From: Escherichia phage muut
Direction: 5' to 3' (one strand)
Length of the DNA stretch: 64,000 bases
Sequence record: NC_052657.1
Under the pieces are notes generated by a model. The model worked only from the letters and a program-made list of their open reading frames with translations. It was not told the DNA's origin and did not search any database. The position numbers were made by a program, and so were the translations under genes. This document shows positions 1-64,000 of this stretch, one piece after another (positions within the stretch are counted from its first letter, which is position 1; each line of letters starts with the position of its first letter).

Positions 1-1109
1 AACATTTTTACTCTCTTGCATGATAATCTCCTCTCATCGTTAGTCATCTTTCATGGCAATCATCAATCACCAACATCATACGATCAATCTTAGGGAATTA
101 CAATCGAATTATCATAGGGGATTCCTATCAATTATTCTATATATACCTATTATTTTTAACACACCCCTTTGTACATAATATAGACAAATAAATATCTATG
201 CCACAAAAATTTTCTGGTATACCCGATTTATTTCGACACACCCCCTTTTCATAAGCGTAAAGTCAATAATATCAATAACTTGCCGCAAAATACTGCTCGC
301 TTGCGAGAGGTGCTTAACGCGATTTTCAGCGCCCCGCGATTTTTCCCGACCGTCCCCCTCAAATATCAATGAGAATAATTATCATTTGCATTATCATTCA
401 ATGACTTATAAGACTTTTGATTATTTTCTGAGCAAGAAAGGTACTACTCACAACAAAACAGATAAATTCTAAGTAAATCAATGGCTTGGCAAGTCTAAAC
501 ATCTATATACACCTTGCCAAATGAAATGATCTGGCGTGAAATAGTGCTACCCGTGGAAGATAGCTGATAATGATTATCATTTGCATATTTTCTATACTAT
601 AAAACGCACTAAAAATCAAGATAATTCTGATTTATTGCGCTTTTAAGAAAGTAGGCTCAACAAATAGGCTATAACTATGCTCAACAAATAACAATAATAG
701 TATGAAAAATCATTTATTCAGATATAAATAATTTTGCGCAATAGTAGTAATATTTTTCTTGACAAGAAAGATTTCTTTGTGTTCACATAGCGCCCCCTGG
801 AAGGTGGCGCATTATGATCATCAATGTCATTATTCACCATGTTTATTATTGCATAGCTTATTATTTAGCTTATATTATAGCCAATGTTCTAAACACTAGC
901 TAATAATAACGCACCGCAACAATGTAAGGGATACAATATACCATGTATATTGTTGCGCTTGCAATTGTTGCAAGCTACATAAGCACAAATAATAACTATC
1001 GGTGATGGTTATTATGTGGGGTGTGTAGTTGCGTTATTATTAGCCGCCTATGTGTCCGGCATAGGCTGCTAATGATACGCTTGCGAATTATATTTCTTGT
1101 TATAGTTAT

Positions 1110-1173
1110 TGTATGAAATGATTACCACATGAAATGGTTACTGTATGCAATGATTACTGTATGAAATGATTAG
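1110..1173. repeat. Four tandem ~16-bp direct repeats, (t)gtatgaaatgattac(t)
   Basis: Read directly: tgtatgaaatgattacc / catgaaatggttactg / tatgcaatgattactg / tatgaaatgattag in a non-coding AT-rich region. Confidence 0.6.
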
Positions 1174-1195
1174 TTAGGTAATAAATAGGAAGGTA

Positions 1196-1455
1196 AAGGT
1201 TAGATCATAAATAGATAGGATATGAATTATTTAGTAATGTTACTAACGATTTAATAGTTACTTTGTGCAATAATTCGATAGATTATAGTTATAGTTTTAA
1301 AGGTTAGATAGATTATATTTAGCTTAGTAATGATTTATATTAGTTATTGTTGTTTAATATAAGGTTATCAATGAGATAGTAACAGTAAGTTATAAATAAA
1401 GGTTAGATAATTAGTTTTAATTTAGTTAGATAACTTATTATTTTATAGGTTAGAT
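1196..1455. repeat. Iteron-like dispersed repeat AGGTTAGAT, 4 copies (about 1196, 1301, 1400, 1447)
   Basis: Read directly; spacing about 100, 100 and 47 bp in an AT-rich ORF-free region. Confidence 0.5.
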
Positions 1456-1744
1456 GGTCATAAGTTAAGAATGATTATCATTATTGCATTATGCAGCTTA
1501 TTGCATAAATAATCAGCTATAAATAAGAATGATTATCATTTAAGAGGAAAGACAAGAAAAAGGCTGTTTTTGCCAGATAGTTGCATGAAGAAATTAAAAA
1601 TAAGCGGTCTAAAACACGTTGTAAGCGCCTTATGATCTTCATGGTATGGTTGTTCATCTGCTCCTTGATTAGCTCGATACCGCGATCTATTCACTTTTTT
1701 CGGTGAACGTTTTTGATAGGTAAAAGCTATCATCTTTATTTAGG

Positions 1745-1772
1745 TAAAAAGAAAGGGCGCAATAAGCGCCCT
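1745..1772 (-). terminator. Rho-independent terminator, hairpin GGGCGC-aataa-GCGCCC
   Basis: Perfect 6-bp GC stem followed on the minus strand by TTTCTTTTT, just downstream of the stop of the minus-strand gene ending at 1788. Same stem recurs at 2908 and 7116. Confidence 0.6.
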
Positions 1773-1787
1773 TGTTTGAAATGTTAT

Positions 1788-2171
1788 TTACTGATAAGCA
1801 GGATCGTTTGTTATATCAATCCAATGAGCTAAATTAATTTTATTTTTTGCTTTCATTTTCTCGATCAAACGTTCGGCTAATGTCTCGGAACGAATATAAA
1901 CATAATCGCTAAAATCTTGCCCCGTTTCTTCGTCGATCATTTCCCTATATTCAACCTTGCCGATAAACGCATGATTCAGCGCATAAGTTTTACCCGTGTA
2001 CCAGTTGTGTAAATGAATCTCGCATTTATAATCGTCGCTATAACCTTCGGTTGTTCTAACTTCAACCAAGTCACCTTTAAACACTGATAAGCACCACATA
2101 GGATCATGATCTACAGCGCCGTTAAAATCTTTACCGTTTACAGTCGCTGCCAGGTTGATGATATTGCTCAT
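1788..2171 (-). CDS. Hypothetical early protein (127 aa)
   Basis: ORF with GAGGAA ribosome-binding site upstream of the ATG; terminator immediately downstream. Confidence 0.55.
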   Translation of the reverse strand: MSNIINLAATVNGKDFNGAVDHDPMWCLSVFKGDLVEVRTTEGYSDDYKCEIHLHNWYTGKTYALNHAFIGKVEYREMIDEETGQDFSDYVYIRSETLAERLIEKMKAKNKINLAHWIDITNDPAYQ

Positions 2172-2246
2172 GGTGATTCCTCGTTTACCGTTTAAAATTG
2201 TTTGCCCTACACGATAACTATAAATTAACAGAGGCTATAAAGCAAG

Positions 2247-2477
2247 TTATTTTTCATAGAATTTTTCTACTGTGATATTCTTCCCAGTGGGATTAGCTAC
2301 TTTCAAAATTTTATCATGTACTGGACGCCCAAAAGAATAAGATCCGTATACAGTAAACCAATAATCGCCGTCAGGCTGTACTATTACCGCCGCATATGGT
2401 ACGCCTTTTTCGTTATTGCTGACAGAATAGATCACATTGCCGTTCAGAGCCACAGCGCGTTTAATTTGTTCGATCAT
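2247..2477 (-). CDS. Hypothetical small early protein (start trimmed to internal Met, about 76 aa)
   Basis: The track ORF 2247..2555 runs through the conserved 5-prime hairpin; the Met at 2477 lies just downstream of the hairpin with an AGGAA ribosome-binding site. Confidence 0.45.
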   Translation of the reverse strand: MIEQIKRAVALNGNVIYSVSNNEKGVPYAAVIVQPDGDYWFTVYGSYSFGRPVHDKILKVANPTGKNITVEKFYEK

Positions 2478-2496
2478 GATATGATTCCTATATTGA

Positions 2497-2555
2497 GCGG
2501 GAAACCACTTCCCGCCTACGTGATACATCTTAGTATAAGGGCGATCCGGTGTCAA
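2497..2555 (-). promoter_or_regulatory. Early promoter plus 5-prime stem-loop cassette (-35 TTGACA at 2550-2555, -10 TAAGAT, hairpin GCGGGAA/TTCCCGC at 2497-2515)
   Basis: Minus-strand reading: TTGACA-N17-TAAGAT, then transcript start, then an inverted repeat ahead of the ribosome-binding site. Confidence 0.55.
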
Positions 2556-2900
2556 TAGGTGAGATTGTAAAGATTTGATAGTTTATTTCTTTAATGTTTT
2601 GTTGTTTGATAGGTGGAAGCTATCAATATATAATAAGATCGTCCGGTGATTATCTTCCCCTGCTCCCAGGTGCCGCCCGTTCCATAATAATAATCAAAAG
2701 CAGGATAAAAGGCAAGATAAAAAGCAAATTATTTCCTATGTGCTTTAAACGCTCTAAATAGTTTTATAACAGCTTTTTCATCCTGGCAAGGTGATTAGTC
2801 ATTGTTACCTTGTTTAAGCGGTTATAATCGGTTTTAGGCTGTTTTACGCCACCTTTTACGTTTATTCTTTACGTGTTACTTCCATCGTGAAAAAAGAATA

Positions 2901-2934
2901 CAAAAAAGGGCGCTTAGTGCGCCCCTTTCTTTTA
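2901..2934 (-). terminator. Rho-independent terminator, hairpin GGGCGC-ttagt-GCGCCC
   Basis: GC stem flanked by an A-run and a T-run; downstream of the minus-strand gene ending at 2942. Confidence 0.6.
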
Positions 2935-2941
2935 CCGTGTA

Positions 2942-3331
2942 TTAATATTCGTTATAATACATTGCTAACTTTTCATCAAAAGCCGATTGACGATCTGCAT
3001 ACTCCCAAAACATTTCCTGATCCTGTTGTTCGTCATCGTCCATCATATTAAATTGCGCAACCTCCTGGTAAGTGATCGCCATATTATAACGATAGGTGAT
3101 CTCTTCTGCGATGTTTTCCGGTAAAGATGATTCTACACTGTCTAACAGCATATTTAACATCATTTCAGCCGCTTTTTCATCATTATCAAAGCAGTAAGCA
3201 GACCATGCCGCATGATGTTTATTTTTCATCTTTGCAATCAAGCCGTTGACTAAAAAAGGCGCTACGTTGTTAACGATACCCTGTAAAGATTGAAATTTTT
3301 CAACGTTAGAAACAGAAACCAGGTTGCGCAT
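2942..3331 (-). CDS. Hypothetical early protein (129 aa, start trimmed)
   Basis: The Met at 3331 follows the promoter/hairpin cassette with ribosome-binding site AAAAAGGTAAA; the track start at 3367 lies inside the hairpin. Confidence 0.5.
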   Translation of the reverse strand: MRNLVSVSNVEKFQSLQGIVNNVAPFLVNGLIAKMKNKHHAAWSAYCFDNDEKAAEMMLNMLLDSVESSLPENIAEEITYRYNMAITYQEVAQFNMMDDDEQQDQEMFWEYADRQSAFDEKLAMYYNEY

Positions 3332-3355
3332 AGTATTTACCTTTTTGATTACCTG

Positions 3356-3413
3356 GCGGGAAACCATTTCCCGCCTACGTGGTAAATAGTACCATATTGG
3401 GGATCGGTGTCAA
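3356..3413 (-). promoter_or_regulatory. Early promoter plus 5-prime stem-loop cassette (hairpin GGCGGGAAA-cca-TTTCCCGCC at 3356-3375; -35 TTGACA at 3408-3413)
   Basis: Perfect 9-bp inverted repeat; TTGACA about 17 nt upstream of a -10-like hexamer on the minus strand. Confidence 0.55.
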
Positions 3414-3419
3414 TACTTT

Positions 3420-3806
3420 TTATTCAATATAAATCAAATTATCTTCACCAATGTAAGCATGCACCGATGGCATTAATTTAGCTGCATTTGTTAGGCGGTT
3501 GGCGGTGTTAGTAGTGTATATTTCAGGGCGATCCCAAAAGCCTACGCCGTGACCGTTACGGGTGAAATGTAAGTCATTCCCGATCTGGTTTGCTGTTGCG
3601 CCGTCGCTCATTGCCTCAGAGATAGCAGCATCATTGGCATCACAATAAGCCGCTACGTCATGAATGATCCGCTGATGGGCTTGATCTGAAAAATCATAAT
3701 CGTCTAAGTTATCAATAAAATTACCTTCATGATCCCTAGCTGATTCAGCAAAAATAAAGGCTTCTTTATAACCGTTGATGATTTCAATAATGATTTCTGT
3801 TTTCAT
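3420..3806 (-). CDS. Hypothetical protein (128 aa)
   Basis: ORF; its start overlaps the stop of the upstream gene (ATGA overlap), suggesting translational coupling. Confidence 0.55.
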   Translation of the reverse strand: MKTEIIIEIINGYKEAFIFAESARDHEGNFIDNLDDYDFSDQAHQRIIHDVAAYCDANDAAISEAMSDGATANQIGNDLHFTRNGHGVGFWDRPEIYTTNTANRLTNAAKLMPSVHAYIGEDNLIYIE

Positions 3807-4036
3807 GCTGTACGCTCGACAATAATAATGGTTTGCGGTATCTCGTTTTCTACTACTAACAAGGCTTTTTTCTGTGTGATAGATATTTTAACACGTTGTA
3901 AAGTAGCGGTAAAATCTTTCATTTCATTATGCGCGGATTTAGTGCAATGCCAGATCTCAGGCTTACCTATTTGCAAGCCGCGTAAAAATTCTGTTTTACC
4001 TGTCTTATTCGTGATCATTTGATTCACCTTATCCAA
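3803..4036 (-). CDS. Hypothetical protein (77 aa)
   Basis: ORF in an operon-like arrangement with 3420..3806. Confidence 0.45.
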   Translation of the reverse strand: MDKVNQMITNKTGKTEFLRGLQIGKPEIWHCTKSAHNEMKDFTATLQRVKISITQKKALLVVENEIPQTIIIVERTA

Positions 4037-4151
4037 TACCGTGGGAAGATAGGATCATGTTAGCCATAGTTGCAACCAATCCAACCGACAACGCCAGGCC
4101 AACTATTACAACCGTGAAAATTTTCTCTAACATGATTCTACCCTCATTAAT

Positions 4152-4213
4152 GGGCGTTGCCTTATTGCCCCGCCCTATGTCGTACACTTTACCAGATAAC
4201 CGCGTATTGTCAA
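4152..4213 (-). promoter_or_regulatory. Early promoter (-35 TTGACA at 4208-4213) plus imperfect GC-rich hairpin
   Basis: aaaatagTTTGACA motif shared with the other early promoters; GC-rich inverted repeat gggcg...cgccc. Confidence 0.4.
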
Positions 4214-4214
4214 A

Positions 4215-4409
4215 CTATTTTTTATAAGGGATCAGTAAACTTCTTGCTACCGCTTCACGTAAACCTTCCCTTTTTATCAGGTCTATTGTTGCAGGGTGGC
4301 AAGTAAAAGCCTTTGACCATTTTTGATCACCTGGTTTACGGGCGAAAATGTAAACTTCTCCGTCGATTTCATCCCAACGAGTATTGCTTGTTAGTTTTTT
4401 AAGCGCCAT
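4215..4409 (-). CDS. Hypothetical small early protein (64 aa, start trimmed)
   Basis: The Met at 4409 lies downstream of the hairpin at 4431-4450. Confidence 0.45.
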   Translation of the reverse strand: MALKKLTSNTRWDEIDGEVYIFARKPGDQKWSKAFTCHPATIDLIKREGLREAVARSLLIPYKK

Positions 4410-4430
4410 GCTGATTTCTCTTTTAGTTGT

Positions 4431-4488
4431 GAGCGGCACTATTGCCGCCCTACGAAATACATTCTACCCGATTTATAATTGTTGTCAA
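4431..4488 (-). promoter_or_regulatory. Early promoter plus 5-prime stem-loop cassette (-35 TTGACA 4483-4488, -10 TAGAAT, hairpin GGGCGGCA-atag-TGCCGCTC)
   Basis: Minus-strand TTGACA-N17-TAGAAT followed by an inverted repeat. Confidence 0.55.
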
Positions 4489-4489
4489 A

Positions 4490-4759
4490 CTATTTTTTCA
4501 AGCTCGACCAGTCAAAACACGGGGCGATCTCGTTAAAACTTGTACCCTGTAAAGCACATAATTTTTTAGCAATAGCCGCCGTAACCTGGCGTTGTACGCG
4601 CGGATCTGCTACTGATTGGAGAAAATAGGCGGTTTTATATGTGATCATGCTTTCGCCTGTTTCCTTGTTAACGTGGTGCACGGTTTTAGCCTTATCATCT
4701 TTTACCAGGGTGTAACCGGATTCGATGGCCTTGATTGCAACGTCCAAAGATATTTTCAT
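4490..4759 (-). CDS. Hypothetical early protein (89 aa)
   Basis: ORF with ribosome-binding site AAAGAGGTAAAT; 5-prime hairpin GGCGGGGGA-gtatt-CCCCGCC (plus-strand 4779-4799) upstream. Confidence 0.55.
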   Translation of the reverse strand: MKISLDVAIKAIESGYTLVKDDKAKTVHHVNKETGESMITYKTAYFLQSVADPRVQRQVTAAIAKKLCALQGTSFNEIAPCFDWSSLKK

Positions 4760-4806
4760 GATTTACCTCTTTATTGACGGCGGGGAATACTCCCCCGCCT
4801 TATTAA

Positions 4807-4977
4807 TTACTCTTCATCGTCGCCGTTATAGTATTCAATGCCGTTTTCATCGGTTACGGTGATGTTAACGCCACCAATAGCAACACGATCACGGGCAAAC
4901 GTCATGGCTTCATTTAAATCTTCAGACCAAAAAATATTGTGACCTTTGCGCGATACATAAAACATAGTTGGGATCAT
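4807..4977 (-). CDS. Hypothetical small early protein (56 aa, start trimmed)
   Basis: Internal Met downstream of the hairpin at 4999-5018. Confidence 0.45.
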   Translation of the reverse strand: MIPTMFYVSRKGHNIFWSEDLNEAMTFARDRVAIGGVNITVTDENGIEYYNGDDEE

Positions 4978-4998
4978 GATTTGTTTCTCTTCTGTTAT

Positions 4999-5057
4999 GA
5001 GCGGCACTATTGCCGCCCTATGTGATAAACTTTACTACGTTGTTTGCCTAGTGTCAA
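4999..5057 (-). promoter_or_regulatory. Early promoter plus 5-prime stem-loop cassette (-35 TTGACA 5052-5057)
   Basis: Same hairpin sequence as the 4431 cassette (gagcggcactattgccgcc); TTGACA upstream on the minus strand. Confidence 0.5.
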
Positions 5058-5058
5058 A

Positions 5059-5343
5059 TTATTTTTTAATGTTTTGCCCTACAAAATTAATCACTTCCTT
5101 AAGCTGTTTCTCAGTCATGATCGTGCCTGGCAATTCTTCTTTGATTTCTTCCGGTAGATAGATATTACCGCGCCAGGTTAATAAACAACCGTTTTGATCT
5201 TCGCAGATAGAATAAGAGAAGATCCACTCATTATCATTCTCAAGCTCCCAAAAGCACAAAAAATCTTCTTTCCCCAGGTTTTCAACGGTTAAACATAAGC
5301 CGCGACGTGCTGCATAGTTGGAAAGTGCTTTTGTGATCTTCAT
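5059..5343 (-). CDS. Hypothetical early protein (94 aa)
   Basis: ORF preceded by cassette (hairpin 5363-5384, -35 at 5420-5425, -10 TATATT). Confidence 0.55.
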   Translation of the reverse strand: MKITKALSNYAARRGLCLTVENLGKEDFLCFWELENDNEWIFSYSICEDQNGCLLTWRGNIYLPEEIKEELPGTIMTEKQLKEVINFVGQNIKK

Positions 5344-5362
5344 AGCTTATCTCTTCTTTTAA

Positions 5363-5425
5363 GGCGGGGAAACCATTTCCCCGCTCTATGAGATACAATA
5401 TACTACCCGTTCGGTGTGCTGTCAA
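5363..5425 (-). promoter_or_regulatory. Early promoter plus 5-prime stem-loop cassette
   Basis: GGCGGGGAAA-cca-TTTCCCCGC inverted repeat; TTGACA-N17-TATATT on the minus strand. Confidence 0.55.
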
Positions 5426-5749
5426 TCAATAATCTTCAATATTTTCTACATTGACAAAAGCATGTTTATTTTCTAAGTTTTCGCCGTACCATTGCCCCAT
5501 GTTGATTTCTGCGGTGCGCAACCAGGACATGCCGCGCTCTATCTTTTTACTTGCAATCTCGATCCGGCTTTTGCATAGTGCTTTCGCTTGCAATGTAAAA
5601 ACACTATTGCCCTGTAATGCTTCCAGGTCATCATGTGCAAGGCGATACTCTTTAAAGCCTGATTCTATCATTTCAATCGCATCAAGGAAACGAGCGCGAT
5701 GATAGAAAAAATCAGAGTTATCCAAATAAACACCGATCACAGATTTCAT
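5426..5749 (-). CDS. Hypothetical early protein (107 aa, start trimmed)
   Basis: ORF; internal Met chosen. Confidence 0.45.
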   Translation of the reverse strand: MKSVIGVYLDNSDFFYHRARFLDAIEMIESGFKEYRLAHDDLEALQGNSVFTLQAKALCKSRIEIASKKIERGMSWLRTAEINMGQWYGENLENKHAFVNVENIEDY

Positions 5750-6078
5750 AATTTTACCCTTTTGTTTGCGGCCTTTGCCGTTTTCAAGATATAGTTTAAA
5801 GCATAACAAAAAATTGTCAAGCCTTTAAAGCGTACAACTATAAAACCTATTAAAACACAATGCATAACAACATGGCTATAGTAGCAATACAACATAAAGC
5901 CATGCTTGTTTTCCTTCCTTCCTCGTATGCTGGATTTATTACGCTATATTGTACGGGAATAATTTTCATGCTGTTTCCTTAATGTCTTAAAACGTGGTTT
6001 ACAATAGAAACAAGTATACAGAAGAAAAAAGATCCTGACAATAAGATCCCGAAAAATAAATGTAAATAGGGCATGGTT

Positions 6079-6381
6079 TTACTCCTTAAAAAAATCATTG
6101 ACAATTAAACTGATAACGCCCAGCACCAGATCACCAGGTAGCGCCGCGCTTTCGTTGTTGCTTGTTTGCACTTCCTCACTAGTACCAGCATGATAGATTG
6201 CATGGTAAGCAATAGTACAATAACCTTTCGTTATTTCTTTAAGATTAATGATTAGCACGTTATTTGTTTCATCTTGAAACAATTTAGCGGTGATAGTATT
6301 GTTTTCTTTTACACTATCGACTTTTATTGATGGATCATTTACACCAGAAAAAAGAAAAAACGTTTTAGCTATGCCGTTCAT
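6079..6381 (-). CDS. Hypothetical protein (100 aa)
   Basis: ORF; hydrophobic N-terminus. Confidence 0.45.
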   Translation of the reverse strand: MNGIAKTFFLFSGVNDPSIKVDSVKENNTITAKLFQDETNNVLIINLKEITKGYCTIAYHAIYHAGTSEEVQTSNNESAALPGDLVLGVISLIVNDFFKE

Positions 6382-6428
6382 GTAGTTCTCCTTTGTTGTG
6401 TGTATCTTATAACGTGCTTTCTATGTTG

Positions 6429-6842
6429 TCAATCTTTTATCTCGGTGCATTTTGCTAGGGTATACGTTGCAAGTGCTGACACTAGTTTTTCATTGCTACG
6501 ATCTGCGGCTGTACTGTGTACTTTTTGAATACTTTTTAACCACGGCGTAAAATTTTGAGTAGTCAGCACACTGGTAATAATTTCACATGGCACATCTTCA
6601 TTTAAGCCGTTAACAATAGACTTATCTATTTTTGCCGTTAGTTGTGTAACAGCACCATAAGCGATCATGTGTGAATCCTCCATGATTTCATCGGGGATCG
6701 CATTATTAATAAGCATGACGTTTTCCATTGCATCAACGGCGCTTAATTCTGCTACTGTGGAGGATATCGCCGCGCTAGATGTTCCAACCATGCCAAAATA
6801 GATTAAACCAGCGATCAATAAGTTTTTCATTTCTTGCCTCAT
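6429..6842 (-). CDS. Hypothetical secreted/periplasmic protein (signal-peptide-like N-terminus)
   Basis: N-terminus MKNLLIAGLIYFGMVGTSSA resembles a Sec signal peptide. Confidence 0.55.
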   Translation of the reverse strand: MRQEMKNLLIAGLIYFGMVGTSSAAISSTVAELSAVDAMENVMLINNAIPDEIMEDSHMIAYGAVTQLTAKIDKSIVNGLNEDVPCEIITSVLTTQNFTPWLKSIQKVHSTAADRSNEKLVSALATYTLAKCTEIKD

Positions 6843-7021
6843 ATATGTTTTATTGAGATTATATTGTCACTATATACAACGTTTTTCAACGTGTCAATAA
6901 AAATCTTATTGCCTTCAATCCCCAGGATCACGCCGCTAGTTATGAAGCCATATTGATCACGATATCGGGCGCATAACCTTTGCCCCTGGGCTAGTGCCTT
7001 GCTTATTTCGTCTAATTTCAT
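6839..7021 (-). CDS. Hypothetical small protein (60 aa)
   Basis: ORF overlapping the start of 6429..6842 by 4 nt. Confidence 0.45.
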   Translation of the reverse strand: MKLDEISKALAQGQRLCARYRDQYGFITSGVILGIEGNKIFIDTLKNVVYSDNIISIKHI

Positions 7022-7111
7022 TTTTAAAGCTCCTGTAAAGCTGTCTAACGTGGTTTATAGGCTTATCCTGGCGTTACCATTGCCTATGGGTAACAAGCCT
7101 CTATATAAGCT

Positions 7112-7139
7112 AAAAGGGCGCTTATTGCGCCCTTTTTTG
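7112..7139. terminator. Bidirectional rho-independent terminator, hairpin GGGCGC-ttatt-GCGCCC
   Basis: GC stem flanked by AAAA and TTTTTT. Confidence 0.6.
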
Positions 7140-7140
7140 T

Positions 7141-7278
7141 TATTCGTTCCAGTATCTTTTTGTGCTGCGATCTCTTTTTGTTTTGTTCCGCTTATCGCCT
7201 TTTTTGGTGATCTCTTCGTTCCAATTTTTACGCGCCTTGCTGCGGTTGAATTTTTCGATCTGCTGTGATGCGTTCATG
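7141..7278 (-). CDS. Possible small basic protein (45 aa)
   Basis: Hand-translated MNASQQIEKFNRSKARKNWNEEITKKGDKRNKTKRDRSTKRYWNE; ribosome-binding site AAAGGAAAA; terminator just downstream. Below the ORF-track cutoff. Confidence 0.3.
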
Positions 7279-7292
7279 TTTTTTCCTTTTAA

Positions 7293-7652
7293 TCACGCCA
7301 CGTTATGCTGTTTTGCCAGGGTTACGATCATGCTTGCAATATATAACCAATAATTTTCCCGCTCACGGGTAACGGTTGTTTCTCTGCTTGTTTCTTTTAT
7401 GTACTTCCATTCAATTAACAAGTGATCGATCTCGTTATAATCAAAAGCAATATTGATTTCTGACGGTAAACCTTGTAACCAGGAGGCTATCGCCTTGATC
7501 ATGTTATGATTGTAACGTTTTTGATTATCGGGATACCAGTATTCAGAATTAAAACGGCGCATCAGTTCGGTGATTTTTTCTTTTTCGGTTGTAGTACCAT
7601 CAAAAGAAATAGCCGACAAAATGTAAGTTTTAATTGCTTTTGCTGATTTCAT
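7293..7652 (-). CDS. Hypothetical early protein (119 aa)
   Basis: ORF preceded by hairpin 7673-7693 and -35 TTGACA at 7726-7731. Confidence 0.55.
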   Translation of the reverse strand: MKSAKAIKTYILSAISFDGTTTEKEKITELMRRFNSEYWYPDNQKRYNHNMIKAIASWLQGLPSEINIAFDYNEIDHLLIEWKYIKETSRETTVTRERENYWLYIASMIVTLAKQHNVA

Positions 7653-7672
7653 AATCTTATCTCTTTATTGAT

Positions 7673-7731
7673 GGCGGGAAACCATTTCCCGCCGTTGTTG
7701 TTACTTTACTTATAAATGATGCTACTGTCAA
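7673..7731 (-). promoter_or_regulatory. Early promoter plus 5-prime stem-loop cassette
   Basis: GGCGGGAAA-cca-TTTCCCGCC perfect inverted repeat with TTGACA upstream. Confidence 0.55.
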
Positions 7732-7738
7732 GCGAATA

Positions 7739-7909
7739 TTATTTATTTTTTAACGTTAATGTTCCCAGCTTATCAGCGTGACGCAGACCAGGAAAGATCC
7801 ATTTTCCTGATTCATCTTTCACCGGGGCTTTAAGCGTAGCGCCCAGGTTGGCGGCGTTAACTTTACGTGCAACGTTGCGAGCGGCTTCACGGGTGGCGAA
7901 AGTGATCAT
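7739..7909 (-). CDS. Possible small protein (56 aa)
   Basis: Hand-translated ORF with ribosome-binding site AGAGGAAAC, downstream of hairpin 7933-7954. Below the track cutoff. Confidence 0.3.
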   Translation of the reverse strand: MITFATREAARNVARKVNAANLGATLKAPVKDESGKWIFPGLRHADKLGTLTLKNK

Positions 7910-7932
7910 GATGTTTCCTCTTCTCTTTGTTA

Positions 7933-7993
7933 GGCGGTGGGCTATTCCACCGCCTTAATGAATATAGTTTACTGATTTTAGTTATCTTGTCAA
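7933..7993 (-). promoter_or_regulatory. Early promoter plus 5-prime stem-loop cassette
   Basis: Hairpin GGCGGTGG-aatagc-CCACCGCC; TTGACA at 7988-7993. Confidence 0.5.
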
Positions 7994-8001
7994 GATTATT
8001 T

Positions 8002-8229
8002 TTAGTTTAATCCATCCAGGCACAACAAGCGATCAACGTTTAGATCGGTTAGGCTAATCGTTGGCACCTGGTAGGATTCGATGTACTCAACGCTCGACCA
8101 TTGCCCAAAGTTAGCGACCGCCCAGCTATTCAAGGAGGAGTGAAGATCATCCCCTTTCTTCTCTGTGATAACTGCTACTACCTGAGAGATTCCAACCGTA
8201 CCGGATACGCGAACAATAACGATAGCCAT
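8002..8229 (-). CDS. Hypothetical small early protein (75 aa)
   Basis: ORF preceded by cassette 8252-8312. Confidence 0.5.
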   Translation of the reverse strand: MAIVIVRVSGTVGISQVVAVITEKKGDDLHSSLNSWAVANFGQWSSVEYIESYQVPTISLTDLNVDRLLCLDGLN

Positions 8230-8251
8230 AATGATAACCTTTCTTTGATTT

Positions 8252-8312
8252 GGCGGGAAACCATTTCCCCGCCTTATGTGATAAACTATACCAGATTAAA
8301 AAACGTTGTCAA
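8252..8312 (-). promoter_or_regulatory. Early promoter plus 5-prime stem-loop cassette
   Basis: GGCGGGGAAA-tgg-TTTCCCGCC; TTGACA at 8307-8312. Confidence 0.5.
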
Positions 8313-8321
8313 CTGCTTTTA

Positions 8322-8561
8322 TTACATTCCTACCATAGCGGCGCGGATACTGGTTTTACTGAATTTATAGCCATCTGGCGTAGTATTTTCGCCCATTTCG
8401 TTAAGTAGTGACATCATTTCACGCGCGGCGTTATCTTTATTGTTGTTCACGGCTATAAATTCTTTTGCCATATTATAAAAACCTGGATCGTTATTAATCC
8501 AAAGGCTTACATTCCAATGAGTTTTATTTTTGTGACCGTTGTACATTTTAGATTTAGCCAT
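8322..8561 (-). CDS. Hypothetical small early protein (79 aa)
   Basis: ORF preceded by cassette 8586-8644. Confidence 0.5.
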   Translation of the reverse strand: MAKSKMYNGHKNKTHWNVSLWINNDPGFYNMAKEFIAVNNNKDNAAREMMSLLNEMGENTTPDGYKFSKTSIRAAMVGM

Positions 8562-8585
8562 GATGTTAATCTCTTTTTCAGTGAG

Positions 8586-8644
8586 GCGGGAACTATTCCC
8601 GCTCTCGATGTAAACTATTATACAGTACTAAGATACTTTGTCAA
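8586..8644 (-). promoter_or_regulatory. Early promoter plus 5-prime stem-loop cassette
   Basis: GCGGGAA-tag-TTCCCGC; TTGACA at 8639-8644. Confidence 0.5.
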
Positions 8645-8647
8645 TAC

Positions 8648-8923
8648 TTAAGTATTGTAAATGTCGTGAATAGTGATAAAGTTTTTACGACCGTAAACAT
8701 GTAAATCAGTATCAATGTAGTGCTTATCAAGTACATCCTCGACGCTTAACGCGGTGTCGTGAATATCTTCGTAGAATTGAGGATCTACAATCTTACTTAA
8801 ATCATCCGGCGTTAACTTATCATTAAGCCATTGAACCGCCTGGATATCTGCTTCACGTTTCCAGTCTTCCAGGTTAGTAGTCAGTACTTGTTCGATTTCG
8901 TTAGCTGTCAGTAGAATCCGCAT
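8648..8923 (-). CDS. Hypothetical early protein (91 aa)
   Basis: ORF preceded by a consensus promoter. Confidence 0.55.
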   Translation of the reverse strand: MRILLTANEIEQVLTTNLEDWKREADIQAVQWLNDKLTPDDLSKIVDPQFYEDIHDTALSVEDVLDKHYIDTDLHVYGRKNFITIHDIYNT

Positions 8924-8956
8924 TTTAATGTTTCCTTATCAGTGGTTGATGTAAGT

Positions 8957-8984
8957 ATTATACTCGTTTACTTTCTATTGTCAA
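8957..8984 (-). promoter_or_regulatory. Consensus sigma70-type promoter (TTGACA-N16-TATAAT)
   Basis: Minus-strand TTGACAatagaaagtaaacgagTATAAT read directly. Confidence 0.6.
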
Positions 8985-9106
8985 ACTATTTTATCAGGGG
9001 GAGTTTTTCGTGTGCCTTACTCCTGGGCTACTTAACGGGGTGTTACTTCGTTCCCCCGTCCTGATATGAAACATTTTACGCTTTTTATTCGTGCTGTCAA
9101 TGCTTT

Positions 9107-9472
9107 TTATAAATCTTTTTTACGTTTAACATCGCTTGCATGGCTGTATACAGCGATCCCATTGTCACGGCAAAAACGGGAAAGATACGCGCCGCGTGAA
9201 AACTCTTTACCTTCCAGGTTGATAACCTTGCTAAACTCTTCTAGGGCAACGGTATCAAAATGATCCCCGTATCCATATTGGAACGGCACGTTTACCACTT
9301 CGATCAGTTTACCGCCGATCTCAACGTCAACCATCAAAGAGAAATAAGTATTACCATAAGACTTTTGAAACCAGCGACGGGCGCTAATATGCACCGCTTC
9401 AATGCTGGATAGTTCAATTTTAGCCGTGTTAGCCAGGGTAGCATAAGCGGAAACATTAATATTTTTAGCCAT
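9107..9472 (-). CDS. Hypothetical protein (121 aa)
   Basis: ORF. Confidence 0.5.
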   Translation of the reverse strand: MAKNINVSAYATLANTAKIELSSIEAVHISARRWFQKSYGNTYFSLMVDVEIGGKLIEVVNVPFQYGYGDHFDTVALEEFSKVINLEGKEFSRGAYLSRFCRDNGIAVYSHASDVKRKKDL

Positions 9473-9618
9473 GATTTTATTCCTTAGTAACGCTTCAATT
9501 TATATAAGCATTATAGCTTACTGATTTCAGTTGTCAAGTGATTTTTTATTTCACCTTTGAGGGGGTTGCCCCGCTCTATGTGGTACATATTACGGGGCTT
9601 GTTTGCATATGTCAAGCC

Positions 9619-10173
9619 TTACACAATGCAATTTTCATAATTTTTTAAGGCTTGTATTTTTTCCTCTTCTGTCGGCCTATATGGCTGGATCTCTTCCTCT
9701 TCCAGGGTGGGCATGATTTCTTCCTCTTCCTCCTGGTCGTCCTGGTCTTCCTCTTGCGCTATGGTAACAAGTTTATTGATCTTCTCCTGGGCTTTAATCA
9801 ATTTTGCATCTAGCACCATTTTAGCGGTGTTGTATACAGTCCATGCCATGCGCTTTTCTTCGTATGCCTTATCTAGTGCGGCTAATTTAGCGGGATACTC
9901 TTCTAACACCTTAAAAGCCGGATCAATGCTATATAAGGGATTATTTTTAGCATCATCGCTTGGATCTGCGGCGCTTGCAATGTCAGCGTTACCATTTGCC
10001 AGCCAACCAGGGCGAACGGATCGCGCCTTTGTGTTGCCGTTGCTCTTTGCCGCTCGATTTCCTATCTGCTCCCCGCTATACCCTACCATGTGATCGATCA
10101 TTTCATCTGGTATTATGCGCGGATCATTAGCGTCATGCTTTACCCATGACTGGATCACATATTCACGCCCCAT
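9619..10173 (-). CDS. Hypothetical protein with acidic C-terminal tail (184 aa)
   Basis: ORF; C-terminus rich in Glu/Asp (EEDQDDQEEEEE). Confidence 0.55.
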   Translation of the reverse strand: MGREYVIQSWVKHDANDPRIIPDEMIDHMVGYSGEQIGNRAAKSNGNTKARSVRPGWLANGNADIASAADPSDDAKNNPLYSIDPAFKVLEEYPAKLAALDKAYEEKRMAWTVYNTAKMVLDAKLIKAQEKINKLVTIAQEEDQDDQEEEEEIMPTLEEEEIQPYRPTEEEKIQALKNYENCIV

Positions 10174-10435
10174 GTTCGTTCGCCTCTTCTGTTAGTAGTT
10201 TACATACCTTAAACATGCTTGCCGCATCTTTTGACGGTAGCCAGCCTATCCGATACACTCCAGGATCTGGATTAGTTATATCAGTTAGTTGCGCGTTGCG
10301 ATGATTAAAAATAGTGTAACCGCCGCCAGCACGGGGATAAACATTATCTTTAAACCTGATAGCGTATCTCGCCAGGTCGAACGTTGTAGCATGTTCAAAA
10401 GCGATCACATTATCAAAAACTTTTAGAAAAAACAA
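10163..10435 (-). CDS. Hypothetical protein (90 aa)
   Basis: ORF overlapping the start of 9619..10173 by 11 nt. Confidence 0.45.
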   Translation of the reverse strand: MFFLKVFDNVIAFEHATTFDLARYAIRFKDNVYPRAGGGYTIFNHRNAQLTDITNPDPGVYRIGWLPSKDAASMFKVCKLLTEEANEHGA

Positions 10436-10437
10436 GA

Positions 10438-10584
10438 TTATCCTCCCCAGCGTTTAAAGCCCGTTGCACGGTTGTTTTTTAGCTCTCGTTTTAGTCTCTT
10501 GCAACGGTTTACAAGTGCAAACCGTGCCGGAGTCGTAACAGTAGCGCCGTTTTTGGTGTGAATACTCATTACATATTGTTTCAT
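10438..10584 (-). CDS. Possible small basic protein (48 aa)
   Basis: Hand-translated ORF downstream of hairpin GCGGGAA-tag-TTCCCGC at 10604-10620. Below the track cutoff. Confidence 0.3.
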   Translation of the reverse strand: MKQYVMSIHTKNGATVTTPARFALVNRCKRLKRELKNNRATGFKRWGG

Positions 10585-10766
10585 AAAGTTTTATCCTATG
10601 TAAGCGGGAACTATTCCCGCTTTAAGATAGCTTATCAGGTTTTAGTGCAACGTCAACCGTTTTTTTAATCTTTTTTCATTTCTTTTTTGCTTGCTATCTA
10701 TAAAGGAAACGGCTATTATCTTTCTACCGCGCCAACCAGGGCGCACATCAAAGAAAGGGCGATACC

Positions 10767-11033
10767 ATGACAAATACCCCTTTACATCTCATGCACTCAT
10801 TGGGCTGGCAAGGCGGCACGGTGCACCAGGTAGCAAGCGCAACGGGCTTAAAGGTTGAAACCGTTCTCAACCTGGGCGATCATAAGGTGGAAGAAATAGA
10901 TCATTTTGATACGTTCGCAAATGGTTATCTATGGGCTTGCAGTGGCGGCGGGGAAAGCAAGATCCCGCCAGGGGCGCGGGGCGACATGTATTTTTGGTTA
11001 GGTGTCCTATCCTGGCAAGAAAACAAAAAATAA
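10767..11033 (+). CDS. Hypothetical protein (88 aa), the only plus-strand ORF in the early block
   Basis: ORF with ribosome-binding site AAAGAAAGGG. Confidence 0.35.
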   Translation: MTNTPLHLMHSLGWQGGTVHQVASATGLKVETVLNLGDHKVEEIDHFDTFANGYLWACSGGGESKIPPGARGDMYFWLGVLSWQENKK

Positions 11034-11035
11034 TC

Positions 11036-11064
11036 TTGACAAGCCCAGGGATCGGGCTTATACT
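11036..11064 (+). promoter_or_regulatory. Strong sigma70-type promoter (TTGACA-N17-TATACT) driving a non-coding region
   Basis: Read directly; the downstream ~100 nt carry GC-rich inverted repeats and no ORF. Confidence 0.45.
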
Positions 11065-11296
11065 GTTTTACATACAGAAGAGGAAGCGCCACCCCCACGG
11101 CGTAAAGGCGGGGCTAACATACCAGGGCACTACTGGTTGGAAGGTTGATCGCCGGTAGCTCGTCTAAAATAAATTTGTAAAGAAATGTAAAGATAAAAAT
11201 AATCGCTTGCTTTTGTTGTTGGTTATGCTATTCTTATTGTATGGCGAGGGGATACGGGAGCGCGAGACAAACACCACCCCTGCGCGTTATTCTCTA

Positions 11297-11408
11297 AATG
11301 AGAAAATTCTTATTTGGTAATGATTCTCATTCTCTTACTGAGAATGATTATCACTTACATAATTAAATGATAATGATTCTCATTTACAAATGAGAATGAT
11401 TATCATCC
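11297..11408. repeat. Cluster of five Fur-box-like palindromic motifs (AATGAT[TA]NTCAT)
   Basis: Read directly: taatgattctcattctc, gagaatgattatcacttac, gataatgattctcatttac, gagaatgattatcatccg and one degenerate copy. Confidence 0.5.
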
Positions 11409-11430
11409 GCACACCCATAAAAACACGAAA

Positions 11431-11628
11431 TTGAACTTTTCATTTTTGATTTTTCTACGGAAAAAGGCAAAAAAACTTTAAATAAACTGGGGAATTTTTA
11501 AAAAATTGAAGTTTTCATTTTCAAAATCTGGACAGAAATACATACAAAAACTTTAAATAATTTTGACCAAACTTGAACTTTTCATTTTCAAAATTTGTAG
11601 CCAAAAATCTGTAAAAACTTTAAATAAT
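11431..11628. repeat. Three direct repeats of about 56 bp (TTGAAsTTTTCATTTT...AAAAACTTTAAATAA)
   Basis: Units at about 11431-11486, 11506-11561 and 11573-11628, read directly; ORF-free and AT-rich. Confidence 0.55.
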
Positions 11629-11845
11629 TTTATCCTTTTTATAAAAATGATTTTACTGTTCTGTTATAAATAGTAGTTAAGAGATAATGTGTCTTTTAAA
11701 AGCCAGATAGCATAGTCCAACAAACAAATTAAATAATTTATTAACAGAGTACAGAATAATATTTACTCTGGATATATTATTCAGAGGGTGGATTTCCGTA
11801 CATGAAACCCACACCCCTTTTATAAAAATAAAAATTTTCAAAATA

Positions 11846-12397
11846 TCAGGAAATATCAGATTGTGTTTTTAGATAAACAGCAAGGTCTGTATGCCATTTT
11901 CCTAAAAGATTTTGTCCTTTCCAACAATCCTTGTTTTCAACATTACGATCCCACATCCCCATTTTGATACCATAAATAGAATCATAAGGGCTTGCCTCTA
12001 CGAACTCCTTATCTGCGTAAGCAATAAGTTTATTTTTGAGATCTTCATTTTGTGTGTATTTAAGATACAAACCACGTTCGACAATCTTCTCCCGTAAAGA
12101 AGTCCAGGTATCTTCATCATAATCCTTAACTAATCTACCTAGTCGCTTATAATATGCTTGTTCTTTTTCTCCTGTATATCTTAGATCTCCGGTTAAAATA
12201 GAAGATGCAATATTGTAATCATAAAACAAACATGCTTTTCTCCACATCATATATTGTTCCACACAAGTAAATTCAACATAACTTGTAATAGAATTATTAT
12301 ACTTGGGAGCTAAAGGTTCAATAAAAGATGATAGATACCAGTTGCTAAATTCATCTTTTGCCGAAAAGAAGAACACATACTTATCAGTAATCCGCAT
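11846..12397 (-). CDS. NADAR/YbiA-like (DUF1768) domain protein
   Basis: Motifs FFFSAKDEFSNWYLSSF, ASPYDSIYGIKMG and GQNLLGKWHTDL resemble the YbiA/NADAR family pattern (FF..SNF.., SP.D..WG.G, G.N.LG). Confidence 0.5.
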   Translation of the reverse strand: MRITDKYVFFFSAKDEFSNWYLSSFIEPLAPKYNNSITSYVEFTCVEQYMMWRKACLFYDYNIASSILTGDLRYTGEKEQAYYKRLGRLVKDYDEDTWTSLREKIVERGLYLKYTQNEDLKNKLIAYADKEFVEASPYDSIYGIKMGMWDRNVENKDCWKGQNLLGKWHTDLAVYLKTQSDIS

Positions 12398-13588
12398 TTA
12401 CACCTCCTTACTGTATACTAATTTGCCACCATATTGTGTAATAATTTTTTGAAGATTTTCCAAATCAGAAACACTTACTGTTTCTGTATAACCATCTTTC
12501 AACTCTCTTTTCGTTAAAATACCAGTTTTTAATTTTTTCTTTATAGCTCTTTCAGCAGCCTTACATTGTTTCACTGTGCTAAAATCATATAAACAAATAC
12601 GCTCCATAAAAAACAGATTACGGCTATTTTGAATGTTTAATCGCCTATCACTATCTTTAGCTATACCAAACTTAAGAGCAACTATAATATTATCATCCTT
12701 AACAATATTAATATATAACTGCTGCTGACTATGACCAGCACACATAGGACAACCTCGACAGCGGCTTAATAAATTATGAGCACTCCCTATCTGCTCACCA
12801 TGCACAAGACAAAGATATTTAAACTTACCTATAGAAGAGGGTTTGGTAATCCAATCTACCCAGACATACCCTTTCCCTTCTACTTCCTTTTTTACCCTAT
12901 AGGTGATCTGGTCTTCTGTATACTGATAGTTCCCACAACGACACGGAATGTACCCTCGTTTAAGGTTATTTCCTTCAGAGTAAAATTTACCATCACAAAC
13001 ACCTGCTTGAACATATTCATCATGAGAGCAAACAGGACATTCAACCATCCAGATACTATGCCTGCGTCCTTTACTCCGTGTTCCTGTGTTAGTGAAGATA
13101 GTGCCTTCCTTAAATTTCCCTGTAGAAAAGAAATCTGCAATATGTTGATCGTCGGGCATTGTTAGTGCCTTCCTTGTATTCTCCCCCCTACATTGTGGAC
13201 AACCTCGACCGCCTTTAAATTGATGAATTGCTGTACTTTGCCATCTATTCCCACAATGGCACAACAAATCAAGTTTTGTTTTATTCCCTTTCCATTCTCC
13301 AACGTACCCTAACACCTGATACCCCTTCTTCTGTGCTATCTCTTCCAAGATCGGCAATTCTGTTTCCCATGTTAACGGCTTCTTACCAGAACAGATAGGA
13401 CAACTGTTGCCGCGCTTGAAATTACTAATACTACAAGTCTTCCATTCATGTTCCTGCCTACAGCGTAGAATCATTTTCGTATCACAACCTATAAACGGTT
13501 CAACATATCCTAGGATCTCAATCCCTTTATTATTCGCAATAGGTTGACACTCTTCTTTATATTGTTCCCATGATTTTGGTGCTGCCAT
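12398..13588 (-). CDS. Zinc-ribbon repeat protein with C-terminal T5orf172 (GIY-YIG-like) domain
   Basis: Several CxxC...CxxC pairs (CPICSG, CPQCRG, CPVCSH, CRGCPMCAGH); C-terminal KFGIAKDSDRRLNIQ...DGYTETVSV matches the T5orf172 pattern (KIGxT..RR...). Confidence 0.6.
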   Translation of the reverse strand: MAAPKSWEQYKEECQPIANNKGIEILGYVEPFIGCDTKMILRCRQEHEWKTCSISNFKRGNSCPICSGKKPLTWETELPILEEIAQKKGYQVLGYVGEWKGNKTKLDLLCHCGNRWQSTAIHQFKGGRGCPQCRGENTRKALTMPDDQHIADFFSTGKFKEGTIFTNTGTRSKGRRHSIWMVECPVCSHDEYVQAGVCDGKFYSEGNNLKRGYIPCRCGNYQYTEDQITYRVKKEVEGKGYVWVDWITKPSSIGKFKYLCLVHGEQIGSAHNLLSRCRGCPMCAGHSQQQLYINIVKDDNIIVALKFGIAKDSDRRLNIQNSRNLFFMERICLYDFSTVKQCKAAERAIKKKLKTGILTKRELKDGYTETVSVSDLENLQKIITQYGGKLVYSKEV

Positions 13589-13662
13589 CTACTACTCCTC
13601 TTATTAAATCTGGCATTAATGCAAGAAAACCCGCCGAAGCGGGTTTTTATTTGCTGGCTTAC

Positions 13663-14790
13663 TTAAAACACACTTGCCAAAGTTGCACCATTGGTGATAG
13701 TTGGTTCCAGAACAATACGGAAAGAATCTTCTGGATCATCACTAAACACAACGATTTTACCGCCTGTAATAAGATCTGCTTTCATTTTTGTCGCATTCAA
13801 TGGAATTCGAGCATCGCCTTCATCATCAAAAACCACGTAAGAGCTATTAGCAAGGGCTTCTTTAGAATCTGCATCACTTGGAGATGACAAGTACACGTCC
13901 AGTGTGCACGAACCACCTAAAAAGATTGCAGGTGTGAAGTTATGCCAACTAGATACCCAGCTAACTTTCTGAAGTTTCCCATTAATAACAACACTGCTGA
14001 TATCCCATTTATTACCACCACCTAAAGAAACACCCATCATAGAGATGCATTCTTTAAAGGATAAATCAGGGTAGAAATTAAGTTCTTCTACTATACCTTG
14101 GATCACATCAAAGGACAACTCTAAACTTACATCCCAAAGTCTTTGGAAATTATCAAAGTGTGCTTTGTTATCCAGGTTTTTATCTAAATAGTCCATCATA
14201 GTTTCTAGTGAGATTTTATCATAATTAAAATTATAAAACACACGACTAGGACGATTTAAAAAGAATTCAGAGATAAAGCCACTGTTTTTAGTCAGAATAA
14301 ACAGTTTATTACCACTGCCAGTACCATCTAACAAAGTGAGAAGTGCTTCTTGATCTTGTTTCTTCTCATATACTTTATCAAATTCATCAAAAATAATCAC
14401 TGCTTTGTCTGTGATCTTGCTAATAAGTTCAATGAAATTAGCATCACTGTAGGCTTGAGTAACCATAATAGTTGGAATACCTTCTTCTACAAGGTCACGA
14501 CTAATGAGTTTGGCTAACATAGTTTTACCACTGCCCTTAGTGCCTGTCAGGAGCAAACCTGTATTTTTACCTTGTGCACTCCGGCGATGGAATGTACGAA
14601 TAACGTGATTTGCTCGTTTTTCTGTTTCACCATACAGAACATCCGGTACACCTGTTAGATTACCACGGCTTAAAAAGTAATTGCCAAGGGGATCACGACT
14701 AACAGTATAGAATCCAGGTGGAAGATAGTTAGATTCCACGCCCATATCTTTATTTACACTTACAATATCACCATAAATCGTGTATTTCAT
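13663..14790 (-). CDS. AAA+ ATPase, paralog A
   Basis: Walker A GTKGSGKT, Walker B IIFDEFDK, sensor LTKN, NRPSR; about 45% identical in the ATPase core to 30498..31658. Confidence 0.65.
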   Translation of the reverse strand: MKYTIYGDIVSVNKDMGVESNYLPPGFYTVSRDPLGNYFLSRGNLTGVPDVLYGETEKRANHVIRTFHRRSAQGKNTGLLLTGTKGSGKTMLAKLISRDLVEEGIPTIMVTQAYSDANFIELISKITDKAVIIFDEFDKVYEKKQDQEALLTLLDGTGSGNKLFILTKNSGFISEFFLNRPSRVFYNFNYDKISLETMMDYLDKNLDNKAHFDNFQRLWDVSLELSFDVIQGIVEELNFYPDLSFKECISMMGVSLGGGNKWDISSVVINGKLQKVSWVSSWHNFTPAIFLGGSCTLDVYLSSPSDADSKEALANSSYVVFDDEGDARIPLNATKMKADLITGGKIVVFSDDPEDSFRIVLEPTITNGATLASVF

Positions 14791-14801
14791 TTTAACCCCT
14801 T

Positions 14802-15239
14802 TTATTTTTGTTGAGATGAACGAATTAAATCAGCAGCAAATTCAATCAGATACACTTTTGGTGCAATAATGATTTTTAGCCAATCAAAATTCGAAAAGAA
14901 AATAACAAATCCTAAAAAGAAAAAGAAAGCACAGACAACAAGACCAACAATAGGTAAAGCAGATACTTCACCATAGCGATCTCGTGACCACAGGCATTCT
15001 TTATCTTTAATTGCTTTTACGAGGTTCCGTACAGCAATAAAAGTAATAAACATAAAGCAAATACTAAAAAGTTGCCATAAACCTGCGGATACTGCTTTCC
15101 ACACTAATAATTGATGAATTACTTCTGGAATTTGTTGTTTTCCAAACTCTACAACATCACTCATTGTTTGAATAGTGACGTTAACCATGTTCAGAAGTAC
15201 ATCAGTTGCTTTATCTGCGATTGCGTTTGTTTTACTCAT
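14802..15239 (-). CDS. Hypothetical membrane protein (about 2 TM segments)
   Basis: Hydrophobic stretches LWQLFSICFMFITFIAV and IVGLVVCAFFFFLGFVIFF. Confidence 0.5.
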   Translation of the reverse strand: MSKTNAIADKATDVLLNMVNVTIQTMSDVVEFGKQQIPEVIHQLLVWKAVSAGLWQLFSICFMFITFIAVRNLVKAIKDKECLWSRDRYGEVSALPIVGLVVCAFFFFLGFVIFFSNFDWLKIIIAPKVYLIEFAADLIRSSQQK

Positions 15240-15253
15240 TCTTTATTCCTCAC

Positions 15254-15427
15254 TTACCTTTTAAGGAAACCAATCATAATGAAGAACCACATCCAGGCAG
15301 GAGAGATAATAAAGCCAAAGAAACCGCAAATAACCGCTTTCTTAATCTCTTCCAGACAACCCACCAGGAAAAGAACGAGTGAGACTACAATCCAGATAGC
15401 CATAAATACTGTAACAAAGAAACTCAT
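15254..15427 (-). CDS. Possible small membrane protein (57 aa)
   Basis: Hand-translated MSFFVTVFMAIWIVVSLVLFLVGCLEE...; ribosome-binding site GGGAGAAAGG. Below the track cutoff. Confidence 0.35.
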   Translation of the reverse strand: MSFFVTVFMAIWIVVSLVLFLVGCLEEIKKAVICGFFGFIISPAWMWFFIMIGFLKR

Positions 15428-15447
15428 ACCTTTCTCCCATCTGTATT

Positions 15448-15699
15448 TTAAAATTCAACCACTACTTTATCGAGATGCTCTGCTTCAACTTGATCTAAGG
15501 TTAACACCTCAACTAAACCTTTGTCAATACCTAATTTAATAACATCAACATATTGTCCAAACAGATCCTGAATAGATATCTTGTGTTCGACAACAACCAC
15601 CACTTCATTTCCTTTTGTGAATTCTCTCCATACACGTCCACATTTGAAAATAAAGTCTGCTTCGTCTTCTGTTATCATTTTAGGTTTGATACTTAACAT
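15448..15699 (-). CDS. Hypothetical protein (83 aa)
   Basis: ORF; stop overlaps the start of the downstream gene. Confidence 0.45.
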   Translation of the reverse strand: MLSIKPKMITEDEADFIFKCGRVWREFTKGNEVVVVVEHKISIQDLFGQYVDVIKLGIDKGLVEVLTLDQVEAEHLDKVVVEF

Positions 15700-16250
15700 T
15701 ATAAAACTCCGTACTCCGGCTCAAAATCATATTTTTCACAAATCATATCCCAGCGTTCGTTGCCGAAGCTGCGACCACAAATTGCATCGTAAGCGTAATG
15801 CTCTGCTAACCATTTTACAACAGTGTCTACATCGTTATCAAGTGGTAATCTGAATTCTTTGCCATATCGCATACGAAGAACAAATTCATCCCCTTCTTCA
15901 AACAAGTGCATATGGCTTTTTGCATAAGAAGCCAGGTTGAAAAAAGATACCTCTTCCCAGCATTCTTTTTCCACTGCAATCCCGTGATCAACAACTAAAG
16001 CACCGATAACGCGATACATAATAGGGCTAAACAGTGCGCTTGGGCTAGGCTGCTCTTCAACTATAGACCAACCTGTTCCCTGCCAAATTTCATTTTTGAA
16101 CCATTGTTGCATGTCATTCCCTTTTTCATCTACAATGGATCGGTTACGCATTTCAAACCATTCTCCTTCGCAAAAGTATTTATGTTTAACGCGCTTGCCT
16201 TTTAACATTGCTTCTTTGGCTTCTATCCAAGTCAGATCGGTGTTTTGCAT
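15699..16250 (-). CDS. Hypothetical protein (start trimmed to Met with GAGGAGA ribosome-binding site)
   Basis: N-terminus MQNTDLTWIEAKEAMLKGKRVKH resembles a common small phage domain (DUF2829-like F.EAl.al..GkkvrR); family assignment by recollection only. Confidence 0.5.
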   Translation of the reverse strand: MQNTDLTWIEAKEAMLKGKRVKHKYFCEGEWFEMRNRSIVDEKGNDMQQWFKNEIWQGTGWSIVEEQPSPSALFSPIMYRVIGALVVDHGIAVEKECWEEVSFFNLASYAKSHMHLFEEGDEFVLRMRYGKEFRLPLDNDVDTVVKWLAEHYAYDAICGRSFGNERWDMICEKYDFEPEYGVL

Positions 16251-16369
16251 TCGTTTATCTCCTCTCATTTGTGTATGCATTAAGATTAGCACAATAAAAC
16301 AGTATGTCAATACTTGATCTGAAATTAATTTCTGGTACTCTGTGTGTATCGTAACAAAAGAGGTTAGAT

Positions 16370-16660
16370 ATGAACATCACACTAGCAACTAAGAATATTA
16401 CAGAAACTTTTGATGGTTTTGGCATTATTATTGCTGTTCATGGGCATAACGAAAAATGGTTAGCCTCTTTTGAAGAGGACAAAGAACGCAATGTACGTTT
16501 GAATGCACCAATCAAAGTTTTACACCAGGTAGGTGAGAATAAGAAACAATGGAGATCATACAAAGAGTGGAACATTACGAACGAGTTAATACACAAACTT
16601 GACAAAGTGATAAACATGTTCGACAATGCACCAAGCAGTGCAAAACGTGTTTTACTATAA
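16370..16660 (+). CDS. Hypothetical protein (96 aa); first gene of the plus-strand block
   Basis: ORF with ribosome-binding site AAGAGG; divergent from the minus-strand cassette. Confidence 0.5.
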   Translation: MNITLATKNITETFDGFGIIIAVHGHNEKWLASFEEDKERNVRLNAPIKVLHQVGENKKQWRSYKEWNITNELIHKLDKVINMFDNAPSSAKRVLL

Positions 16661-16671
16661 AGGAGAGTGAT

Positions 16672-17025
16672 ATGAAAATTGTACACGATGAAATTCAATT
16701 TGAAGAGAGTGATCTTCTTGATCTAGATGTGACACTAAGTAAACTGATCTACAATGCACTTTCTGCATATCGTGCAAAAGTGATAGCCACAAACAATGTT
16801 AAAATTCCTAGTGGGTTACTTCGTCGGATGTACCCACACACTAAAGGTGACTATCTACCTTATATGGAAGAACGAGCAGCAGAACACTGGTTAGAAATTC
16901 TTGAAAAAATGGAGTCTTCTTTTAAGGACTCAACTCCACCAGAAGAAGTTAATGAAAAACAGCGGCAAGATCGTTTAGAAGGTCGTATTTTGTTTGCTAA
17001 GTATTTCCATAATCTGTGGATGTAA
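16672..17025 (+). CDS. Hypothetical protein (117 aa)
   Basis: ORF with ribosome-binding site AAGGAGAG. Confidence 0.55.
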   Translation: MKIVHDEIQFEESDLLDLDVTLSKLIYNALSAYRAKVIATNNVKIPSGLLRRMYPHTKGDYLPYMEERAAEHWLEILEKMESSFKDSTPPEEVNEKQRQDRLEGRILFAKYFHNLWM

Positions 17026-17038
17026 TAAGGAGAAAACT

Positions 17039-17206
17039 ATGAGCGAAACCAAGAAACCAATTCCGCGCACTTACCTACACGTTGACCCTGAAATCTTCAA
17101 GGTTTTATTTGCTGAAGCCAAGAAAAGGCAAATTATGGTCAGTGATTTGATGTTAGAAATCATTACTGAAGCAGCAGAGAACATCAAACAAAAAAAGGGT
17201 AAGTGA
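17039..17206 (+). CDS. Hypothetical small protein (55 aa)
   Basis: ATG preceded by TAAGGAGAAAA; the track ORF begins at an upstream TTG. Confidence 0.45.
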   Translation: MSETKKPIPRTYLHVDPEIFKVLFAEAKKRQIMVSDLMLEIITEAAENIKQKKGK

Positions 17207-17257
17207 TCCTCATTCACTTTAGTAGCGCATTAAGCGTGATTTATAAGGAGATTTTTA

Positions 17258-18256
17258 ATGATTAAACATACAAAACCTTTTTTAGGAATAGATTATGACT
17301 TACTAGCAATCACTTCCCTGGTGATTAACGGCAAAACAAAAGAAGTAAAACTACACCATAAGATCATTTATTCTTATTTGTTAAGTTTATCTGGCACATA
17401 CCAAAAGGTAACACCATCTTTGAAAGGTATTGGTGAGCGGTTAGGAGTAGGTACAGATCAGACGGTACGCCGTCATATCAAAGATCTTGTTTCTTTTGGA
17501 TGGTTGAAGATTGAGGAAAGGGCAGGTAGCACAAATGCTTATATTGTCCTTCCTTATGAACAAGAAGCCCAGACACAACAAGAAGCTACTGTTAAAGCTG
17601 TTCCTGATCAGCTTCCCCCTACAGAATGGAAAATGTTTAAAAAATGGTATTCACCATCTGGTAATGAATACACCGCTACACTGCCAGCCGTTGAAATCTA
17701 TAGCTATATAGCTGGATTCAATGAACAAGGGCAAGAATGTTACGCTACTCAAAAAACATTAGCTAATATTGGAATGGTTAGTGATCGTCAGGTACGCAAT
17801 ATTATAAATATGTTTGTTGATATGGGAGTTCTTTCTGTAGAGACACGCCACGGTCAAACATCACTCTATAAAGCATTACCCTTTACAGAGATGAATGTTA
17901 AAAAGCAAAAAAGAGTAAAAGAAATTCCGTACACCGAAAACCAACAATCAAATTGGTGTTTTTATATACAAAAATTGGTTTCTCCGTTTTATACCTGCTT
18001 GAAAGCAGGGATTACGGTAGATATTGATCGTAGAATCAAAGAGCAAAGTAAAAACAGCATGTTTAAGCATTATCTACTTGACAGTTTCAGTGGAGATTAT
18101 GCTACTATTTTCGCTTTGGAGAAAGAAGTTAAAAAATGTTTTAACCGCTCTTTATGCTTAAAAGAGTGGCTACCGGATGGATATACAGAAACATATAATC
18201 TAGAAGATTATGAAAATATAAAAAATTTTGTTAGTGAAAAATTGATTAAGGAGTAA
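17258..18256 (+). CDS. T5orf172 (GIY-YIG-like) domain protein with N-terminal winged-helix-like region
   Basis: C-terminal FYTCLKAGITVDIDRRIKEQ...DGYTETYNLEDYENI parallels the C-terminus of 12398..13588; N-terminus LGVGTDQTVRRHIKDLVSFGWL looks HTH-like. Confidence 0.6.
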   Translation: MIKHTKPFLGIDYDLLAITSLVINGKTKEVKLHHKIIYSYLLSLSGTYQKVTPSLKGIGERLGVGTDQTVRRHIKDLVSFGWLKIEERAGSTNAYIVLPYEQEAQTQQEATVKAVPDQLPPTEWKMFKKWYSPSGNEYTATLPAVEIYSYIAGFNEQGQECYATQKTLANIGMVSDRQVRNIINMFVDMGVLSVETRHGQTSLYKALPFTEMNVKKQKRVKEIPYTENQQSNWCFYIQKLVSPFYTCLKAGITVDIDRRIKEQSKNSMFKHYLLDSFSGDYATIFALEKEVKKCFNRSLCLKEWLPDGYTETYNLEDYENIKNFVSEKLIKE

Positions 18257-18258
18257 AC

Positions 18259-18408
18259 ATGGTTATCTACAAAAATAAGTTCACTGGCTGTCTGCGTAAA
18301 TTTATTGACAAAAAAGGGTATGTTTCTGTTGACAATGGTGTTACGTGGGTACAAAATGGCACTTCAGAACAACTGATCAAGGCTTTACCTTACTATGAGG
18401 AGGTTTAA
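18259..18408 (+). CDS. Possible small protein (49 aa)
   Basis: Hand-translated; ribosome-binding site TAAGGAG. Below the track cutoff. Confidence 0.3.
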   Translation: MVIYKNKFTGCLRKFIDKKGYVSVDNGVTWVQNGTSEQLIKALPYYEEV

Positions 18409-18732
18409 ATGTCCAACAATCTGTTTAGCGTGTCAATTGCACCGCGTGTTAATATTCGCTGTCAGTTTGTTAACTTACCAGGTGTGACACATATCACTTT
18501 AGAGTATGATCCTCGTTCACAAGAGAACCCAATTACAGGCAAGATTGATTCAGCCTACGGCGACTTTCTGATGGATCACCAAGCAATCTTATGTTGTGTG
18601 CAACGCTTACAAGCAGGGTCTTTATACATCTTCAAGAAATCTGTGTTCCAGGAGATTGCTCAAGCGGTTGAGAGTGGTATGGAAACACTTAACAACATGA
18701 TCGAAGCCGCTAACAAAAAGGAGGTTTTATGA
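18409..18732 (+). CDS. Hypothetical protein (107 aa)
   Basis: ORF with ribosome-binding site GAGGAGG. Confidence 0.55.
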   Translation: MSNNLFSVSIAPRVNIRCQFVNLPGVTHITLEYDPRSQENPITGKIDSAYGDFLMDHQAILCCVQRLQAGSLYIFKKSVFQEIAQAVESGMETLNNMIEAANKKEVL

Positions 18733-18986
18733 CACTTTATCATGTAACTACCGAAGGTGATTGCGAAGGTCGTACCACAAAAGATTTAGGGTATGTCGAA
18801 GCAGATTCGCCTGAACATGCAATTAAGTATCTGCACTCTATTGGTAAGTATGCTTATTATGAATATTATATCCATGAAATTGAGGAAAATCCTATACAAG
18901 TAGCAACACCTATGGTAGAGTTGGAACATCTTAAAGCAAAAGTTAAAACTGGCAGCACATCTGGATTTAAGGGGGTAGTACAATGA
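18729..18986 (+). CDS. Hypothetical protein (85 aa)
   Basis: ORF; ATGA overlap with the previous gene. Confidence 0.5.
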   Translation: MTLYHVTTEGDCEGRTTKDLGYVEADSPEHAIKYLHSIGKYAYYEYYIHEIEENPIQVATPMVELEHLKAKVKTGSTSGFKGVVQ

Positions 18987-19252
18987 AAATTCGTGATAAT
19001 ATTGCAGACTACATTGTAACTTGTGAAGATGGTACAGACGTTTTGCTTCCGCAACCAATTGTTTGGGAGGATGGTGAAATGTACCGTATAGCTACGGAAC
19101 ATTATAAAGGTATTGACATTAAAGCTCTTTGTGCTATGCTTGTCGAAGATCAAGAATCTGATCTCTCAGTTGTAACATATCAAGATGTGTATGAAATCTG
19201 TGAAACTTTACTACAAATGCATGAAGATGGACAAGAGGTGTTTCCAAAATGA
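18983..19252 (+). CDS. Hypothetical protein (89 aa)
   Basis: ORF; ATGA overlap with the previous gene. Confidence 0.5.
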   Translation: MKIRDNIADYIVTCEDGTDVLLPQPIVWEDGEMYRIATEHYKGIDIKALCAMLVEDQESDLSVVTYQDVYEICETLLQMHEDGQEVFPK

Positions 19253-19449
19253 CAGAATGGGTAAAAGTAGAAGACCCATACGATATCCCACTAGGTGAGT
19301 ATGTGGTGGTAATGGAAGATGGTGGAAAAGGGTATTGTGAAGTGCATAAAAGTATGTCTGGTAAGATTATTGTGGTGAACCATCATTTTCACTTTGATTA
19401 CCCTCCTATTGTGGCATATATGCCTTTACCTAAATATGAAGGGGATTAA
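19249..19449 (+). CDS. Hypothetical protein (66 aa)
   Basis: ORF; ATGA overlap with the previous gene. Confidence 0.5.
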   Translation: MTEWVKVEDPYDIPLGEYVVVMEDGGKGYCEVHKSMSGKIIVVNHHFHFDYPPIVAYMPLPKYEGD

Positions 19450-19596
19450 ATGTTATTCTTTAGACTTAATATTGCTTTTTGTTTGTTTGCAAACATTGCA
19501 TTCTGGGTATTGGGTAGTGTAAAATTAGGCTACTTCTTTATTGTACTACAAGCTATTTGTTTAGCTGGTCAAATAATCACTAAGGGGCGAGTATGA
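19450..19596 (+). CDS. Possible small membrane peptide (48 aa)
   Basis: Hand-translated MLFFRLNIAFCLFANIAFWVLGSVKLGYFFIVLQAICLAG...; fills the gap between tightly packed genes. Confidence 0.3.
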   Translation: MLFFRLNIAFCLFANIAFWVLGSVKLGYFFIVLQAICLAGQIITKGRV

Positions 19597-20021
19597 CACA
19601 ACAAATCCAAGATAAATTTAATGAACTCTATCCAGCAAGCGAAAGCGGCACTCATAACGTGCGTAAATCGCTCTATAACGTCTTTAAAGCAGGATGGGAG
19701 GCTTGCCTTCAGGCTCAAGAAAAACCAGTGTCAGGGACGCGTAACGGCTTTTATATCCCGATTGTTGAAAGTGAGGAAGGATGGGGTAGCAAACATGATG
19801 GTTATATGGTAGGATTCACCATAGAAGATCTTGAAGAACGCCGTAAAGTCTTTGAGGCAGCTAATACAGAAAAGTATGGCTACTATTATGAACGACCTGT
19901 TCGTTACATTCCTGTTGTGCTTAGTCCTAAAGCTGTTGAAACAATGTCTGCAACAGAAAAAGAAAGGACTCGCCATTGTGTATGGTTTGATGATATTGAC
20001 GATTTTCGATTTGGAGAATAA
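19593..20021 (+). CDS. Hypothetical protein (142 aa)
   Basis: ORF. Confidence 0.55.
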   Translation: MTQQIQDKFNELYPASESGTHNVRKSLYNVFKAGWEACLQAQEKPVSGTRNGFYIPIVESEEGWGSKHDGYMVGFTIEDLEERRKVFEAANTEKYGYYYERPVRYIPVVLSPKAVETMSATEKERTRHCVWFDDIDDFRFGE

Positions 20022-20024
20022 TTT

Positions 20025-20297
20025 ATGAAAAATAAACACCCTTACTATCAACTATTGCATGTACTGCGCCGATTGCGCAATAAGCAGATTGAAGATTTCC
20101 GTCACTTCAAGCGTGATCGTGTGAATCGTCAATGGATGGATCATCGTTTCTTCTCTTTAACTGTACGTAAGTTCCGTGAAGAGATTAAGAAGACAGACCA
20201 GGTAATTGCAGGTGCTAAACGTGCAATCTCTATGTCAAAAATCACAGGTGTAAATCATATGTACGACTTCAAAACAGATTCTGTTGTACCTATGTAA
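20025..20297 (+). CDS. Hypothetical basic protein (90 aa)
   Basis: ORF. Confidence 0.5.
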   Translation: MKNKHPYYQLLHVLRRLRNKQIEDFRHFKRDRVNRQWMDHRFFSLTVRKFREEIKKTDQVIAGAKRAISMSKITGVNHMYDFKTDSVVPM

Positions 20298-20461
20298 AAG
20301 TATTTTGTAAAGTTTTGTGGAGAGTATTGACTTTTTCAGAAAAACATGCTACCCTAAACCTGAAAGGTGACGAGCGAAGCGAGTTAGTATTCTCTATAGA
20401 TATTGTTCCTGTCACTCATGGAGGGGCAGGAACAGAGTATATTACTGTATAGGAGAATACT

Positions 20462-20728
20462 ATGGATGTTACTACACTAAGGTTTATACTTCTCTTCTTA
20501 CTTATAGTTATAGGTTTAATTGTTATACCATATCTATATGTCTACATGTTATCTCGTAAGTATGGTTATGATCGTATACCATTTTACTATTTAATACCTG
20601 TCTTAGTTATCTATCTATTTCTCTTTTGTAGATATTGTCCTGAACTAGTTCCTGAACACTGGAAGTTAGAACCTGTTGAAGTTTACCATTGTGAATGGAA
20701 GACAGAATACAGATCTAACAGTAATTAG
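20462..20728 (+). CDS. Hypothetical membrane protein (88 aa)
   Basis: Hydrophobic segments LRFILLFLLIVIGLIVIPYLYVYML and LIPVLVIYLFLF. Confidence 0.5.
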   Translation: MDVTTLRFILLFLLIVIGLIVIPYLYVYMLSRKYGYDRIPFYYLIPVLVIYLFLFCRYCPELVPEHWKLEPVEVYHCEWKTEYRSNSN

Positions 20729-20788
20729 TTATTGACTCTATCTACTAAATAATCTAGACTCTATGTAAAATTTACTAAGGAGACTACT

Positions 20789-20953
20789 ATGCAAAACATT
20801 TCTATCACTAAAACAAAAAGATCTGTACCTAAACTTACTCACTCTACATATCCTGTTATCATCCGTAAAGGAAAAGAATGGATTAAAGATGATCATGGTG
20901 GTTATGTAGAAGTGTCAAAGCTGAAAGAAGCAGAAGTTAACTTTGTACGCTAA
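20789..20953 (+). CDS. Possible small protein (54 aa)
   Basis: Hand-translated; ribosome-binding site AAGGAGA. Below the track cutoff. Confidence 0.35.
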   Translation: MQNISITKTKRSVPKLTHSTYPVIIRKGKEWIKDDHGGYVEVSKLKEAEVNFVR

Positions 20954-20963
20954 GGAGTAGATT

Positions 20964-21245
20964 ATGACCGAAGAATTTAAGCAATGGTTTGATAAAACCT
21001 TCCCACCACATATGTGGCCTAACGAAGAAGAACGTCAAGAAGTGATGATCTACACTTGGCTTGCTTGGCGGGATGGTATCCGTAGCAAAGAAGCCCAGGA
21101 AGAGGAACCTATTGCTTACATCTTTAAACATCCAGCAGGTAAGTTGTTTTGGGCTTTAACAGATGAAAGTAATAAAGATCACAATGATGTTATTCCTGTG
21201 TATGCCAAGAACAATGTAAAGGATCAATCAGATGATAATGTATAG
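20964..21245 (+). CDS. Hypothetical protein (93 aa)
   Basis: ORF with ribosome-binding site AAGGAG. Confidence 0.55.
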   Translation: MTEEFKQWFDKTFPPHMWPNEEERQEVMIYTWLAWRDGIRSKEAQEEEPIAYIFKHPAGKLFWALTDESNKDHNDVIPVYAKNNVKDQSDDNV

Positions 21246-21564
21246 CATATGGGGTAGAATGGGCGAAGACCATGATTACTATTGTTTGAAAAGTAATGTT
21301 GAACAGACAGATGTTGATAAAATCATAAAGCACTACCTGAAAACATGGCGTGAAGTGGAGTTTAGAGAGTTTGCTATCCTCCATAGTCAAGAAGGAGAAA
21401 AGGAGATAGACATGAGTACACTAACTAAAGCAGTACAAACGCATAAAGAATATGAGGAAGCAGTTAAAGATGAAGTAAACCACGAGGATCAACTATACAA
21501 AGATATAAAGAGTGGTTGTGGGAACAAATTCGTTGTGGTAAAATCACTCTTGAGGGTTTGTTAG
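21232..21564 (+). CDS. Hypothetical protein (110 aa)
   Basis: ORF. Confidence 0.45.
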   Translation: MIMYSIWGRMGEDHDYYCLKSNVEQTDVDKIIKHYLKTWREVEFREFAILHSQEGEKEIDMSTLTKAVQTHKEYEEAVKDEVNHEDQLYKDIKSGCGNKFVVVKSLLRVC

Positions 21565-21734
21565 AATTAGAAGGGAAAGACTTAGTTTGCTTCTGCGCAC
21601 CTCAACCTTGTCATGGTGATGTGTTGGTAGCAGCGGTTGCTTGGGCTAGAACAGAGTGGGATAAAAGGCATCCTACTTACACAGATGATTATTGGATTTG
21701 GGAGGATATTTATGAAGACTACACAAGAAATTAA
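21516..21734 (+). CDS. Hypothetical Cys/His-containing protein (72 aa); track start is a TTG
   Basis: Overlaps the previous ORF by 49 nt in another frame; contains CFCAPQPCHGD. Confidence 0.35.
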   Translation: MWEQIRCGKITLEGLLELEGKDLVCFCAPQPCHGDVLVAAVAWARTEWDKRHPTYTDDYWIWEDIYEDYTRN

Positions 21735-22077
21735 CGTATTTGATCTGTCAGGTTTAGATATGGAAAAAGCAACCCTGTATCATCACGATAAAGATAACAT
21801 TACGTACATCTACATCGGAGCAGATAAATATAACATTCCTGAAAACTCCTTGGCAGTAGCGAAGAAAGGGAATATGCCTTTGCAAGAGAAGATGATTGGT
21901 TTTTCCTTTCGTCAAGATGTTAAGCTGGATGGCGTTATTGCTATCTTCCAGGTGGACGAGTTTTATATGGTTACTTTTGTCACACCAAATTTCACCAATA
22001 TCAATGGGGAAGAGGCAGCAAACGATGTTATTGTTCTAAATTTGGGTAATGCCTTAAAAGATTTAGAAAACGTTTAA
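21712..22077 (+). CDS. Hypothetical protein (121 aa, start trimmed)
   Basis: ATG preceded by GGAGGA. Confidence 0.45.
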   Translation: MKTTQEINVFDLSGLDMEKATLYHHDKDNITYIYIGADKYNIPENSLAVAKKGNMPLQEKMIGFSFRQDVKLDGVIAIFQVDEFYMVTFVTPNFTNINGEEAANDVIVLNLGNALKDLENV

Positions 22078-22098
22078 TAAACCAATAAGGAAAATATA

Positions 22099-22614
22099 AT
22101 GTTTTTTGATGCTCAATCTCCACTTGTTGACTCTGTAAGCAGAGCGGTAATATACCCAGACTTTGATGAAAGAGAAATATGGCTTAAGGAACACCACTAT
22201 GATCCAGAAAATGTCAACTGGTGTAATCTGGATGTTGGTAAGTATCCGCGAGATAAGGGCATCTTGAAATATTATGCTTGCTACACGGTGGATAACATCT
22301 ATGAATACTACGTGTTTCGTAGTTTGATTATCCATCTAAATAAATTGGGTGCTCTAACAGGGGATTCTCAATTCACTCTAGGCCACTATAAACCATTTAA
22401 AAAAGGTGGAGAGCACTTTCCAAGCAATTGGATTATACAAACATTAAAAGATAATTCTCGTGCTAGTGATGTTATACCGGACAAAAAAGAAAAGTGGACA
22501 TGGCATGAGCAAATGGAGTATATTATACAACATATGCCACAACGTGTATTGTACGAGGAAAAGTTGGTCAACCGTTGTGCCGAGTTAATACAAATTGTTA
22601 AGGGGTTTTACTAG
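22099..22614 (+). CDS. Hypothetical protein (171 aa)
   Basis: ORF with ribosome-binding site AAGGAAAA. Confidence 0.55.
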   Translation: MFFDAQSPLVDSVSRAVIYPDFDEREIWLKEHHYDPENVNWCNLDVGKYPRDKGILKYYACYTVDNIYEYYVFRSLIIHLNKLGALTGDSQFTLGHYKPFKKGGEHFPSNWIIQTLKDNSRASDVIPDKKEKWTWHEQMEYIIQHMPQRVLYEEKLVNRCAELIQIVKGFY

Positions 22615-22622
22615 GGGGAAAT

Positions 22623-23099
22623 ATGTCTAAACGTTTTGGTCGTAATCAAAAAAGAAAGTTAAGTGCTCAACTAGCAGCTTTGCAAAAAGAGGTTAACACT
22701 TTACAAAAAAGTGTTTGTGAACTTAAGGAACAAAACCAACTTGAAAAAGAGTGTATCCAGCTTACACAGGAAGTTATTGGTGAGTATTTTCCTTCACTAG
22801 TTCCTAAGAAGGTGGCTCTTAGGGAAAATCTACCTTTTACCTTGTCCTTGATGCAAGCAAATAATAGATTCCAAACTGAAACTGATGATTTGATGTTTGC
22901 AATGCATCAATTACATGGTTTAGAATATACAGCACAAGTGGATAAACTTCGTAACATGTTATATGTGCGGGTAGAAACACCTAAAGGTGAGACAGTAGCT
23001 TTTAATTATAATTTCCAACAGCTACCTGATCATATTATTGAACAAATTTTAAAACGAGATTTTGTTCCTATGCTTGTTAAACAAATTAAGAGAGGTTGA
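22623..23099 (+). CDS. Hypothetical coiled-coil protein (158 aa)
   Basis: ORF with heptad-like N-terminus. Confidence 0.5.
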   Translation: MSKRFGRNQKRKLSAQLAALQKEVNTLQKSVCELKEQNQLEKECIQLTQEVIGEYFPSLVPKKVALRENLPFTLSLMQANNRFQTETDDLMFAMHQLHGLEYTAQVDKLRNMLYVRVETPKGETVAFNYNFQQLPDHIIEQILKRDFVPMLVKQIKRG

Positions 23100-23100
23100 A

Positions 23101-25875
23101 ATGGCTAAGAAAGAGTTGAGCTTCACTCCAACAGAAGAGCAAACAGCTATTAAGGAGGCTTTTCCAGACCATCGCTTTTTAACTATCCAAGCTAAATCTG
23201 GATCAGGCAAAACGTCAACACTTTATTTGCTGGCTAACAGTACAGAAGATCGCATTCTTTACTTAGCTTTCAATAAAAGCATGGCAGAAGAAGCACGACG
23301 TAAGATGCCACCAAATGTAGAATGCCGTACATTGCATTCTATTTGCTATCAATTCCTGGATCATCGTTTACGTGCAAAACTGTCACGACCAGAAGGACAG
23401 TATGTTAACGTTGCAGGTACAGGTAGTGAGATAGCAAAGAAATTTAAGATTAATAATCTTATTGATAAACGAGGGAAAACACTTTTAACTCGTGCCATGA
23501 TTGGTTTAATGATCAAGCAAACAGTAGGTAAGTTTGAATTTTCGGATGATCCTTTTATCAGCCGTAAACATTTTCCTAGTGTACATCTTGCAGATATTAA
23601 AAGAAAAGGTATTAACGAACACAAACTAATTACAGAAGTAGTTAAGTATGCAAAACAATTGTGGCGAGAGCGCATTGATCCTAATACAGATACTTTGATG
23701 ACGCATGACACCTATGTAAAATTGTTTGAATTGTCTGGTGCTGATCTTGGTTATGATATTATTTTTGGTGATGAATTCCAGGATGTTAACCCTGCATTCT
23801 TGTCTATTTTGCGAAATGCTAAATCTGCAAAACAAATTGTGGTAGTTGGCGATGAATTCCAATGTGTGTCAGAAAACACGGTACTTAATACCGAGAATGG
23901 TCAGGTTACAATGAAAGACCTGCAAATCGGTGATAAGGTAGAGTCTTATTCTAATGGTAAAGTTACATTTAGAAAAGTAACAAATAAAACTTTATCTACA
24001 CGTACAAAAGGTAGGAATATTATTACTACTAAAGGTAAAACTTTAGATATGACACATAATCATCGTATTTGGGCTTCACCTTATGTTCTGAAAGATGATC
24101 AAATGGTGGTATATCTAATGTGGAGGAAAGATTTAGGTTTCCGAGTAGGAATTACTAACAAATTCGATGATAAAGAAGGTTTTTCTAAACTGGGGCAACG
24201 TACACGTTCTGAAAAAGCACAGAAATTATGGGTGTTGGATATTGTTGAAAATCGCGAAGCTGCTATGGAAAAAGAAATGGCATACAGTTTACAATATGGC
24301 ATTCCTACTTGTGTATTTGAAGCAAGTTCACGCGGCATTAATCAAGAAAGGATCAATAACATCTTTGAACAATTCGGACAAAATGGTTTTAAACTTTTAG
24401 AGGATAAAGATTATCATTTTGCTTATCCACACTGGCACAGCATCAATTGTGCAGTAGATGAAAGAAAAATGCTAACAGTGACTTTGCGAGCACAAGGTTG
24501 TAAAGGAACACAAGTTAGTTTTGAGTGGACAGAAAGTGAAATGCCGATCTATTCTTCACTGATTAAAGCAGGTGTAAGCGTAAGTGCTGCTAAATTGGAA
24601 GGTCGTTACCGTGTACGTAAATATTTCAATTCTTATCGTGAAGCATTGAGTTTTGCACAAAAGATCCTTGAAATAGTTCCGTTTGCATCTTTAAAAGAAT
24701 GCATGTCCTCTGTGAACAGTGCCAAATATAACTTAATTCCGGCAGCGGGTTTGTTTAAAGGCATGTCTGTGTTGGTAAAAGATGGTGATACTGTAACGGC
24801 AGAAGAGATTGTGGACATTGTAGATAGTGAGGGTATCTATTATGATATTGAAGTAGAGGATACTGCTAACTTCTTTGGCAATGAAATTCTTAGCCACAAC
24901 TGCATTTATCAATTTAGAGGTAGCTCTAATATGATGATTGAAACAGCTAAGTATGGGGCAGAACTTCCATTAACTGCTTGCTTCCGTTTTGGCCCCAAAG
25001 TGGCAAACATTGCCAATATGATTTTAAGCGATAAAGAACCTTTGCGTCATCCTTTGGTTGGTAAAGGCTTTGATACTGTAGTAGGTAGCTACAAATCAGA
25101 TGTTGTAGACTATACAAAACCTTACACTATCATCTTTCGCAAGAATTTAACCTTGCTTATGGAGGCAATGGATCGTATTGCAGATGGGGAAGAAATTATT
25201 ATTAACGTAGATACCAGGGATTTTATCTCTATGGTAGATAGTGTTAATGCTCTTCGGAGAGGAGATATTGAGAAAGTAAAACATGAAACTGTATTACCTT
25301 ACGCAGACTGGGATGAATTTGTTGAGTGTGCAGAGGCTGATCCAGATGCTAAACGCTTGTTAAACATCGTAGTTTCTGGTAAGGCGAACACTATAGCACA
25401 TACACTTAGAACGCATAGAAATTCTCCTACAGCAAAAGTCACACTTACTACAGCACACAAGTCTAAAGGTTTGGAGTGGGATCAGGTTATTGTTGCTAAT
25501 GATTTTCCTTCCAACTATGATAAAAAGACTGGTGAATGGGTAGGACTGGAAGAGGCAGAGCGAAACCTACTGTATGTAGCGCATACCCGTTGTGTTAAAT
25601 GCTTACAATGGAACACAACCGTACAGGAGATTATAGATATCAATCGTGTTGCAACAGAGAAAGTACCAACAAGCACCACTTTACCGATCAATGGTATTAA
25701 ACTTGGTGTATTTGGCGCTGGCACATCTCGAAAAACTGTAGAAAAATTTGTTGCAGATTCTTTTGATGGTAACTATAATCATGCACAAGCATATGAGAGT
25801 TGGCTAGAGGAAGGTGAAGGTGATTTCTTAGGTGAAATAAATCTTTTACCAGACATAAATAAACTGGTAAACTAA
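23101..25875 (+). CDS. UvrD/PcrA-like SF1 DNA helicase precursor interrupted by an intein
   Basis: Walker A AKSGSGKT, motif II FGDEFQDVN, motif III split as GDEFQ | intein | CIYQFRG, C-terminal TLTTAHKSKGLEWDQVIV. Start trimmed to MAKKEL (ribosome-binding site AAGAGAGG). Confidence 0.75.
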   Translation: MAKKELSFTPTEEQTAIKEAFPDHRFLTIQAKSGSGKTSTLYLLANSTEDRILYLAFNKSMAEEARRKMPPNVECRTLHSICYQFLDHRLRAKLSRPEGQYVNVAGTGSEIAKKFKINNLIDKRGKTLLTRAMIGLMIKQTVGKFEFSDDPFISRKHFPSVHLADIKRKGINEHKLITEVVKYAKQLWRERIDPNTDTLMTHDTYVKLFELSGADLGYDIIFGDEFQDVNPAFLSILRNAKSAKQIVVVGDEFQCVSENTVLNTENGQVTMKDLQIGDKVESYSNGKVTFRKVTNKTLSTRTKGRNIITTKGKTLDMTHNHRIWASPYVLKDDQMVVYLMWRKDLGFRVGITNKFDDKEGFSKLGQRTRSEKAQKLWVLDIVENREAAMEKEMAYSLQYGIPTCVFEASSRGINQERINNIFEQFGQNGFKLLEDKDYHFAYPHWHSINCAVDERKMLTVTLRAQGCKGTQVSFEWTESEMPIYSSLIKAGVSVSAAKLEGRYRVRKYFNSYREALSFAQKILEIVPFASLKECMSSVNSAKYNLIPAAGLFKGMSVLVKDGDTVTAEEIVDIVDSEGIYYDIEVEDTANFFGNEILSHNCIYQFRGSSNMMIETAKYGAELPLTACFRFGPKVANIANMILSDKEPLRHPLVGKGFDTVVGSYKSDVVDYTKPYTIIFRKNLTLLMEAMDRIADGEEIIINVDTRDFISMVDSVNALRRGDIEKVKHETVLPYADWDEFVECAEADPDAKRLLNIVVSGKANTIAHTLRTHRNSPTAKVTLTTAHKSKGLEWDQVIVANDFPSNYDKKTGEWVGLEEAERNLLYVAHTRCVKCLQWNTTVQEIIDINRVATEKVPTSTTLPINGIKLGVFGAGTSRKTVEKFVADSFDGNYNHAQAYESWLEEGEGDFLGEINLLPDINKLVN
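23863..24900 (+). mobile_element. Intein (about 346 aa) inserted in helicase motif III
   Basis: Begins with Cys (CVSENTVLNT), has a block-B-like T-x-x-H (MTHNH), ends in SHN followed by extein Cys+1; excision restores GDEFQ-CIYQFRG. No LAGLIDADG recognised by eye. Confidence 0.6.
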
Positions 25876-25885
25876 GGGGGTTAAA

Positions 25886-26137
25886 GTGGCAGGGTATCAT
25901 CTGAAGGAGATTAGCAAAGAGGAATATGGTTCTGTTGCTAAGATTCAAGAAGAGCTTTATGAACTTCAGGATGCTATTGATCAAGATTGCAAGCTGATGC
26001 AACTTATTGAGTTATCAGATATTGTAGGCGCTGTTGAAGGTGTTCTTGAACAGCATTTTCCTGATATGACGCTTCAAGATTTGATCACTATGTCGAACAT
26101 TACTAAACGTGCATTCCGCAATGGAGGTCGCTCATGA
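25886..26137 (+). CDS. MazG-like nucleotide pyrophosphohydrolase (small all-alpha type)
   Basis: EExxE...ExxD arrangement (QEELYELQD ... IELSDIVGAVEGV). Confidence 0.45.
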   Translation: MAGYHLKEISKEEYGSVAKIQEELYELQDAIDQDCKLMQLIELSDIVGAVEGVLEQHFPDMTLQDLITMSNITKRAFRNGGRS

Positions 26138-26706
26138 ATGTTGAAGTAATAGCTCAAGCTATTGATTACTATGGTCGGTTTGCACAAATGTTGGAAGTTC
26201 CATATCTCGTGGATGCTGATATACTGGCGTACACACTACCAGAAAATAAAGAGGATCGCCCATTAGGGCATCCTAACGGTAAATATTATGTAGCCAGTGC
26301 AGAACAATCTTTCCTGCAAATGGAGAAGGATGGTTTTGAATTTGCAGCAGGTAATCCTTATATGGCACTAACACCATGTTACCGTACAGAAGAAAATTTA
26401 GATGATACTCATTTTAATATTTTCTTGAAATTGGAGTTGATTGAGTTCTATCCTGATGCTACAATTGAAGAGTATGCTAACTCTATGCGCTGTTTCTTCT
26501 CTACTTACTATGGAGTTAAAACATATTTAGTACCCACTAATATTGGGGTTGACGTAGAAGATGAATATGGTTTAGAATTAGGTTCATTCGGTATAAGGGA
26601 GTCTCCAAAAGGTCATCCTTATATCTATGCAACAGGTATTGCGGAGCCTAGGGCTTCACTGGCAATAAACCGTGTTGTAAATAAGATTCAAAGCATTAGC
26701 AAATAA
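26134..26706 (+). CDS. Hypothetical protein (190 aa)
   Basis: ORF; ATGA overlap with the previous gene. Confidence 0.5.
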   Translation: MNVEVIAQAIDYYGRFAQMLEVPYLVDADILAYTLPENKEDRPLGHPNGKYYVASAEQSFLQMEKDGFEFAAGNPYMALTPCYRTEENLDDTHFNIFLKLELIEFYPDATIEEYANSMRCFFSTYYGVKTYLVPTNIGVDVEDEYGLELGSFGIRESPKGHPYIYATGIAEPRASLAINRVVNKIQSISK

Positions 26707-26718
26707 GAGGAGAATAGA

Positions 26719-27153
26719 ATGTCTATTGTGACACAAATGAAAGCAGATCGTATCTTAGCACGTACAACCGATAAGGGTGCTTTTGCTTTGTTAACTAATA
26801 TTATTGGTGAGTTTGACCTTGCTCGTACTCAAAAGGCAAATCTAAATAAATCAGAAGATGATATTATGATTAACATTGTTAAGATTGGTATTGCACACGC
26901 TAAAGAGGAACTAGACTCGCTTAAGAAAGTTAATGCCTCCATTAGCAAATGTGAGCGAGCTATGCGTGATATCACCATTCTGGAAAAATATTTGCCAGAA
27001 ATGCTATCTGAAGATGATCTTCGAGCTATTGCTGAAGAATTTGCCTTGACAGGCAAGAAAATGCCAGATATGATGAAACACCTTAAAGCAGAGTATCCGA
27101 ATCAATATGATGGAAAACTTGCTTCTACCATTGCAAAAGAAATTTTAAACTAA
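26719..27153 (+). CDS. Hypothetical protein (144 aa)
   Basis: ORF with ribosome-binding site GAGGAGAA. Confidence 0.5.
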   Translation: MSIVTQMKADRILARTTDKGAFALLTNIIGEFDLARTQKANLNKSEDDIMINIVKIGIAHAKEELDSLKKVNASISKCERAMRDITILEKYLPEMLSEDDLRAIAEEFALTGKKMPDMMKHLKAEYPNQYDGKLASTIAKEILN

Positions 27154-27170
27154 TTTAGAAGGAGAACATA

Positions 27171-28121
27171 ATGATTGCATTTTACGCTAATAAACTGGAA
27201 GTTAAAAAAGCAGCAGAAGAGATGGGTATCCTGCATATTCTTAACGAAGCAATTCACAAGAGTTTTGGTTACACAACTGAAGCAGAAATCAATGATCTGA
27301 TTCACAGTGTTAATGATTTGTTCTTCTACCCTAACTTTCTACAGCAGTTAGATGGTTGTGGATTTGAATATATGGAGCTTCATCCTGAATATACATTTAT
27401 GGAAGTAACACCTGAAGGTTTTCTGGAGATTATTCGTACTGAATATCTTGCTAAAGAGGATAAAGAAAAAGATATGGCTGAAAAAGTACAACTGACTGTG
27501 CATAATACGTGTTTCCTGGATACTGAGGCCACGGAAGAAAATATTAATTATCTGCTTTCCGTTTGTAATCCTCGTTGTCCACAACCACATTGGAAAAATG
27601 CAGATCATTATCTAATGTATTCAACTGAAGAAAACATTACTTTCTTCGATGAAAACAGTGGTATTAATGGTGCACATAAGAATTCTCCATATAGGAAAGA
27701 TCGGTTTGTAGTTGATGTAAAAACATTTACTAAACTGTTTGAGGAGTATTATTCAAAAAATGAAAGTAAGACTGAATCTTCACCAAAACCACGTTTTCGC
27801 CGACCGCGTAAACCTGTGCCTACTCGTTCTGTAAGTTATGTTCGTATCATTTACACTACGCAGCAGGTATATACTCTTAAGAACGTAAGCACTCTTACTG
27901 TACAAGAAGATGTAATTAATATTGTGCGTAATAATGTTATTACAGAGGGTATTGAGGAAAAGATTATGTCTGTTATCGATCCTAAACTTGTTATGGCAAT
28001 CATTATTAATGAACCAAAAGGTGTAACAACATTGTTCCGAAATATTCATGGTACTTGGGAAACTCAAGTTGACGGTTTGACTTCTGACGGTTGTACACGT
28101 ATTACCAAAAACCTTGACTAA
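27171..28121 (+). CDS. Hypothetical protein (316 aa)
   Basis: ORF with ribosome-binding site GAAGGAGAA. Confidence 0.55.
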   Translation: MIAFYANKLEVKKAAEEMGILHILNEAIHKSFGYTTEAEINDLIHSVNDLFFYPNFLQQLDGCGFEYMELHPEYTFMEVTPEGFLEIIRTEYLAKEDKEKDMAEKVQLTVHNTCFLDTEATEENINYLLSVCNPRCPQPHWKNADHYLMYSTEENITFFDENSGINGAHKNSPYRKDRFVVDVKTFTKLFEEYYSKNESKTESSPKPRFRRPRKPVPTRSVSYVRIIYTTQQVYTLKNVSTLTVQEDVINIVRNNVITEGIEEKIMSVIDPKLVMAIIINEPKGVTTLFRNIHGTWETQVDGLTSDGCTRITKNLD

Positions 28122-28168
28122 GATCAAGGACAATCTTACGAAAAAGATTTAAAATAAAGATCCACCCT

Positions 28169-28198
28169 AAAGCCAGCTTAATGCTGGCTTTTATTTTC
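28169..28198 (+). terminator. Rho-independent terminator (AAGCCAGC-ttaa-TGCTGGCTT + T-run)
   Basis: Perfect stem followed by TTTATTTT. Confidence 0.6.
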
Positions 28199-28210
28199 CA
28201 CGGAGGATTA

Positions 28211-30010
28211 ATGACCCAAAAACTATATGAGGATGTAATCGGATTCCTCGAACAAACATCCGAAGAATTTACTCGTGAAAATGCAAACAAACCTGCAATG
28301 ATTGTTAATACTCACCGAGACTTACTAGCAGGTATCCTAAGCAAGCACATGGCAATGACCCATATTTTACCGGAAGATCTAGCAGAATGGCATAAAAGTG
28401 GGTATGGTCACATTCACGATTTAGATTATTTACTCTCACCTCTAACTAATTGTTGCCTGGTAAATTACCAAGATATGCTTGAGAACGGTTTCCGTATTGG
28501 TAATGCACATATTGAAAAACCAAAATCTATTGGCGTAGCAACTACTGTCCTAACTCAAATTATTCAAGCAGTAGCTTCTAGCCAATATGGTGGACAAACT
28601 TGTGCACATATTGATACTGGGCTTAGTCAATACGTTAAAGCAAGTTTTAACAAAATATATGCCGATGTTGGCGATTATGATATTGCTATGCGTATGGTAG
28701 ATAAACAGGTTTACGATGCAATGCAAACTTTAATCTACCAGGTGAACACCCTAATGAGTGTAAATGGTCAGTCACCTTTTATAACAATTAGTTTAGGTTT
28801 GGATACCTCTGCTTTTGGTAGAATGATCACTAAAAACTACCTAATGGTGCACAAACAAGGATTAGGAAAAGATAGGGTAACTCCTGTGTTTCCTAAAGTT
28901 ATCTTCTTCTTGGAAGATGGTGTTAACATGAAAGCTGGCGATCCAAACTATGATTTGAAGCAACTGGCAATGGAGTGTTGTGCTGAACGCATTTATCCTG
29001 ATTTTATCTCTGTACCTTTAAACAAAGAAGTTACAGGATCTTCAGATGGTCGCGTCACAAGCATGGGTTGCCGTAGTTTCTTGTCATACTATGCAACAGA
29101 GCAAGGTGAAAAATATGATGGTCGTTTCAATTTAGGCGTAGTTTCTTTAAACTTACCTATCATTGCAGCAGAGTCCCGTGAAAAGGGCATCTTATTTACT
29201 GAACTGTTGGAACAACATATGGAGATGGCGTATAAGGCACATATGCTACGTGTTAACCGTATTAGACATACCAAAGCATCTCAAAACCCTACATTGTTTA
29301 TGGAAGGGGCTTTAGCTCGACTAGAAGCTAATGAAGAGATTGGTAAACTATTCGAAGGTGGTTATGCCTCTATTAGTATCGGTTATGTAGGTTTAGCAGA
29401 AGCTATGGAGATTTTATACCCAGGTAACACCAATCCAAAAGCAATGGGTAAAAACATCCTTCAATATATGAAGGATATCTGTGGCACATTTAAAGAACGT
29501 TCTGGTTTAGCTTTTAGTTTGTATGGAACACCAGCAGAATCCTTGTGCTATAAATTTGCCAAAGCATTAAATGATCGCTATCCTGGTTCTATTGATCGTG
29601 ACTACTTGACAAACTCTTTCCATCAACCTGTGTGGATGCACACTACCCCGTTCCAAAAGTGGGATTATGAGGAAGGTTTTGCACAAATCAGTAATGGTGG
29701 GAACATAGGTTATGTAGAAACACCAAACCTTAAAAATAACTTGCAAGCACTGGAAACTCTTGTAGATTATGCCTACAACAAAATTCCTTATTTTGGCGTG
29801 AACCAACCTGTAGATCAGTGTTTCAAATGTGGTTTTCATGGTGAATTTAAGGCAACAGCTAAAGGCTTCGAGTGTCCAAGTTGTGGCAATCATGAGGAAG
29901 AATCTATATCTGTAATCAGAAGAGTGTCAGGATATCTTTCTGCCCCTAACTCTCGCCCTTATAATAAAGGTAAAATGCAAGAGGTATTAGAAAGGGAGAA
30001 ACATTTTTGA
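28211..30010 (+). CDS. nrdD: Anaerobic ribonucleoside-triphosphate reductase (class III)
   Basis: C-terminal glycyl-radical motif RVSGYLS and zinc ribbon CFKCGF...CPSCG; size consistent; followed by nrdG. Confidence 0.8.
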   Translation: MTQKLYEDVIGFLEQTSEEFTRENANKPAMIVNTHRDLLAGILSKHMAMTHILPEDLAEWHKSGYGHIHDLDYLLSPLTNCCLVNYQDMLENGFRIGNAHIEKPKSIGVATTVLTQIIQAVASSQYGGQTCAHIDTGLSQYVKASFNKIYADVGDYDIAMRMVDKQVYDAMQTLIYQVNTLMSVNGQSPFITISLGLDTSAFGRMITKNYLMVHKQGLGKDRVTPVFPKVIFFLEDGVNMKAGDPNYDLKQLAMECCAERIYPDFISVPLNKEVTGSSDGRVTSMGCRSFLSYYATEQGEKYDGRFNLGVVSLNLPIIAAESREKGILFTELLEQHMEMAYKAHMLRVNRIRHTKASQNPTLFMEGALARLEANEEIGKLFEGGYASISIGYVGLAEAMEILYPGNTNPKAMGKNILQYMKDICGTFKERSGLAFSLYGTPAESLCYKFAKALNDRYPGSIDRDYLTNSFHQPVWMHTTPFQKWDYEEGFAQISNGGNIGYVETPNLKNNLQALETLVDYAYNKIPYFGVNQPVDQCFKCGFHGEFKATAKGFECPSCGNHEEESISVIRRVSGYLSAPNSRPYNKGKMQEVLEREKHF

Positions 30011-30477
30011 ATTACGCCGGATATGAACCTGTTGACATGCTCAACGGTGACGGTGTAAGATGCTCTTTGTGGGTGAGCGGTTGTAGCCACGGTTGCCGTG
30101 GCTGCTTTAACCAGAAAGCCTGGTCGTATAACTACGGACAAGAGTTCACTACTGAAACATTAGATCTTATCTTGAAAGATTTATCTCGACCTTTCATTAA
30201 AGGATTAACAGTTTTAGGTGGTGAACCTCTTGACAAAGAGAACATTGACACTGTAGCGTATGTTCTTGAGAAGGTAAGAGATTGTTTTGGAAACAAAAAA
30301 GATATTGTCTTATACACAGGATATCTTTTTGAAGAAATTCCAGAGAAAATTAAAAAACTGGTTGACATAGTGATAGATGGTAAGTATGATATGAATCAAC
30401 CAACAACGAAACGTTATAGAGGCTCAGATAATCAACGAATGTGGGTTAAGAAAGACAACATTTGGGAATCTGACTAA
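30007..30477 (+). CDS. nrdG: Anaerobic ribonucleotide reductase activating protein (radical SAM)
   Basis: N-terminus (M)NYAGYEPVDMLNGDGVRCSLWVSGCSHGCRGCFN closely parallels E. coli NrdG; TTG start overlaps the nrdD stop. Confidence 0.8.
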   Translation: MNYAGYEPVDMLNGDGVRCSLWVSGCSHGCRGCFNQKAWSYNYGQEFTTETLDLILKDLSRPFIKGLTVLGGEPLDKENIDTVAYVLEKVRDCFGNKKDIVLYTGYLFEEIPEKIKKLVDIVIDGKYDMNQPTTKRYRGSDNQRMWVKKDNIWESD

Positions 30478-30497
30478 ATTAAATAGAGGAGAAAACT

Positions 30498-31658
30498 ATG
30501 TTTACAGTATTCGGCAATCAAATCTTCCTGCGTCAGAAATCTGGTACAGATATTGAAGAAATTCCAGCAGGAACTTTTGGTGTAGGTGTTACTCAAAGTG
30601 GTGAGTTCTTCCTGTATCCTAAAAACGATATGGAAGTGCCTTCAGTAACATACGGTGATACTGATGATAAATCAGAACGTATTATCAAAACGTTCCTTAG
30701 CCGCAAAGGTAAAAACACAGGTGTTCTCCTTGAGGGTACGAAAGGTAGCGGTAAAACTTTGCAAGCTAAAATGCTGTCTTCTGCTCTTCGTGAAATGGGT
30801 ATTCCTACTATTTCTATCGGCAGTGCTTTTAATGGCGAAGGTTTTATCAATTTTATGTCTAAAATCACACAACCTGTGATGATTATGATCGATGAATTTG
30901 ATAAACTGTATGCTGAAAAAGATGCACAAGATGGTTTGCTTACCCTGTTGGATGGTGTTGGTGGCTACGACAAACTGTTTGTATTGACTAAAAATGATGG
31001 TTATGTATCAGAATTTTTGCGTAATCGTCCTAGCCGTATTTTCTACAGTTTTAGCTATAAGAAACTACCTAAAGCTACTATGGATGATTATCTGGCTAAA
31101 AATCTGGAGAACAAAGCCTTCTTACCAGATTTTGAAACGCTTTATAATCTCTCCGTGGATTTGAACTTTGATATTGTTCAGTCATTAGTAGAAGAACTTA
31201 ACCGTTACCCTAATGACAAATTCTCTGATGCACTTGCATTGATGGGTATCAGTATTACTGAACACCGCTATGCTGCAAAAGAGGTTAAACTTCTGAAAGT
31301 TAACGGTGTAGATCGTACAGGAGATGTTTCGTCAGATACCGATATTGACGGTATGACAGCACAAGGTTTGTTTAGCGGTAATCGTTATGTTGTAGCTGTA
31401 GACCATAAACTAGGTGAAGAGCATCTTCCTGAAATGGAAGGGATTGTTACCGTAGAAGATAAAGATGAAGAAGGTGACTACTACTGGGGTGTAGACCGTA
31501 TCTTGCTAACGTATGATGAAAAACACATTCGTACAATGGGTGGTGACGGTTATCACTTTATGTTCACCGATGATAAAGGTAACAACATTGAAGTTGTTAT
31601 TAAAAACAAAGAACGTAAAAACTACACAGAGTATGTGTTTGGTGGTCGTTCTTACTAA
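30498..31658 (+). CDS. AAA+ ATPase, paralog B
   Basis: GTKGSGKT, IMIDEFDK, LTKN, NRPSR; paralog of 13663..14790 with a divergent C-terminal domain. Confidence 0.65.
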   Translation: MFTVFGNQIFLRQKSGTDIEEIPAGTFGVGVTQSGEFFLYPKNDMEVPSVTYGDTDDKSERIIKTFLSRKGKNTGVLLEGTKGSGKTLQAKMLSSALREMGIPTISIGSAFNGEGFINFMSKITQPVMIMIDEFDKLYAEKDAQDGLLTLLDGVGGYDKLFVLTKNDGYVSEFLRNRPSRIFYSFSYKKLPKATMDDYLAKNLENKAFLPDFETLYNLSVDLNFDIVQSLVEELNRYPNDKFSDALALMGISITEHRYAAKEVKLLKVNGVDRTGDVSSDTDIDGMTAQGLFSGNRYVVAVDHKLGEEHLPEMEGIVTVEDKDEEGDYYWGVDRILLTYDEKHIRTMGGDGYHFMFTDDKGNNIEVVIKNKERKNYTEYVFGGRSY

Positions 31659-31663
31659 GTGAT

Positions 31664-31690
31664 AAAAGGAGGCGAAAGCCTCCTTTATTT
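31664..31690 (+). terminator. Rho-independent terminator (AAAGGAGGC-gaaa-GCCTCCTTT)
   Basis: Perfect stem followed by ATTT. Confidence 0.5.
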
Positions 31691-31692
31691 AT

Positions 31693-31896
31693 ATGGAGGG
31701 TATTATGGATCATTATTTTGTTTTTAAAGATAAAGTTGATACCGCAGGTGGTCACGTTGCTAAAAATGATCGTGACATTAAAGAAGTATTAGGAGATCTG
31801 ATTAACATTTTAGAACAAAAAGAGTTGCTTTTAGATAAGGATATTGCTAGACTTCTGGGTGTGGGGATAAGTGACATACAAAGATTACCATTCTAA
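31693..31896 (+). CDS. Hypothetical small protein (67 aa)
   Basis: ORF. Confidence 0.4.
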   Translation: MEGIMDHYFVFKDKVDTAGGHVAKNDRDIKEVLGDLINILEQKELLLDKDIARLLGVGISDIQRLPF

Positions 31897-31907
31897 AGGG
31901 GAAGAAA

Positions 31908-32063
31908 ATGCTTACAGATGATGAATATAAAGCTATCCAGGAAAAACTAACGGAGCTTGAAATTCTTGCTGTCAATATTAAAGATCAATCACATGCTGGA
32001 AAGTTACTACAGCAAGAGATCAATAAAATTAAGCAGATGATATTCTTTTGGACGGAGGATTAA
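31908..32063 (+). CDS. Possible small coiled-coil protein (51 aa)
   Basis: Hand-translated; ribosome-binding site GGGGAAGAAA. Below the track cutoff. Confidence 0.3.
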   Translation: MLTDDEYKAIQEKLTELEILAVNIKDQSHAGKLLQQEINKIKQMIFFWTED

Positions 32064-32065
32064 AA

Positions 32066-32722
32066 ATGACTGTTAAGCATATTTCTTTTGATGTATGGAA
32101 TACTCTTATTACTGCTAATCCTTTGTATGCAGAAGAACGCAACAAGGTTATTGCCGAGTATGCCTCTTGTTCTGAGGTAGAAGCAGCTACCGTATATAAA
32201 GAGGTAAAAACTCTCCTGGATTTAAAAGCAGAAAAAGGTATTTGTGGAACATCTAGGCATGCTTGGGAAACACTTTCTGCTCATTTGAACATTGATCTTG
32301 ATAAGGTGGATGGGTTAAAAAGAGACTGTTTAGCAATGTTTATAAAACATCCTCCAACATTAAACCCTGAACTTTGCAAGAAGTTGGAAGAGCTAAGTTC
32401 AACCTATTCTTTGAGTATTAAAAGCAATACTAATTTTGTACCTGGTAGTTTTTTAGCTGTATATTCTGGCTTGACAAAATTACCATTCGACTTTATGCAT
32501 TTTTCTGACGAGTTTTGCTTGTGTAAACCAGATCCTAGGTTTTTTAAACTCTCTTTTGATGAAATGGTAACGTTTGATCTCGCACCAGAGGAGATCTTAC
32601 ACGTTGGAGATAGTTTGATCTATGATGGAAAAGCTGTTGACATAGGGATGAAGTTCTGTCATATTATTAATCCAGAAGACTTGTTGGCTAAACTTAAAAA
32701 AGAGGAACTTATTAATGCGTAA
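32066..32722 (+). CDS. HAD-superfamily hydrolase/phosphatase-like protein
   Basis: N-terminal SFDVWNTLI (motif I-like) and C-terminal HVGDSLIYDGK (motif IV-like); start trimmed to MTVKH. Confidence 0.5.
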   Translation: MTVKHISFDVWNTLITANPLYAEERNKVIAEYASCSEVEAATVYKEVKTLLDLKAEKGICGTSRHAWETLSAHLNIDLDKVDGLKRDCLAMFIKHPPTLNPELCKKLEELSSTYSLSIKSNTNFVPGSFLAVYSGLTKLPFDFMHFSDEFCLCKPDPRFFKLSFDEMVTFDLAPEEILHVGDSLIYDGKAVDIGMKFCHIINPEDLLAKLKKEELINA

Positions 32723-33572
32723 TCAAATTCAACATTTTGCTAATACTTTTACTAACCTGAAGGAAGCAAAATTTAACATTGCAGATTATTCCAAGCTAAA
32801 GTTTGGTAGTAACCAGGCAGCAAAAAGAATGGGGCGCATTCTGGCTGAAAGTTTCTTTTCCAAGTATGAAGAACGACTGGTAAATGAAAGTTTTGTTGTT
32901 ATTCCATCTCCATATAACTATGTGAAAAATGCAGCTACAGTGTTATCTGAACATTTTGTAGATCACCTCAACTACCTAATCTCTATCAAAGGAGGTAAAG
33001 CAGTGGAGTGGGATATCGTTCATCGTAAAGTGAGCTATATCAATGATTATGGATTTCTTAGCAAAGAAGATCGTAAGGCTTTGATCGATGGTGACACTTT
33101 CTCTATCAATCGTGATTTCTGGGGTAATAAAACTCTGATTTTCATTGATGATGTTAATATTACAGGAACGCACGAAGAAAAACTTATTGAAATTTTAGAC
33201 AAAGAAGGTGTTGAAAACGATACGTTTTTCCTGTACTTTGCAAAGTATGAAGGTACAGAAGCCAATACCGAAGCTGCACTTAACTTCAACTATATCAATA
33301 ACCTGGCAGCTTTTATTAAAATGATTAAACAAGAAACTGATGCTAAATGTTTGGTTCGTCCTATTAAGTATCTAATGAGTCAAAGCGAAGTTGATTTTAA
33401 AATTGCACTTTCACAGCTTCCTTTGTATTATGTAGAACAACTGTTCTTTGGTTGCCTTGCAGAAGGCTACAATAACATTGAAAAATATAAAGAGAACTTT
33501 GATTTCCTACGTCAATTTTTTGAAAGCAACATTATCAACAAATCTAATGTTAAAGGGGATTATTATGTCTAA
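32715..33572 (+). CDS. Phosphoribosyltransferase (type I PRTase)-like protein
   Basis: PRPP-binding-like motif LIFIDDVNITGTH (compare VLIVDD.ITTGTT). Confidence 0.55.
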   Translation: MRNQIQHFANTFTNLKEAKFNIADYSKLKFGSNQAAKRMGRILAESFFSKYEERLVNESFVVIPSPYNYVKNAATVLSEHFVDHLNYLISIKGGKAVEWDIVHRKVSYINDYGFLSKEDRKALIDGDTFSINRDFWGNKTLIFIDDVNITGTHEEKLIEILDKEGVENDTFFLYFAKYEGTEANTEAALNFNYINNLAAFIKMIKQETDAKCLVRPIKYLMSQSEVDFKIALSQLPLYYVEQLFFGCLAEGYNNIEKYKENFDFLRQFFESNIINKSNVKGDYYV

Positions 33573-34281
33573 TAAAGTAATGACTTTCGGAGATCCTATC
33601 ACCAATATTACAGAAAAAGATTTTGGGCGTGTAGCAACAGATAAAGATGGTGTCTTAAGAATTCGTGTACAAGGTATTACAGCACAGGATGAATATGCTG
33701 TGTATGTTTCAGGTCTTAACTATATTGATGATCGCATTACACAAAACTTTGCACTGATCGGTGGTGTAGAGAAAATGTATTGGGAAGATGAAATTGTAAC
33801 AAGTTATCCGGCAGGTATCATTGAGGTATACGGTGATCTTTTAGCAGCAGCCGAGAGAGGCGATATAGACGCTATAGCACACTGCTGTAACTGTTTTTGC
33901 ACTATGGGTAGTGGTATTGCACCAAAAATTAAAAGCAAGTGGCCTGGTGCGTTTAAAGCAGATTGTGCCACTAAACGTGGTGATTATAAAAAATTAGGTA
34001 CGTTTACCAAATATATAGAAAACAATTTGACAATTTATAATTTATATGGACAATATGGTTATAGTCGTCGTGAGGAAGGTAAGCGTGACCTGAATTATGA
34101 AGCTATCTACAATGCGTTAGATAGTATGGGAGACGATGTTGTATCTTCAGGCGGTAAAATTGTAGGTTTACCAATGCTTGGTTGTGGTTTGGCTGGAGGT
34201 TCTTGGAGTATTGTAAAACTTATGATCGAAGAAACTCTAGTAAACAAAGGTTTAAATGTAATTGTTTACAAACTGAAATAA
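33565..34281 (+). CDS. Macro-domain (ADP-ribose binding/hydrolase, OARD1/TARG1-like) protein
   Basis: AIAHCCNCFCTMGSGIAPKIKSKWPG resembles the OARD1-type macro motif (LAHCISEDCRMGAGIA); start trimmed to MSNKV. Confidence 0.55.
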   Translation: MSNKVMTFGDPITNITEKDFGRVATDKDGVLRIRVQGITAQDEYAVYVSGLNYIDDRITQNFALIGGVEKMYWEDEIVTSYPAGIIEVYGDLLAAAERGDIDAIAHCCNCFCTMGSGIAPKIKSKWPGAFKADCATKRGDYKKLGTFTKYIENNLTIYNLYGQYGYSRREEGKRDLNYEAIYNALDSMGDDVVSSGGKIVGLPMLGCGLAGGSWSIVKLMIEETLVNKGLNVIVYKLK

Positions 34282-34290
34282 GGAGAAAGT

Positions 34291-34497
34291 ATGGCAGGTG
34301 TTTTAGCAGTATTAGGTTGTTTTATTGTTGTGTTTTTGATTGTGTTAATCCCTAGTTGGCTACTGCTTTTAGCATACAACTATATGATTGACATTATCGG
34401 CTTAGACTGGCATCATGTTCCTGTAACGTTTTGGAGTGTAGTCTGTGTGACGTTCATTCTTGCGGTACTTCGTGGTATCTTTCAATCTAACAAATAA
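34291..34497 (+). CDS. Hypothetical small membrane protein (68 aa)
   Basis: Two hydrophobic segments. Confidence 0.45.
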   Translation: MAGVLAVLGCFIVVFLIVLIPSWLLLLAYNYMIDIIGLDWHHVPVTFWSVVCVTFILAVLRGIFQSNK

Positions 34498-34511
34498 GAG
34501 AGGATTTTTAT

Positions 34512-34760
34512 ATGCGTAAAGTAAATGTTGAAGTGCTTGAAAAATTTAGAAACACTCGTGATTGTACTATCGGCAAGGTTTACGAGGCTATTCTCCTTGA
34601 AGATGGAGATCAAGTTCCTGCCCCGTATCACGCCTTTAATGGTCAAATCAGCAAAGTGGAAGGTGGTCTTGCTATTTGCTTTATTGATGACGTAGGTGAT
34701 GCTGTAGCTTTCCCTGTCATTAACAAAGAAGATAAACTTAAAATTACAGAACTGAACTAG
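34512..34760 (+). CDS. Hypothetical protein (82 aa)
   Basis: ORF with ribosome-binding site AAGAGAGGA. Confidence 0.5.
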   Translation: MRKVNVEVLEKFRNTRDCTIGKVYEAILLEDGDQVPAPYHAFNGQISKVEGGLAICFIDDVGDAVAFPVINKEDKLKITELN

Positions 34761-34819
34761 TTGACTTTCTTTAAAAACAGTTTATAGTATAAGACATAGA
34801 GCGGAGGATTGTCCTCCGC
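34761..34819 (+). promoter_or_regulatory. Promoter (TTGACT-N16-TATAGT) plus 5-prime stem-loop (GCGGAGGA-ttgt-CCTCCGC) ahead of the TerC-like gene
   Basis: Read directly; same promoter-then-hairpin architecture as the early cassettes but on the plus strand. Confidence 0.5.
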
Positions 34820-34837
34820 ATTAAAGAGGAGAAAAGA

Positions 34838-35815
34838 ATGCAACTGGGTTTCCCAATTATTGATGTGGTTGTTTTAGTGGGTATTTTAGTCTTGTCGATT
34901 TGTATTGACTTCTTTGGACACAGAGAAAACAAAGAAATTTCATTTAAATCTGCAATTGGCTGGTCAATTTTCTGGATTGGGGTATCATTAGCCTACTATG
35001 GTTTTGTATACTTCCAACACGGTGCTGATTTTGCGAGCTTGTTCTTGAGTGGGTATGTGTTGGAGAAATCTCTTTCTGTAGATAACTTAGTAGTATTTGT
35101 AGCAGTATTCGCAAGTTTTGGTATTAAAAGCACACACTTGCAGCACAAGATTCTACTTTGGGGTATTGCAGGTGCGATTGTCTTCCGAGGTGTGTTTGTA
35201 GCAGTAGGCACTTACTTGTTGAGTTTGGGCTGGTATGTTAATATCTTCTTCGGTGCTGTCATCCTTTTCTGTGCGGCTAAAATGGTATTCGCTGGAGATA
35301 ATGATGCAGAAGTTGATTACTCTAAACACTGGGCTACTCGCATTGTTCGTAAGCTGTTCCCTGTATCTGATCAGATGGATGGTGAGAAGTTCTTCACAAT
35401 CAAAAATGGTGTTCGTGTAGCAACTCCGGCTCTGGTTTGTGTGTTTGTAATGGAAATGGTTGACGTAATCTTTGCAGTAGACTCTGTTCCAGCAGTAATT
35501 GCAGTGACACAAGAACCTCTGCTTGTATTTTCTTCAATGCTGTGTGCAATTTTAGGTCTACGTGCTCTGTTCTTTGTACTTAGTGTTGCACTGAAATATT
35601 TGGTTCATCTGGAGAAAGCAGTTATCGTAGTCCTGGTGTTTGTGGGTGTAAAACTGATGTATCATCCGTTTGCAGAAACTCTGCACGCAAAAGTGAGTTT
35701 CCTACCAGCACACATTGATCCGACGATCAGTATGTATATTGTGTTAGGTACTCTTGGGTTGGGTGTTATTGCAAGTTTAATCTTCCCTGAAAAAGAAGAC
35801 CAGACTGTTGCTTAA
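34838..35815 (+). CDS. TerC-family integral membrane protein
   Basis: Multi-pass hydrophobic profile with TerC-like motifs DNLVVFVAVF and VDVIFAVDSVPAVIAVT. Confidence 0.6.
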   Translation: MQLGFPIIDVVVLVGILVLSICIDFFGHRENKEISFKSAIGWSIFWIGVSLAYYGFVYFQHGADFASLFLSGYVLEKSLSVDNLVVFVAVFASFGIKSTHLQHKILLWGIAGAIVFRGVFVAVGTYLLSLGWYVNIFFGAVILFCAAKMVFAGDNDAEVDYSKHWATRIVRKLFPVSDQMDGEKFFTIKNGVRVATPALVCVFVMEMVDVIFAVDSVPAVIAVTQEPLLVFSSMLCAILGLRALFFVLSVALKYLVHLEKAVIVVLVFVGVKLMYHPFAETLHAKVSFLPAHIDPTISMYIVLGTLGLGVIASLIFPEKEDQTVA

Positions 35816-35819
35816 TTCA

Positions 35820-35843
35820 TTAAGCCCCTTCGGGGGCTTTGTT
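35820..35843 (+). terminator. Rho-independent terminator (AAGCCCC-ttcg-GGGGCTT)
   Basis: Perfect stem followed by TGTT. Confidence 0.5.
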
Positions 35844-35854
35844 GAGGTGATCTG

Positions 35855-36061
35855 ATGGTGGTTTTACGTGTTCTTTGGATTCTGTTTGAAAATATTTGTT
35901 TTGCTCTAGGGTTGTTTTGTTTGATTTTTATCTTGACAACATATATTGATAACCATACAATTACTATCAACAGGAACGGAGAACAGATGTATTGTTTCTC
36001 TAGGGATTTTAAAAATTGTGTTGAGACTTTAAATGAGAGGGTTACAAATGAAAAACATTAA
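35855..36061 (+). CDS. Hypothetical small membrane protein (68 aa)
   Basis: Hydrophobic N-terminus. Confidence 0.35.
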   Translation: MVVLRVLWILFENICFALGLFCLIFILTTYIDNHTITINRNGEQMYCFSRDFKNCVETLNERVTNEKH

Positions 36062-36638
36062 ATCTTTTATTGTTGCAGTTGTTTTAGGTAGTGTATTGCT
36101 GGTAGGTTGTGATGATTCTGAAAATGTACAAAATCAACGTTACCAGCAAACACCAAATCAGATGGTAGATGAGCAATATGTAAATCAACCTGCACCTCAA
36201 GTTGTTCAAGCAGCACCTGCACAACCTTCAACAGTTGTTGTTCAAGGAGGCGGCAGTGGTTCTTCTGGCGTAGGTGAGTTCGCTACAGGTATGCTTCTTG
36301 GTCATATGTTGAGTGGTAATAGTGGCGGTGGTGGTTATAGAGATGGCGGTAGCAATACAACAATTATCAATAACAACGCTGCTCCTACAACTAATAGTAA
36401 AGCATATACAACACAAAAGCATAGTTTTTATGATAAACAAGGAAATACATATACAACCACTAAACAAAACACAATTAAGCAGCAAAGTGTACAAACGTAT
36501 TCACGCCCATCAACAACAAAAGTGAATAGTAATTACTCTGCTCGTAAGTCTTACTCAAGCCCTATTAGCTCTTATAGTAAGTCTTCGAAAAGTTATTCTT
36601 CGTCGAAACGTAGTTTTAGTAGCTCACGTCGTCGTTAA
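36048..36638 (+). CDS. Putative lipoprotein with low-complexity Ser/Thr/Gly-rich and basic tail
   Basis: Signal peptide with lipobox MKNIKSFIVAVVLGSVLLVGC; C-terminus KSYSSPISSYSKSSKSYSSSKRSFSSSRRR. Confidence 0.5.
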   Translation: MKNIKSFIVAVVLGSVLLVGCDDSENVQNQRYQQTPNQMVDEQYVNQPAPQVVQAAPAQPSTVVVQGGGSGSSGVGEFATGMLLGHMLSGNSGGGGYRDGGSNTTIINNNAAPTTNSKAYTTQKHSFYDKQGNTYTTTKQNTIKQQSVQTYSRPSTTKVNSNYSARKSYSSPISSYSKSSKSYSSSKRSFSSSRRR

Positions 36639-36673
36639 TAATTTAATACAGATTAAATAAGAAGGAGAAACAG

Positions 36674-37525
36674 ATGAAACTAGAAGTTGGTAAAGTATAT
36701 CGCCTGGAAGGTTGGATCTTTAATCAAGAAATTCTTGAGAAGAATAAAGATGGTTTTGAGTTTGTTGGTACTACCAAGGAAAGTATGCACAATGACGAAT
36801 ACTGTAAATTCGTTGGTAAAAATACAGGTCAAGAACAATTTTGCTTTAAGAGCGCAATCGGTGATTATGCTTCTGTAATGCCAACACCAGAAAAAACTCC
36901 GAAGCAATATACTGTCTTTGGTGTAAAACTTGAAGAACTTGTAGAACACCCACGTTTTGAAGAGTTCAAGGTTGCTGCAATGCGCAAGCATTCTGAAATT
37001 AAAATACATAATTTGTTTGATTTAGAAGATCGGTTTGATATCTTTATGTATGATCGCAGGGAAAAGCATTTTGATGCAACGACTTCAAAATTTGCTGCAA
37101 CAGAGGATATTAAAATCCTTGATGTTGATACCTTTCTTCACAATGTATCGTTTGTATTCATTCCTAAATACAAAAAACGTAGTGATCATAAACGTGTGAA
37201 AGGAACTCCTCGTAAAAAACGTACTGTAAACAAAGCAACTTTGCACTTCACTTCTGGTGATAAGTATACTCTCAAAGGGTTTGAAAGTGTTTTGTATGAT
37301 GCTGGAACGGGTAATATCAAGTTTATCATTAAGGCAACCTACAAAGGTACGGTATTGCACGAAGAGGCTGTTACACTACCTGTATTCGATATCTCTCGTG
37401 TTGAGGTACGGGGTGTTAAAGAGTCCTTCGATCTGGATTTCTTAACCACTAATGCTACTGGTTATGTTAATCTGGAAGCAGATGGAGCCTTTATTACTAC
37501 AAATTATTTAGATATGTTTGTTTAA
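36674..37525 (+). CDS. Hypothetical protein (283 aa)
   Basis: ORF with ribosome-binding site AAGGAGAAA. Confidence 0.55.
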   Translation: MKLEVGKVYRLEGWIFNQEILEKNKDGFEFVGTTKESMHNDEYCKFVGKNTGQEQFCFKSAIGDYASVMPTPEKTPKQYTVFGVKLEELVEHPRFEEFKVAAMRKHSEIKIHNLFDLEDRFDIFMYDRREKHFDATTSKFAATEDIKILDVDTFLHNVSFVFIPKYKKRSDHKRVKGTPRKKRTVNKATLHFTSGDKYTLKGFESVLYDAGTGNIKFIIKATYKGTVLHEEAVTLPVFDISRVEVRGVKESFDLDFLTTNATGYVNLEADGAFITTNYLDMFV

Positions 37526-37593
37526 TACTTAATTTGTGTTATGATGGTGGTACAGAGGTATCACCATCTACTAAAGAATATGGAGGAAATTGA

Positions 37594-38697
37594 ATGTCCA
37601 GTCCTTTTATCAGTGCCGTAAAAAGCAAACCGTCTGAAATGAGTGTATTCACGGCAACAACAGAAAAAAGTAAGTCTTTGTTTGCTCCAAGTGCTATGGA
37701 TGCAAGCCCTGTATATGCCCCTGCTGTTGCACGACCTGTACAAATGCTGCCTCCAATGTCTCGTGAAGAGATTGAACAAGTTGGTGCTGATGCAGGACTT
37801 ACTCTTCGTAACCTTAATGCTGAAGTGCTTAAACACCAGCGTTCATCTCAGGGGGATGAAATGAGTGAACGTTTAACTGCACTTATTAAGCAAGCAAAGC
37901 AACTTGATCCTAACTCTATTAAACAATCTAAAGGCTTAGGTAAACTAGTTAAGAAAGTATTAGGTATGAAAGAAGATTTGTTTGGTGAATTTGACACCAT
38001 CAATAATCGTATTGAAGGTTTGGTAAAGACACTACAAACAGACTTGAAAAAAGAAGAAGATTCTTTACGATATCTGCAACGTTTAGAAGAGGCTATTGCA
38101 AAATATGCTCTTAGCTTAAACAGGGATATAGAGCTTCTAACAGCTACTTATGAAAAAGAAGAAGTTCGCCTTAATACACTACCTGAAAATGAAGTAGAAG
38201 AGCGTCAACGTACTCGTGATACTATGGATCTGCTTGAAATTCGTATTGCAGACCTGAAAGCCTTGCGTTTACTGTGTGTTCAGATGGGGCCACGTGTACA
38301 AAGTATGCAGAAAGTATCTGCAAGTTTGATGCGATCAGCCCGTAATATTGTGAATAATGTTATCCCTGCTTACTCTGCAAACTTTTCTATGTATATTGAA
38401 AGTCTACGCCAGAAGAAAGCAGCCGATACACAGAACAATGTGCTGAATGAATTTAATGCTGCTATTGCAATGGGTAGTGATCTGGCTGCACAAAACCAAA
38501 TTGAAGCTACACAACTTGCTAATCGTCAAGTATTGGATATTGAAACATTACGTCGCGATCAAGAAAACTTAGTTAAAATGTTGGAAGAAACTAACCGAAT
38601 CAACACTGAAGCCCGTGCTGCGCGTATTGATTACATTCAAGAAGTGCAATCTCTTGAAGATGGTATGATTCAAACTGTTAAACGTGGTCTACTTTAA
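37594..38697 (+). CDS. TelA-like (toxic anion resistance / KlaB-like) coiled-coil protein
   Basis: Size and coiled-coil layout; central GLGKLVKKVLGMKEDLFGEFDTINNRIEGL...EKEE parallels the TelA family by eye. Confidence 0.45.
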   Translation: MSSPFISAVKSKPSEMSVFTATTEKSKSLFAPSAMDASPVYAPAVARPVQMLPPMSREEIEQVGADAGLTLRNLNAEVLKHQRSSQGDEMSERLTALIKQAKQLDPNSIKQSKGLGKLVKKVLGMKEDLFGEFDTINNRIEGLVKTLQTDLKKEEDSLRYLQRLEEAIAKYALSLNRDIELLTATYEKEEVRLNTLPENEVEERQRTRDTMDLLEIRIADLKALRLLCVQMGPRVQSMQKVSASLMRSARNIVNNVIPAYSANFSMYIESLRQKKAADTQNNVLNEFNAAIAMGSDLAAQNQIEATQLANRQVLDIETLRRDQENLVKMLEETNRINTEARAARIDYIQEVQSLEDGMIQTVKRGLL

Positions 38698-38710
38698 GGA
38701 GAAATATATT

Positions 38711-38917
38711 ATGAATATTAAAATTTACAAACTGTCTGGTTCTATGATTGCTGTTCAGTATGACAATGAAGATCGTTATGTTCTCCTCCAGGATGCTTGG
38801 TTAGATGATCCTAATGTATTCACTGTCCTGCGAGAACTACGCTCTGTCTATACCTATTCTTCTAAAGATGGTTTTGATAGTTCAACGATGGAATTGGTAA
38901 AAGAGGAGAATGTGTAA
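38711..38917 (+). CDS. Hypothetical small protein (68 aa, start trimmed)
   Basis: ATG preceded by TAAGGAGAAA. Confidence 0.45.
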   Translation: MNIKIYKLSGSMIAVQYDNEDRYVLLQDAWLDDPNVFTVLRELRSVYTYSSKDGFDSSTMELVKEENV

Positions 38918-39117
38918 TGAGTAAAGATATTCACTTAACTCGTGAAGAATTGCAAACCATTATGGAAGATGCTTTCATTGATGGTTGGAAACAAGGTCAA
39001 GAATCAGATTGGTATGATGCCGAAGATTTTTTGTATTATCATATGACTGCACCTGTAGACGAGCAAACACACTCTGAAACAACTTTGGCTTTAATTGATC
39101 TTAAGGCTGGTGTATAA
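38917..39117 (+). CDS. Hypothetical small acidic protein (66 aa)
   Basis: ORF, translationally coupled. Confidence 0.45.
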   Translation: MSKDIHLTREELQTIMEDAFIDGWKQGQESDWYDAEDFLYYHMTAPVDEQTHSETTLALIDLKAGV

Positions 39118-39680
39118 TGGGGTGTTTTAGTTTCTTGTGCAAAGAGTCTGGTAATGCTGCTCTTTCTACCTCTTTCGATGGCTCTCCTTGCTACCTATTT
39201 CTTTTGAAAGGTGGTAAGGTTGTCGAAGAGATGTATGGGAATTATGATAGCTATGGTAGTGTTTTCTCTAACGAAGAAGATAAACATGGCAATCGTAAAA
39301 GATTCAAGTGGTCTATGCCTTGGGAAGAAGTTTGTAATTTGATGTTCTCTTCCGATCTTGGAGATGGGATTGCTCTGGTATTAGAAGAACACTTTACAGG
39401 TGAGATCCCAACAGAAAGATCTGAAGAAGACCCTAACCAGGGTTGGGGTGATGGAGAAGAAGATCCAGATTGCTTCTTCAGCACTGAAAATAATAAATTT
39501 AAACGTGTTGACAATCCTTACCACAAAGTGCATAATACTTGCATTGAGACAGAAGAAGACTCAAAGCTAGAAATTGAAGATGATTTAGTTGTAACTATCT
39601 CTTTAAACGATTTGCAAAAAATCACTAGAGAGGCTTTCTATTTAGGCTTGAGAGCAGGTAAAGGAGAAGACAGTGCTTAA
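39117..39680 (+). CDS. Hypothetical acidic protein (187 aa)
   Basis: ORF. Confidence 0.5.
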   Translation: MGCFSFLCKESGNAALSTSFDGSPCYLFLLKGGKVVEEMYGNYDSYGSVFSNEEDKHGNRKRFKWSMPWEEVCNLMFSSDLGDGIALVLEEHFTGEIPTERSEEDPNQGWGDGEEDPDCFFSTENNKFKRVDNPYHKVHNTCIETEEDSKLEIEDDLVVTISLNDLQKITREAFYLGLRAGKGEDSA

Positions 39681-39942
39681 ATTTAATATCAAAGACGACA
39701 AATCAGATGAACCTAAATGTTTTGGAGAACTTGACACAGGTGATACATTCGTATATTATGTTGCCTATCGAGATGCTGGTTTAGATACGTTCAGAAACTT
39801 AGTGTTTATTAAGGTTAATACAAACCAAGCAATGTGTCTTAACGGTTCACAAAGAGGTCAACTTAACTGTATTTTATATGATACAGAAGTGGTAGAAGTG
39901 GATTTAGAAGTTACTAACATTACAGTCAGAAAGGAGAAATAA
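39673..39942 (+). CDS. Hypothetical protein (89 aa)
   Basis: ORF. Confidence 0.45.
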   Translation: MLKFNIKDDKSDEPKCFGELDTGDTFVYYVAYRDAGLDTFRNLVFIKVNTNQAMCLNGSQRGQLNCILYDTEVVEVDLEVTNITVRKEK

Positions 39943-39943
39943 T

Positions 39944-40738
39944 ATGTCCAATAAAATCAGTCTTAAAAAACGTCAAGAAACTCTTACTGTATCCCTGCGT
40001 AAGAAAAAGATTAACGATGTTGTTCTTCGTGTAGGTAGCGCCTTAGATATTTCGGGTAGTATGTGTGAGCTGTATCGTGATGGCACTGTTAGCGATTTTG
40101 TAGGTAAACTGCTGCCGTTTGGTATGAAGTTTGATGATAATGCACAGATTGACATGTGGGCTTTCAATAGTTCTTCTTTTGAACTGCCTCCTGCAACGGC
40201 TGATGTGTATGATGATTATGTCGGCTCTTGCATGTCTAATGTTTGCATCAACGGTGGTACTGCTTATGCTCCAGTAATGCAAGAGATCTATGATACATAC
40301 TTCGGTAGTGTACCTATGAAAAATATTACACGCGAAGTCGTTGAGTATGAAGAAGTTCCGGCTAAAGGTTTCCTTGCTAAACTAACTGGTAAAAAAGAAC
40401 TTGTAGAAGTAACACGTACTGTTGTAGAACAGGTTGTAGATACTGATGCACAAGTTGATCGTACTCCTGCAATGATTTTCTTCCAAACTGACGGGGAGAA
40501 CATGGATACTTCAGCAGTACGTAGCTTACTGAACAAACACCGCAATACGCCTGTTTACTGGTTTATGGTTGGTGTAGGTAATGCAAACTTTAAATTCCTG
40601 AAAGACTTGGCAAAAGAATACGATAATGTTGATTTTATCGGTATTGCAGATTTGTCCTTGTCTGACGAAGAACTTTACGATAAACTGCTATCTGAAGAGT
40701 TTGGTGAGTGGGTTAAAAAATTTGGAGCAAAAGCGTAA
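39944..40738 (+). CDS. von Willebrand factor A (vWA) domain protein, TerY-like
   Basis: MIDAS-like motif VGSALDISGSM; N-terminus (ISLKKRQETLTVSL) resembles the start of the adjacent TerD protein. Confidence 0.55.
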   Translation: MSNKISLKKRQETLTVSLRKKKINDVVLRVGSALDISGSMCELYRDGTVSDFVGKLLPFGMKFDDNAQIDMWAFNSSSFELPPATADVYDDYVGSCMSNVCINGGTAYAPVMQEIYDTYFGSVPMKNITREVVEYEEVPAKGFLAKLTGKKELVEVTRTVVEQVVDTDAQVDRTPAMIFFQTDGENMDTSAVRSLLNKHRNTPVYWFMVGVGNANFKFLKDLAKEYDNVDFIGIADLSLSDEELYDKLLSEEFGEWVKKFGAKA

Positions 40739-40810
40739 AAAACGCTTGACTTTGTAGAAAAGATTAGTAAAATAGACAACGTAAATTAACAACAAAGGAG
40801 ATAATAAATT

Positions 40811-41407
40811 ATGACTCAGAAAATTTCCCTGAAAAAAGGTTCTAGCGAAAAAGTTTCTCTGAAAAAGATTGCACCAGCACTGAAACGCATTCGTCTGGAA
40901 TTCTCTTGGAAATCTAACGAAAAACTGGATCTGGATGTTAGTGCTCTGATTTGCCGACACAATGCATCTGGTCTGCCGGAACTGTTGTCTCCTCGTCACC
41001 TGGTGTGCTACGCGCAGAAATTTGATCCTGAACGTTCTACTTTTGCAGGTGAAGATGTTCGTGATGGTGTAGGACAGATGGAGCAGATTGATGTTACACT
41101 GGATAATATCTCTGCTGAAGCACAGGAAATTGCATTCGTAATTACTATTGATGACGAAACGGGTAAGAAACGCCTTGGTCACGCTACCGAAGGTTTCCTT
41201 AAAATCTTCGATGATGAACGTAATGTTGAACTGCTGGACTTTGACTTCTTGGCTCCAGAACTTGCAGGTAACACCATTTGCCACGTTGCCTCCCTGGTGC
41301 GAGAAGATAGCGAATGGAAACTGAAAGCATATGGTGTGGGTAAAGCTGGGCTTGACATTTACGATGTAGTTAAAGCGTTTGGCGCTGGCGACGATTGGTT
41401 CGAGTAA
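40811..41407 (+). CDS. TerD-domain protein (TerD/TerE/TerZ family)
   Basis: ISLKKGSSEKVSLKK...LDLDVSALI...DGVGQMEQIDVTLDNI...WKLKAYGVG matches the TerD pattern (ISL.KG..V.L...DLD.S...GDDE.I.....W...A.G.G). Confidence 0.65.
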   Translation: MTQKISLKKGSSEKVSLKKIAPALKRIRLEFSWKSNEKLDLDVSALICRHNASGLPELLSPRHLVCYAQKFDPERSTFAGEDVRDGVGQMEQIDVTLDNISAEAQEIAFVITIDDETGKKRLGHATEGFLKIFDDERNVELLDFDFLAPELAGNTICHVASLVREDSEWKLKAYGVGKAGLDIYDVVKAFGAGDDWFE

Positions 41408-41414
41408 TAAATCA

Positions 41415-41440
41415 TAGCGCCCTTCGGGGCGCATATTTTA
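41415..41440 (+). terminator. Rho-independent terminator (GCGCCC-ttcg-GGGCGC)
   Basis: Perfect GC stem followed by an AT-rich tract. Confidence 0.45.
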
Positions 41441-41459
41441 AATAAAAGAGGAGAAAACA

Positions 41460-42062
41460 ATGGGTATTACTTTAGAAGGTCAAAAACTTATTCGTAGCGG
41501 CAATTTTCTTGTGGATGTTGACAACAATCAAGATTATGCTGTAGAAGTTAGTGATGTACTGTTTGATGCTTTGCAGTCTGGTTTCAATTTTGAAGTTTAT
41601 GAAGTAATCCGTGGAACTAAACTCAGAGAAACCCTTGGATCAACTAGTGATGTTTATTCTGCGATCTGGCAATATTTCGGGTTAATGGATGGTAAGACAT
41701 ACCTTACTGATAGTTATTCTGAAGATGTTGTTTATCTTGATATGGAAGAGTTTCGTCGTCTGTTCAAAAGTGAAGAAAATGAAGAAGAGGGTGAACTTTT
41801 TGAAGGAATTATTCTCGAAGGTAATGTTGAAATTGTGTACAAAGCAGGAAAAACATTCCACCTACGCGAAAACGGTAAAGCGAAAGTTGATTTTGTAAAC
41901 AAGACAGTGACAACCGAACATAATTATCTTAAAGATGGTCAACCAGCTTTTGAACGTGTAAAAATTAAATTTAAAGTGTTGTCTGCACTAGTTACGGATC
42001 AAGAACGTATTGATTTTGTAGAAGATGGTGTAGTAACTCATACGAAGGTTTACAATATCTAA
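41460..42062 (+). CDS. Hypothetical protein (200 aa)
   Basis: ORF with ribosome-binding site AAGAGGAGAAAA. Confidence 0.55.
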   Translation: MGITLEGQKLIRSGNFLVDVDNNQDYAVEVSDVLFDALQSGFNFEVYEVIRGTKLRETLGSTSDVYSAIWQYFGLMDGKTYLTDSYSEDVVYLDMEEFRRLFKSEENEEEGELFEGIILEGNVEIVYKAGKTFHLRENGKAKVDFVNKTVTTEHNYLKDGQPAFERVKIKFKVLSALVTDQERIDFVEDGVVTHTKVYNI

Positions 42063-42154
42063 CAGAGTGTAAGAGGGGGATAATCCTCCTCCACTTGCAA
42101 AACAGCCTCTTCTGTGTTACAATAAAAGTTCGTTTAACAAAATAGGAGGCAAGT

Positions 42155-42664
42155 TTGTCAATAAAAACCTTTGTCGCAATTGCGTTACTATCCTTAACTG
42201 CTTTTACATTTACACCTGTTGTGGCGCAAGCCGAAGCTGCAAACGTAAAAACTGCTAAAGTAGTTCACAAGTGTACAAAGCGTGATAGTAAAGAAAATCT
42301 ATTAGCTTGTGCAATCTATGCAGAAAGTCGTAATCAAGGAAAGCGCGGTATGTCTGCTGTTGGTAATGTAGTATTGAATAGGGCTAGAGATTCATATTTC
42401 CCTGATACTATAAAAGAAGTTTTGTTTCAAAAAGGACAATTCTCTTACACAAAGACATTCAACGTTATGGAACGTGATAAGTGGAAGGAAGCTAAGGCTA
42501 TAGCAGAACGTCTACTTTATCTCGATACGCATTTTCCAGAATTACGAATTGCATTAGATATTACAAAAGGAGCATTATACTTTAAAAAATCTACAATAAG
42601 AGCACACTGGGAAAAAGATATGGTTCTAGTGTACCGCTACAAAGAACATCAATTCTATCGCTAA
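42155..42664 (+). CDS. Secreted SleB/CwlJ-like cell-wall hydrolase (candidate endolysin)
   Basis: Signal peptide (SIKTFVAIALLSLTAFTFTPVVAQA) then ACAIYAESRNQ...GNVVLNRA...QFSY, which resembles the Hydrolase_2 family; TTG start after GGAGG. Confidence 0.55.
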   Translation: MSIKTFVAIALLSLTAFTFTPVVAQAEAANVKTAKVVHKCTKRDSKENLLACAIYAESRNQGKRGMSAVGNVVLNRARDSYFPDTIKEVLFQKGQFSYTKTFNVMERDKWKEAKAIAERLLYLDTHFPELRIALDITKGALYFKKSTIRAHWEKDMVLVYRYKEHQFYR

Positions 42665-42674
42665 GGAGATATAG

Positions 42675-42953
42675 ATGAAAGATGGCGTTATCGTTGCAAG
42701 TTATCTTGTTATTGGTCTTACAGAAGAGGATGTACATTACATTAGGAAACATTTAGAACAGTTTGCAATGATGTTCATCGAAGACGAAGACAATGTGGAT
42801 GTTTATTCAATTGAAATGATCAATGATAACGTCTATCCTTGTATAGCTTTACGAGTCGATGAAGATGTTTGGGAACGTTTTTCACGTAGTCACGATAATG
42901 TTGAATGTTCTATGGTTATGTCACAAAGCAACATACTGGGAGTGTTACACTGA
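42675..42953 (+). CDS. Hypothetical protein (92 aa)
   Basis: ORF. Confidence 0.45.
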   Translation: MKDGVIVASYLVIGLTEEDVHYIRKHLEQFAMMFIEDEDNVDVYSIEMINDNVYPCIALRVDEDVWERFSRSHDNVECSMVMSQSNILGVLH

Positions 42954-43183
42954 TGGCTGATGTTATTGAAGTTAACTTTAAAACAAAAAAGAAAGTTGAT
43001 AAGTATACAATCTTAAAAAATATTTGCGTTGTGTGCTTCAATTCTGTAATATATGACTCACGTAAGGGCGAAAATGAAAATGAACCTTACATCCAGATTT
43101 CTAAAGGTAAAGGGCAGTGTATCTGCAAAAACTGTGCTGTAGCAATTAAGGAGGTTGTAGATGAAAACCATTGGGATCAATGA
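42953..43183 (+). CDS. Hypothetical zinc-ribbon protein (76 aa, start trimmed)
   Basis: CVVCFNS...CICKNCAV. Confidence 0.45.
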   Translation: MADVIEVNFKTKKKVDKYTILKNICVVCFNSVIYDSRKGENENEPYIQISKGKGQCICKNCAVAIKEVVDENHWDQ

Positions 43184-43355
43184 TACTGGTGAAGTTGTAA
43201 AATCTTGGGATGATCTTAGTGGTATCCCTACAGATAAACTGATTAAACTGCGTGATGTTTGTCGTGATCATCTTAATGAAACATATAAAGAGTATATGGA
43301 AGCACGAGATCACAGTTTAGCTATCCAAATGGAACTCGCAAAACGTAATCAATAG
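43161..43355 (+). CDS. Hypothetical small protein (64 aa)
   Basis: ORF. Confidence 0.4.
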   Translation: MKTIGINDTGEVVKSWDDLSGIPTDKLIKLRDVCRDHLNETYKEYMEARDHSLAIQMELAKRNQ

Positions 43356-43412
43356 GTAAAACCATTTGGACTTTTTAGTCTAAAAATGCTAAAGTAATAA
43401 TACGGAGGGAGT

Positions 43413-43976
43413 ATGATATTTCACATAACTCCCTATCTTTCTGGAGATATTGGAAAAGGTATCAATGACACAATAAGTGTCTTACCAGAAGATAGTTGGA
43501 TTTGCCTAAGAGACATTGATACAATGTTTCTTCTTCCAGAACAACCTGCTTGGCTGGAATCAATTGTCCGTTCAAATCCTGATTTTGATGTTCTTGGTGC
43601 ATCTTGTAACAGATTGGGATCAACATATCAATTATTTAATAATGAAAGAAGTGAAGATCCGAATATATTACACCACATTGAGATTGCAAAAAGAGCACAT
43701 CTAGAATGGGGAAACTCAATAGAGGAAGTACCTACAGATGCTATCTTAGCAGGATTCTTTCTTCTCTTTCGTAAGAGTCTGTGGAATGAAATTCCTTTTG
43801 AGGAAAGATCAATACAGTTTGATATAATTTTCTCTAAAGCATTGCACGCTAACAATAAAAGGCTAGGTTTACTACGTGGGTTATATTTATTTCACACATA
43901 CCGTTTAGGTAATGATGATCCTAGAAAAGCTGTTTCACACCTTTTACATTGTCAAGACATGAATAAAATTATTTAA
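43413..43976 (+). CDS. Hypothetical protein, possibly glycosyltransferase-like (187 aa)
   Basis: ORF; weak resemblance only. Confidence 0.4.
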   Translation: MIFHITPYLSGDIGKGINDTISVLPEDSWICLRDIDTMFLLPEQPAWLESIVRSNPDFDVLGASCNRLGSTYQLFNNERSEDPNILHHIEIAKRAHLEWGNSIEEVPTDAILAGFFLLFRKSLWNEIPFEERSIQFDIIFSKALHANNKRLGLLRGLYLFHTYRLGNDDPRKAVSHLLHCQDMNKII

Positions 43977-43985
43977 GGAGTTATT

Positions 43986-44672
43986 TTGGAAAATACAAAA
44001 ATTGGTGTTGGTGTTATTACTGTAGGTAAGCGTCCTCTTAAAGATTATCTTGTGACTGATCCTAGTGCTACTTTTGTTGTACAGTATGATCGGGAACGAA
44101 AAGGTGTTGCATATGCTCGTAATGAACTGATGAAAAAGTTTTATGATGAAGGATATGATTACTGGTTTATTTTTGATGATGATTGCTATCCTGTTGTTCA
44201 AGGTTGGGAAACATATTTTGTAAAACAGGCGAAGGAAAATGGTTGGGATTTCTTTGGTATGCCTGAATACTTTAAAGATAAAGTAAAAGGTATTGAAGGG
44301 GAAGTGGTTATTTGGGAGCTAGGAATGTGCCAGTTTGGTATGTATTCCCGTGCAGTTATTGAGAAAGCTGGCTATTTCCGCTCATACACCCACGGCTATG
44401 GGTATGAAGATGCAGAGTGGATTCATCGCGTCCCACTGGCAGGTTTGAACCGAGGTATTCAAGGCGTACCATGTCCTATTCGAATTATGGCGTTTATCCA
44501 TCCTGATGATGTATTTGGAGACAATCCTTTACCTTTTGCGAATCTGTCAAAAGAAGAGAAAGAACAGGGGATTGGTGTAAACTGGGAACAATATAAACAA
44601 TCCCTGGAGGATCTTCGCAATGGTAAAACTTTTATCTCTTATGAGGAGGCTCAAAAATATGGTAAATCCTAA
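43986..44672 (+). CDS. Glycosyltransferase-like protein (GT-A-like DxD motif)
   Basis: WFIFDDDCYP acidic motif; TTG start. Confidence 0.45.
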   Translation: MENTKIGVGVITVGKRPLKDYLVTDPSATFVVQYDRERKGVAYARNELMKKFYDEGYDYWFIFDDDCYPVVQGWETYFVKQAKENGWDFFGMPEYFKDKVKGIEGEVVIWELGMCQFGMYSRAVIEKAGYFRSYTHGYGYEDAEWIHRVPLAGLNRGIQGVPCPIRIMAFIHPDDVFGDNPLPFANLSKEEKEQGIGVNWEQYKQSLEDLRNGKTFISYEEAQKYGKS

Positions 44673-45633
44673 TACTCCTGTACTTAAGTGTGATAATAAG
44701 TTAGGCAGTGGTTGTGATTACCATCGTATTGTAATGCCATTTGCTGGAAATACGTTTAAACCTAAGAAAGACGTTTTAGTTTTTAATAGAGTGTATTCTC
44801 GTGGATCAGACGAAGTTAAACGCCTGAAGGCACAAGGTGTTAAGATTATTGTTGATTTAGATGATTTTTATTCGCTTAATCCTGAACATTATATGGCTGG
44901 CGTATTTACTAATCACTCAAAGACTATTGTAGAGATGATTAAGTTAGCAGATGTGGTTACTGTAACAACAGAATACCTAGCTTACAAAATTCGTCATTTA
45001 AATCGTAATGTTGTCGTTATTAGAAACGCACTACCTTACGACGAAGGTCAATTTACTTTGACAAAAGACCGTTATTCTGACACGCCTATTATTTGGGCGG
45101 GAGGAGCAAGCCATGAACCTGATTTATCTCTTGTAGCTAATACATTTGATGATACGCTATTGACAATTGCAGGGTATGAAGTGTATCCTTCTGCACCTGT
45201 TGGAAATAATAGTCAGTATCTAACTACTGCGGAGTGGGTTAAAGTAAAACGTAAAATTCCAAATGCACAGTATAAACCAGCTATTAAAAATTTAGGTGAG
45301 TATATGTCTGTGTATGACGGTCACAGTATTGCAATTGCTCCTCTGGTAGATAATGACTTCAACAACTGTAAAAGCAATTTGAAGATTTTGGAAGCAGGTG
45401 CAAAGGGTCTTCCTATTATCTGTTCTCCTGTGCTGCCGTACTTCAATCCGGTAGATGCAAAGGCTGTTATCTATGCAGACTCTAAAGCATCTTGGCATTA
45501 TGAAGTTGTCAAGCTAATGAGGAACCCTAGATACACAGAAGATCGTGGTATGATGCTTGCAGAACACGTTCGTCTTAATTATAATCTTGCAGATGCTAAT
45601 GAACTGCGTCGTCAAGTTATTGAAAGTCTTTAA
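44659..45633 (+). CDS. Glycosyltransferase-like protein, tandem paralog 1
   Basis: Shares LTKDRYSDTPIIWAGGASHEPDL and NNCKSNLKILEAGAKGLPIICSP with the next gene; start trimmed to Met after GAGGAGG. Confidence 0.55.
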   Translation: MVNPNTPVLKCDNKLGSGCDYHRIVMPFAGNTFKPKKDVLVFNRVYSRGSDEVKRLKAQGVKIIVDLDDFYSLNPEHYMAGVFTNHSKTIVEMIKLADVVTVTTEYLAYKIRHLNRNVVVIRNALPYDEGQFTLTKDRYSDTPIIWAGGASHEPDLSLVANTFDDTLLTIAGYEVYPSAPVGNNSQYLTTAEWVKVKRKIPNAQYKPAIKNLGEYMSVYDGHSIAIAPLVDNDFNNCKSNLKILEAGAKGLPIICSPVLPYFNPVDAKAVIYADSKASWHYEVVKLMRNPRYTEDRGMMLAEHVRLNYNLADANELRRQVIESL

Positions 45634-45644
45634 TAAGGAGCTAT

Positions 45645-46589
45645 ATGCCTAATATTATTCTTGACACACGCGGAAATGAAAAGTATAGTGTATGTGATTT
45701 TCATAGAATCATTTTGCCATATAAACGCAAACTGACCATTAATCCTAAGCATAATATTTTTGTGTTCAATGGAGTACCAACACGTGGAAAGCCAGGTTTC
45801 CTGGCTCTTAAACAACTTGGGTTTAAATTGGTAATGGATCTGGATGATTCTTTAATTATTCCTGAAGGGCATATGCTTGAAGGATTATTTGAAAATCAAA
45901 TCCGAGATGACCTAAAATGGTTCCTTGAAAGAAGTGATCTTGTAACTACAACAACTCCGGCATTAAAGGTTGAATTAAGCCAATACAATGATAATGTACA
46001 TATTGTGCCTAACGGACTACCTTTTGATGAAGGACAGTTTGTTCTTACTAAAGATCGTTATTCTAAAAGTCCACTGGTTTGGGCGGGAAGTGAAACACAT
46101 AAACATGATTTAGCAATTCTTCCTGATTTTGGTAAAGATTTAACTTTATGTGGATTTCGTAGAGATCACGAAGAGTTGAGTAGTGCTCAATGGTTGCAAA
46201 TTAAAGAAGATATTCAACCAGATTGTGTTTATGAAGGTATTCGTCCTTATGAGTGTTATATGGAAGCATACGATGGTCATCAAATCTCCATAGCTCCGTT
46301 AGTAAATAATCATTTTAATAATGCCAAAAGTAATTTAAAAATTCTTGAAGCTGGTGCTAAAGGTTTGCCACTCGTTTGTTCACCACGAGAGAACTACTAT
46401 ACTGAAGAATTTAAAGATCTAATCTTCTTTGCTGATTCAGTTAAAGAGTGGAAAGATATTGTAGAATACTTAATCGAATCTCCTGATGTTTGTATTGAGA
46501 AAGGATTAGCTCTTGCTAAGTATGTAAGAGATAACTACAATATTGATGATTTAAATGAAACCCGCAGACTGCTTATCGAGGATTTATAA
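45645..46589 (+). CDS. Glycosyltransferase-like protein, tandem paralog 2
   Basis: LTKDRYSKSPLVWAGSETHKHDL and NNAKSNLKILEAGAKGLPLVCSP. Confidence 0.55.
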   Translation: MPNIILDTRGNEKYSVCDFHRIILPYKRKLTINPKHNIFVFNGVPTRGKPGFLALKQLGFKLVMDLDDSLIIPEGHMLEGLFENQIRDDLKWFLERSDLVTTTTPALKVELSQYNDNVHIVPNGLPFDEGQFVLTKDRYSKSPLVWAGSETHKHDLAILPDFGKDLTLCGFRRDHEELSSAQWLQIKEDIQPDCVYEGIRPYECYMEAYDGHQISIAPLVNNHFNNAKSNLKILEAGAKGLPLVCSPRENYYTEEFKDLIFFADSVKEWKDIVEYLIESPDVCIEKGLALAKYVRDNYNIDDLNETRRLLIEDL

Positions 46590-46858
46590 TGAACACTTTT
46601 GATTTTGAGTATAAACAAGATAATAAAGAACCTATTATTGTTGAAGTAGATTACTATTATGAAGAACCTAACCCTTTCTCACGAGAAAGTGATTGGGATT
46701 ATTATGGTGGTCTTATTGTTGATGGTATTAGATTTTATTCTGGTACAAAAGAACTTTTTGATATAGATATTTCCCCATCGGAAATTGTTTACCAATTTAA
46801 GAAACATATGGAAGATTTGGAAATGCAATATATTATGGAGACAAACGAATCATTTTAG
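46589..46858 (+). CDS. Hypothetical protein (89 aa)
   Basis: ORF, translationally coupled. Confidence 0.45.
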   Translation: MNTFDFEYKQDNKEPIIVEVDYYYEEPNPFSRESDWDYYGGLIVDGIRFYSGTKELFDIDISPSEIVYQFKKHMEDLEMQYIMETNESF

Positions 46859-46870
46859 TAGGAGAATCCT

Positions 46871-48643
46871 GTGTCTTATGTTGTAAATAAATATGGGTAT
46901 AACATTGATCTAAGTCAAGAAGGACATACTGGGTGTCCTCGTTGTATGAAAGGAGGGCGTGATCGATCACAAAACAATTTGATGGTATATGGCTTAGATG
47001 CCGATGAAGACCATCGAGGCGCACATTGTTTTTCTTGTGGCTTTACTATCCCTGATCAAAAATGGTTAAATGCGCACGGCGAAGAAATTGAAGAGGAGGA
47101 TATCTTGGGTAGTGAGTTTAATCCAGAAGTACATGATAAACTAAAAGCCAGCACTGGAACTAATCCAAAAGGTTATCGCGGTATTCGTGAAGATATCTCT
47201 AAGCCTTTCGGTGTACGCTATATGTACGATGAAGCTACTGGCGAAGTAATTTCAACACTATACCCTACAACTAAAGATTACAATATTGCTGGGTATAAAC
47301 AACGTATCGATCCAAAAGATTTCTCACATCCTATCGGTGAAACAGGAAAGGATTGTGATCTTTTTGGGGAGTTTAAATATCGTAACCACAGCGGTACTAT
47401 TCTAATCGTTGGTGGTGAACACGATATGCTGGCTGCAACACAGATGCTAAAAGATTATAACAAGGGTGGTAAATATCCTGTTCCTGCTGTAGTATCTGGT
47501 ACTTGTGGCGAAACATCTCTGCATAAGCAGCTTCAACATCGTTATAAATTCTTAGATCAATTTAAAAAGATTGTTCTATGTATGGATAATGATGAAGCTG
47601 GACGTGCAGCAGTTGAGAAATGTGTTAAAATCTTACCACGTAATAAAGTTTACGTGATGGAACTAACGGATGTTAAAGATCCTAACCAGGCACTAGTAGA
47701 AGGAAAAATTGATCATTTTATTGATCGCTTTTTCAAAGCTAAATTGTACACACCTGCTGGTGTTTACGCTTCTAACGTACTGTATGAAGCAGCCTTGGAA
47801 TGCCTGGAAGCTAAAATGATCACCCTTCCTCCATTCATGCGTGTTGCTTCTAATATGTTAGGTGGAGGCTTGGTAGAAGAAGAAATTACTGTTATACTTG
47901 CAAAAACAAGTATCGGTAAGACACTGTTGGTTAACGAGATTACAAAGCACATTATTCTTGCACATCCAGAACATACTCTTGGTATTTTATCTTTGGAGGC
48001 AACGTATAAGAAGTATTCTCGTAACTTACTGTCTTCATTCTTGCATATCCCTCTTCACCGTAAAACGAAAGAAGAGAAGGAAAAGATTTTAAAAGATAAT
48101 GAAGAAAAGATTCGTGATTTTTACGAACGAGAAGATGGAACACCACGTTTCTATGTTTGTGATGATCGTGGAGCTAACGTAGATGTGATTAAAGAGAAGG
48201 TTCTGGAAATGATTATTTATTTCGGAGTAACCATTCTTGTTATCGACCCTTATTCTGATTTGCTTTCTGGTATGGACGTGTCACAACAAGAGGAACTTGC
48301 GACGTGGCTGAAACGCATTATGAAAGAGTATGCAATAACCATTGTTGTAATTTCACACGTTAAAAAGTCTTCTAACAATAGTAATGAACATATTGTAGAA
48401 GATGATGCAATGGGTAGTAGCTTCCTTGCTAAAGGTGCTGGTATCACAATTGCGCTGGAGCGTGATAAACAAGCTGAAGATCCTATGGAACGTAACCGCA
48501 CATATTGCTACATTCTAAAGAACCGTGAGTTCTCAGAGACTGGTGCAGCAGGTAGTTTCTTCTATGAGATTAAAACAGCTACACTTCACGATTACGATCA
48601 ATACACAAGTAACCCAGAGAACATCTCTGCTGGTTCTTATTAA
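46871..48643 (+). CDS. DNA primase-helicase (T7 gp4-like: zinc-binding primase plus DnaB-like helicase)
   Basis: N-terminal CPRCMKGG...CFSCGF zinc finger; C-terminal P-loop AKTSIGKT; GTG start after GGAGAA. Confidence 0.7.
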   Translation: MSYVVNKYGYNIDLSQEGHTGCPRCMKGGRDRSQNNLMVYGLDADEDHRGAHCFSCGFTIPDQKWLNAHGEEIEEEDILGSEFNPEVHDKLKASTGTNPKGYRGIREDISKPFGVRYMYDEATGEVISTLYPTTKDYNIAGYKQRIDPKDFSHPIGETGKDCDLFGEFKYRNHSGTILIVGGEHDMLAATQMLKDYNKGGKYPVPAVVSGTCGETSLHKQLQHRYKFLDQFKKIVLCMDNDEAGRAAVEKCVKILPRNKVYVMELTDVKDPNQALVEGKIDHFIDRFFKAKLYTPAGVYASNVLYEAALECLEAKMITLPPFMRVASNMLGGGLVEEEITVILAKTSIGKTLLVNEITKHIILAHPEHTLGILSLEATYKKYSRNLLSSFLHIPLHRKTKEEKEKILKDNEEKIRDFYEREDGTPRFYVCDDRGANVDVIKEKVLEMIIYFGVTILVIDPYSDLLSGMDVSQQEELATWLKRIMKEYAITIVVISHVKKSSNNSNEHIVEDDAMGSSFLAKGAGITIALERDKQAEDPMERNRTYCYILKNREFSETGAAGSFFYEIKTATLHDYDQYTSNPENISAGSY

Positions 48644-48653
48644 GGAGAAAAAT

Positions 48654-49049
48654 ATGAAAGACAACGAAAACATCCTCTATGGGGTATGCCCTTCTGCTTT
48701 AGCGTATGATTATACGAAAACTATTGCTAAGTTTAAATTTCAAGACGGATCAGAATTAGAACCATACGGTTATGCTTATGGTGAACATTTGTGGTTTGAG
48801 GATGGTTGTCTATACCTTCTCATTCAAACTACCAGTGGTTTTGTGGGAGAGCTTGTAGATCGTATGTTGAAAAATGTCAGTGATAAAGTTATTCTTGATA
48901 TCACTAGTAAGGATGAAAACATTAATAACATTGTTTCCACTTTTAATGGTTTGACAGGCACTGTTAAAATTGAACGTGTAGGCTTGAGAAATACCAATGG
49001 TGTCCCTAATTGCCTTATTAAAGTACAACTAAGTGCTGACAATAAATAA
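48654..49049 (+). CDS. Hypothetical protein (131 aa, start trimmed)
   Basis: ATG after AAGGAGAAAAAT. Confidence 0.5.
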   Translation: MKDNENILYGVCPSALAYDYTKTIAKFKFQDGSELEPYGYAYGEHLWFEDGCLYLLIQTTSGFVGELVDRMLKNVSDKVILDITSKDENINNIVSTFNGLTGTVKIERVGLRNTNGVPNCLIKVQLSADNK

Positions 49050-49052
49050 CAA

Positions 49053-49073
49053 GAAGGGGCGAAAGCCCCTTTA
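49053..49073 (+). terminator. Hairpin/terminator (AGGGGC-gaaa-GCCCCT)
   Basis: Perfect stem with a weak T-run. Confidence 0.4.
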
Positions 49074-49139
49074 CAAAACAATTAATTTGTGGTACAGTAT
49101 TAACAAATTAAGACTTTAGAAATATTTTAAGGAGGGAGA

Positions 49140-51719
49140 ATGGGAGCTTTTACTTTCGACATTGAAAGTAACAACTTGCTTAATGACGAAAGTGTAGATT
49201 ACTTGGCAAGTCCATATCGTTTAAAAGATAGTTTTGCAATGCACTGTATTGTGTGCGAAAGTCATGATACTGGAGAGATTATTGCTTTCCATGATGGTGA
49301 TAAATATCTTTTCGATGGTCGTCCGTATGTTGAGACTGACGGAAAGTATGAATACCGACTGGAGGAATATGAGCATTTAGAATATACCCATTTCCCTCTT
49401 AAAGATTTTCCTGATTTTGTAAATGGAACAGGTAAATTTAAAGGTAATTCAAACTATAAAATTACCAAAGTAGTTGGACATAACATCATTAACTTTGACT
49501 TACTGGCAATTAAATTATTTTTTAAACTCAACTACAGTATTAAGTACAATACTTGGGGTAATAGTAACATTGAAATTTGTGATACTATGATCTTAAGCAA
49601 GACACTAAACCCTGATCGCTTCGGTGGTCATAGTCTGGCAGAGTTATCTAAGAAAGCTGGAGGGGATGTTAAAATTGATTTTAGAAAAAACATCCCTGAA
49701 ACTGAAAGATTTAAAACATTTGCAGCAGATATGCTGTATTACTGTATTTACGATAACAAAGCTAACACCGCAGTGTTCCGTTATTTGATGGAAGAGTGGG
49801 GTGATTATAATAAGTGGTCTGAACCATTTAACTTAGAACAACGTGTAGCTGATATTATTACACGTCAAGAGCACCGTGGCTTTGCTTTCAATATGAAACA
49901 AGCAGAAGATAATATTCGTGATCTGGATGCTCGAATGGAAGCATGTCGTTTAGAGGCAGAACCTGTGCTACCTCCTAAACCTGCTACCAAAGGTTATTTG
50001 AAATCATTCATTCCACCTAAACTACAGTTTAAAAAGAATGGTGAACCTTCAAGTAACATGATAAAGTTTGCAGAGAAACATTCTGGTGAACTTGTACAAA
50101 AAGAAGATGGTTGGTGGTTATTTGCACTAGGTAAAGAGTTTAAACTACCTATTCCAGCAGAAGAACCTATTTGTGATCCTACAGTACCTGCTACTTTAGA
50201 CGACACTACACATATTAAAAACTGGTTAGTTGGTTTAGGTTGGAGTCCATCTGAATATAAAGATAAAGATATCACTCTTAAATCTGGCACTAAGATTAAG
50301 AAAGATGAAGCACAAATGGAGAAAGCTATTCGTGACTATGTTGATCAAACGTTAGCATCTAATTTCTGCCAGGACAGATGTGATCATCTGGAGTGCACAC
50401 CAGAAACTTTGGAATGGAAACTAAGAGATCGTATTGCTAAAGCTAAAGGTCGTGGTGTTAAAGTGCTTACTAACCCTTCCTTTACAAAAGGGCAAGAGAA
50501 AGATATTTGTCCTAACTTGGAAGCACTAGGTGAAAAGTTTCCTTATGCTACGCAGATTGTGCAGTATCTTACGTATAAACACCGTAGGAACTCTATTCTA
50601 GGGGGTGGTGCTGATTGGGAAGAAGATGAAGAGGATTATGATAAAGGTTATCTGGCAGCAGTAAGGGCTGATGGTCGTATACCAACTCCTGCTGCAACGT
50701 GTGATGCAGCTACATCTCGTATGAAACATAGGTTAGTAGCAAATATCCCACGTGTAACATCTCTGTACGGATATGAAATGCGTAACTTATTTGGTGTAGA
50801 AGTTCCAAAATACTTCCAAATTGGTTATGACTTTGATTCTCTTGAGGCAAAAATAGAATCACACTACTGTTGGCGGTACGAGCAGGAACCACACGAATAT
50901 TGTAATGCTCTATTATTGGAAAAACCTAATGATGTTCATACAATGATGGCTCGACGTATTTCTGATACTATTGGGCGTAAGTTTGAACGAAGCCCTGCTA
51001 AATCTGTTAAGTATGGTATTACTTATGGTGCTCAAGCTGCAAAAGTAGCAAAAACTATAGGTAGTGATATGTATACAGGACAGCTTGTATACGATGCTTT
51101 CTGGGAAGCTGCAAAACCTCTTGCACTTCTTAAAGAACGTCTGCATGATTTTTGGGTTAAAACAGGTAAGAAATACATTCTTGGTATTGATGGTAGAAAA
51201 GTACCTACACGATCTGCACACGCAATACTTAACTCTCTGTTTCAGAGTGGTGGTGTTATTTGTGCAAAAAGAGCAATGGTTATCTACGACGATCTTATCG
51301 AAGAAGAAGGATTAGCTGTTGACTTTTTTGTTGATGACTGGAAAAATAAGTCATTCGTTCAACAAATGATTGCATATCACGATGAAGCACAGCTTGAAGT
51401 AACTCGTGATCTGGTGCATTTTAAATGGTTCTCTAAAGAATCTTTAGGTTGGACTCAAGTTGATGATCCAGATGAACAAAAGAAAATTGATAAAGAATGT
51501 TTGGATAAAGTTAATGCCTGGAAAGAAGAGGAAGAGAAACGTACTGGCAAGATTTGGGCTAACGTACATGAGTCTCCAAAAGGTGGTTGGTTTACAGCCT
51601 ACAGTCGTGCTGGAGAATTAGCATCTATCGCTGTTAATAAAGCTGGTGAGTATTACAATCTTAATGTACCTCTCACTGCTGGTTACGATGTTGGTAACTC
51701 ATGGGCCAGTTGTCACTAG
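49140..51719 (+). CDS. Family A DNA polymerase (Pol I / T7-like)
   Basis: Motif A-like YDFDSLEAKIESH, motif B KSVKYGITYGAQAAKVAK, motif C AYHDEAQLEV. Confidence 0.8.
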   Translation: MGAFTFDIESNNLLNDESVDYLASPYRLKDSFAMHCIVCESHDTGEIIAFHDGDKYLFDGRPYVETDGKYEYRLEEYEHLEYTHFPLKDFPDFVNGTGKFKGNSNYKITKVVGHNIINFDLLAIKLFFKLNYSIKYNTWGNSNIEICDTMILSKTLNPDRFGGHSLAELSKKAGGDVKIDFRKNIPETERFKTFAADMLYYCIYDNKANTAVFRYLMEEWGDYNKWSEPFNLEQRVADIITRQEHRGFAFNMKQAEDNIRDLDARMEACRLEAEPVLPPKPATKGYLKSFIPPKLQFKKNGEPSSNMIKFAEKHSGELVQKEDGWWLFALGKEFKLPIPAEEPICDPTVPATLDDTTHIKNWLVGLGWSPSEYKDKDITLKSGTKIKKDEAQMEKAIRDYVDQTLASNFCQDRCDHLECTPETLEWKLRDRIAKAKGRGVKVLTNPSFTKGQEKDICPNLEALGEKFPYATQIVQYLTYKHRRNSILGGGADWEEDEEDYDKGYLAAVRADGRIPTPAATCDAATSRMKHRLVANIPRVTSLYGYEMRNLFGVEVPKYFQIGYDFDSLEAKIESHYCWRYEQEPHEYCNALLLEKPNDVHTMMARRISDTIGRKFERSPAKSVKYGITYGAQAAKVAKTIGSDMYTGQLVYDAFWEAAKPLALLKERLHDFWVKTGKKYILGIDGRKVPTRSAHAILNSLFQSGGVICAKRAMVIYDDLIEEEGLAVDFFVDDWKNKSFVQQMIAYHDEAQLEVTRDLVHFKWFSKESLGWTQVDDPDEQKKIDKECLDKVNAWKEEEEKRTGKIWANVHESPKGGWFTAYSRAGELASIAVNKAGEYYNLNVPLTAGYDVGNSWASCH

Positions 51720-51855
51720 TATCTATTTGATTTTAAAGGAGTTTTATGTGGAACAATCTGTGATTGCCAAGGTTGTTCCGCACTTTTAAACCATTTCATA
51801 ATTAGATGTTTGAACATCTAGAATAACGCAAAGACCATAAGAGATAGGAGAAAAT

Positions 51856-52449
51856 ATGAATATTGAAGATCAAAAAGTACGAGCTTTAGAAGTATTACGT
51901 ATGTGCCAACTGGTAGATCCGTTTGCAATTGTAGCTGGCGGCGCTGTACGTGATTGGCGATTAGAGAAACCTGCGCAAGATATTGATATTTACTTGCGTA
52001 TGCCTAACCACAATACACTCGTACTAGTAGAGAAATTTTTGATGTTGGGTGTTGGTGCACGTAATGTTAAACAACTTACTAAGCAAACAGAACACACTTA
52101 TGCCGAACTACCACATTTGAAATGGGTATTTGAAGCATACTATAAAGATCTTAAGTTTAACTTTATGATCATGGAAGAAGGTGTACGCAGTGAAATCGTA
52201 TGGAACTTTGATGTAGCTATTTGCCTGTGTTACTGGGATGGTCAAAATTATGTATATCATCCAGATTTTGAATTTGCACTGAAAACTAATATTTGTACTA
52301 TTAATCACCGCTACACAGGTAAAGAAGCACACGTCCGTAAAATGGCAGAACGTTTCCCTATGTTCCGCTTTGTAAAAGACGTTTTCATTCCCAAAGAACC
52401 AGAAGTACGTACACTGGATTCATTTAACAACGAAGAATTTAAGATTTAA
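51856..52449 (+). CDS. Pol-beta-superfamily nucleotidyltransferase (CCA-adding/poly(A)-polymerase-head-like)
   Basis: VAGGAVRDWRLEKPAQDIDIYL matches the GGxVRD...DxD head motif of tRNA nucleotidyltransferases. Confidence 0.5.
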   Translation: MNIEDQKVRALEVLRMCQLVDPFAIVAGGAVRDWRLEKPAQDIDIYLRMPNHNTLVLVEKFLMLGVGARNVKQLTKQTEHTYAELPHLKWVFEAYYKDLKFNFMIMEEGVRSEIVWNFDVAICLCYWDGQNYVYHPDFEFALKTNICTINHRYTGKEAHVRKMAERFPMFRFVKDVFIPKEPEVRTLDSFNNEEFKI

Positions 52450-52492
52450 GTGTTGACAAACATTATAATTATGTGTTATTATGAGGACTTGA

Positions 52493-52891
52493 ATGACAGA
52501 TAATCGTTCTAAAATCTTAGTCGAGACGTTCTACAGTAGAGAAACTAATCGTCTTGAGCTAACTAAAAAAGATGTTGAACCTCAAGATAATACCTTTTTT
52601 ATTCAAATACTATGTCTCTTTGGTGGATACAATCGTTTAACAGTGAGAGTAGAAAACAAAGAGATATCTGAAACCACTATCACAAAACGTGAACTAATGC
52701 TACTACAGGATACAATACGAGATGTTTTGGATAATCCTGGAAAAGCAAAAGTAATTAACCTTGGTGGAGAAAAGATACAAATCCTCCATTTCGAAAGTGG
52801 TGAAATAGGATTTGGTATTGGTCTTGGTAAATACCTGTTGGAAGAAACTGACGCTACTCTTTTACGAGAGTTTTGTGTTAAAGTAATGTAA
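52493..52891 (+). CDS. Hypothetical protein (132 aa)
   Basis: ORF. Confidence 0.5.
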   Translation: MTDNRSKILVETFYSRETNRLELTKKDVEPQDNTFFIQILCLFGGYNRLTVRVENKEISETTITKRELMLLQDTIRDVLDNPGKAKVINLGGEKIQILHFESGEIGFGIGLGKYLLEETDATLLREFCVKVM

Positions 52892-52907
52892 TTATAGAGG
52901 AGAATTT

Positions 52908-53855
52908 ATGCCAGTAATTAATTCTGAAATCGACCGTCGTACTAAAAAAGAAGCATTCTGGGCTGAAGGTATCGTTGAATATGTCAAACTAGATAAGTTT
53001 GATGAAATGAAAGTCTCTTATATTAAGGTTGCAGGTCAGCCAGATAAGAAAATTGAATCAACTCACAAAGCATCCCTGCTTATTAAAGAGAAAGGTGCTG
53101 GTGCTGATGATAAAGGTGTTTGGGTTAGCCTAGGTGAAGTTAAACTGCACCCAGAACATGAAAACCTGCAAGTTAAAGATGGTGATAAGTGGATTACTAT
53201 CGAAAAAGGTGTAGAAGTAACTATGGATGTTAAACCTTCCGAATGGAATGGCAAAACATACTACAACTCCTCTAAAGGTAAAATCACTGTTCTTTCAACA
53301 GAAGGTGTTCAGCAAGCACAATCTTCTTCAAAAGGTGGAAATAAGCCATCTAATAACGAAGGTAGCAAGCCTAACTACAAAAAACGTGATACCGTAGGGA
53401 TTGAAACAGGACACGCTGTAAACGGCGCTCTGGAGCTTCTACGTGCTGGTGTGAAAGGTGATGCTTTCGACTTGGCTGGTGTGGTACAATCTGCAACTGT
53501 TACTCTGAAAGCAGAAATTGCTAAAGATCGTGGCGTTGATGTGACTGACTATGATCTTGGTGCTTCAGTTGGACACGCAATTCTTAACGCTTGTCGTGAT
53601 CATACAGGTAAAACTGTAACGGCAGAAGAGATTATTGAAGCTGCTCGTGAAGTTCTTGCTTTGTCTGATAAAGTAGCTGCTGCTATCCGTGGAATGTCTA
53701 CCCCAGTACAAGAAGTTAAGAAAGAAACTAAAAAAGTAGAGAAAAAAGAGCCAGCACCGAAAGAACCAGAACCTGTTGTTCAAGATTTCGATGATGATAT
53801 CCCATTTGCTCCTATTGGTTTGCAGTATGGTCGAAATTTCCTGCACTGTTTCTAA
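52908..53855 (+). CDS. Hypothetical protein (possible ssDNA-binding protein; 315 aa)
   Basis: Position among replication genes and an acidic C-terminal tail (QDFDDDIPF); no diagnostic motif. Confidence 0.4.
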   Translation: MPVINSEIDRRTKKEAFWAEGIVEYVKLDKFDEMKVSYIKVAGQPDKKIESTHKASLLIKEKGAGADDKGVWVSLGEVKLHPEHENLQVKDGDKWITIEKGVEVTMDVKPSEWNGKTYYNSSKGKITVLSTEGVQQAQSSSKGGNKPSNNEGSKPNYKKRDTVGIETGHAVNGALELLRAGVKGDAFDLAGVVQSATVTLKAEIAKDRGVDVTDYDLGASVGHAILNACRDHTGKTVTAEEIIEAAREVLALSDKVAAAIRGMSTPVQEVKKETKKVEKKEPAPKEPEPVVQDFDDDIPFAPIGLQYGRNFLHCF

Positions 53856-53875
53856 TAGTTAAATATTGTGTGAAT

Positions 53876-53903
53876 ATAAGGAGCCTAACGGCTCCTTTTC
53901 TTT
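53876..53903 (+). terminator. Rho-independent terminator (AAGGAGCC-taac-GGCTCCTT + T-run)
   Basis: Perfect stem followed by TTCTTTG. Confidence 0.55.
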
Positions 53904-53915
53904 GAAGGAGATATA

Positions 53916-54647
53916 ATGAGCGAATTTGTAAACAACACCGCATTAAACTACCTGCAAACCCTCGAAAGCAATAGTGTAGATTTGATTCTTACTGACCCAC
54001 CATATGCTATTTCTCGTGACACAAATTTTCAGTCTGGAGAGCCTACTGGAAAAGATACGGATAGATTCCGTGTATCTTACAACTTCGGTGATTGGGATGT
54101 TGTAGATATTCCTTACTTTAAAGAAGTATTCAAAGAAGCCTACAGGGTGCTTAGAAAAGGTGGTACTTGCATAGTTTGGTATGATATCTGGAAGATCCAG
54201 GAACTACGTGAAATCCTTGAACCGCTTGGTTTTCGTATGTTCCGTACCATCGAATGGATTAAAACAAACCCTGTACCCATCAACAGTGGTGTTAACTACC
54301 TTAGTAACGCTAAAGAGATGGCTATTGTTTGTGTTAAAGGTTCGAAACCAACCTTCAATGCTTCCTACCATAAGGGTGTGTTTGAGTATCCTATCTATCA
54401 AGGAGCAGATCGTTTTCATCCAACACAAAAACACTTGACTTTGTTTTGTGACCTTATTAATATACACACCAACGAAGGAGATGTAGTCTTAGACTTCTTC
54501 TCTGGAAGTGCAACAACACAAGTTGCGGCACTTTTAACAGGTAGAGAATACTTAGGCTGTGAAGCCGATGTAAATATTTTTAAGCAAGCGGAGGAACGAC
54601 TAAATGAGTACACTGAACAGCAAAATCACCCTGAAAGCACTGATTAA
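53916..54647 (+). CDS. DNA methyltransferase (N6-adenine or N4-cytosine, beta class)
   Basis: DPPY motif (LILTDPPYAI) upstream of the SAM-binding motif VLDFFSGSATT. Confidence 0.7.
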   Translation: MSEFVNNTALNYLQTLESNSVDLILTDPPYAISRDTNFQSGEPTGKDTDRFRVSYNFGDWDVVDIPYFKEVFKEAYRVLRKGGTCIVWYDIWKIQELREILEPLGFRMFRTIEWIKTNPVPINSGVNYLSNAKEMAIVCVKGSKPTFNASYHKGVFEYPIYQGADRFHPTQKHLTLFCDLINIHTNEGDVVLDFFSGSATTQVAALLTGREYLGCEADVNIFKQAEERLNEYTEQQNHPESTD

Positions 54648-55035
54648 CAATGGTATGAACCTGGACTCTGGTCTGTCTCCAAAGATTTCTATGGCACGAC
54701 TGGAACAAGTTACTGGTCTTCGTCAAGTAAGTAATGGCGGTAAGATTATTCGTGATGACGCTGTACCTTTTAATAAGTTTCAGATTGAACGTCATTACGA
54801 TCCTGTAACTGCAAGCCTCACTGGTGTAACTTTCTCAGGTTATCGTACTGCCGGATACCAGCGTAAAGTTGTAGCTGAACGTATTAAGAGTCGCAAACAG
54901 AAAATTGCGACATTGAAGAAACTGGTAGAGAAAGATGTTTCAGAACTTCTTAACCTGTATGAAACTCTTGAGACAAAAGGTGAAGATCATAAACTCTTCT
55001 CTAAAGAAGATGTAAGCGTAATTTTCACTGATTAA
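54604..55035 (+). CDS. Hypothetical protein (143 aa)
   Basis: ORF with GGAGGA ribosome-binding site; overlaps the methyltransferase 3-prime end by 44 nt. Confidence 0.45.
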   Translation: MSTLNSKITLKALINNGMNLDSGLSPKISMARLEQVTGLRQVSNGGKIIRDDAVPFNKFQIERHYDPVTASLTGVTFSGYRTAGYQRKVVAERIKSRKQKIATLKKLVEKDVSELLNLYETLETKGEDHKLFSKEDVSVIFTD

Positions 55036-55039
55036 GATA

Positions 55040-55072
55040 AAAGAAAAGGAGCCTAATGGCTCCTTTTTGTTT
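55040..55072. terminator. Bidirectional terminator between convergent gene blocks (AAGGAGCC-taat-GGCTCCTT)
   Basis: Perfect stem flanked by an A-run and a T-run; lies between the last plus-strand gene and the first minus-strand tail gene. Confidence 0.6.
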
Positions 55073-56957
55073 ATGTAACATTGACTGTAAATCTGACAAG
55101 AGGTGATAACACGTCATTATCAGCATCATAGTGTGCAACATCAAACACTGTTGTACCTGCTGCAAATCCATATTGTTCAACCTGATCTGCATAAGTAAAT
55201 GTGTAAGTGTTAGTATCCAGGGTTTGTTCTGTAAGAATTGCTGCTGTGAGGACGTTTACATTTCGGAAGTAATGTTTAGTATATCCTGCTGGTTCCCAAG
55301 AGACAATTGCATCTTGGTTAGCTTGTCTTACAGCGGCTCCTCCTGTTGGAACAGACATATCAACCCAAACAGGTGACGCTGATGTTAAGTCTGTACCGTC
55401 TGCTGCCGATTTAGCAAGTTTTGTAGCTGCTGTTTGATATACAGAAGAAATATAATGGATACGACCATCAATACCTTCTTCATAAACATAACCACTGTAA
55501 CGTTCAGCACCATCTACCCAAGAACCAATTATAACATCATCACGTGCTGTAGAGATGGTTCTTTGTACATTTCTGTACTTCTGCCAATCCACACCATTAA
55601 CTTCTACACCATATAAATAAGAACGTCCTAGGATCTGCCAAACAATTTTTGCTTGAGAAGCAGGAACTATTGTACGCATCTTATCAAAGATAGCTATCGT
55701 AGCATCATGGTAACGTGTAGTGTTACTGTACCTACCTGCAACAGTCGAAGATGCTGATACAGCATCATTTTCACCTTGTCCCCAAATAATTGCTTTAACC
55801 TTACTTGCATAAGGTGTGACTTTAGTGATAAAGTTAGTTAAGCATGGCCCATCTGCTGTGTTATCCAGATCATACCAGTAGTTGTCTGGTGTTCCTGTTC
55901 CGGCTTTATCATCTGCATATTTATCTGCTGCTGATGATCCAGAAGCTGCATTTAACGGAAGAACTTCAGCATTTGCTAAACCACGTTGCGTAGCATATGC
56001 ATTACGGGCTGTTGTGCTACTCATTGCTGCTTTATTTGCACCAGATAGTTCTGTAAAGTGTGCATTTACGTTATCTTGTCCAGCAAAGACAATAACTTCT
56101 TTAATGAATGAATCATCTGTAGCTATTGAGCTATTAAAGATAACGGCTGCTGCTTTGGTGCTCTTAACGCTAATTTTAAGGTATGTTGGAGCAAACCCAT
56201 AAAGAGGAATAGAGTCAGAGATATCAAAGTAGGCGTAAGTATTTGTGGTTGTTGTAGTCCACTGGACACTATTATCACTTAAATCTAATACTTCTACAGT
56301 ATAAGTATCACCATCTAGCGGATCAGTTACATCCCAAGCAACACGAACGTCTCCATAACTGTTTGCCACGGCTGTTACATTAGAAATAACAGGAATAGCA
56401 TTAACACCTAAATAAGAACTATCAGAGGCCACAACTGTTCCTTGATACGTTGCAGTACAACCTATACGGCAATTGCCATCTTTAAGAGCAGTTATTAATC
56501 CTGTAGGGCTTACAGTAGCTACTTCTGGATCTGTTGTGGTGTATGTAATTACCATATCTGGAAGGTCTTTAGCACCTTCTGGACTGATTGTAGCAACCAA
56601 CTGTTGAGTAGTGCCTACATCCATAGCCGATAGACTTTCAGTGTACACACTTAATTCTGAAGCATAACCACCAGATTGATCAGTTAAGACAGCACCTAAA
56701 TTATTTTTAGCTGTCATTATTGCATCAAAACCACCTTCGGCAACAAACTCCATCATACCACTATTATCTATAACCATTTTGGTATTATCTGAAGATGAAA
56801 AAGCTATATCAAATAACGCACCATCTTCGGGTGTAACTGTGTATGTCAGTTGTTTTTTACTACCAACTATGGCAATACCAATAGAGGAAGTAGTTATAGA
56901 TGTAGCTGTTACTACTGAAGCTGATGTTGTTGACATAAATAAAGGAATAGGATACAT
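55071..56957 (-). CDS. Tail fibre/tailspike protein with possible carbohydrate-esterase-like region
   Basis: 628 aa, Thr/Ser/Ala-rich beta-type sequence; VFAGQDNVNAHF and IWGQGENDA are reminiscent of SGNH/GDSL esterase blocks (weak). Confidence 0.5.
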   Translation of the reverse strand: MYPIPLFMSTTSASVVTATSITTSSIGIAIVGSKKQLTYTVTPEDGALFDIAFSSSDNTKMVIDNSGMMEFVAEGGFDAIMTAKNNLGAVLTDQSGGYASELSVYTESLSAMDVGTTQQLVATISPEGAKDLPDMVITYTTTDPEVATVSPTGLITALKDGNCRIGCTATYQGTVVASDSSYLGVNAIPVISNVTAVANSYGDVRVAWDVTDPLDGDTYTVEVLDLSDNSVQWTTTTTNTYAYFDISDSIPLYGFAPTYLKISVKSTKAAAVIFNSSIATDDSFIKEVIVFAGQDNVNAHFTELSGANKAAMSSTTARNAYATQRGLANAEVLPLNAASGSSAADKYADDKAGTGTPDNYWYDLDNTADGPCLTNFITKVTPYASKVKAIIWGQGENDAVSASSTVAGRYSNTTRYHDATIAIFDKMRTIVPASQAKIVWQILGRSYLYGVEVNGVDWQKYRNVQRTISTARDDVIIGSWVDGAERYSGYVYEEGIDGRIHYISSVYQTAATKLAKSAADGTDLTSASPVWVDMSVPTGGAAVRQANQDAIVSWEPAGYTKHYFRNVNVLTAAILTEQTLDTNTYTFTYADQVEQYGFAAGTTVFDVAHYDADNDVLSPLVRFTVNVT

Positions 56958-56996
56958 TTAATCTCCTTAAACAATAAGCCCCCGAAGGGGCTTTGA

Positions 56997-58958
56997 TTAT
57001 GTGCGTTTAGCAACAATAGCATCCACGTAATCACCAACACCACAATATGTTAGTTGTAGTATTGTTACTCCGTTAGGATCTGTATTAATATCACTAGAAC
57101 CAATTACTTTGTAAGATGGATCTAAAGTAACAGTACGACCCCCAGTGGCATCTTGGATAAGATAAACTATTGCAGAGAATGGTTTAGGTTTTGTGCTATC
57201 TTCGACACCAGGCCATGCTTTTATAGTAGAGTTACCAGTAAGATTCAACACATTCATGTTATGTGTTCCTGGAGGTGTCCAGTCCCCTGTAACAGATTTG
57301 TTGGTGTATGCTGTAACCTCTATAAAATTAGTTGTTACTTTTGTTGGAACTATATCTTGACCATCTACAGAACTAGTGAGTTCTTCCCATGCTCCATCTT
57401 TACGAGCATAGATTTTACCATCACTAGGTGCATCTGTGATGCTAGGTAGTGTACCTTGAGAAGTCCAGACAGTTGCAGATGTTTTTAAGAACACCTCGCC
57501 AGTGGAGATATTAAAGGCATAATCCCCTTGTTTACCATCACTAGAGATTGGATCTGTTGTTTTAACAATCCAAGTTGCACCATCCGTACCGTTAGTACCA
57601 GCGTCACCTTTCTCACCCTTATCACCTTTCAAGCTACCCATATCTACATATTCAGCAGTTTGAGTTTGTTCATCATAGGTGTAAATGTAAAGATGACCTG
57701 TATCTTCCGTCAGATAAGCATCACCGTAATTGGATGTAGGAGGAAGTGCACTTGCAGACGCAACGTGTCCTTTTGCAGTGATTGGAGTACCAGCTAAACG
57801 ACCAACATTTGTCCACTGTGTGGCTCCTTGCAACCAAACCCAAAGTTCATTATTGATCAGATAACCATCACCATCTTCTCCAGTTTGTGGTAGTTCAGAA
57901 GTGTCAGTCAGAATATCAATAATGGTCAACCCTGCACCAGTTGGCCCCGTCAAGCCTTGTATACCCTGCTCACCTTGATCACCCTTGTCTCCCTTATCAC
58001 CTTTTTCTCCTTTCAGAGAGGCAATATATTCGTCAATAGTACCAACGTTACCAGCGTTTAACCAGACTTGATAAGCTGAATCACCAGTGTTACCCTTATC
58101 TCCTTTGTCGCCTTTATCTCCTTTTGGCCCCACTATAGCGCCCATATTGATCCATTCTACACCGTTTGACACGTATAGATATGTACCAATACTCCATGCT
58201 TGAGATGTGTTTCCAGGAGATGCAGAAGGAAGATCTGAAACGGAATTAGCTGCACCTTGGTAATCAAAACCATTAGCATTGTTACCTGGCACACCTTGTG
58301 GCCCCTCTGGGCCAGGCTCCCCTTTATCACCTTTAATTGAAGCAAGATAATCTAGTTCTGTACCTTGGTTTCCTGCTGCAAGCCAAACTTGATAAGCTGA
58401 TTTACCTTCTGGCCCCTGTGAGTTTACTTTTCTCCAAGCAGTACCATCCCAAGCATACATATTCTCGCCTACAATCCATGCATCTCCTGCATTGTTTCCA
58501 GTTGTAGGTAATTGGTTGGTATTAGATAGCGTCCCTAGCAGCTTTAATGGAGCACCTGGATCACCTTTTAAAGAAGCCAACCAGTCTGTCTCAGTGCCTT
58601 GGAAACCATTGTCTACGGCAATCTGGTAAGCTGATTTACCAGCTTCTGGAATGGATTCTCTAAGATCTTCAATTTCAGCTTCAATAGCATCTAATTCTGA
58701 TTCTATTTGAGCAATGTCATCTGCATTACCCACATTTTTCCAAGCTGTATCTGAAATCCCTCCAGTAGATGTAGGAGTAGAGTTAGCAGGTACAACTTTA
58801 GGTAGAGAACCTTTCCACTGATAGTAGTTACCGTCAGTTTCAAAGAGCAATGCTTCACGAGCATCTCTTAAGGTAAAACCACTTGCAAAACTTCTACGCT
58901 TTCTATAGCGAGACTCTACCATGTCTGCAATGGCACTATTTGGACGTGTTAAAATCAC
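56997..58958 (-). CDS. Tail fibre protein with collagen-like Gly-X-Y repeats
   Basis: GDKGDKGDKGNTG, GEKGDKGDKGDQGEQGIQGLTGPTG and GDKGEPGPEGPQGVPG read directly. Confidence 0.65.
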   Translation of the reverse strand: MILTRPNSAIADMVESRYRKRRSFASGFTLRDAREALLFETDGNYYQWKGSLPKVVPANSTPTSTGGISDTAWKNVGNADDIAQIESELDAIEAEIEDLRESIPEAGKSAYQIAVDNGFQGTETDWLASLKGDPGAPLKLLGTLSNTNQLPTTGNNAGDAWIVGENMYAWDGTAWRKVNSQGPEGKSAYQVWLAAGNQGTELDYLASIKGDKGEPGPEGPQGVPGNNANGFDYQGAANSVSDLPSASPGNTSQAWSIGTYLYVSNGVEWINMGAIVGPKGDKGDKGDKGNTGDSAYQVWLNAGNVGTIDEYIASLKGEKGDKGDKGDQGEQGIQGLTGPTGAGLTIIDILTDTSELPQTGEDGDGYLINNELWVWLQGATQWTNVGRLAGTPITAKGHVASASALPPTSNYGDAYLTEDTGHLYIYTYDEQTQTAEYVDMGSLKGDKGEKGDAGTNGTDGATWIVKTTDPISSDGKQGDYAFNISTGEVFLKTSATVWTSQGTLPSITDAPSDGKIYARKDGAWEELTSSVDGQDIVPTKVTTNFIEVTAYTNKSVTGDWTPPGTHNMNVLNLTGNSTIKAWPGVEDSTKPKPFSAIVYLIQDATGGRTVTLDPSYKVIGSSDINTDPNGVTILQLTYCGVGDYVDAIVAKRT

Positions 58959-58976
58959 TTTACTACTCCTTTTATA

Positions 58977-58997
58977 AAGGGGCTTTCGCCCCTTTTT
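58977..58997 (-). terminator. Intergenic hairpin/attenuator between tail genes (AAAGGGGC-tttc-GCCCCTTT)
   Basis: Perfect stem followed on the minus strand by TTTATAAAAGGAG (T-run then ribosome-binding site). Confidence 0.45.
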
Positions 58998-58999
58998 AA

Positions 59000-61414
59000 T
59001 TAAGCATTATTGACAGTAACAAAAGTAACAGGGTTCAGAGCTTTAATTTGTGTATTCTCTGCTGTAGGTGTTACAATTGGATCTGCAATATCTATTGTGT
59101 ACAAACTATTTGTCACGTATGTAGCACGTGCTATAGTTGTCACAAGATCGCCGCCATTTGCACCTGCACCTGGAATAACAATCTTAGTACCTGCTGCTTT
59201 AGCGTAGCCATTACTAGCCCAGTTTAAAGCATTAGACTGTAGATAGGTTTGACCTGTAACAGTTGCTTTTATTTTCTCGTTGGCACTAAAGAAAGCACCA
59301 CCTACTGTAACAACATGTTTTTTACCGCTTGCACAATGAATAACTGTTCCAGTAGGGAATTCACGCCCACCTGGGAATTCATCATAAGCTGTAAAATATT
59401 GTTCAGAAATAGTAGTTAAAACTGGCCCACGATGACCTGTACCATCAACAGCAGTTGGAACACCAAAGTTATTTCCAACCTGATCGCAACGATCCGTGTA
59501 GATTTTAGCAAAAGAAACTGTTGTTTCATCTCCGCTAAGTGCTGTACATCCTACCCACTTCATATACGTGAATTGGCTGCGAGTATAGAAACCGCCACCA
59601 CTTCCTTCTCCGCTTCCATGTTGACCAATAAAGTCAATACTACGGCAACGAATATTATTAAAGGTAGAGCTAGATGGTAGTCCACGCCATTTAAAAACAT
59701 TACAATTGATATTACTAACAATTGTAGAGTTTTCCCAGGCATCTGATCCAGATGTTGCAATCTCAATTGAAGATTCTGGAATATCCAAATTCTTAATTGT
59801 AAAGTTAATTGGTGGCCCCGCATATCTGCCACTGTTAACACCCCAATCAATAAAGACCATGCGTGTTGAAACAGACGGATCATTAAGCAGATAACCAGTT
59901 AAACCATCAACTTCAAAATCTTGGCATCCGTATAATGCAACACCACAAGTAGTTAAACCTGTACCTGTTGAAACTGCTGTGTTAGGATAAACTTCATTAT
60001 CACGTATTGTGAAGTTTTTACCCATTTCAACGTGTAAACATTGACGGCAATTGTAAACCCTATTCCCAACGATACTGAAGTTACGTACATATTGTGAATC
60101 AGGAACATCAACACCATATGGGCCACTACCTGCTACACCAATACCAATACCCCAGTTTGCACCTTGTCCAGAAGCATCTACGTTAGCAATGTGGTTATTC
60201 TCGATAATCAAACCTTCAGTGTAGTGTTTTTGAACTACGTTAAGTTCAATAGCATCACCTTTGATATCGTGAATATAGTTGTTAGAGTAACGCCCGTAGG
60301 TCATTACTTCTCCAGTACCTTGTTGCAGGATCGCATATTTACAACCATACATTTCGTTGTAACTGAAGTCCAACGTACCTTCACTTGTCATTGCTTGCAT
60401 TAAGAATGCTGCTGTAGATGTTGCGTTGGAGAAGATATTACGATAGAATCGGCAATCACCACCTAACATCTTAACATAACATTTTTCAAAGCGAACGTTT
60501 TCCATCCAACAGGACACAGTAGAAATCATTGTTCCACCGTTACCAGTGAATGTACCTCCATACCAACGAATACCAGACATAGCAATTGAGCTTGTGAATC
60601 TATAATTCTTATCTGCACGTACTTGAATGTTATTCGTGTTAGCGAAAGTAATGGTTTTTAAAATTGCTTGAGTATCATCGGTAACTCCATCACCAATTGC
60701 ACCAAACTGCTCAGGCGTTACAAAGTATTGAGCTTGTAACAGGTTGCCTCCAGATGGAAGACCAACCATTGCTGCACCAGTGGTAGATGACAAAAGGTTT
60801 TTCTCTACGTAAGAAGTAGAGGCTGTTGTTTTACCAATAAAAGCAAACAATTTGTTAGGTAGACCAGTAGACGGATCTAAACCTAATGGTTCTGCCAGAA
60901 TAATTTTACTATCTTTGATAGTAAATGCTTCACCTTGAATCTGAATTACACCGTTAATGGTGACAATAGCATTATCAAAGATATAAGGAGGACTGATTTC
61001 TGTTTCGTATCCTGTAGCACCTTTAAAATACCAAGGATACACATCTGAAGCTAACTGTTCAGTTTTAAGAGCGTACAGAGTCCAGTTACTGTCTCCTACA
61101 GGTGTACCCTGCATAGGTACAGGGTTCGCAGTAGTGGCAGATGGGGCATAATAGTACCCACTCAAGATACCGTTTTCAAAATAACGTAACTGGTTAAATA
61201 CAGTTTCAGTTGATCCTGCTGACCAAGCAACAGGACTCTTAAAGAAGAAGTTATCAACAAGTGCTTTACGCAGTGTAGGTATTAAACCTGTTTCGGTTTC
61301 TACAGTTGCTGTAGCATCTCCATTAATAACATCATGCATCTGGTTAGACGAGAATATAACCAGATCAACACCTTGTTCTAGTGTCGTAGCAGGATATGTT
61401 GGAAAATTCGCCAT
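59000..61414 (-). CDS. Tailspike with pectate-lyase-like right-handed beta-helix (putative depolymerase)
   Basis: FGAIGDGVTDDTQAI motif typical of the pectate-lyase superfamily; 804 aa. Confidence 0.65.
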   Translation of the reverse strand: MANFPTYPATTLEQGVDLVIFSSNQMHDVINGDATATVETETGLIPTLRKALVDNFFFKSPVAWSAGSTETVFNQLRYFENGILSGYYYAPSATTANPVPMQGTPVGDSNWTLYALKTEQLASDVYPWYFKGATGYETEISPPYIFDNAIVTINGVIQIQGEAFTIKDSKIILAEPLGLDPSTGLPNKLFAFIGKTTASTSYVEKNLLSSTTGAAMVGLPSGGNLLQAQYFVTPEQFGAIGDGVTDDTQAILKTITFANTNNIQVRADKNYRFTSSIAMSGIRWYGGTFTGNGGTMISTVSCWMENVRFEKCYVKMLGGDCRFYRNIFSNATSTAAFLMQAMTSEGTLDFSYNEMYGCKYAILQQGTGEVMTYGRYSNNYIHDIKGDAIELNVVQKHYTEGLIIENNHIANVDASGQGANWGIGIGVAGSGPYGVDVPDSQYVRNFSIVGNRVYNCRQCLHVEMGKNFTIRDNEVYPNTAVSTGTGLTTCGVALYGCQDFEVDGLTGYLLNDPSVSTRMVFIDWGVNSGRYAGPPINFTIKNLDIPESSIEIATSGSDAWENSTIVSNINCNVFKWRGLPSSSTFNNIRCRSIDFIGQHGSGEGSGGGFYTRSQFTYMKWVGCTALSGDETTVSFAKIYTDRCDQVGNNFGVPTAVDGTGHRGPVLTTISEQYFTAYDEFPGGREFPTGTVIHCASGKKHVVTVGGAFFSANEKIKATVTGQTYLQSNALNWASNGYAKAAGTKIVIPGAGANGGDLVTTIARATYVTNSLYTIDIADPIVTPTAENTQIKALNPVTFVTVNNA

Positions 61415-61755
61415 TAATTTTTGTCCTTACTTTGTGTGCGCTTTGTAATCTCCTCTAGCATTAATTGAACAGGAGCATTTTTTAAATCCATTATTTTTTC
61501 AATCTTCTGTTCTAAGGCAGTATTATTTGCCATTAATGTAGAGTTGATCTGGTTAAGCATTTGAGCAAGTTCTGCTTTGGTAGCATAAGTGGATTCAACA
61601 AACACCAACTTCTTTTCTAGTTCGCGGTATTTGTCTTCCATTTTATCCAAATCACTTGCCATATCATCTATCTTCTGTTTGAAGACCACCCAGATTACGC
61701 CAATAAGAGGGATAATCGCCTCTTTAGCGATATCCCATACTTCTGTTAGCTCCAT
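61414..61755 (-). CDS. Hypothetical membrane/coiled-coil protein (113 aa)
   Basis: One hydrophobic segment (IIPLIGVIWVVF) followed by a charged coiled-coil. Confidence 0.45.
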   Translation of the reverse strand: MELTEVWDIAKEAIIPLIGVIWVVFKQKIDDMASDLDKMEDKYRELEKKLVFVESTYATKAELAQMLNQINSTLMANNTALEQKIEKIMDLKNAPVQLMLEEITKRTQSKDKN

Positions 61756-61764
61756 ACATTGCCC

Positions 61765-62316
61765 CTATTTCTTAGGTCTTGTAGGCCAAGTTATATTAGG
61801 TGCATCTTCAACGTTAATTTGAATTAATGTTGCACGATAGAGTTTAACTTTTCCTAACCAATCTTTTTGTTCTTCAGATAAACCTTGTAATTCCTCTAAA
61901 TCTTGAATCGCAGACACTTGATTCGTAGCCCAAGTTAGCTCCTTTTCTAACTTAAGAGTAGCATCTTCAATAGCAAGATTATTGTGAGGAACAAACTTAC
62001 CTTCAACATATTGCCAAGAGCCAATATTACTTTCATCTTCTATTTTATCTGGTACATTATATGTAACTAAAATAGATTGTCCGGCAGGGAAATAGGTAGT
62101 AACATCTTTAGTAGCACCACGTACAATATTATTATCATCTAAGGTAATAAAATAAGCATCTGGATATTCTACCATCAAAGTTTTTTGAAGCTGATACCAG
62201 TCGTTACCATCTTTGTCTTGCAAAAAACCACCACCAACAGAAAGATAAAGAATATTTTCTTCTGTTAATTCTGGTTCATACAATTCAAAACCTGTAAAAA
62301 TAACGTCTTTTTTCAT
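61765..62316 (-). CDS. Hypothetical tail-associated protein (possible tail fibre assembly protein)
   Basis: Position between tail fibre genes; no diagnostic motif. Confidence 0.45.
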   Translation of the reverse strand: MKKDVIFTGFELYEPELTEENILYLSVGGGFLQDKDGNDWYQLQKTLMVEYPDAYFITLDDNNIVRGATKDVTTYFPAGQSILVTYNVPDKIEDESNIGSWQYVEGKFVPHNNLAIEDATLKLEKELTWATNQVSAIQDLEELQGLSEEQKDWLGKVKLYRATLIQINVEDAPNITWPTRPKK

Positions 62317-62325
62317 AGACTCTCC

Positions 62326-63309
62326 TTACGAAACGTTGGTTACTGTTATCCAGCTACCATTAATATAATATTGTAGCGGAGCTGACCAATACCAAGCACC
62401 ACGAAGTTCTTTCTTGTCACCAAAACCCCAACCTGTGATCACGTGACCAGCATAGAAACGAGACTCAGACACACCAGCTTGGATACGTGTTCCAAGACGG
62501 ATAGCAGACACAACAGAAGAAACTCTATTGTTAATGCTATTAATTTGGCCTTGCAAGTTACTATTAACGTTGTTAATATTATTTTGCAGTGTGCTTTGCA
62601 ATGAGTTTAGTCTGGAGTTAAGATAGTCTAATCTTACAAGAGCATTACCATTACCAGTATCTTGACCAGAATTAGAACGAGGGTTGTCTATTAAAACATA
62701 ACCTGCATCATATAAACGGACTGCACAAGATGTTCCTCCAGTTGATGGGTTCATTCTATAAATATAGAGTTGACCACCTGCACCTGGTTCAGAGGACATA
62801 TTACCTACTGTTTGTCCGTTGTAGTTTCTAAAAAATAATGTTGCAGGATCTGTAGCACCTGTACCACAGGTATAAATATCGCCTGCATAGATAGCACCAC
62901 CATTATCACGCTTAACAAGGACATTCCCTACAACTTGGTTTGATGTTGCGTCTGTAATGTTAGCTGATAAGTGATTATGGCTGTTATCTACGACTTGAAT
63001 AGATAATGTTACAGCAGCATTACCATTCCATGTAACTTCACCTGTAGCATCACCTGCCATTGTAATTTTAGTACCGACTATAGGAAGATATGTAGTAGGC
63101 AATGTTGGGAAGAATTCATCTTGCATATAGCGAATCCAAGACCCAATATTGTTTAAGATCCAGTTCATTTCTTCACAAGTCATAATCTGACCAAAGTCCA
63201 TACCAACATTACGGATGGTTTCTTTTGGTCTAATCTTGTTTGTGTTTCCCGTTCCTGGGAGGGTTACTGTTTGTGTCGCCCAGTCAGGGTAGTATTGTGG
63301 CTTTGCCAT
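62326..63309 (-). CDS. Tail fibre protein (Gly/Asn/Thr-rich)
   Basis: Composition and context. Confidence 0.5.
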   Translation of the reverse strand: MAKPQYYPDWATQTVTLPGTGNTNKIRPKETIRNVGMDFGQIMTCEEMNWILNNIGSWIRYMQDEFFPTLPTTYLPIVGTKITMAGDATGEVTWNGNAAVTLSIQVVDNSHNHLSANITDATSNQVVGNVLVKRDNGGAIYAGDIYTCGTGATDPATLFFRNYNGQTVGNMSSEPGAGGQLYIYRMNPSTGGTSCAVRLYDAGYVLIDNPRSNSGQDTGNGNALVRLDYLNSRLNSLQSTLQNNINNVNSNLQGQINSINNRVSSVVSAIRLGTRIQAGVSESRFYAGHVITGWGFGDKKELRGAWYWSAPLQYYINGSWITVTNVS

Positions 63310-63322
63310 TAAGAGTAACTCC

Positions 63323-63952
63323 TTATTCTATTTGAGCTATCAGCATAGTCATTCGCCCTGTATCATCTCCTTCAGCCTCTGTGTAAAGAGAACCTAAACC
63401 ACCTATACCATGAGGTGGAGTTGTGGCATAATAGGAAGTGAAACCAAAGGCTGCACCCGCTTTCGCACCTAAGCGATAACTACTTAGGATCGGGAAAACG
63501 TTAAGTAACTGTGCTACTGCCTGATCGGATTGTAGACACAAATTATAAAAGAATACGTCGAATGTTTTATTTAATCCAACGTATGTATTAATCGTTTCTT
63601 TTTCTGTTCCTGTAAAACGAGCGAACATATCAATGATATCATCTCGCGTACCAGAAGACGCAACACGATAAGCCCTGATTTTTAATATTGTACGATACTC
63701 TTCATCTGTAGCACCATTTCTTTCCATCCCCATCTCTTCACCAATAAGATCTAAATACTTACCAGTTGCAGTAGAGATTAAGCGGTGTTTGGCAAGATAG
63801 ATCATTGCCTGATCTATCTTTTGTTTTTCGCTAGAAATGATATAGAGTAGTTTGACAATGTTCGGAGAAGATTTAAAATCTTCAATCAGTAGGTCTTTAA
63901 CATCTTCATTGATACTATCCCACGTTGTCACATGGTCAACACTCACTGCCAT
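63323..63952 (-). CDS. Hypothetical structural (baseplate/tail) protein
   Basis: Context only. Confidence 0.4.
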   Translation of the reverse strand: MAVSVDHVTTWDSINEDVKDLLIEDFKSSPNIVKLLYIISSEKQKIDQAMIYLAKHRLISTATGKYLDLIGEEMGMERNGATDEEYRTILKIRAYRVASSGTRDDIIDMFARFTGTEKETINTYVGLNKTFDVFFYNLCLQSDQAVAQLLNVFPILSSYRLGAKAGAAFGFTSYYATTPPHGIGGLGSLYTEAEGDDTGRMTMLIAQIE

Positions 63953-64000
63953 TTTTAGACTCCGTACTCGTAGGAAATATTATCAAGGTCAAAGGATGGT

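What the first reader, a model, noticed from the sequence alone, without database searches (positions are those of the whole stretch)
11036..11160. Strong promoter driving an ORF-free structured region: candidate small RNA
A near-consensus TTGACA-N17-TATACT promoter at 11036-11064 is followed by about 100 nt with GC-rich inverted repeats and no ORF or ribosome-binding site. I could not fold it into a tRNA cloverleaf.
Basis: seen in the sequence. Interest (0 to 1): 0.35.

Follow-up and report, generated by a model that had tools for sequence, protein, structure and literature searches.

The report
Conserved pseudoknotted phage small RNA gene
A strong bacterial-type promoter in this E. coli phage drives an unannotated, non-coding RNA of about 100 nt whose pseudoknotted fold is conserved across two subfamilies of large lytic phages, matches no described RNA family, and still has no known function.

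Summary
The promoter TTGACA-N17-TATACT is at 11036-11064 as reported. The window is a phi92/Justusliebigvirus-like coliphage.

The ~100 nt after the promoter (11065-11165) are the best-conserved part of an 0.8-kb ORF-free gap. They are still recognisable in distant Vequintavirinae where the flanks no longer align. Across 47 distinct copies:
- The promoter is kept at a fixed distance in 44 of 45 upstream contexts.
- Hairpin P3 has compensatory changes at 7 of 9 pairs.
- A hairpin loop pairs with a downstream G-run as an H-type pseudoknot whose third pair switches C-G to A-U.
- A 22-nt block (11141-11162) is nearly invariant.
- No reading frame is conserved.

The element is not a tRNA and matches no Rfam family. 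It has no relative in 5,426 E. coli genomes or in plasmids. In two relatives, homing-endonuclease genes have split this RNA gene or the one after it, and each time an intact copy with its own promoter follows.

So the "candidate small RNA" reading is supported by comparison, but no expression data exist. Function is unknown. My best guess is an autonomous early RNA bound by a conserved partner. The main rival is the structured head of transcripts that activate a replication origin in the adjacent repeat array. Fur-type boxes downstream are a notable side finding.

The parts
11016..11035 (+). A/T-rich stretch upstream of the -35 hexamer (gaaaacaaaaaataatc). It may be an UP element.
   Evidence: Read from the sequence. 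Comparable A/T-rich stretches precede the -35 in relatives. Inferred, not tested.
11036..11064 (+). Promoter P1: TTGACA, 17-nt spacer, TATACT. The predicted start is near 11070-11072.
   Evidence: 11/12 consensus matches. Kept in 44 of 45 distinct upstream contexts, at a fixed distance from the first stem. The start site is inferred from spacing only.
11041..11059 (+). Hairpin inside the P1 spacer (AAGCCC-AGGGATC-GGGCTT) followed by a T-rich tail. It looks like a terminator for the upstream + strand ORF 10767-11033.
   Evidence: Flagged as terminator-like. In many relatives the stem sequence differs but still pairs, with fold energies down to -16 kcal/mol and several GNRA loops. In some clades the spacer hairpin is weak or absent.
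11072..11086 (+). 5' leader with the conserved purine tract ACAGRAGAGGA. It is Shine-Dalgarno-like, but no start codon follows.
   Evidence: Alignments A1 and A2. Its complement is over-represented in the window (24 against 6.3 expected), but those hits are ribosome-binding sites and Glu-rich coding stretches, not specific targets.
11087..11102 (+). Stem P1 (CGCC 11087-11090 with GGCG 11099-11102) closing the loop ACCCCCAC (11091-11098).
   Evidence: Three pairs are invariant in all 47 copies. The closing pair is lost (AGCC) in 3 copies. Because it never varies in an informative way, it is consistent with pairing but not proven by covariation.
11092..11113 (+). H-type pseudoknot: loop C-run (11092-11096) pairs with GGGG (11110-11113) across the A-rich linker UAAA (11103-11106).
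   Evidence: In the core, columns 30-32 pair with 47-49. Two pairs are essentially invariant C-G. The third is C-G in 37 copies, A-U in 7 and unpaired in 3. Observed states are CCCC/GGGG, CCAA/UUGG and CCAG/CUGG, with imperfect intermediates in L044/L301, L286/L313 and L302.
11107..11153 (+). Helix P2 (GGC 11107-11109 with GCC 11151-11153), which encloses P3. It is present only in 'type A' copies such as this one.
   Evidence: Invariant within type A. Copies with the YUAAAC linker lack the 5' strand, so P2 is not a universal feature of the RNA.
11118..11139 (+). Hairpin P3 (CAUACCAG, loop GGCACUA, CUGGUUG, with one bulged U).
   Evidence: 7 of 9 pairs show compensatory changes; one pair is A-U in 27 copies and G-C in 18. 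0 of 500 shuffles reach the observed covariation for the whole structure. Stem length and sequence vary, yet almost every variant folds as a hairpin. Two are capped by UUCG or GAAA.
11141..11162 (+). Nearly invariant block AAGGU-N-R-AUCGCCGG-N-AG-Y-UCG (here AAGGUUGAUCGCCGGUAGCUCG). It is largely single-stranded and is the candidate recognition surface.
   Evidence: Nearly invariant in the 47 copies. The Ro1 homing endonuclease gene is inserted within it. It has no complementary site in the window and none beyond chance in E. coli rRNAs.
11176..11194 (+). Direct repeat TGTAAAGA-N3-TGTAAAGA, just upstream of the second promoter.
   Evidence: Read from the sequence. The first copy is conserved in most relatives that have unit 2. 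Its role (UP element, protein site, or RNA1 tail) was not tested.
11207..11234 (+). Promoter P2: TTGCTT, 16-nt spacer, TG-n-TATTCT. It is weak here (7/12 plus an extended -10) and scores 9/12 in Vequintavirinae.
   Evidence: Hexamers read from the sequence. CR9 has TTGCAA-17-TATATT and the Erwinia phage has TTGACC-17-GATACT. In L085 a new TTGACA-N17-GATAAT promoter precedes the replacement copy of unit 2.
11237..11305 (+). Unit 2: a second conserved non-coding block containing the invariant GAGACAAACACC (11264-11275).
   Evidence: 36 distinct copies found. RNAalifold finds no consensus fold. The one helix I tested pairs 79% of cells, but its covariation is not above shuffles (126/500). Its structure is therefore not established.
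11315..11405 (.). Four palindromes of the form TGAKAAT-N-ATTMTCA, which resemble Fur boxes. A promoter-like site (11377-11406) overlaps the last two.
   Evidence: Each has 1-2 mismatches to the 7-1-7 consensus. The window holds 9 matches against 0.91 expected. The consensus was recalled from memory, and binding was not tested.
11427..11631 (+). Three direct repeats of about 63 nt, spaced 67-75 nt apart, in DNA of 20-27% G+C. This is an iteron-like array.
   Evidence: Repeat family D1 and composition profile. Relatives have different repeat units at the same position.

Best explanation
Window 11036-11165 is a gene for a non-coding RNA, which I call RNA1.

What the evidence shows:
- A conserved sigma-70-type promoter sits at a fixed distance upstream.
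- The downstream sequence keeps a hairpin (P3) through many compensatory changes, and keeps a loop-to-downstream pairing that makes an H-type pseudoknot.
- It contains a nearly invariant 22-nt block.
- It has no conserved reading frame.

What I infer:
- Host RNA polymerase starts near 11071 immediately after infection and makes an abundant RNA whose first ~95 nt fold into a compact pseudoknot-plus-hairpin scaffold.
- The scaffold presents the invariant block AAGGUNRAUCGCCGGNAGYUCG.
- The RNA acts as an RNA in its own right. It is recognised through that block by a partner that is conserved across Enterobacterales hosts or across these phages, most likely a protein of the transcription, translation or replication machinery. 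It would serve as a decoy, a scaffold or a recruitment handle.
- Its 3' end is probably made by processing in the A/U-rich tract after 11165, or in some phages by a weak terminator inside the next promoter.

RNA1 is the first of two or three tandem promoter units that all face the phage's non-coding repeat array, so its job is probably connected with that array.
For: - Conservation: the 281-nt query matches 233 phage records. In distant Vequintavirinae only window 11067-11193 still aligns, at 82-86% identity.
- A covariance model finds one strong copy in the window (103.9 bits, E = 2.4e-29) and 47 copies in the fetched loci.
- Structure: 89% of cells pair, against 17-42% when partners are slid. 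Nine pairs have changes on both sides, and 0 of 500 shuffles reach the observed covariation.
- The third pseudoknot pair is C-G in 37 copies and A-U in 7. L085 has CCAG with CUGG.
- Strand: promoter orientation; the closing pair at columns 53/104 is G-C in 7 copies and G-U in 8; two P3 variants carry UUCG or GAAA caps.
- Non-coding: no frame is conserved.
- Autonomy: in Ro1 an HNH endonuclease gene (PHROG 953, E = 7.6e-79) follows a truncated copy and is itself followed by a new consensus promoter and an intact variant RNA1. L085 shows the same design for unit 2 but does not duplicate RNA1, which then lies about 0.6 kb further from the repeats.
- The next + strand ORF of 90 aa or more starts at 16370.
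- No Rfam family matches, even at E <= 10, and there is no tRNA.
Against: - There are no expression data of any kind, and nothing on this element in the literature searched.
- No intrinsic terminator follows RNA1 in the window, so a discrete small RNA is not demonstrated. The transcript may simply run on.
- No partner or target was identified. There is no complementary site in the window, none beyond chance in E. coli rRNAs, and no host homologue to mimic.
- Stem P1 and the two inner pseudoknot pairs never vary, so they are not proven by covariation.
- Five copies, in three sequence variants, have imperfect outer pseudoknot pairs.
- The copies are phylogenetically related, which inflates the shuffle statistics.
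- Single-sequence folding energy is ordinary (z = -0.35).
- The constant orientation toward the repeat array fits a cis role equally well.
Confidence: 0.42

Rival explanations
1. RNA1 is the structured 5' head of untranslated transcripts that run from P1 (and from P2 and a third promoter) into the AT-rich repeat array. That array would be the phage replication origin. Transcription would open the array or leave an R-loop primer, as at the phage T7 primary origin or with ColE1 RNA II. The pseudoknot domain would stabilise the 5' end or recruit replication proteins.
For: - Two or three + strand promoters in tandem all point into the array.
- No terminator follows RNA1 in the window.
- The array has three ~63-nt direct repeats in DNA of 20-27% G+C.
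- The order 'RNA1, then repeat array' is kept in every clade examined. That includes clades that lack unit 2 and the palindromes (L263/L286/L301/L302, L121).
- The rV5 paper reports a primase/helicase related to those of podoviruses and found no origin by skew analysis (PMC3606486).
- An AAA ATPase with weak DnaC-like hits lies two genes away.
Against: - There are no DnaA boxes in the region and no origin mapping exists.
- Known promoter-type phage origins, as I recall them, do not need a conserved RNA fold or an invariant single-stranded block.
- In L085 an endonuclease gene separates RNA1 from the array by about 0.6 kb, and only unit 2 is re-supplied next to the array.
- The ~275-aa neighbour gene of Vequintavirinae, a candidate initiator by position, has no homologue in the window.
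- The repeats could instead be a packaging site or a promoter array.
Confidence: 0.3
2. RNA1 is a promoter-proximal, cis-acting RNA that binds the RNA polymerase that has just made it. It would render the polymerase resistant to termination, in the manner of the put RNAs of phage HK022.
For: - It lies immediately downstream of a strong early promoter at a fixed distance.
- It is a conserved fold with invariant unpaired nucleotides.
- The phage relies on host polymerase, judging by its consensus sigma-70 promoters (PMC3606486).
- In Ro1 the truncated copy, which keeps the pseudoknot and P3, now heads the endonuclease mRNA.
Against: - There is nothing obvious to read through to. The downstream DNA is non-coding and then antisense to - strand genes for about 5 kb.
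- As I recall, put RNAs are two stem-loops and not a pseudoknot.
- No sequence similarity could be tested, because put is not in the libraries available here.
Confidence: 0.08
3. RNA1 is an orphan riboswitch-like aptamer. A compact H-type pseudoknot with an A-rich linker would bind a small molecule and set how far transcription proceeds toward unit 2 and the array.
For: - The architecture (hairpin, A-rich linker, loop-to-3' pairing, conserved junction nucleotides) is that of compact pseudoknot aptamers such as preQ1-I or SAM-II, as I recall them.
- It sits at the 5' end of a transcript.
Against: - No riboswitch family scores, even at E <= 10 on a 251-nt search.
- There is no regulated ORF and no recognisable expression platform or terminator.
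- The longest invariant stretch lies outside the pseudoknot.
Confidence: 0.07
4. The conservation is at the DNA level. The region would be a promoter-terminator junction plus protein-binding or endonuclease-recognition sites, and the transcript would have no function of its own.
For: - The invariant block never varies, so RNA and DNA constraints cannot be told apart there.
- An endonuclease gene is inserted within it.
- Protein-binding palindromes and repeats fill the rest of the gap.
- My G-U versus A-C strand test on the modelled helices was uninformative.
Against: - P3 keeps pairing while its sequence and length change (7 of 9 pairs compensatory). That pattern marks a folded single strand, not a duplex binding site.
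- G-U at the closing pair in 8 copies would be C-A on the other strand.
- UUCG and GAAA caps occur on the + strand.
- The promoter is conserved at a fixed distance.
Confidence: 0.08
5. The region encodes a short peptide, such as the 75-aa or 48-aa mechanical ORF ending at 11158 or 11148.
For: ORFs 10931-11158 and 11002-11148 exist on the + strand. A purine-rich Shine-Dalgarno-like tract lies at 11076-11085.
Against: - No frame is open in more than 25 of 47 copies.
- The distance from stem P1 to the invariant block is not preserved modulo 3 (31, 12 and 4 copies in the three classes).
- These ORFs start inside the upstream gene, upstream of the promoter.
- No start codon follows the purine tract.
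Confidence: 0.02

Closest known systems
Phage T7 primary origin (tandem promoters followed by an AT-rich region) and the ColE1 RNA II primer
   Same: Tandem promoters face an AT-rich, repeat-containing, ORF-free stretch. The transcript is untranslated. As with RNA II, the transcript has a defined fold. What I know of these systems is from memory.
   Different: This element uses host sigma-70 promoters rather than phage-polymerase promoters. It has a conserved pseudoknot and an invariant single-stranded block, which T7 origin transcripts are not known to have. No antisense regulator like RNA I is apparent. Origin function is untested here.
put RNAs of phage HK022 (RNA-mediated antitermination)
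   Same: A structured RNA of about 70-100 nt is encoded directly downstream of a strong early promoter in a phage that uses host polymerase.
   Different: As I recall, put is two stem-loops and not a pseudoknot, and it precedes long coding operons. Here nothing coding lies downstream on the same strand for about 5 kb.
Compact H-type pseudoknot aptamers (preQ1-I, SAM-II) and the pseudoknot of the phage T4 gene 32 translational operator
   Same: A short GC stem whose loop pairs with sequence downstream of an A-rich linker. As in the gene 32 leader (from memory), an A/U-rich unstructured tract follows the pseudoknot.
   Different: No Rfam model scores. There is no downstream ORF to regulate. An additional hairpin and a 22-nt invariant block are present.
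Small stable RNAs of T-even phages (T4 species C and D) and other phage-encoded small RNAs
   Same: These are phage-encoded, non-coding, structured and abundant RNAs. For the T4 species, as I recall, the function is also still unknown.
   Different: The T4 species lie in the tRNA cluster and are processed with tRNAs. This RNA has its own consensus promoter, lies beside a repeat array, and shares no detectable sequence or model similarity with any Rfam family.
pseudo-ToxI RNA of Pectobacterium phage phiTE
   Same: phiTE carries a homologue of RNA1 (locus L006). It is also the phage in which a non-coding anti-defence RNA was described (PMC3475682).
   Different: It is a different locus and a different sequence. 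[quoted passage not shown] RNA1 lies near 39.7 kb between phiTE_078 and phiTE_079. No ToxI repeat occurs in L006.

Membership tests
tRNA / tmRNA | Cloverleaf or tmRNA fold recognised by ARAGORN | tested here: not met
   No genes in the window and none in L003. The 'tRNA-Ile/Met' annotation over unit 2 in K45PH128C2 is not reproduced and looks like a coordinate offset.
tRNA-like mimic (initiator tRNA D-arm) | Conserved identity to a host tRNA segment across the copies | tested here: not met
   Window 11154-11164 is identical to tRNA-fMet positions 19-29, and only 5 of 2000 shuffles share an 11-mer with that tRNA. However, only 6 of 47 copies keep the word; the conserved core is just GGUAG-Y-UCG. 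The comparison was also made after the fact.
Any Rfam 15 family (riboswitches, ribozymes, known small RNAs, group I introns, C4/CI-type phage RNAs) | Covariance-model score at or near the family's gathering threshold | tested here: not met
   No hits at gathering thresholds in the 64 kb. Nothing within 11065-11300 at E <= 10. On 251 nt the only hit is ohsC at 16.3 bits against a threshold of 50 (E = 4.6). A type B copy gives none. Loci with the endonuclease inserts give none.
Classical trans-acting enterobacterial small RNA (Hfq-dependent type) | Own promoter | tested here: met
   Promoter P1 is conserved in 44 of 45 contexts.
Classical trans-acting enterobacterial small RNA (Hfq-dependent type) | Rho-independent terminator with a U tail that defines the 3' end | tested here: not met
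   No + strand terminator-like site follows RNA1 or unit 2 in the window. CR9 has only a weak 5-bp hairpin in the P2 spacer.
Classical trans-acting enterobacterial small RNA (Hfq-dependent type) | Conserved single-stranded seed with complementary targets | tested here: inconclusive
   An invariant block exists. No complementary site was found in the 64-kb window or, beyond chance, in rRNAs. The rest of the phage genome and the host transcriptome were not searched.
Riboswitch | Conserved aptamer-like fold at the 5' end of a transcript | tested here: met
   Pseudoknot plus hairpin with conserved junction nucleotides.
Riboswitch | Expression platform that controls a downstream gene | tested here: not met
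   The next + strand ORF of 90 aa or more starts at 16370. There is no terminator or sequestered start site.
Riboswitch | Ligand binding | not testable with these tools
   Needs in-line probing or calorimetry.
Promoter-type phage or plasmid replication origin | Promoter(s) that direct transcription into an AT-rich region with repeats | tested here: met
   P1, P2 and a third promoter-like site; 20-27% G+C; three direct repeats.
Promoter-type phage or plasmid replication origin | Host initiator sites (DnaA boxes) or an adjacent initiator gene | tested here: inconclusive
   No DnaA boxes in the region. An AAA ATPase with weak DnaC-like hits lies two genes away. The neighbour gene of Vequintavirinae is not conserved in the window.
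Promoter-type phage or plasmid replication origin | Replication demonstrably starts here | not testable with these tools
   Needs marker-frequency analysis or 2D gels.
Fur-regulated operator (for the palindromes at 11315-11405) | Match to the 7-1-7 / 19-bp Fur consensus, more often than chance | tested here: met
   Four sites have 1-2 mismatches to TGATAATNATTATCA. The window holds 9 matches against 0.91 expected, and 0 of 100 shuffles reach 9. The same sites score 15-16 of 19 on the 19-bp form. The consensus was recalled from memory.
Fur-regulated operator (for the palindromes at 11315-11405) | Binding by Fur and iron-dependent regulation | not testable with these tools
   A BLAST search against E. 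coli genomes was uninformative. Needs EMSA, ChIP, or infection of a fur mutant.
Homing-endonuclease target gene | An endonuclease ORF interrupts the gene in some genomes, with a variant intact allele alongside | tested here: met
   Ro1: a 197-aa ORF (PHROG 953 HNH endonuclease, E = 7.6e-79) sits between a truncated type A copy and an intact type B copy. L085: a 154-aa ORF with weaker HNH hits (2e-6) lies inside unit 2 and is followed by a promoter and an intact unit 2. Cleavage specificity was not tested.

The most novel reading that the evidence does not exclude
RNA1 founds a new class of phage RNA. A pseudoknot scaffold would present an invariant 22-nt sequence that captures or reprograms a conserved host machine (RNA polymerase, the ribosome or a replication factor), or that senses a metabolite. 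It would thereby gate firing of the adjacent origin-like array. The neighbouring Fur-type boxes would tie that decision to the host's iron status. On this reading, a strictly lytic phage would use an RNA device together with a host iron sensor to time its own replication.
Probability: 0.15. Interest if true: 0.8.

Novelty: new variant of a known kind. Interest (0 to 1): 0.55.

Why it matters
Vequintavirinae and Stephanstirmvirinae (the rV5, phi92, phAPEC8 and PVP-SE1 groups) include many phages isolated for therapy and biocontrol. In every record I inspected, the RNA genes in this 0.8-kb gap are unannotated.

The RNA fold has been kept across hosts from Escherichia to Erwinia and Pectobacterium. 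It is driven by a near-consensus early promoter and is re-supplied whenever a homing endonuclease disrupts it. That combination suggests it is important for infection.

Defining it would do three things:
- add a new RNA family;
- give a handle on the unknown replication or packaging control region of these phages;
- mark a site that should not be disturbed when engineering them.

The Fur-type boxes, if real, would be an unusual link between a lytic phage and host iron sensing.

Tried and rejected
- tRNA: rejected.
- Known RNA family: rejected.
- Thermodynamic stability as evidence: a single-sequence fold is no better than shuffles, so this was dropped in favour of covariation.
- pseudo-ToxI of phiTE: a different locus.
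- Host or plasmid origin of the RNA: no E. coli homologue. The plasmid hits are 26-nt AT-rich chance matches inside a Bacillus gene.
- Base-pairing targets: none for the invariant block or the unit 2 loop in the window. The excess of matches to the purine tract reflects ribosome-binding sites and Glu codons. Nothing beyond chance in rRNAs.
- Initiator-tRNA mimicry: the 11-mer identity is real but not conserved.
- Coding: rejected.
- Group I intron around the endonuclease inserts: none detected.
- Unit 2 fold: RNAalifold gives nothing. My first column assignment was off by one. The corrected helix is not supported above shuffles.
- G-U versus A-C strand test on the modelled helices: uninformative, because the A-C cells are alignment artefacts inside a loop. 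It was replaced by the 53/104 closing pair and the tetraloop evidence.
- A mistake of mine: the pattern ATCGCCGGN{10,30}TGTAAAGA was too loose and returned mostly chance hits.
- Literature: eight searches found nothing on this element.
- BLAST of the palindromes against E. coli genomes: uninformative at that database size.
Full report
**What is at the coordinates.** The window reads TTGACA (11036-11041), a 17-nt spacer, and TATACT (11059-11064), exactly as reported. It is the best + strand sigma-70-type match in 9000-14000, at 11 of 12. That scan found 18 promoter-like sites against 14.4 expected by chance, so one site proves little on its own.

The window comes from a phi92/Justusliebigvirus-like coliphage of about 147 kb. 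The 11020-11300 stretch is 99.6% identical to phi92.

The finding lies at the left edge of an ORF-free gap (11034-11845). The gap separates a small + strand ORF (10767-11033, PHROG 19316, function unknown) from the 3' end of a - strand NADAR-domain gene (11846-12397). The next + strand ORF of 90 aa or more starts at 16370. The phi92 record annotates nothing in this gap.

**Known families.** ARAGORN finds no tRNA or tmRNA in the window. Rfam gives nothing at gathering thresholds in the 64 kb. It gives nothing inside 11065-11300 at E <= 10. With the most permissive filters on 251 nt, the only hit is a 16-bit chance match to ohsC, whose threshold is 50 bits. A divergent copy gives nothing either.

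The minimum free energy of 11071-11170 is ordinary (-28.4 kcal/mol, z = -0.35). Structure cannot be argued from this one sequence.

**Conservation.** A sensitive search with 11020-11300 finds 233 phage records: Escherichia 119, Klebsiella 40, Salmonella 15, Cronobacter 15, Pectobacterium 9, and others. In the distant Vequintavirinae only window 11067-11193 still aligns, at 82-86% identity, while the flanks do not.

Reading the homologous regions in BIS47, K45PH128C2, CR9, phiTE, ChuuTotoro, SPLA5a, GAP31, KP12 and an Erwinia phage shows one architecture:
- promoter P1;
- a conserved block of about 100 nt (RNA1);
- a second promoter, P2;
- a second conserved block with the invariant GAGACAAACACC (unit 2);
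- palindromes of the GAGAATGATTCTC type;
- an array of direct repeats in AT-rich DNA.

Pattern scans of viral and metagenome collections, sifted with a covariance model built from 24 copies, brought the total to 47 distinct copies. The model finds a single strong copy in the window, at 11065-11165 (103.9 bits, E = 2.4e-29). One weak hit (15 bits, E = 0.027) is probably chance.

**Promoter.** In 44 of 45 distinct upstream contexts there is a site of at least 9/12 with a 17-18 nt spacer whose -10 hexamer ends 15-23 nt before the first stem.

In many of these contexts the spacer contains a hairpin whose stem sequence differs between phages but still pairs: AAGCCC/GGGCUU here, GCCCGGC/GCUGGGC, GCCCC/GGGGC and GCCAGGC/GCCUGGU elsewhere, several with GNRA loops. 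In some clades it is weak or absent. In the window this hairpin (11041-11059) with its T-rich tail scores as terminator-like. I read it as the terminator of the upstream ORF built into the next promoter. CR9 has the same design in the spacer of P2.

**Structure of RNA1.** On the 47-copy alignment, 89% of cells in my proposed structure form standard pairs, against 17-42% when the 3' partners are slid by 1-3 columns. Nine pairs show changes on both sides, and 0 of 500 column shuffles reach the observed covariation.

- *P3.* Most of the signal is in hairpin P3 (window 11118-11139). Seven of its nine pairs show compensatory changes; one pair, for example, is A-U in 27 copies and G-C in 18. Stem length and loop vary, yet almost every variant folds as a hairpin.
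- *P1.* Stem P1 (CGCC 11087-11090 with GGCG 11099-11102) is invariant, apart from loss of its closing pair in three copies. It is compatible with pairing but not proven by covariation.
- *Pseudoknot.* The loop of P1 pairs with the G-run 11110-11113 across an A-rich linker, making an H-type pseudoknot. Two core pairs are essentially invariant C-G. The third is C-G in 37 copies, A-U in 7 and unpaired in 3. The sequence states are CCCC/GGGG, CCAA/UUGG and CCAG/CUGG. Imperfect intermediates occur in L044/L301 (A-C), L286/L313 (A-G) and L302 (two A-G). I regard the pseudoknot as likely, and less secure than P3.
- *P2.* A closing helix (GGC 11107-11109 with GCC 11151-11153) exists only in 'type A' copies like the window's. 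Copies with the YUAAAC linker lack its 5' strand.
- *Invariant block.* The block AAGGU-N-R-AUCGCCGG-N-AG-Y-UCG (11141-11162) is nevertheless nearly invariant everywhere. Pairing does not explain that.

The shuffle control ignores phylogeny, so these statistics overstate independence.

**Strand and coding.**
- My first strand test, G-U against A-C in the modelled helices, was uninformative. The A-C cells come from a forced apical pair inside a loop.
- Better evidence comes from an extra closing pair at alignment columns 53/104. It is G-C in 7 copies and G-U in 8, and the latter would be C-A on the other strand.
- Two P3 variants carry UUCG or GAAA caps on the + strand.
- The promoter orientation points the same way.
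- No reading frame is open in more than 25 of 47 copies, element lengths run from 89 to 104 nt, and the distance from P1 to the invariant block is not kept modulo 3. The mechanical ORFs of 75 and 48 aa are therefore not genes.

**Homing endonucleases.**
- *Ro1.* In Raoultella phage Ro1 a type A copy is cut short inside the invariant block. A 197-aa ORF follows (PHROG 953 HNH endonuclease, E = 7.6e-79). Then come a new consensus promoter with its own spacer hairpin and a complete type B RNA1.
- *L085.* In L085 a 154-aa ORF with weaker HNH hits interrupts unit 2. It is followed by TTGACA-N17-GATAAT and a complete variant unit 2.
- No group I intron is detected in either case.

Each time, an intact promoter-plus-RNA unit is retained. 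This argues that both units are independently transcribed genes under selection. In L085, RNA1 itself is not duplicated although it now lies about 0.6 kb further from the repeats. That weakly favours action in trans for RNA1.

**Unit 2.** Thirty-six distinct copies exist. RNAalifold finds no consensus fold. The helix I proposed pairs 79% of cells but does not exceed shuffles (126/500, after correcting a column error). I claim only a conserved promoter-plus-sequence block. Unit 2 is absent from a more distant clade (L263, L286, L301, L302) that still has RNA1 followed by A/T-tract repeats.

**Surroundings.**
- Four palindromes at 11315-11405 have 1-2 mismatches to the Fur 7-1-7 consensus, which I recalled from memory. 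The window holds 9 such matches against 0.91 expected, with 0 of 100 shuffles reaching 9. Eight of them lie in ORF-poor DNA.
- A promoter-like site at 11377-11406 overlaps the last two boxes. In CR9 and the Erwinia phage a third + strand promoter follows the boxes.
- Next come three ~63-nt direct repeats (11427-11631) in DNA of 20-27% G+C.
- There are no DnaA boxes in the region.
- Neighbouring genes are not conserved between the subfamilies.

**What it is not.**
- There is no relative in 5,426 complete E. coli genomes.
- The only plasmid hits are 26-nt AT-rich chance matches.
- The pseudo-ToxI RNA of phiTE is at a different locus.
- The invariant segments have no complementary site in the window and none beyond chance in E. 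coli 16S, 23S or 5S rRNA.
- The window's GGTAGCTCGTC is identical to initiator tRNA positions 19-29, but only 6 of 47 copies keep it.
- Eight literature searches, including literal sequence strings, found no description of this element. The rV5 genome paper only marks a 'non-coding' box on its map and reports that skew analysis did not locate an origin.

**Interpretation.** I am fairly confident (about 0.85) that 11036-11165 is a genuine gene for a structured non-coding RNA on the + strand. How it works is inferred.

My preferred reading (0.42, including the mechanism) is an autonomous, abundant early RNA. Its scaffold would display the invariant block to a conserved partner. This is supported by the gene-like behaviour around the endonuclease inserts and by invariance that pairing does not explain.

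The main rival (0.30) is that RNA1 is the structured head of transcripts that enter and activate an origin in the repeat array. This is supported by the tandem promoters, the missing terminator, and the constant 'RNA1, then repeats' order in all clades.

A put-like antiterminator, an orphan riboswitch, a purely DNA-level element and a peptide are less likely. What remains missing is any transcript evidence.

Noticed in passing
window 11315-11405; also 370-384, 565-579, 1466-1480, 1524-1538, 24402-24416: Fur-type 7-1-7 palindromes (TGATAAT-N-ATTATCA with up to 2 mismatches) occur 9 times against 0.91 expected. They cluster in two ORF-poor regions of a strictly lytic phage. In most relatives that have unit 2, the first box directly follows it. 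The consensus was recalled from memory, and binding is untested.
   Followed up: partly
window 11041-11059 (and L005 2636-2650): A terminator-like hairpin is built into the spacer of promoter P1. Its stem covaries in many relatives, often with GNRA loops, though it is weak or absent in some clades. CR9 has the same arrangement in the spacer of P2. This looks like a compact terminator-inside-promoter design.
   Followed up: partly
window 11207-11305: A second promoter (P2) precedes a conserved non-coding block, unit 2, with the invariant GAGACAAACACC. It has 36 distinct copies, but its fold could not be established.
   Followed up: yes
window 11427-11631: Three direct repeats of about 63 nt lie in DNA of 20-27% G+C. 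Relatives carry different repeat units at the same position, several with A5-6T5-6 tracts and GATC-containing motifs. They could be origin iterons, a packaging site or a promoter array.
   Followed up: partly
L020 (Raoultella phage Ro1), reverse strand about 2700-3600; L085 4790-5520: HNH homing-endonuclease ORFs are inserted into RNA1 (Ro1) and into unit 2 (L085). Each is followed by a new promoter and an intact variant copy of the interrupted RNA gene.
   Followed up: yes
window about 10585-10640: The window lacks about 0.8-1.07 kb that relatives such as alia and BME3 carry here. The missing stretch includes a membrane-protein gene and a hypothetical gene. BLAST therefore matches relatives in two pieces.
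   Followed up: partly
window 11846-12397 (-), 12398-13588 (-), 13663-14790 (-): The genes to the right of the gap are a NADAR-domain protein (PF08719, 5e-36), a CapR-domain endonuclease (PHROG 681), and an AAA ATPase with weak DnaC-like and clamp-loader similarity.
   Followed up: partly
window 11154-11164: GGTAGCTCGTC is identical to positions 19-29 of E. coli initiator tRNA, and only 5 of 2000 shuffles share an 11-mer with that tRNA. Only 6 of 47 copies keep the word, so it is probably coincidence.
   Followed up: yes
window 10729-10744: The hairpin GCGCC-AACCAG-GGCGC in the 5' untranslated region of the upstream ORF resembles stem P1 with a type B-like loop.
   Followed up: no
window 1-1790: A second ORF-poor stretch, with no ORF longer than 65 aa, holds four of the Fur-type boxes. 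It was not searched for further conserved RNAs beyond Rfam and the RNA1 model.
   Followed up: no
phage records listed; L003 (OY978796.1): Records labelled Campylobacter or Serratia phage are about 97% identical to this coliphage, so their host labels look doubtful. The tRNA-Ile/Met/Lys coordinates in K45PH128C2 are not reproduced by ARAGORN and look offset.
   Followed up: partly
window 7796-7935 (-): A weak hit of the RNA1 covariance model (15.1 bits, E = 0.027). It is probably chance.
   Followed up: no

What the first reader, a model, noticed from the sequence alone, without database searches (positions are those of the whole stretch)
11431..11628. Three ~56-bp direct repeats in the second non-coding region
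Three units (TTGAAsTTTTCATTTT...AAAAACTTTAAATAA) repeat with periods of 75 and 67 bp between the Fur-like box cluster and the NADAR cassette. They could be tandem promoters, for example for a phage-modified RNA polymerase, or binding sites for a replication or partition protein. A GGGTG/CACCC hairpin followed by a T-run at about 11786-11822 follows.
Basis: seen in the sequence. Interest (0 to 1): 0.5.

Follow-up and report, generated by a model that had tools for sequence, protein, structure and literature searches.

The report
Conserved curved triple-repeat DNA element
Three 63-bp direct repeats in a phi92-like coliphage are real, occur once per genome, and recur as three copies spanning about 141 bp in the same untranslated region of nearly all rV5-like phage lineages examined; they most likely form a curved protein-binding DNA array, possibly the replication origin, rather than promoters.

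Summary
Three direct repeats lie at 11427-11631, with periods of 75 and 67 bp. Each holds an identical 16-nt box A and an identical 15-nt box B, 40 bp apart. Neither box occurs elsewhere in the ~147-kb genome.

The window is a phi92-like phage (Justusliebigvirus). The repeats sit in an 812-bp untranslated gap that is a conserved module in rV5-like phages of two subfamilies. Its order is: sigma-70 promoter plus structured RNA1, a perfect CpxR-consensus box, promoter plus RNA2, Fur-like boxes overlapping a third promoter (P3), then the three repeats.

- Twelve of 17 non-redundant lineages keep three copies spanning 138-143 bp (a thirteenth spans 133), although the repeat sequence differs between subfamilies.
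- No sigma-70 promoter lies inside the repeats.
- No RNA structure is predicted, and the motif is not reused upstream of genes.
- The region has the strongest helically phased A-tracts and the highest predicted curvature in the 64-kb window.
- By homology to a published terminal repeat, it lies about 10.9 kb (7.4%) from the physical left end, so it is not a packaging site.

Best reading (confidence about 0.4): a DNA-level, iteron-like protein-binding array in a host-signal-responsive control region, possibly a transcription-activated origin. The function is unproven and, in the literature I could search, undescribed.

The parts
11427..11489 (+). Repeat unit 1 (box A 11431-11446, A-tract spacer, box B 11471-11485)
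11502..11564 (+). Repeat unit 2 (box A 11506-11521 extended by palindrome ATTTTCAAAAT 11517-11527; box B 11546-11560)
11569..11631 (+). Repeat unit 3 (box A 11573-11588 with palindrome 11584-11594; box B 11613-11627)
11720..11739 (+). Degenerate fourth copy of box B (ACAAACAAATTAAATAATTT, 85% to the reference)
   Evidence: family D2
11834..11844 (+). Third and last copy in the window of the 11-mer palindrome ATTTTCAAAAT, at the right edge of the module
   Evidence: 3 matches in 64 kb, 0.3 expected, all in the module
11377..11406 (+). Promoter P3 (TTCTCA-18-TATCAT), overlapped by the last Fur-like boxes and reading into repeat 1. Clearer extended -10 homologues occur in Vequintavirinae, followed by the conserved ACCCATAAAAA
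11316..11410 (.). Cluster of Fur-box-like palindromes directly upstream of the repeats
11420..11640 (.). Segment with helically phased A-tracts and the highest predicted intrinsic curvature in the window; 78% A+T
11036..11170 (+). Promoter P1 (TTGACA-17-TATACT, 11/12) and conserved structured RNA1; left end of the module
11177..11191 (+). GTAAAGAAATGTAAA, a perfect CpxR-consensus box just upstream of promoter P2
11207..11290 (+). Promoter P2 (TTGCTT-16-TATTCT; by homology to TTGATC-16-TATTAT in relatives) and conserved hairpin RNA2
11787..11822 (+). Weak hairpin plus U-run; possible terminator for + strand transcripts of the module
11034..11845 (.). The whole untranslated module between the convergent genes gp224 (10767-11033, +) and the NADAR gene (11846-12397, -)

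Best explanation
The three repeats are a cis-acting DNA element. They form an iteron-like array of three units, each made of box A, an A-tract spacer and box B. Together the units give a strongly curved, A+T-rich segment of about 220 bp, which I propose is bound by a sequence-specific DNA-binding protein, most likely phage-encoded. The array is one fixed part of a conserved ~0.8-kb untranslated control module shared by rV5-like phages. It lies directly downstream of promoter P3, which Fur-like boxes overlap. The role I favour is a transcription-activated replication origin or replisome-loading site for a T7-type replisome that has no recognisable initiator. Control of the module's own promoters is the second option.

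Shown here: the anatomy, the single occurrence per genome, conservation of copy number and span, the absence of promoters and of RNA structure, and the A-tract phasing. Inferred: protein binding, the identity of the binder, and the origin function.
For: (1) Each box occurs three times exactly, and nowhere else in about 147 kb.
(2) Among seven Justusliebigvirus genomes, 0 of 111 box columns vary, against 5 of 87 spacer and linker columns and 26 of 215 downstream columns. The 221-bp region is 97-98% identical in most of the 54 Justusliebigvirus records that cover it.
(3) The same position in the same module holds three direct repeats in 13 of 17 non-redundant lineages from two subfamilies. The first interval is 63-75 bp and the second 66-78 bp, yet the span from repeat 1 to repeat 3 is 138-143 bp in 12 of them.
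(4) The repeat sequence differs between subfamilies (CGATCGAGAACC type against TTTAAATAA type), and all three copies changed together. This is what co-evolution with a binding protein predicts.
(5) All ten windows with the strongest 10-11-bp A-tract periodicity in the 64-kb window start at 11341-11501 and overlap the repeat array (power 1.3-1.6 against 0.10 +/- 0.11). Predicted curvature ranks 1 of 6374 windows. The phasing signal ranks 1-3 in the fetched loci from Seunavirus, Mydovirus (KPP-1), a Vequintavirus-like contig and other Justusliebigvirus genomes.
(6) No RNA structure is predicted: z = +0.94 on the + strand and -0.01 on the - strand. RNAalifold finds 0 pairs in 26 Vequintavirinae units.
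(7) Short palindromes occur in the units, which suits recognition of double-stranded DNA (ATTTTCAAAAT, CGATCG, TTTAAA).
(8) In the FBKp34 lineage the equivalent units flank a promoter, so one copy lies outside that transcript.
(9) A conserved promoter reads into the array. rV5-type phages are reported to have a podovirus-like primase-helicase, and skew analysis did not locate their origin (PMC3606486).
Against: - No binding protein is identified. The neighbouring HTH-like gp224 occurs with both repeat types, so it does not co-vary, and its structure model failed.
- The 67-75-bp period is about three times that of classical iterons.
- There are no DnaA boxes.
- No initiator gene is adjacent. 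The AAA+ ATPase 2 kb away is not syntenic in Vequintavirinae.
- A+T richness and A-tract phasing are absent from the Certrevirus versions and from phAPEC8. Curvature and easy unwinding are therefore not universal properties.
- The array is probably transcribed from P3, and its + strand is A-rich in all lineages, which would also suit an RNA-level role.
- CpxR and Fur boxes are more typical of a regulatory RNA locus than of an origin.
- GC skew is dominated by gene orientation and says nothing about the origin (PMC3606486).
Confidence: 0.42

Rival explanations
1. RNA-level function. P3 is a Fur-repressible promoter. Its transcript is an unstructured, A/U-rich non-coding RNA whose three repeated modules sequester an RNA-binding protein (Hfq, ProQ or RNase E, in the manner of CrcZ or CsrB) or act as repeated seed regions.
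For: A conserved promoter lies 8-15 nt upstream of repeat 1 in most lineages. Its -10 lies inside a Fur-like box. The module clearly encodes other non-coding RNAs from P1 and P2. A CpxR box points to host-signal-regulated RNA genes. The + strand is A-rich in every lineage, with AT skew +0.05 to +0.27. The absence of secondary structure would suit a single-stranded sponge. A possible terminator follows at 11787-11822.
Against: A-tracts phased at the DNA helical repeat have no meaning in RNA. A span fixed at ~141 bp, kept by compensating interval changes, is hard to explain for a sponge. There are no GGA-type or otherwise recognisable protein-binding motifs. No complementary target exists in the phage genome. 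In the FBKp34 lineage one unit lies upstream of the local promoter. No terminator follows repeat 3 in the Vequintavirinae.
Confidence: 0.22
2. Architectural DNA without a dedicated phage protein. The curved, A+T-rich array attracts host nucleoid proteins or DNA gyrase (as do the Mu strong gyrase site, pSC101 par or REP elements). It would act as an insulator or supercoil-relief site where the module's rightward promoters meet the leftward gp217-223 operon.
For: Curvature and A-tract phasing are extreme. The ~141-bp span is close to the length of DNA wrapped by gyrase (my own knowledge). The array lies exactly between convergent transcription units.
Against: The boxes are invariant and differ between subfamilies that infect the same host, which argues for sequence-specific rather than shape-only recognition. 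Curvature is absent in Certrevirus and phAPEC8.
Confidence: 0.1
3. A boundary or checkpoint for DNA entry, analogous to the injection stop signal in the untranslated repeat region of T5-like phages. The first ~7% of the genome (the small early genes) would enter and be expressed before the rest.
For: By homology to the 342-bp terminal repeat that PhageTerm gave for BME3, the physical end maps to window 243-585, so the repeats lie about 10.9 kb (7.4%) from it (PMC12210895). In KPP-1 the module is about 8 kb from the 514-bp terminal repeat (PMC9862379). T5 first-step transfer covers 7.9% (bioRxiv 10.1101/866236). The interval holds only small genes on the minus strand; their own promoters are annotated in the relatives phAPEC8 and FBKp34. 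The T5-like untranslated region also carries an array of Fur-like boxes and 65-bp direct repeats.
Against: Only the Fur-like boxes are shared in sequence. There are no paired DnaA boxes. The terminal repeat is 0.3-0.5 kb, not 10 kb. No large A1-like ORF lies in the early block. No two-step transfer has been reported for these phages.
Confidence: 0.08
4. Tandem promoters. Each unit would be a transcription start signal for host RNA polymerase with an alternative sigma factor or a phage-encoded modifier.
For: In the Klebsiella FBKp34/KP13-16 lineage the equivalent position holds two 45-bp units that each score as a strong sigma-70 promoter on the minus strand (TTGACA-17-CATAAT 11/12; TGGACA-17-CATAAT 10/12), plus a third minus-strand promoter. 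The minus strand of box B contains TAAAGTTT, the sigma-28 -35 consensus (my own knowledge of the consensus).
Against: No sigma-70-type match is found in 11427-11631 on either strand, nor in the KB57 repeats on the minus strand. The region where a -10 would fall is the non-conserved spacer. The motif is absent upstream of every gene in the genome. No gene lies downstream in either direction.
Confidence: 0.05

Closest known systems
Iteron-type replication origins (lambda ori, pSC101 with three iterons, P1 oriR)
   Same: Several direct repeats present once per genome, intrinsically bent A+T-rich DNA, nearby transcription, and repeat sequence that changes together with the lineage.
   Different: The units are 63 bp at a 67-75-bp period, against about 19-22 bp. 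No initiator gene is identified next to them, there are no DnaA boxes, and binding and initiation are untested.
Transcription-primed phage origins (T7 primary origin: promoters 1.1A/1.1B plus an A+T-rich stretch; T4 oriF/oriG: a promoter plus an unwinding element)
   Same: A promoter reads straight into an unstructured A+T-rich non-coding stretch. The replisome is of a type with no dedicated initiator. The site lies in the left part of a genome with terminal repeats.
   Different: Those origins have no conserved triple repeat. Here the promoter is a host sigma-70 promoter overlapped by Fur-like boxes. The Certrevirus versions are not A+T-rich.
T5-like untranslated repeat region 3 / injection stop signal (Davison, bioRxiv 10.1101/866236)
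   Same: A large, conserved, repeat-rich untranslated region about 7-8% from the left end, bordering a block of small early genes. It contains arrays of Fur-like boxes and direct repeats of about 65 bp.
   Different: There is no sequence homology apart from the Fur-like boxes, no DnaA box pairs, no long terminal repeat, no A1/A2 genes and no evidence of two-step transfer.
Protein-sponge RNAs with repeated motifs (CrcZ, CsrB)
   Same: If transcribed from P3, the product would be an unstructured RNA of several hundred nucleotides with three repeated sequence modules under control of a host regulator.
   Different: No known binding motif is present. The helical phasing of A-tracts and the fixed span point to DNA. 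The transcript has not been demonstrated.

Membership tests
Tandem sigma-70 promoters (T7 A1-A3 type) | -35 and -10 hexamers 16-18 bp apart in each unit | tested here: not met
   The consensus scan of 10400-12100 finds 7 sites, none inside 11427-11631 on either strand.
Phage-specific promoter class (modified RNA polymerase) | The same motif recurs upstream of many genes of one temporal class | tested here: not met
   Boxes A and B are confined to this locus in the 64-kb window and in the other ~85 kb of phage inny.
Iteron-type origin | Three or more direct repeats at a single locus | tested here: met
   Three units, one locus per genome.
Iteron-type origin | Repeats of about 17-22 bp spaced about two helical turns apart | tested here: not met
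   Units of 63 bp at 75 and 67 bp; 63-78 bp in relatives.
Iteron-type origin | Bent or A+T-rich DNA at or beside the repeats | tested here: inconclusive
   Extreme in the window and strong in several genera, but absent in Certrevirus and phAPEC8.
Iteron-type origin | An initiator gene adjacent to, or overlapping, the iterons | tested here: inconclusive
   gp224 has an HTH-like motif but no Pfam or PDB match, does not co-vary with repeat type, and its model failed. The AAA+ gp221 is not syntenic in Vequintavirinae.
Iteron-type origin | DnaA boxes (TTWTNCACA) | tested here: not met
   None in 11034-11845 on either strand.
Iteron-type or transcription-primed origin | Replication starts here | not testable with these tools
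   This needs marker-frequency or 2D-gel data. GC skew follows gene orientation (PMC3606486).
Transcription-primed origin (T7 / T4 oriF type) | A promoter reading directly into the non-coding element | tested here: met
   P3 at 11377-11406; clearer extended -10 homologues in KB57, SPLA5a and the Vequintavirus-like contig. These are consensus matches only.
T5 injection-stop / untranslated repeat region | Position about 8% from the physical left end | tested here: met
   About 10.9 kb of about 147 kb (7.4%), by homology to the BME3 terminal repeat (PMC12210895). The ends of this window's own virion DNA are not known.
T5 injection-stop / untranslated repeat region | Lies within a ~10-kb terminal repeat and carries paired DnaA boxes | tested here: not met
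   The terminal repeat is 342-514 bp in relatives (PMC12210895, PMC9862379). No DnaA box is present.
T5 injection-stop / untranslated repeat region | Two-step DNA transfer dependent on A1/A2 | not testable with these tools
   No large ORF lies in the early block. The transfer experiment would be needed.
Type III antitoxin RNA (ToxI / pseudo-ToxI) | Head-to-tail repeats of about 36 nt that fold into pseudoknots, next to a toxin gene or known escape locus | tested here: not met
   Units are spaced and have variable cores. No structure is predicted. The phiTE pseudo-ToxI locus is at 106.7 kb, a different locus (PMC3475682).
CRISPR mini-array | Identical 24-40-nt repeats alternating with unique spacers of similar length | tested here: not met
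   There are two different conserved boxes per unit and irregular linkers of 12 and 20 bp.
Packaging site (pac, or lambda cosB R sites) | Located at the genome end or beside the terminase genes | tested here: not met
   The homologue of the terminal repeat lies at window 243-585. The terminase gene is about 70 kb away in phage inny.
Any Rfam RNA family | A covariance-model match | tested here: not met
   No match up to E = 1 in 10400-12100.

The most novel reading that the evidence does not exclude
The module is a commitment checkpoint that reads host state. The CpxR box would report envelope stress caused by infection, and the Fur boxes would report iron status. These inputs gate transcription across the curved triple array. 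The array would be either an R-loop-type origin or a T5-like hand-over point for DNA entry, at the inner edge of the first ~7% of the genome to enter. On this reading a large group of virulent myoviruses would couple the start of replication, or the completion of genome entry, to host physiology through a cis element that has not been described.
Probability: 0.1. Interest if true: 0.85.

Novelty: new variant of a known kind. Interest (0 to 1): 0.6.

Why it matters
rV5-like phages (Vequintavirinae and Stephanstirmvirinae) are widely used in therapy and biocontrol. Their replication origin, early regulatory circuitry and mode of genome entry are unknown.

This work turns an unexplained repeat into a defined comparative object: a single ~0.8-kb untranslated module per genome. 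It holds two conserved structured RNAs, a perfect CpxR box, Fur boxes, and a curved triple repeat of fixed span, all at the inner border of the left-terminal early region. If the array is the origin, it gives a handle for engineering these phages and for building ori-plasmids. If it is regulatory, it would show a virulent phage wiring host stress regulators into its programme. Each alternative can be tested directly with the coordinates given here.

Tried and rejected
- Rfam scan of the region: nothing up to E = 1.
- pseudo-ToxI mimicry, suggested by the phiTE homologue: the escape locus is elsewhere in phiTE, and the repeats are not tandem 36-mers.
- CRISPR-like array: the anatomy does not fit.
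- pac/cos site: the terminal repeat and the terminase gene are far away.
- Sigma-70 promoters in the units: none.
- Sigma-28 promoters on the minus strand: the -35 matches, but the -10 falls in non-conserved spacer (read from the sequence).
- Structured RNA: z-scores at or above 0, and no consensus pairs.
- DnaA boxes: none.
- Dam/SeqA GATC clusters: enriched 2-4-fold in Vequintavirinae units but absent from the window's units, so not universal.
- Plasmid or satellite copies of the module: none in PLSDB.
- Sequence homology with the T5-like untranslated region: only the Fur-like boxes.
- Co-variation of the neighbouring small protein gp224 with repeat type: none.
- gp224 structure from a single sequence: pLDDT 38, unusable; PDB sequence search uninformative.
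- GC skew as an origin marker: confounded by gene orientation.
- Literature searches for a description of this region in rV5, phi92, PVP-SE1, CB7 and BME3 papers: only a 'non-coding' box in the rV5 map and unlabelled repeat_region features in two GenBank records.
- OmpR-site resemblance of box A: noted from memory only and not pursued.

Full report
**What the window is.** The 2-kb stretch around the finding is 97% identical to Escherichia phage phi92, BME3 and about 50 other Justusliebigvirus genomes (Stephanstirmvirinae, the rV5-like myoviruses). In phi92 terms the repeats lie in an 812-bp gap (window 11034-11845). On its left is gp224 (88 aa, + strand, 10767-11033). On its right is gp223 (183 aa, - strand, 11846-12397), which carries a NADAR domain. 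The two genes converge, so the gap is not the upstream region of any ORF. GenBank records for phages inny and alia label part of it only as 'repeat_region'. The rV5 genome paper shows a 'non-coding' box in its map without comment.

**The observation.** Three direct repeats are present at 11427-11489, 11502-11564 and 11569-11631, with spacing of 75 and 67 bp.
- Each unit has an exact 16-nt box A (TTGAASTTTTCATTTT) and an exact 15-nt box B (AAAAACTTTAAATAA).
- The two boxes are 40 bp apart and are separated by a poorly conserved, A-tract-rich spacer.
- Linkers between units are 20 and 12 bp.
- Neither box has another close match in the 64-kb window or in the remaining ~85 kb of the close relative inny.
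- An 11-mer palindrome within box A of units 2 and 3, ATTTTCAAAAT, occurs three times in 64 kb against 0.3 expected. All three copies lie in this gap; the third is at 11834-11844.
- The hairpin and U-run near 11787-11822 exist but are weak.

**The surroundings are a conserved module.**
- A distant DNA search showed that the left part of the gap is 80-85% identical even in Klebsiella, Cronobacter, Salmonella and Pectobacterium phages of the other subfamily, Vequintavirinae.
- I read the equivalent gaps (750-880 bp) from 12 annotated phages, plus contigs from IMG/VR and metagenomes.
- Every lineage has the same order of elements:
  - a strong sigma-70 promoter P1 (TTGACA-17-TATACT, 11/12 in the window);
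  - a GC-rich RNA1 of about 100 nt;
  - the motif GTAAA-N5-GTAAA;
  - a second promoter P2 and a hairpin RNA2 of about 55 nt;
  - one to four Fur-box-like palindromes;
  - three direct repeats;
  - two or three copies of TTTGAGATAA (in the window only a GAGATAAT remnant at 11681);
  - two or three copies of AAATATC at the right edge.
- RNA1 and RNA2 have consensus structures with some compensatory changes. Neither matches any Rfam family.
- GTAAA-N5-GTAAA is, to my knowledge, the CpxR recognition consensus. It occurs once in the window (11177-11191) and at the same place in about 38 fetched loci.

**The triple repeat is conserved in number and span, but not in sequence.**
- In Vequintavirinae the unit is AAAAATTTTTTCG-N9-GAnnAAATACGATyTsGAAAwTGAAAAnyCGATCGAGAACCC.
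- In Stephanstirmvirinae the unit is the box A / box B type.
- The two types share only a core (CGAAATTGAAaCTTT and a TTTTSAAAA palindrome).
- A search that assumed no motif found three copies in 13 of 17 non-redundant lineages. The first interval is 63-75 bp and the second 66-78 bp. The distance from repeat 1 to repeat 3 is 138-143 bp in 12 of them and 133 bp in one.
- The two intervals therefore compensate for each other. All three copies in a genome have changed together between subfamilies.
- Within Justusliebigvirus no box column varies (0 of 111). By contrast, 5 of 87 spacer and linker columns vary, and 26 of 215 columns downstream vary.

**Tests of the promoter reading.**
- The consensus scan finds no sigma-70-type site inside the repeats on either strand.
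- Because the motif occurs at a single locus, it cannot be a promoter class for a modified polymerase.
- The minus strand of box B contains TAAAGTTT, the sigma-28 -35 consensus. The position where the -10 would fall is the non-conserved spacer.
- A promoter does exist just upstream. P3 (TTCTCA-18-TATCAT, 11377-11406) overlaps the last Fur-like boxes.
- P3 has clearer extended -10 counterparts in the Vequintavirinae: TTGACT-17-GATACT with a TG in KB57, and others read from the sequence. These are followed by the conserved ACCCATAAAAA and then repeat 1.
- The array is therefore probably transcribed on the + strand.
- One lineage differs. In Klebsiella phages FBKp34 and KP13-16 the triple repeat is replaced by two 45-bp units 186 bp apart. 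Each scores as a strong minus-strand sigma-70 promoter, and together they flank a plus-strand promoter.

**RNA level or DNA level.**
- The repeat region folds no better than shuffled sequence: z = +0.94 on the + strand and -0.01 on the - strand.
- RNAalifold finds no pair in 26 aligned Vequintavirinae units.
- In contrast, all ten windows with the strongest 10-11-bp periodicity of A-tracts in the 64-kb window start at 11341-11501 and overlap the repeat array. Their power is 1.3-1.6, against a mean of 0.10 and a 99th percentile of 0.45.
- A wedge-model curvature profile ranks 11420-11640 first of 6374 windows, at 39 degrees against 19 +/- 3.4. The dinucleotide parameters were recalled from memory, so this result is only qualitative.
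- The phasing signal ranks 1-3 within the fetched loci of SPLA5a, GAP31, KPP-1, a Vequintavirus-like contig and other Justusliebigvirus genomes. It is near the top in KB57, FBKp34 and two metagenomic lineages. It is absent in Certrevirus, phAPEC8 and ABPH49.
- Phasing with the DNA helix, the fixed span and the palindromic cores favour a DNA-level element.
- The conserved upstream promoter and the A-rich + strand keep an RNA-level role alive.

**Position in the genome.**
- PhageTerm analyses in the literature give a 342-bp direct terminal repeat for BME3 and a 514-bp repeat for the Mydovirus KPP-1 (PMC12210895, PMC9862379).
- The BME3 repeat is annotated at 146957-147298 and is homologous to window 243-585.
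- The three repeats therefore lie about 10.9 kb (7.4%) from the inferred left end. In KPP-1 the module is about 8 kb from the repeat.
- The interval holds only small minus-strand genes.
- This rules out a packaging site. The terminase gene is also about 70 kb away.
- The position recalls T5, whose first-step transfer covers 7.9% and ends in a conserved untranslated repeat region (bioRxiv 10.1101/866236).
- A T5-like phage matched the Fur-like boxes. Its untranslated region carries a 23-bp-periodic array of about a dozen such boxes, DnaA boxes and 65-bp direct repeats.
- Nothing beyond the Fur-like boxes is shared in sequence. The window's module has no DnaA box.

**Candidate binding proteins.**
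- gp224 carries an HTH-like stretch (GWQGGTVHQVASATGLKVETVL). It is present with both repeat types, so it does not co-vary with them.
- gp224 has no Pfam or PDB match, and the single-sequence model was unusable.
- An AAA+ ATPase (13663-14790) has weak similarity to helicase loaders and clamp loaders and lies 2 kb away. No homologue was found within 5-8 kb of the module in the Vequintavirinae loci.

**Conclusion.** The repeats are a genuine, selectively maintained cis element present once per genome, and part of an apparently undescribed control module.
- I favour a DNA-level, iteron-like protein-binding array on curved DNA (0.42). Within that, a transcription-activated origin is the most likely role. 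This fits the report that these phages have a podovirus-type primase-helicase and an unlocated origin (PMC3606486).
- Alternatives are repeated modules of a Fur-controlled non-coding RNA (0.22), architectural or gyrase-binding DNA (0.10), a T5-like entry checkpoint (0.08) and tandem promoters (0.05).
- None of these can be settled without transcript mapping, replication mapping and binding assays.

Noticed in passing
window 11036-11170: A strong sigma-70 promoter (TTGACA-17-TATACT) is followed by a GC-rich RNA of about 100 nt. The RNA is 80-85% identical across both rV5-like subfamilies. It has a consensus structure with two covarying pairs and a possible CCCC/GGGG pseudoknot, and it matches no Rfam family.
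   Followed up: partly
window 11177-11191: GTAAAGAAATGTAAA is a perfect match to the CpxR consensus GTAAA-N5-GTAAA (recalled from memory). It is the only match in the 64-kb window and is conserved at the same place, just upstream of promoter P2, in about 38 related loci. Extra copies lie near the terminal repeat of Mydovirus KPP-1 (L034 2844-2858).
   Followed up: partly
window 11241-11290: A second conserved small RNA (RNA2) lies downstream of P2. It is a hairpin with three covarying pairs and ends right at the first Fur-like box.
   Followed up: partly
window 365-585, 1467-1545 and 11316-11410: Fur-box-like palindromes cluster at both borders of the left-terminal early block. They occur inside and beside the homologue of the terminal repeat, and in the module. 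They are the only sequence shared by the two non-coding regions.
   Followed up: partly
L031 (T5-like phage Gostya9) 1349-1604: [quoted passage not shown] These are probably the 'DRD' repeats of T5. The T5 review I read does not describe them as Fur sites.
   Followed up: partly
window 243-585: This segment is homologous to the 342-bp direct terminal repeat that PhageTerm gave for phage BME3. The physical genome end probably lies inside this window. The BME3 record itself carries this region twice, at its start and at its end.
   Followed up: partly
window 10767-11033: gp224 is the only + strand ORF in the neighbourhood. It has an HTH-like motif, no Pfam or PDB match, and homologues in both subfamilies. 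Other lineages have an unrelated small protein at this position (DUF7170, or a winged-helix-like 69-aa protein).
   Followed up: partly
L007 2345-2389, 2531-2575, 2643-2671 (Klebsiella phage FBKp34; also KP13-16): In this lineage the triple repeat is replaced by two 45-bp units that each score as a strong minus-strand sigma-70 promoter. A third minus-strand promoter is also present, and the units flank a plus-strand promoter.
   Followed up: partly
L029, module positions about 130-760: One IMG/VR contig has an ORF of about 600 nt (function not checked) inserted into the module between an RNA1 copy and a second, divergent promoter-plus-RNA1-like copy.
   Followed up: no
window 11838-11857 and the right edge of all modules: AAATATC motifs are repeated two to four times at 11-13-bp spacing (AAATATCAGGAAATATCAG in the window). 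They overlap the 3' end of the convergent gene. In most lineages TTTGAGATAA motifs (extended -10-like) lie between the repeats and this edge.
   Followed up: no
window 13663-14790 and 30501-31256: Two paralogous AAA+ ATPases (42% identical) show weak similarity to DnaC-like loaders and clamp loaders. One lies in the short leftward operon next to the module.
   Followed up: no
L009/L011/L025 (Certrevirus), about 30-130 bp after repeat 3: Two near-perfect palindromes of 25-30 bp (for example TTAATGAGT-N8-ACTCATTAA) follow the triple repeat in Certrevirus modules. The window has a 9-bp inverted repeat (GAATAATAT / ATATTATTC) at 11754-11785 in the equivalent position.
   Followed up: no

What the first reader, a model, noticed from the sequence alone, without database searches (positions are those of the whole stretch)
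11846..34281. Two ADP-ribose-processing domains (NADAR/YbiA-like and macro) suggest a counter-defence function
11846..12397 has YbiA/NADAR-like motifs and 33565..34281 has an OARD1/TARG1-type macro motif. Established knowledge: NADAR and macro domains remove or process ADP-ribose adducts, including ADP-ribosylated DNA bases made by DarT-type toxins and NAD-derived signalling or ADP-ribosylation products of anti-phage systems. Inference: the phage may carry these to reverse host ADP-ribosylation-based immunity. The NADAR gene sits in a cassette with a GIY-YIG-like T5orf172 gene, hinting at mobility.
Basis: partly seen in the sequence, partly recalled or inferred. Interest (0 to 1): 0.7.

Follow-up and report, generated by a model that had tools for sequence, protein, structure and literature searches.

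The report
Two known-type phage ADP-ribose erasers
This phi92-like E. coli phage carries two unlinked enzymes that strip ADP-ribose from DNA; the NADAR one has already been shown in near-identical phages to defeat the bacterial DarTG1 defence, and the macro one belongs to a phage family recently tied to DarTG2 resistance, so the finding is correct but mostly known.

Summary
Both domain calls hold. ORF 11846..12397(-) is a NADAR protein (Pfam E 5e-36) with its ADP-ribose-binding and catalytic residues conserved. ORF 33565..34281(+) has a TARG1/ALC1-class macro domain at residues 82-238.

The window is a Justusliebigvirus (phi92-like) coliphage. Its NADAR is 98% identical to the Bas61 protein. 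The Bas60/61/62 NADAR was published as AdfN^Bas60: when expressed ectopically it neutralises DarT1 and restores plating of DarTG1-sensitive phages, but has no effect on DarTG2 (Nat Commun 2025). That half is already known.

The macro lacks the TARG1 Lys/Asp dyad. It keeps the His/Asn/Gln/Gly-x-Gly set of SCO6735, a thymidine-ADP-ribose DNA hydrolase. It shares phrog_335 with T4 Tk.4 (AdfM), reported in a 2025 preprint as required for DarTG2 resistance. Anti-DarTG2 activity is therefore a strong inference, but it is untested in this lineage.

The two genes are 21 kb apart, on opposite strands, and not one system. The macro lies inside a Ter-type block (HAD, PRTase_3, macro, TerC, TelA, vWA-TerF, TerD), but it accompanies PRTase_3 only in this phage lineage. 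The NADAR's neighbour is a CapR + weak T5orf172 homing-endonuclease-like gene that keeps the same position in phAPEC8, so I found no evidence of a recently mobile cassette.

The parts
11846..12397 (-). NADAR-family ADP-ribosyl glycohydrolase, orthologue of AdfN^Bas60 (anti-DarT factor NADAR); phi92 gp223
   Evidence: Pfam NADAR E 5.3e-36. It is 179/183 identical to bas61_0107 and 97.5% nt identical to the Bas60/PaulScherrer gene. E47, K54, R88, W98, R102, E134 and D139 align with 8BAU E43, K50, R79, W89, R93, E125 and D130; W133 is replaced by Y142.
12398..13588 (-). Putative homing endonuclease: three CapR zinc-finger DNA-binding repeats plus a C-terminal T5orf172 (GIY-YIG-related) domain, abutting the NADAR gene
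   Evidence: CapR x3 at E 2.5e-36; T5orf172 at E 0.003, below cutoff; phrog_681 at 2e-82. Repeat number varies: 325 aa in Bas61, 486 aa in phAPEC8. This architecture is described for phage homing endonucleases in PMC10448857.
33565..33819 (+). N-terminal ~85-residue extension of the macro protein, fold unknown
   Evidence: Low pLDDT of 37-56. It is 30% identical (E 8e-9) to the N-terminal part of a separate MazG-like ORF that lies between PRTase_3 and macro in Phapecoctavirus-like contig L003. This suggests a deletion fused the two genes.
33805..34281 (+). ALC1/TARG1-class macro domain of the SCO6735/BT1257 subclass; predicted thymidine-linked ADP-ribose DNA glycohydrolase (AdfM-like)
   Evidence: Sequence and fold matches. 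H106, N109, Q163, G165, G206 and G208 are conserved, and the long 'mobile loop' is present (one search compared with PMC9411070). phrog_335 at 2.6e-64, shared with T4 Tk.4. PADLOC DarG at 3.5e-13.
32048..33572 (+). HAD phosphatase and PRTase_3 (ComF-like) pair, immediately upstream of macro with overlapping stop and start codons; context only, not part of the ADP-ribose function
   Evidence: Pfam Hydrolase 4e-6 and PRTase_3 1e-41. The HAD>PRTase_3 pair is present in 37 of the 38 PRTase_3 loci surveyed in bacteria and phages. A macro follows only in this phage lineage.
34838..41407 (+). Rest of the Ter-type block (TerC 34838..35815, TelA 37594..38697, vWA-TerF 39944..40738, TerD 40811..41407); context
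   Evidence: Pfam TerC 1e-38; TelA 5e-34, vWA-TerF-like 1e-38 and TerD 5e-28.

Best explanation
The window encodes two independent 'orphan antitoxin-like' enzymes that repair phage DNA after it has been ADP-ribosylated by host DarT toxins.

The NADAR protein (AdfN type) hydrolyses the N-glycosidic link between ADP-ribose and guanine that DarT1 makes on single-stranded DNA. This restores replication in DarTG1 hosts and has been shown for the near-identical Bas60 protein.

The macro protein is a DarG-like macro domain without DarG's DarT-binding C-terminal domain. It uses the SCO6735-type active site, in which a Gln positioned by an Asn acts together with the Gly-x-Gly phosphate loop. I infer that it removes thymidine-linked ADP-ribose made by DarT2, as T4 Tk.4/AdfM is proposed to do (only its requirement for DarTG2 resistance has been shown) and as SCO6735 does in vitro.

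The two genes lie in divergently transcribed gene blocks and have different evolutionary neighbourhoods. Their co-occurrence mirrors T4 (AdfN plus AdfM): two substrate-specific erasers, one per DarT type.
For: NADAR:
- Domain and catalytic residues are present.
- It is 98% identical to the Bas61 protein, and the gene is 97.5% nt identical in Bas60.
- The published phenotype of AdfN^Bas60 is DarT1 neutralisation, rescue of RB69, T5 and Bas25 on DarTG1, and no effect on DarTG2.

Macro:
- Sequence and fold place it in the ALC1/TARG1/DarG class.
- SCO6735 is the best sequence hit among solved structures. It cleaves dT-ADPr but not dG-ADPr and rescues cells from DarT.
- The residues whose mutation inactivates SCO6735 (N27, Q85, G128) are conserved as N109, Q163 and G208. 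N109 and Q163 are invariant in 53 homologues and G208 is more than 90% conserved.
- It shares phrog_335 with T4 Tk.4 (31% identity, E 2e-17), whose knockout sensitises T4 to DarTG2.
- A second, more distant phage macro, PhiKZ AdfM, also counters DarTG2.
Against: - No experiment has tested the macro of any phi92-like phage.
- No knockout of either gene has been reported in the native phage. The AdfN^Bas60 data come from ectopic expression.
- The DNA-positioning lysines of SCO6735 (K34, K89) are Ser here (S116, S167), although R168 and R169 follow immediately.
- The macro carries an extra N-terminal domain of unknown role.
- It is co-transcribed with HAD and PRTase_3 inside a Ter block, which could point to a different, small-molecule substrate.
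- Relatives encode a sirtuin, which is another possible source of macro substrates.
- The T4 AdfM result is a preprint.
Confidence: 0.8

Rival explanations
1. The macro domain is a working part of the phage Ter-type pathway. Together with the HAD phosphatase and PRTase_3 (and the MazG-like enzyme in sister phages), it would process a phosphoribosyl or nucleoside-like metabolite or signal, rather than repairing DNA.
For: The genes are tightly packed: the HAD stop overlaps the PRTase_3 start, and the PRTase_3 stop overlaps the macro start. The order PRTase_3, (MazG-like), macro, TerC is kept in sister lineages where the macro is only 54-68% identical. Phage Ter systems with PRTase and HAD have been proposed to make a nucleotide-derived signal (PMC7824862).
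Against: Among the 38 PRTase_3 loci, HAD precedes PRTase_3 in 37. A SCO6735-type macro follows PRTase_3 only in the Stephanstirmvirinae-like enterophage lineage. It is absent from all 20 bacterial loci outside that lineage (Rhizobium, Ensifer and Sinorhizobium, Bacteroidales, a Peribacteria MAG, Pedococcus) and is not adjacent in 11 other phage loci. Homologues of this macro occur in 2984 phage records, including T4-like phages. A jumbo-phage-like contig has it beside NAMPT, Nudix and SIR2 with no Ter component detected in the 12.5 kb read. Collinear genomes keep gene order without any functional coupling.
Confidence: 0.08
2. The macro handles products of NAD-consuming enzymes other than DarT. 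Candidates are O-acetyl-ADP-ribose or protein ADP-ribosylation from the phage's own sirtuin, ADP-ribose-1''-phosphate (the old 'A1pp phosphatase' annotation), and soluble ADPr-derived immune signals.
For: TARG1/OARD1 and Poa1p are fold neighbours. Relatives encode a sirtuin. A homologue sits beside SIR2, NAMPT and Nudix in L006. [quoted passage not shown] SCO6735 also removes Glu/Asp-linked protein ADPr, though weakly.
Against: SCO6735 strongly prefers dT-ADPr DNA over protein substrates. The family member T4 Tk.4 has a specific DarTG2 phenotype. No KptA/Tpt1 or RNA ligase is annotated in the parts of the Bas61 genome that I read.
Confidence: 0.1
3. The NADAR acts mainly as a YbiA-type N-glycosidase on riboflavin-pathway intermediates, as the database annotation says, and DarT1 reversal is a side activity.
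For: It passes the NCBIfam TIGR02464 cutoff and has the YbiA-type Glu at the E125 position (E134). GenBank names include 'YbiA-like N-glycosidase' and 'GTP cyclohydrolase II'.
Against: AdfN^Bas60 neutralises DarT1 in cells and rescues three phages, whereas E. coli YbiA does not protect against DarT1 in vivo. The published tree places it with non-YbiA, non-DarT bacterial NADARs. YbiA is only a weak match (E 0.06). I noticed no riboflavin genes near it.
Confidence: 0.04

Closest known systems
AdfN^Bas60 (anti-DarT factor NADAR of BASEL phages Bas60-62; Johannesman et al., Nat Commun 2025)
   Same: Essentially the same protein: 98% amino-acid identity to the Bas61 copy, the same genus and the same genomic position.
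   Different: Four substitutions relative to Bas61. The adjacent endonuclease has one more CapR repeat here.
T4 Tk.4 = AdfM (anti-DarT factor macrodomain; HIDEN-SEQ preprint 2025)
   Same: The same PHROG (phrog_335). The His-x-x-Asn and catalytic Gln are shared, and both are stand-alone macro domains without a DarT-binding domain.
   Different: Only 31% identical. T4's loop after the Gln is shorter. The window protein has an extra 85-residue N-terminal domain and sits in a Ter-type block rather than near tk.
Streptomyces coelicolor SCO6735 and B. thetaiotaomicron BT1257 (ALC1-like macro subclass)
   Same: Best sequence matches among solved structures. The catalytic Gln replaces the TARG1/DarG Lys, Ala replaces TARG1 D125, and the long mobile loop is present.
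   Different: K34 and K89 of SCO6735 are Ser here. The context is phage rather than a bacterial DNA-damage regulon. An N-terminal extension is present.
DarG (DarTG2 antitoxin) and PhiKZ gp104 AdfM
   Same: The same macro class and the same predicted reaction.
   Different: It lacks DarG's C-terminal DarT-binding domain: it scores 48 bits against a cutoff of 250 and matches only positions 4-147 of the 338-position model. It lacks the catalytic Lys. It is about 25% identical to PhiKZ AdfM.
Human TARG1/OARD1
   Same: Best fold match (TM 0.90 on the target).
   Different: The catalytic dyad K84/D125 is replaced by Q163/A210.

Membership tests
NADAR superfamily (PF08719) | Profile match above the curated threshold | tested here: met
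   124.8 bits against a cutoff of 35.1.
NADAR superfamily (PF08719) | Conserved Glu and Lys seven residues apart (E. coli C7 E88/K95; P. nicotianae E43/K50), plus the ADPr-contacting Arg, Trp, Arg and Asp | tested here: met
   E47, K54, R88, W98, R102 and D139 align with 8BAU. W133 is replaced by Y142.
AdfN (phage anti-DarTG1 NADAR) | Neutralises DarT1 and restores plating on DarTG1 hosts | not testable with these tools
   Published for AdfN^Bas60. The window protein is 98% identical to the Bas61 copy.
YbiA subfamily (riboflavin-intermediate N-glycosidase) | Glu at the position of P. nicotianae E125, and the TIGR02464 profile | tested here: met
   E134 is present, and TIGR02464 scores 109.9 bits against a cutoff of 73.7. 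However, the published tree places AdfN^Bas60 outside the YbiA-like group, and YbiA itself matches at only E 0.06. Meeting the profile therefore does not settle the substrate.
Macro domain, ALC1/TARG1-like class | Macro fold closest to TARG1, DarG and SCO6735 | tested here: met
   Foldseek hits: TARG1 5.5e-13, BT1257 1.3e-11, DarG 2.3e-10, SCO6735 4.3e-10.
TARG1-type catalytic mechanism | Lys84/Asp125 dyad | tested here: not met
   The aligned residues are Q163 and A210.
SCO6735/BT1257 subclass | Gln at the catalytic Lys position, Asn27 and His24 equivalents, Gly126-x-Gly128, and a mobile loop about 5 residues longer than in TARG1 | tested here: met
   H106, N109, Q163, G165, G206 and G208 are present, and the loop aligns with SCO6735 with a single 1-residue gap (one search compared). 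The K34 and K89 equivalents are Ser.
DarG antitoxin (full length) | Macro domain plus a C-terminal DarT-binding domain; encoded next to darT | tested here: not met
   Only model positions 4-147 of 338 match, at 48 bits against a cutoff of 250. None of the neighbouring ORFs I scanned is a DarT, and none is annotated in relatives.
AdfM (phage anti-DarTG2 macro) | Required for, or sufficient for, phage growth on DarTG2 hosts; removes dT-ADPr | not testable with these tools
   It shares a PHROG with T4 Tk.4/AdfM. No data exist for phi92-like phages.
Ter-linked nucleoside-like metabolite module | The component co-occurs with PRTase_3/HAD across independent lineages | tested here: not met
   The macro is adjacent to PRTase_3 only in one phage lineage. 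It is absent from the 20 bacterial loci outside that lineage and is not adjacent in 11 other phage loci.
CapR + T5orf172 homing endonuclease | CapR zinc-finger repeats plus a T5orf172 nuclease domain | tested here: inconclusive
   CapR x3 is strong. T5orf172 scores 18.4 bits against a cutoff of 20. phrog_681 'endonuclease' matches at 2e-82. There is no presence/absence polymorphism among the 54 relatives.

The most novel reading that the evidence does not exclude
In Stephanstirmvirinae the macro domain has been recruited into the phage Ter-type operon. In phi92-like phages it has also been fused to the N-terminal domain of a former MazG-like neighbour. On this reading it acts on a phosphoribosyl or ADP-ribose-like small molecule made or consumed by the HAD/PRTase_3 pair, which would give the first enzymatic handle on the unknown 'nucleoside-like metabolite' of Ter systems.
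Probability: 0.07. Interest if true: 0.65.

Novelty: new member of a known kind. Interest (0 to 1): 0.25.

Why it matters
This is a second phage lineage, after T4, that appears to carry one eraser per DarT chemistry: a NADAR for guanine and a macro for thymine. It supports the view that DNA ADP-ribosylation exerts widespread selective pressure on large coliphages.

In practice, phi92-like phages have very broad host ranges and are candidates for therapy, so their counter-defence repertoire helps predict host range. The macro half is a cheap, well-posed experiment. The NADAR half adds nothing beyond published work.

Tried and rejected
- I tested whether the macro is a core partner of PRTase_3/HAD by collecting 38 PRTase_3 loci from bacterial genomes and viral contigs and scanning them with home-built profiles. 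The idea was rejected: the linkage is confined to one lineage.
- I tested whether the AAA ATPase upstream of the NADAR is a conserved partner. The same-sized neighbours in Salmonella phage SSE121 are unrelated, so this was rejected. The two ATPases within the window are paralogues, and I could not establish any meaning for that.
- I looked for tRNA genes and Rfam families in the ORF-poor stretch next to the NADAR and across the whole window. There were none.
- The promoter scan of 10400..17500 found no more promoter-like sites than shuffled sequence gives.
- A sequence search of solved structures with the endonuclease returned only noise.
- The Anantharaman et al. 2012 Ter paper could not be read. 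What I say about it rests on citing papers and my own recollection.
I reran it without that sequence.


Full report
**What the window is.** Megablast of both gene regions finds 97-99.6% identical Justusliebigvirus (phi92-like, Stephanstirmvirinae) E. coli myophages. These include arall, ESCO32, Paula and the BASEL phages PaulScherrer (Bas60), EmilieFrey (Bas61) and JohannJBalmer (Bas62). Maffei et al. 2021 identify Bas60-62 as the phi92-like group.

**The observation.** ORF 11846..12397(-) encodes a 183-residue protein that matches Pfam NADAR at E 5.3e-36. ORF 33565..34281(+) encodes a 238-residue protein whose residues 106-217 match Pfam Macro at E 1.1e-6, above the curated cutoff. Both also match large phage protein families, phrog_1017 and phrog_335. 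The coordinates are right, and an AAGGGGA ribosome-binding motif precedes the ATG at 33565. GenBank records of relatives already name these genes 'putative YbiA-like N-glycosidase' or 'NADAR family protein' and 'putative macrodomain protein'.

**NADAR.**
- The best solved relative is the Phytophthora nicotianae NADAR bound to ADP-ribose (8BAU, E 5e-12). E. coli YbiA is a weak match (E 0.06).
- Reading that alignment against the residues described by Schuller et al. 2023, the window protein keeps E47, K54, R88, W98, R102, E134 and D139. It has Y142 where 8BAU has W133.
- The protein is 179/183 identical to bas61_0107, and the gene is 97.5% identical in Bas60 and present in all 54 close relatives found.
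- Johannesman et al. (Nat Commun 2025) state that Bas60, Bas61 and Bas62 encode one NADAR, AdfN^Bas60. Expressed from a plasmid, it neutralises DarT1 toxicity and restores plating of RB69, T5 and Bas25 on DarTG1 hosts. It does nothing against DarTG2.
The published data are ectopic; I found no report of a knockout in the native phage.
- Automated family models would still call it a riboflavin-intermediate N-glycosidase (TIGR02464, 109.9 bits against a cutoff of 73.7). E. coli YbiA, however, does not protect against DarT1 in cells.

**Macro.**
- Sequence searches of solved structures give SCO6735 (5e-16), BT1257 (2e-15) and human TARG1 (4e-10) as the best hits, with DarG macrodomains further down.
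- An AlphaFold model built on 53 homologues is confident for residues 82-238 (pLDDT above 90) and poor for residues 1-81.
- Foldseek against the PDB ranks TARG1 first (TM 0.90 on the target), followed by BT1257, T. aquaticus DarG and SCO6735.
The TARG1 catalytic dyad is missing, though: K84 aligns with Q163 and D125 with A210.
- This is the SCO6735 pattern. Hlousek-Kasun et al. 2022 showed that SCO6735 lacks those residues yet removes thymidine-linked ADP-ribose from DarT-modified ssDNA faster than DarG or TARG1. It does not touch guanine-ADPr, and it rescues cells from DarT. Q85A inactivates it, and N27S and G128E nearly do.
- The window protein conserves the equivalents H106, N109, Q163, G165, G206 and G208 and has the long mobile loop of that subclass. 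N109 and Q163 are invariant across the 53-sequence alignment, and G208 is more than 90% conserved.
- The two DNA-positioning lysines of SCO6735 are serines here.
- The defence-system and NCBI profiles recognise only the macro part of DarG, so this is a DarG-like domain without the toxin-binding half.

**Link to phage counter-defence for the macro.** T4 Tk.4 falls in the same PHROG (E 1.3e-65) and is 31% identical to the window protein (E 2e-17). A 2025 preprint reports that tk.4 is the single T4 gene needed on DarTG2 hosts, that a clean deletion sensitises T4, and names it AdfM. A more distant macro, PhiKZ gp104, was independently named AdfM and shown to remove DarT2 marks; it is about 25% identical to the window protein. 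Homologues of the window macro occur in 2984 phage records. Anti-DarTG2 activity is therefore the best-supported function, but for this lineage it remains an inference.

**Context of the macro gene.** It is the third gene of a tightly packed run:
- HAD hydrolase, 32048..32722
- PRTase_3, 32715..33572
- macro, 33565..34281
- then TerC, TelA, a vWA-TerF-like protein and TerD

This is a phage copy of the Ter-type gene set. Iyer et al. 2021 noted such sets in jumbo phages and 'related smaller tailed phages' and suggested a role against superinfecting phages.

To ask whether the macro belongs to that system, I collected 38 loci encoding PRTase_3 relatives (21 from bacterial genomes, 17 from viral contigs) and scanned them with profiles. 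The HAD gene precedes PRTase_3 in 37 of them. A SCO6735-type macro follows PRTase_3 only in the Stephanstirmvirinae-like enterophage contigs. It is absent from the other 20 bacterial-genome loci (Rhizobium, Ensifer and Sinorhizobium, Bacteroidales, a Peribacteria MAG, Pedococcus) and is not adjacent in 11 other large phages. Conversely, a 48%-identical homologue in a 368-kb contig sits beside a second macro, NAMPT, Nudix and SIR2, with no Ter component detected in the 12.5 kb read. The macro thus looks like a lineage-specific insertion into the block rather than a core part of it.

**The N-terminal extension.** In a Phapecoctavirus-like contig, a separate 187-residue ORF lies between PRTase_3 and macro. 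Its C-terminal part is MazG-like (phrog_1247), and its N-terminal part is homologous to the first 85 residues of the window macro protein. The phi92-like protein therefore looks like the product of a deletion that removed the MazG domain and fused the remnant to the macro.

**The 'cassette' with the endonuclease.** The 396-residue neighbour has three CapR zinc-finger repeats and a sub-threshold T5orf172 match. This is the architecture Barth et al. 2023 describe for phage homing endonucleases with repeat-number variation. Repeat number does vary here: 325 residues in Bas61 and 486 in phAPEC8. A homologue at 37% identity nevertheless lies between the same ATPase gene and the NADAR (57% identity) in phAPEC8, and no close relative lacks the NADAR. 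The endonuclease may shape local recombination, but nothing shows that the NADAR travels with it.

**Are the two genes one system?** No. They are 21 kb apart and on opposite strands, on either side of a divergent junction near 16.3 kb. They have unrelated neighbours. The span quoted in the finding covers dozens of unrelated genes.

**Verdict.** The NADAR function is already published for a 98% identical protein. The macro is a new, untested member of a family whose anti-DarTG2 role has just been described. The only features I did not find described are the macro's placement inside the Ter-type block and its fusion to a MazG-neighbour remnant.

Noticed in passing
window 32048..41407 (+): A Ter-type gene block in a 146-kb coliphage: HAD, PRTase_3, macro, TerC, TelA, vWA-TerF-like and TerD, with several unannotated ORFs between them. 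The HAD>PRTase_3 pair recurs in Rhizobium, Ensifer and Sinorhizobium, Bacteroidales and many large phages.
   Followed up: partly
window 13663..14790 (-) and 30498..31658 (+): Two paralogous AAA ATPases, 47% identical over their first 254 residues, with unrelated C-terminal parts. Each lies transcriptionally upstream of one of the two ADP-ribose genes. Relatives annotate them as 'FtsH-like protease' or 'ATPase or Zn metalloprotease'. I could not establish any functional link.
   Followed up: partly
window 33565..33819 (+); L003 5451..6014: The N-terminal 85 residues of the macro protein are homologous to the N-terminus of a MazG-like ORF that is a separate gene in Phapecoctavirus-like phages. 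This implies a deletion and fusion in the phi92-like lineage.
   Followed up: partly
window 12398..13588 (-): The number of CapR repeats in the endonuclease differs between close relatives: 396 aa here, 390 aa in Paula, 325 aa in Bas61 and 486 aa in phAPEC8. The gene is much more diverged (82% aa identity to Bas61) than the adjacent NADAR (98%).
   Followed up: partly
window 11100..11845: A stretch of about 750 nt downstream of the NADAR has no ORF of 60 aa or more. Terminator-like hairpins lie just beyond it at 10964..11102. There is no tRNA gene or Rfam family anywhere in the window.
   Followed up: partly
L054 21323..22135 (EmilieFrey record 103822..104634; outside the window): Relatives encode a sirtuin-family protein. 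It could generate O-acetyl-ADP-ribose or ADP-ribosylated proteins as alternative macro substrates.
   Followed up: no
GenBank MG065639, MG065645, MG065656, MG065689 and others: Records labelled 'Campylobacter phage' (host C. jejuni) are about 97% identical to these E. coli phages across both regions. The host labels look doubtful.
   Followed up: no
window 11846..12397 (-): The NADAR matches the PADLOC candidate defence component PDC-M42C (E 3e-34). It also matches, weakly, the NCBIfam model 'NADAR family anti-phage protein' (DS32_2). NADARs therefore appear on both the defence and counter-defence sides.
   Followed up: no
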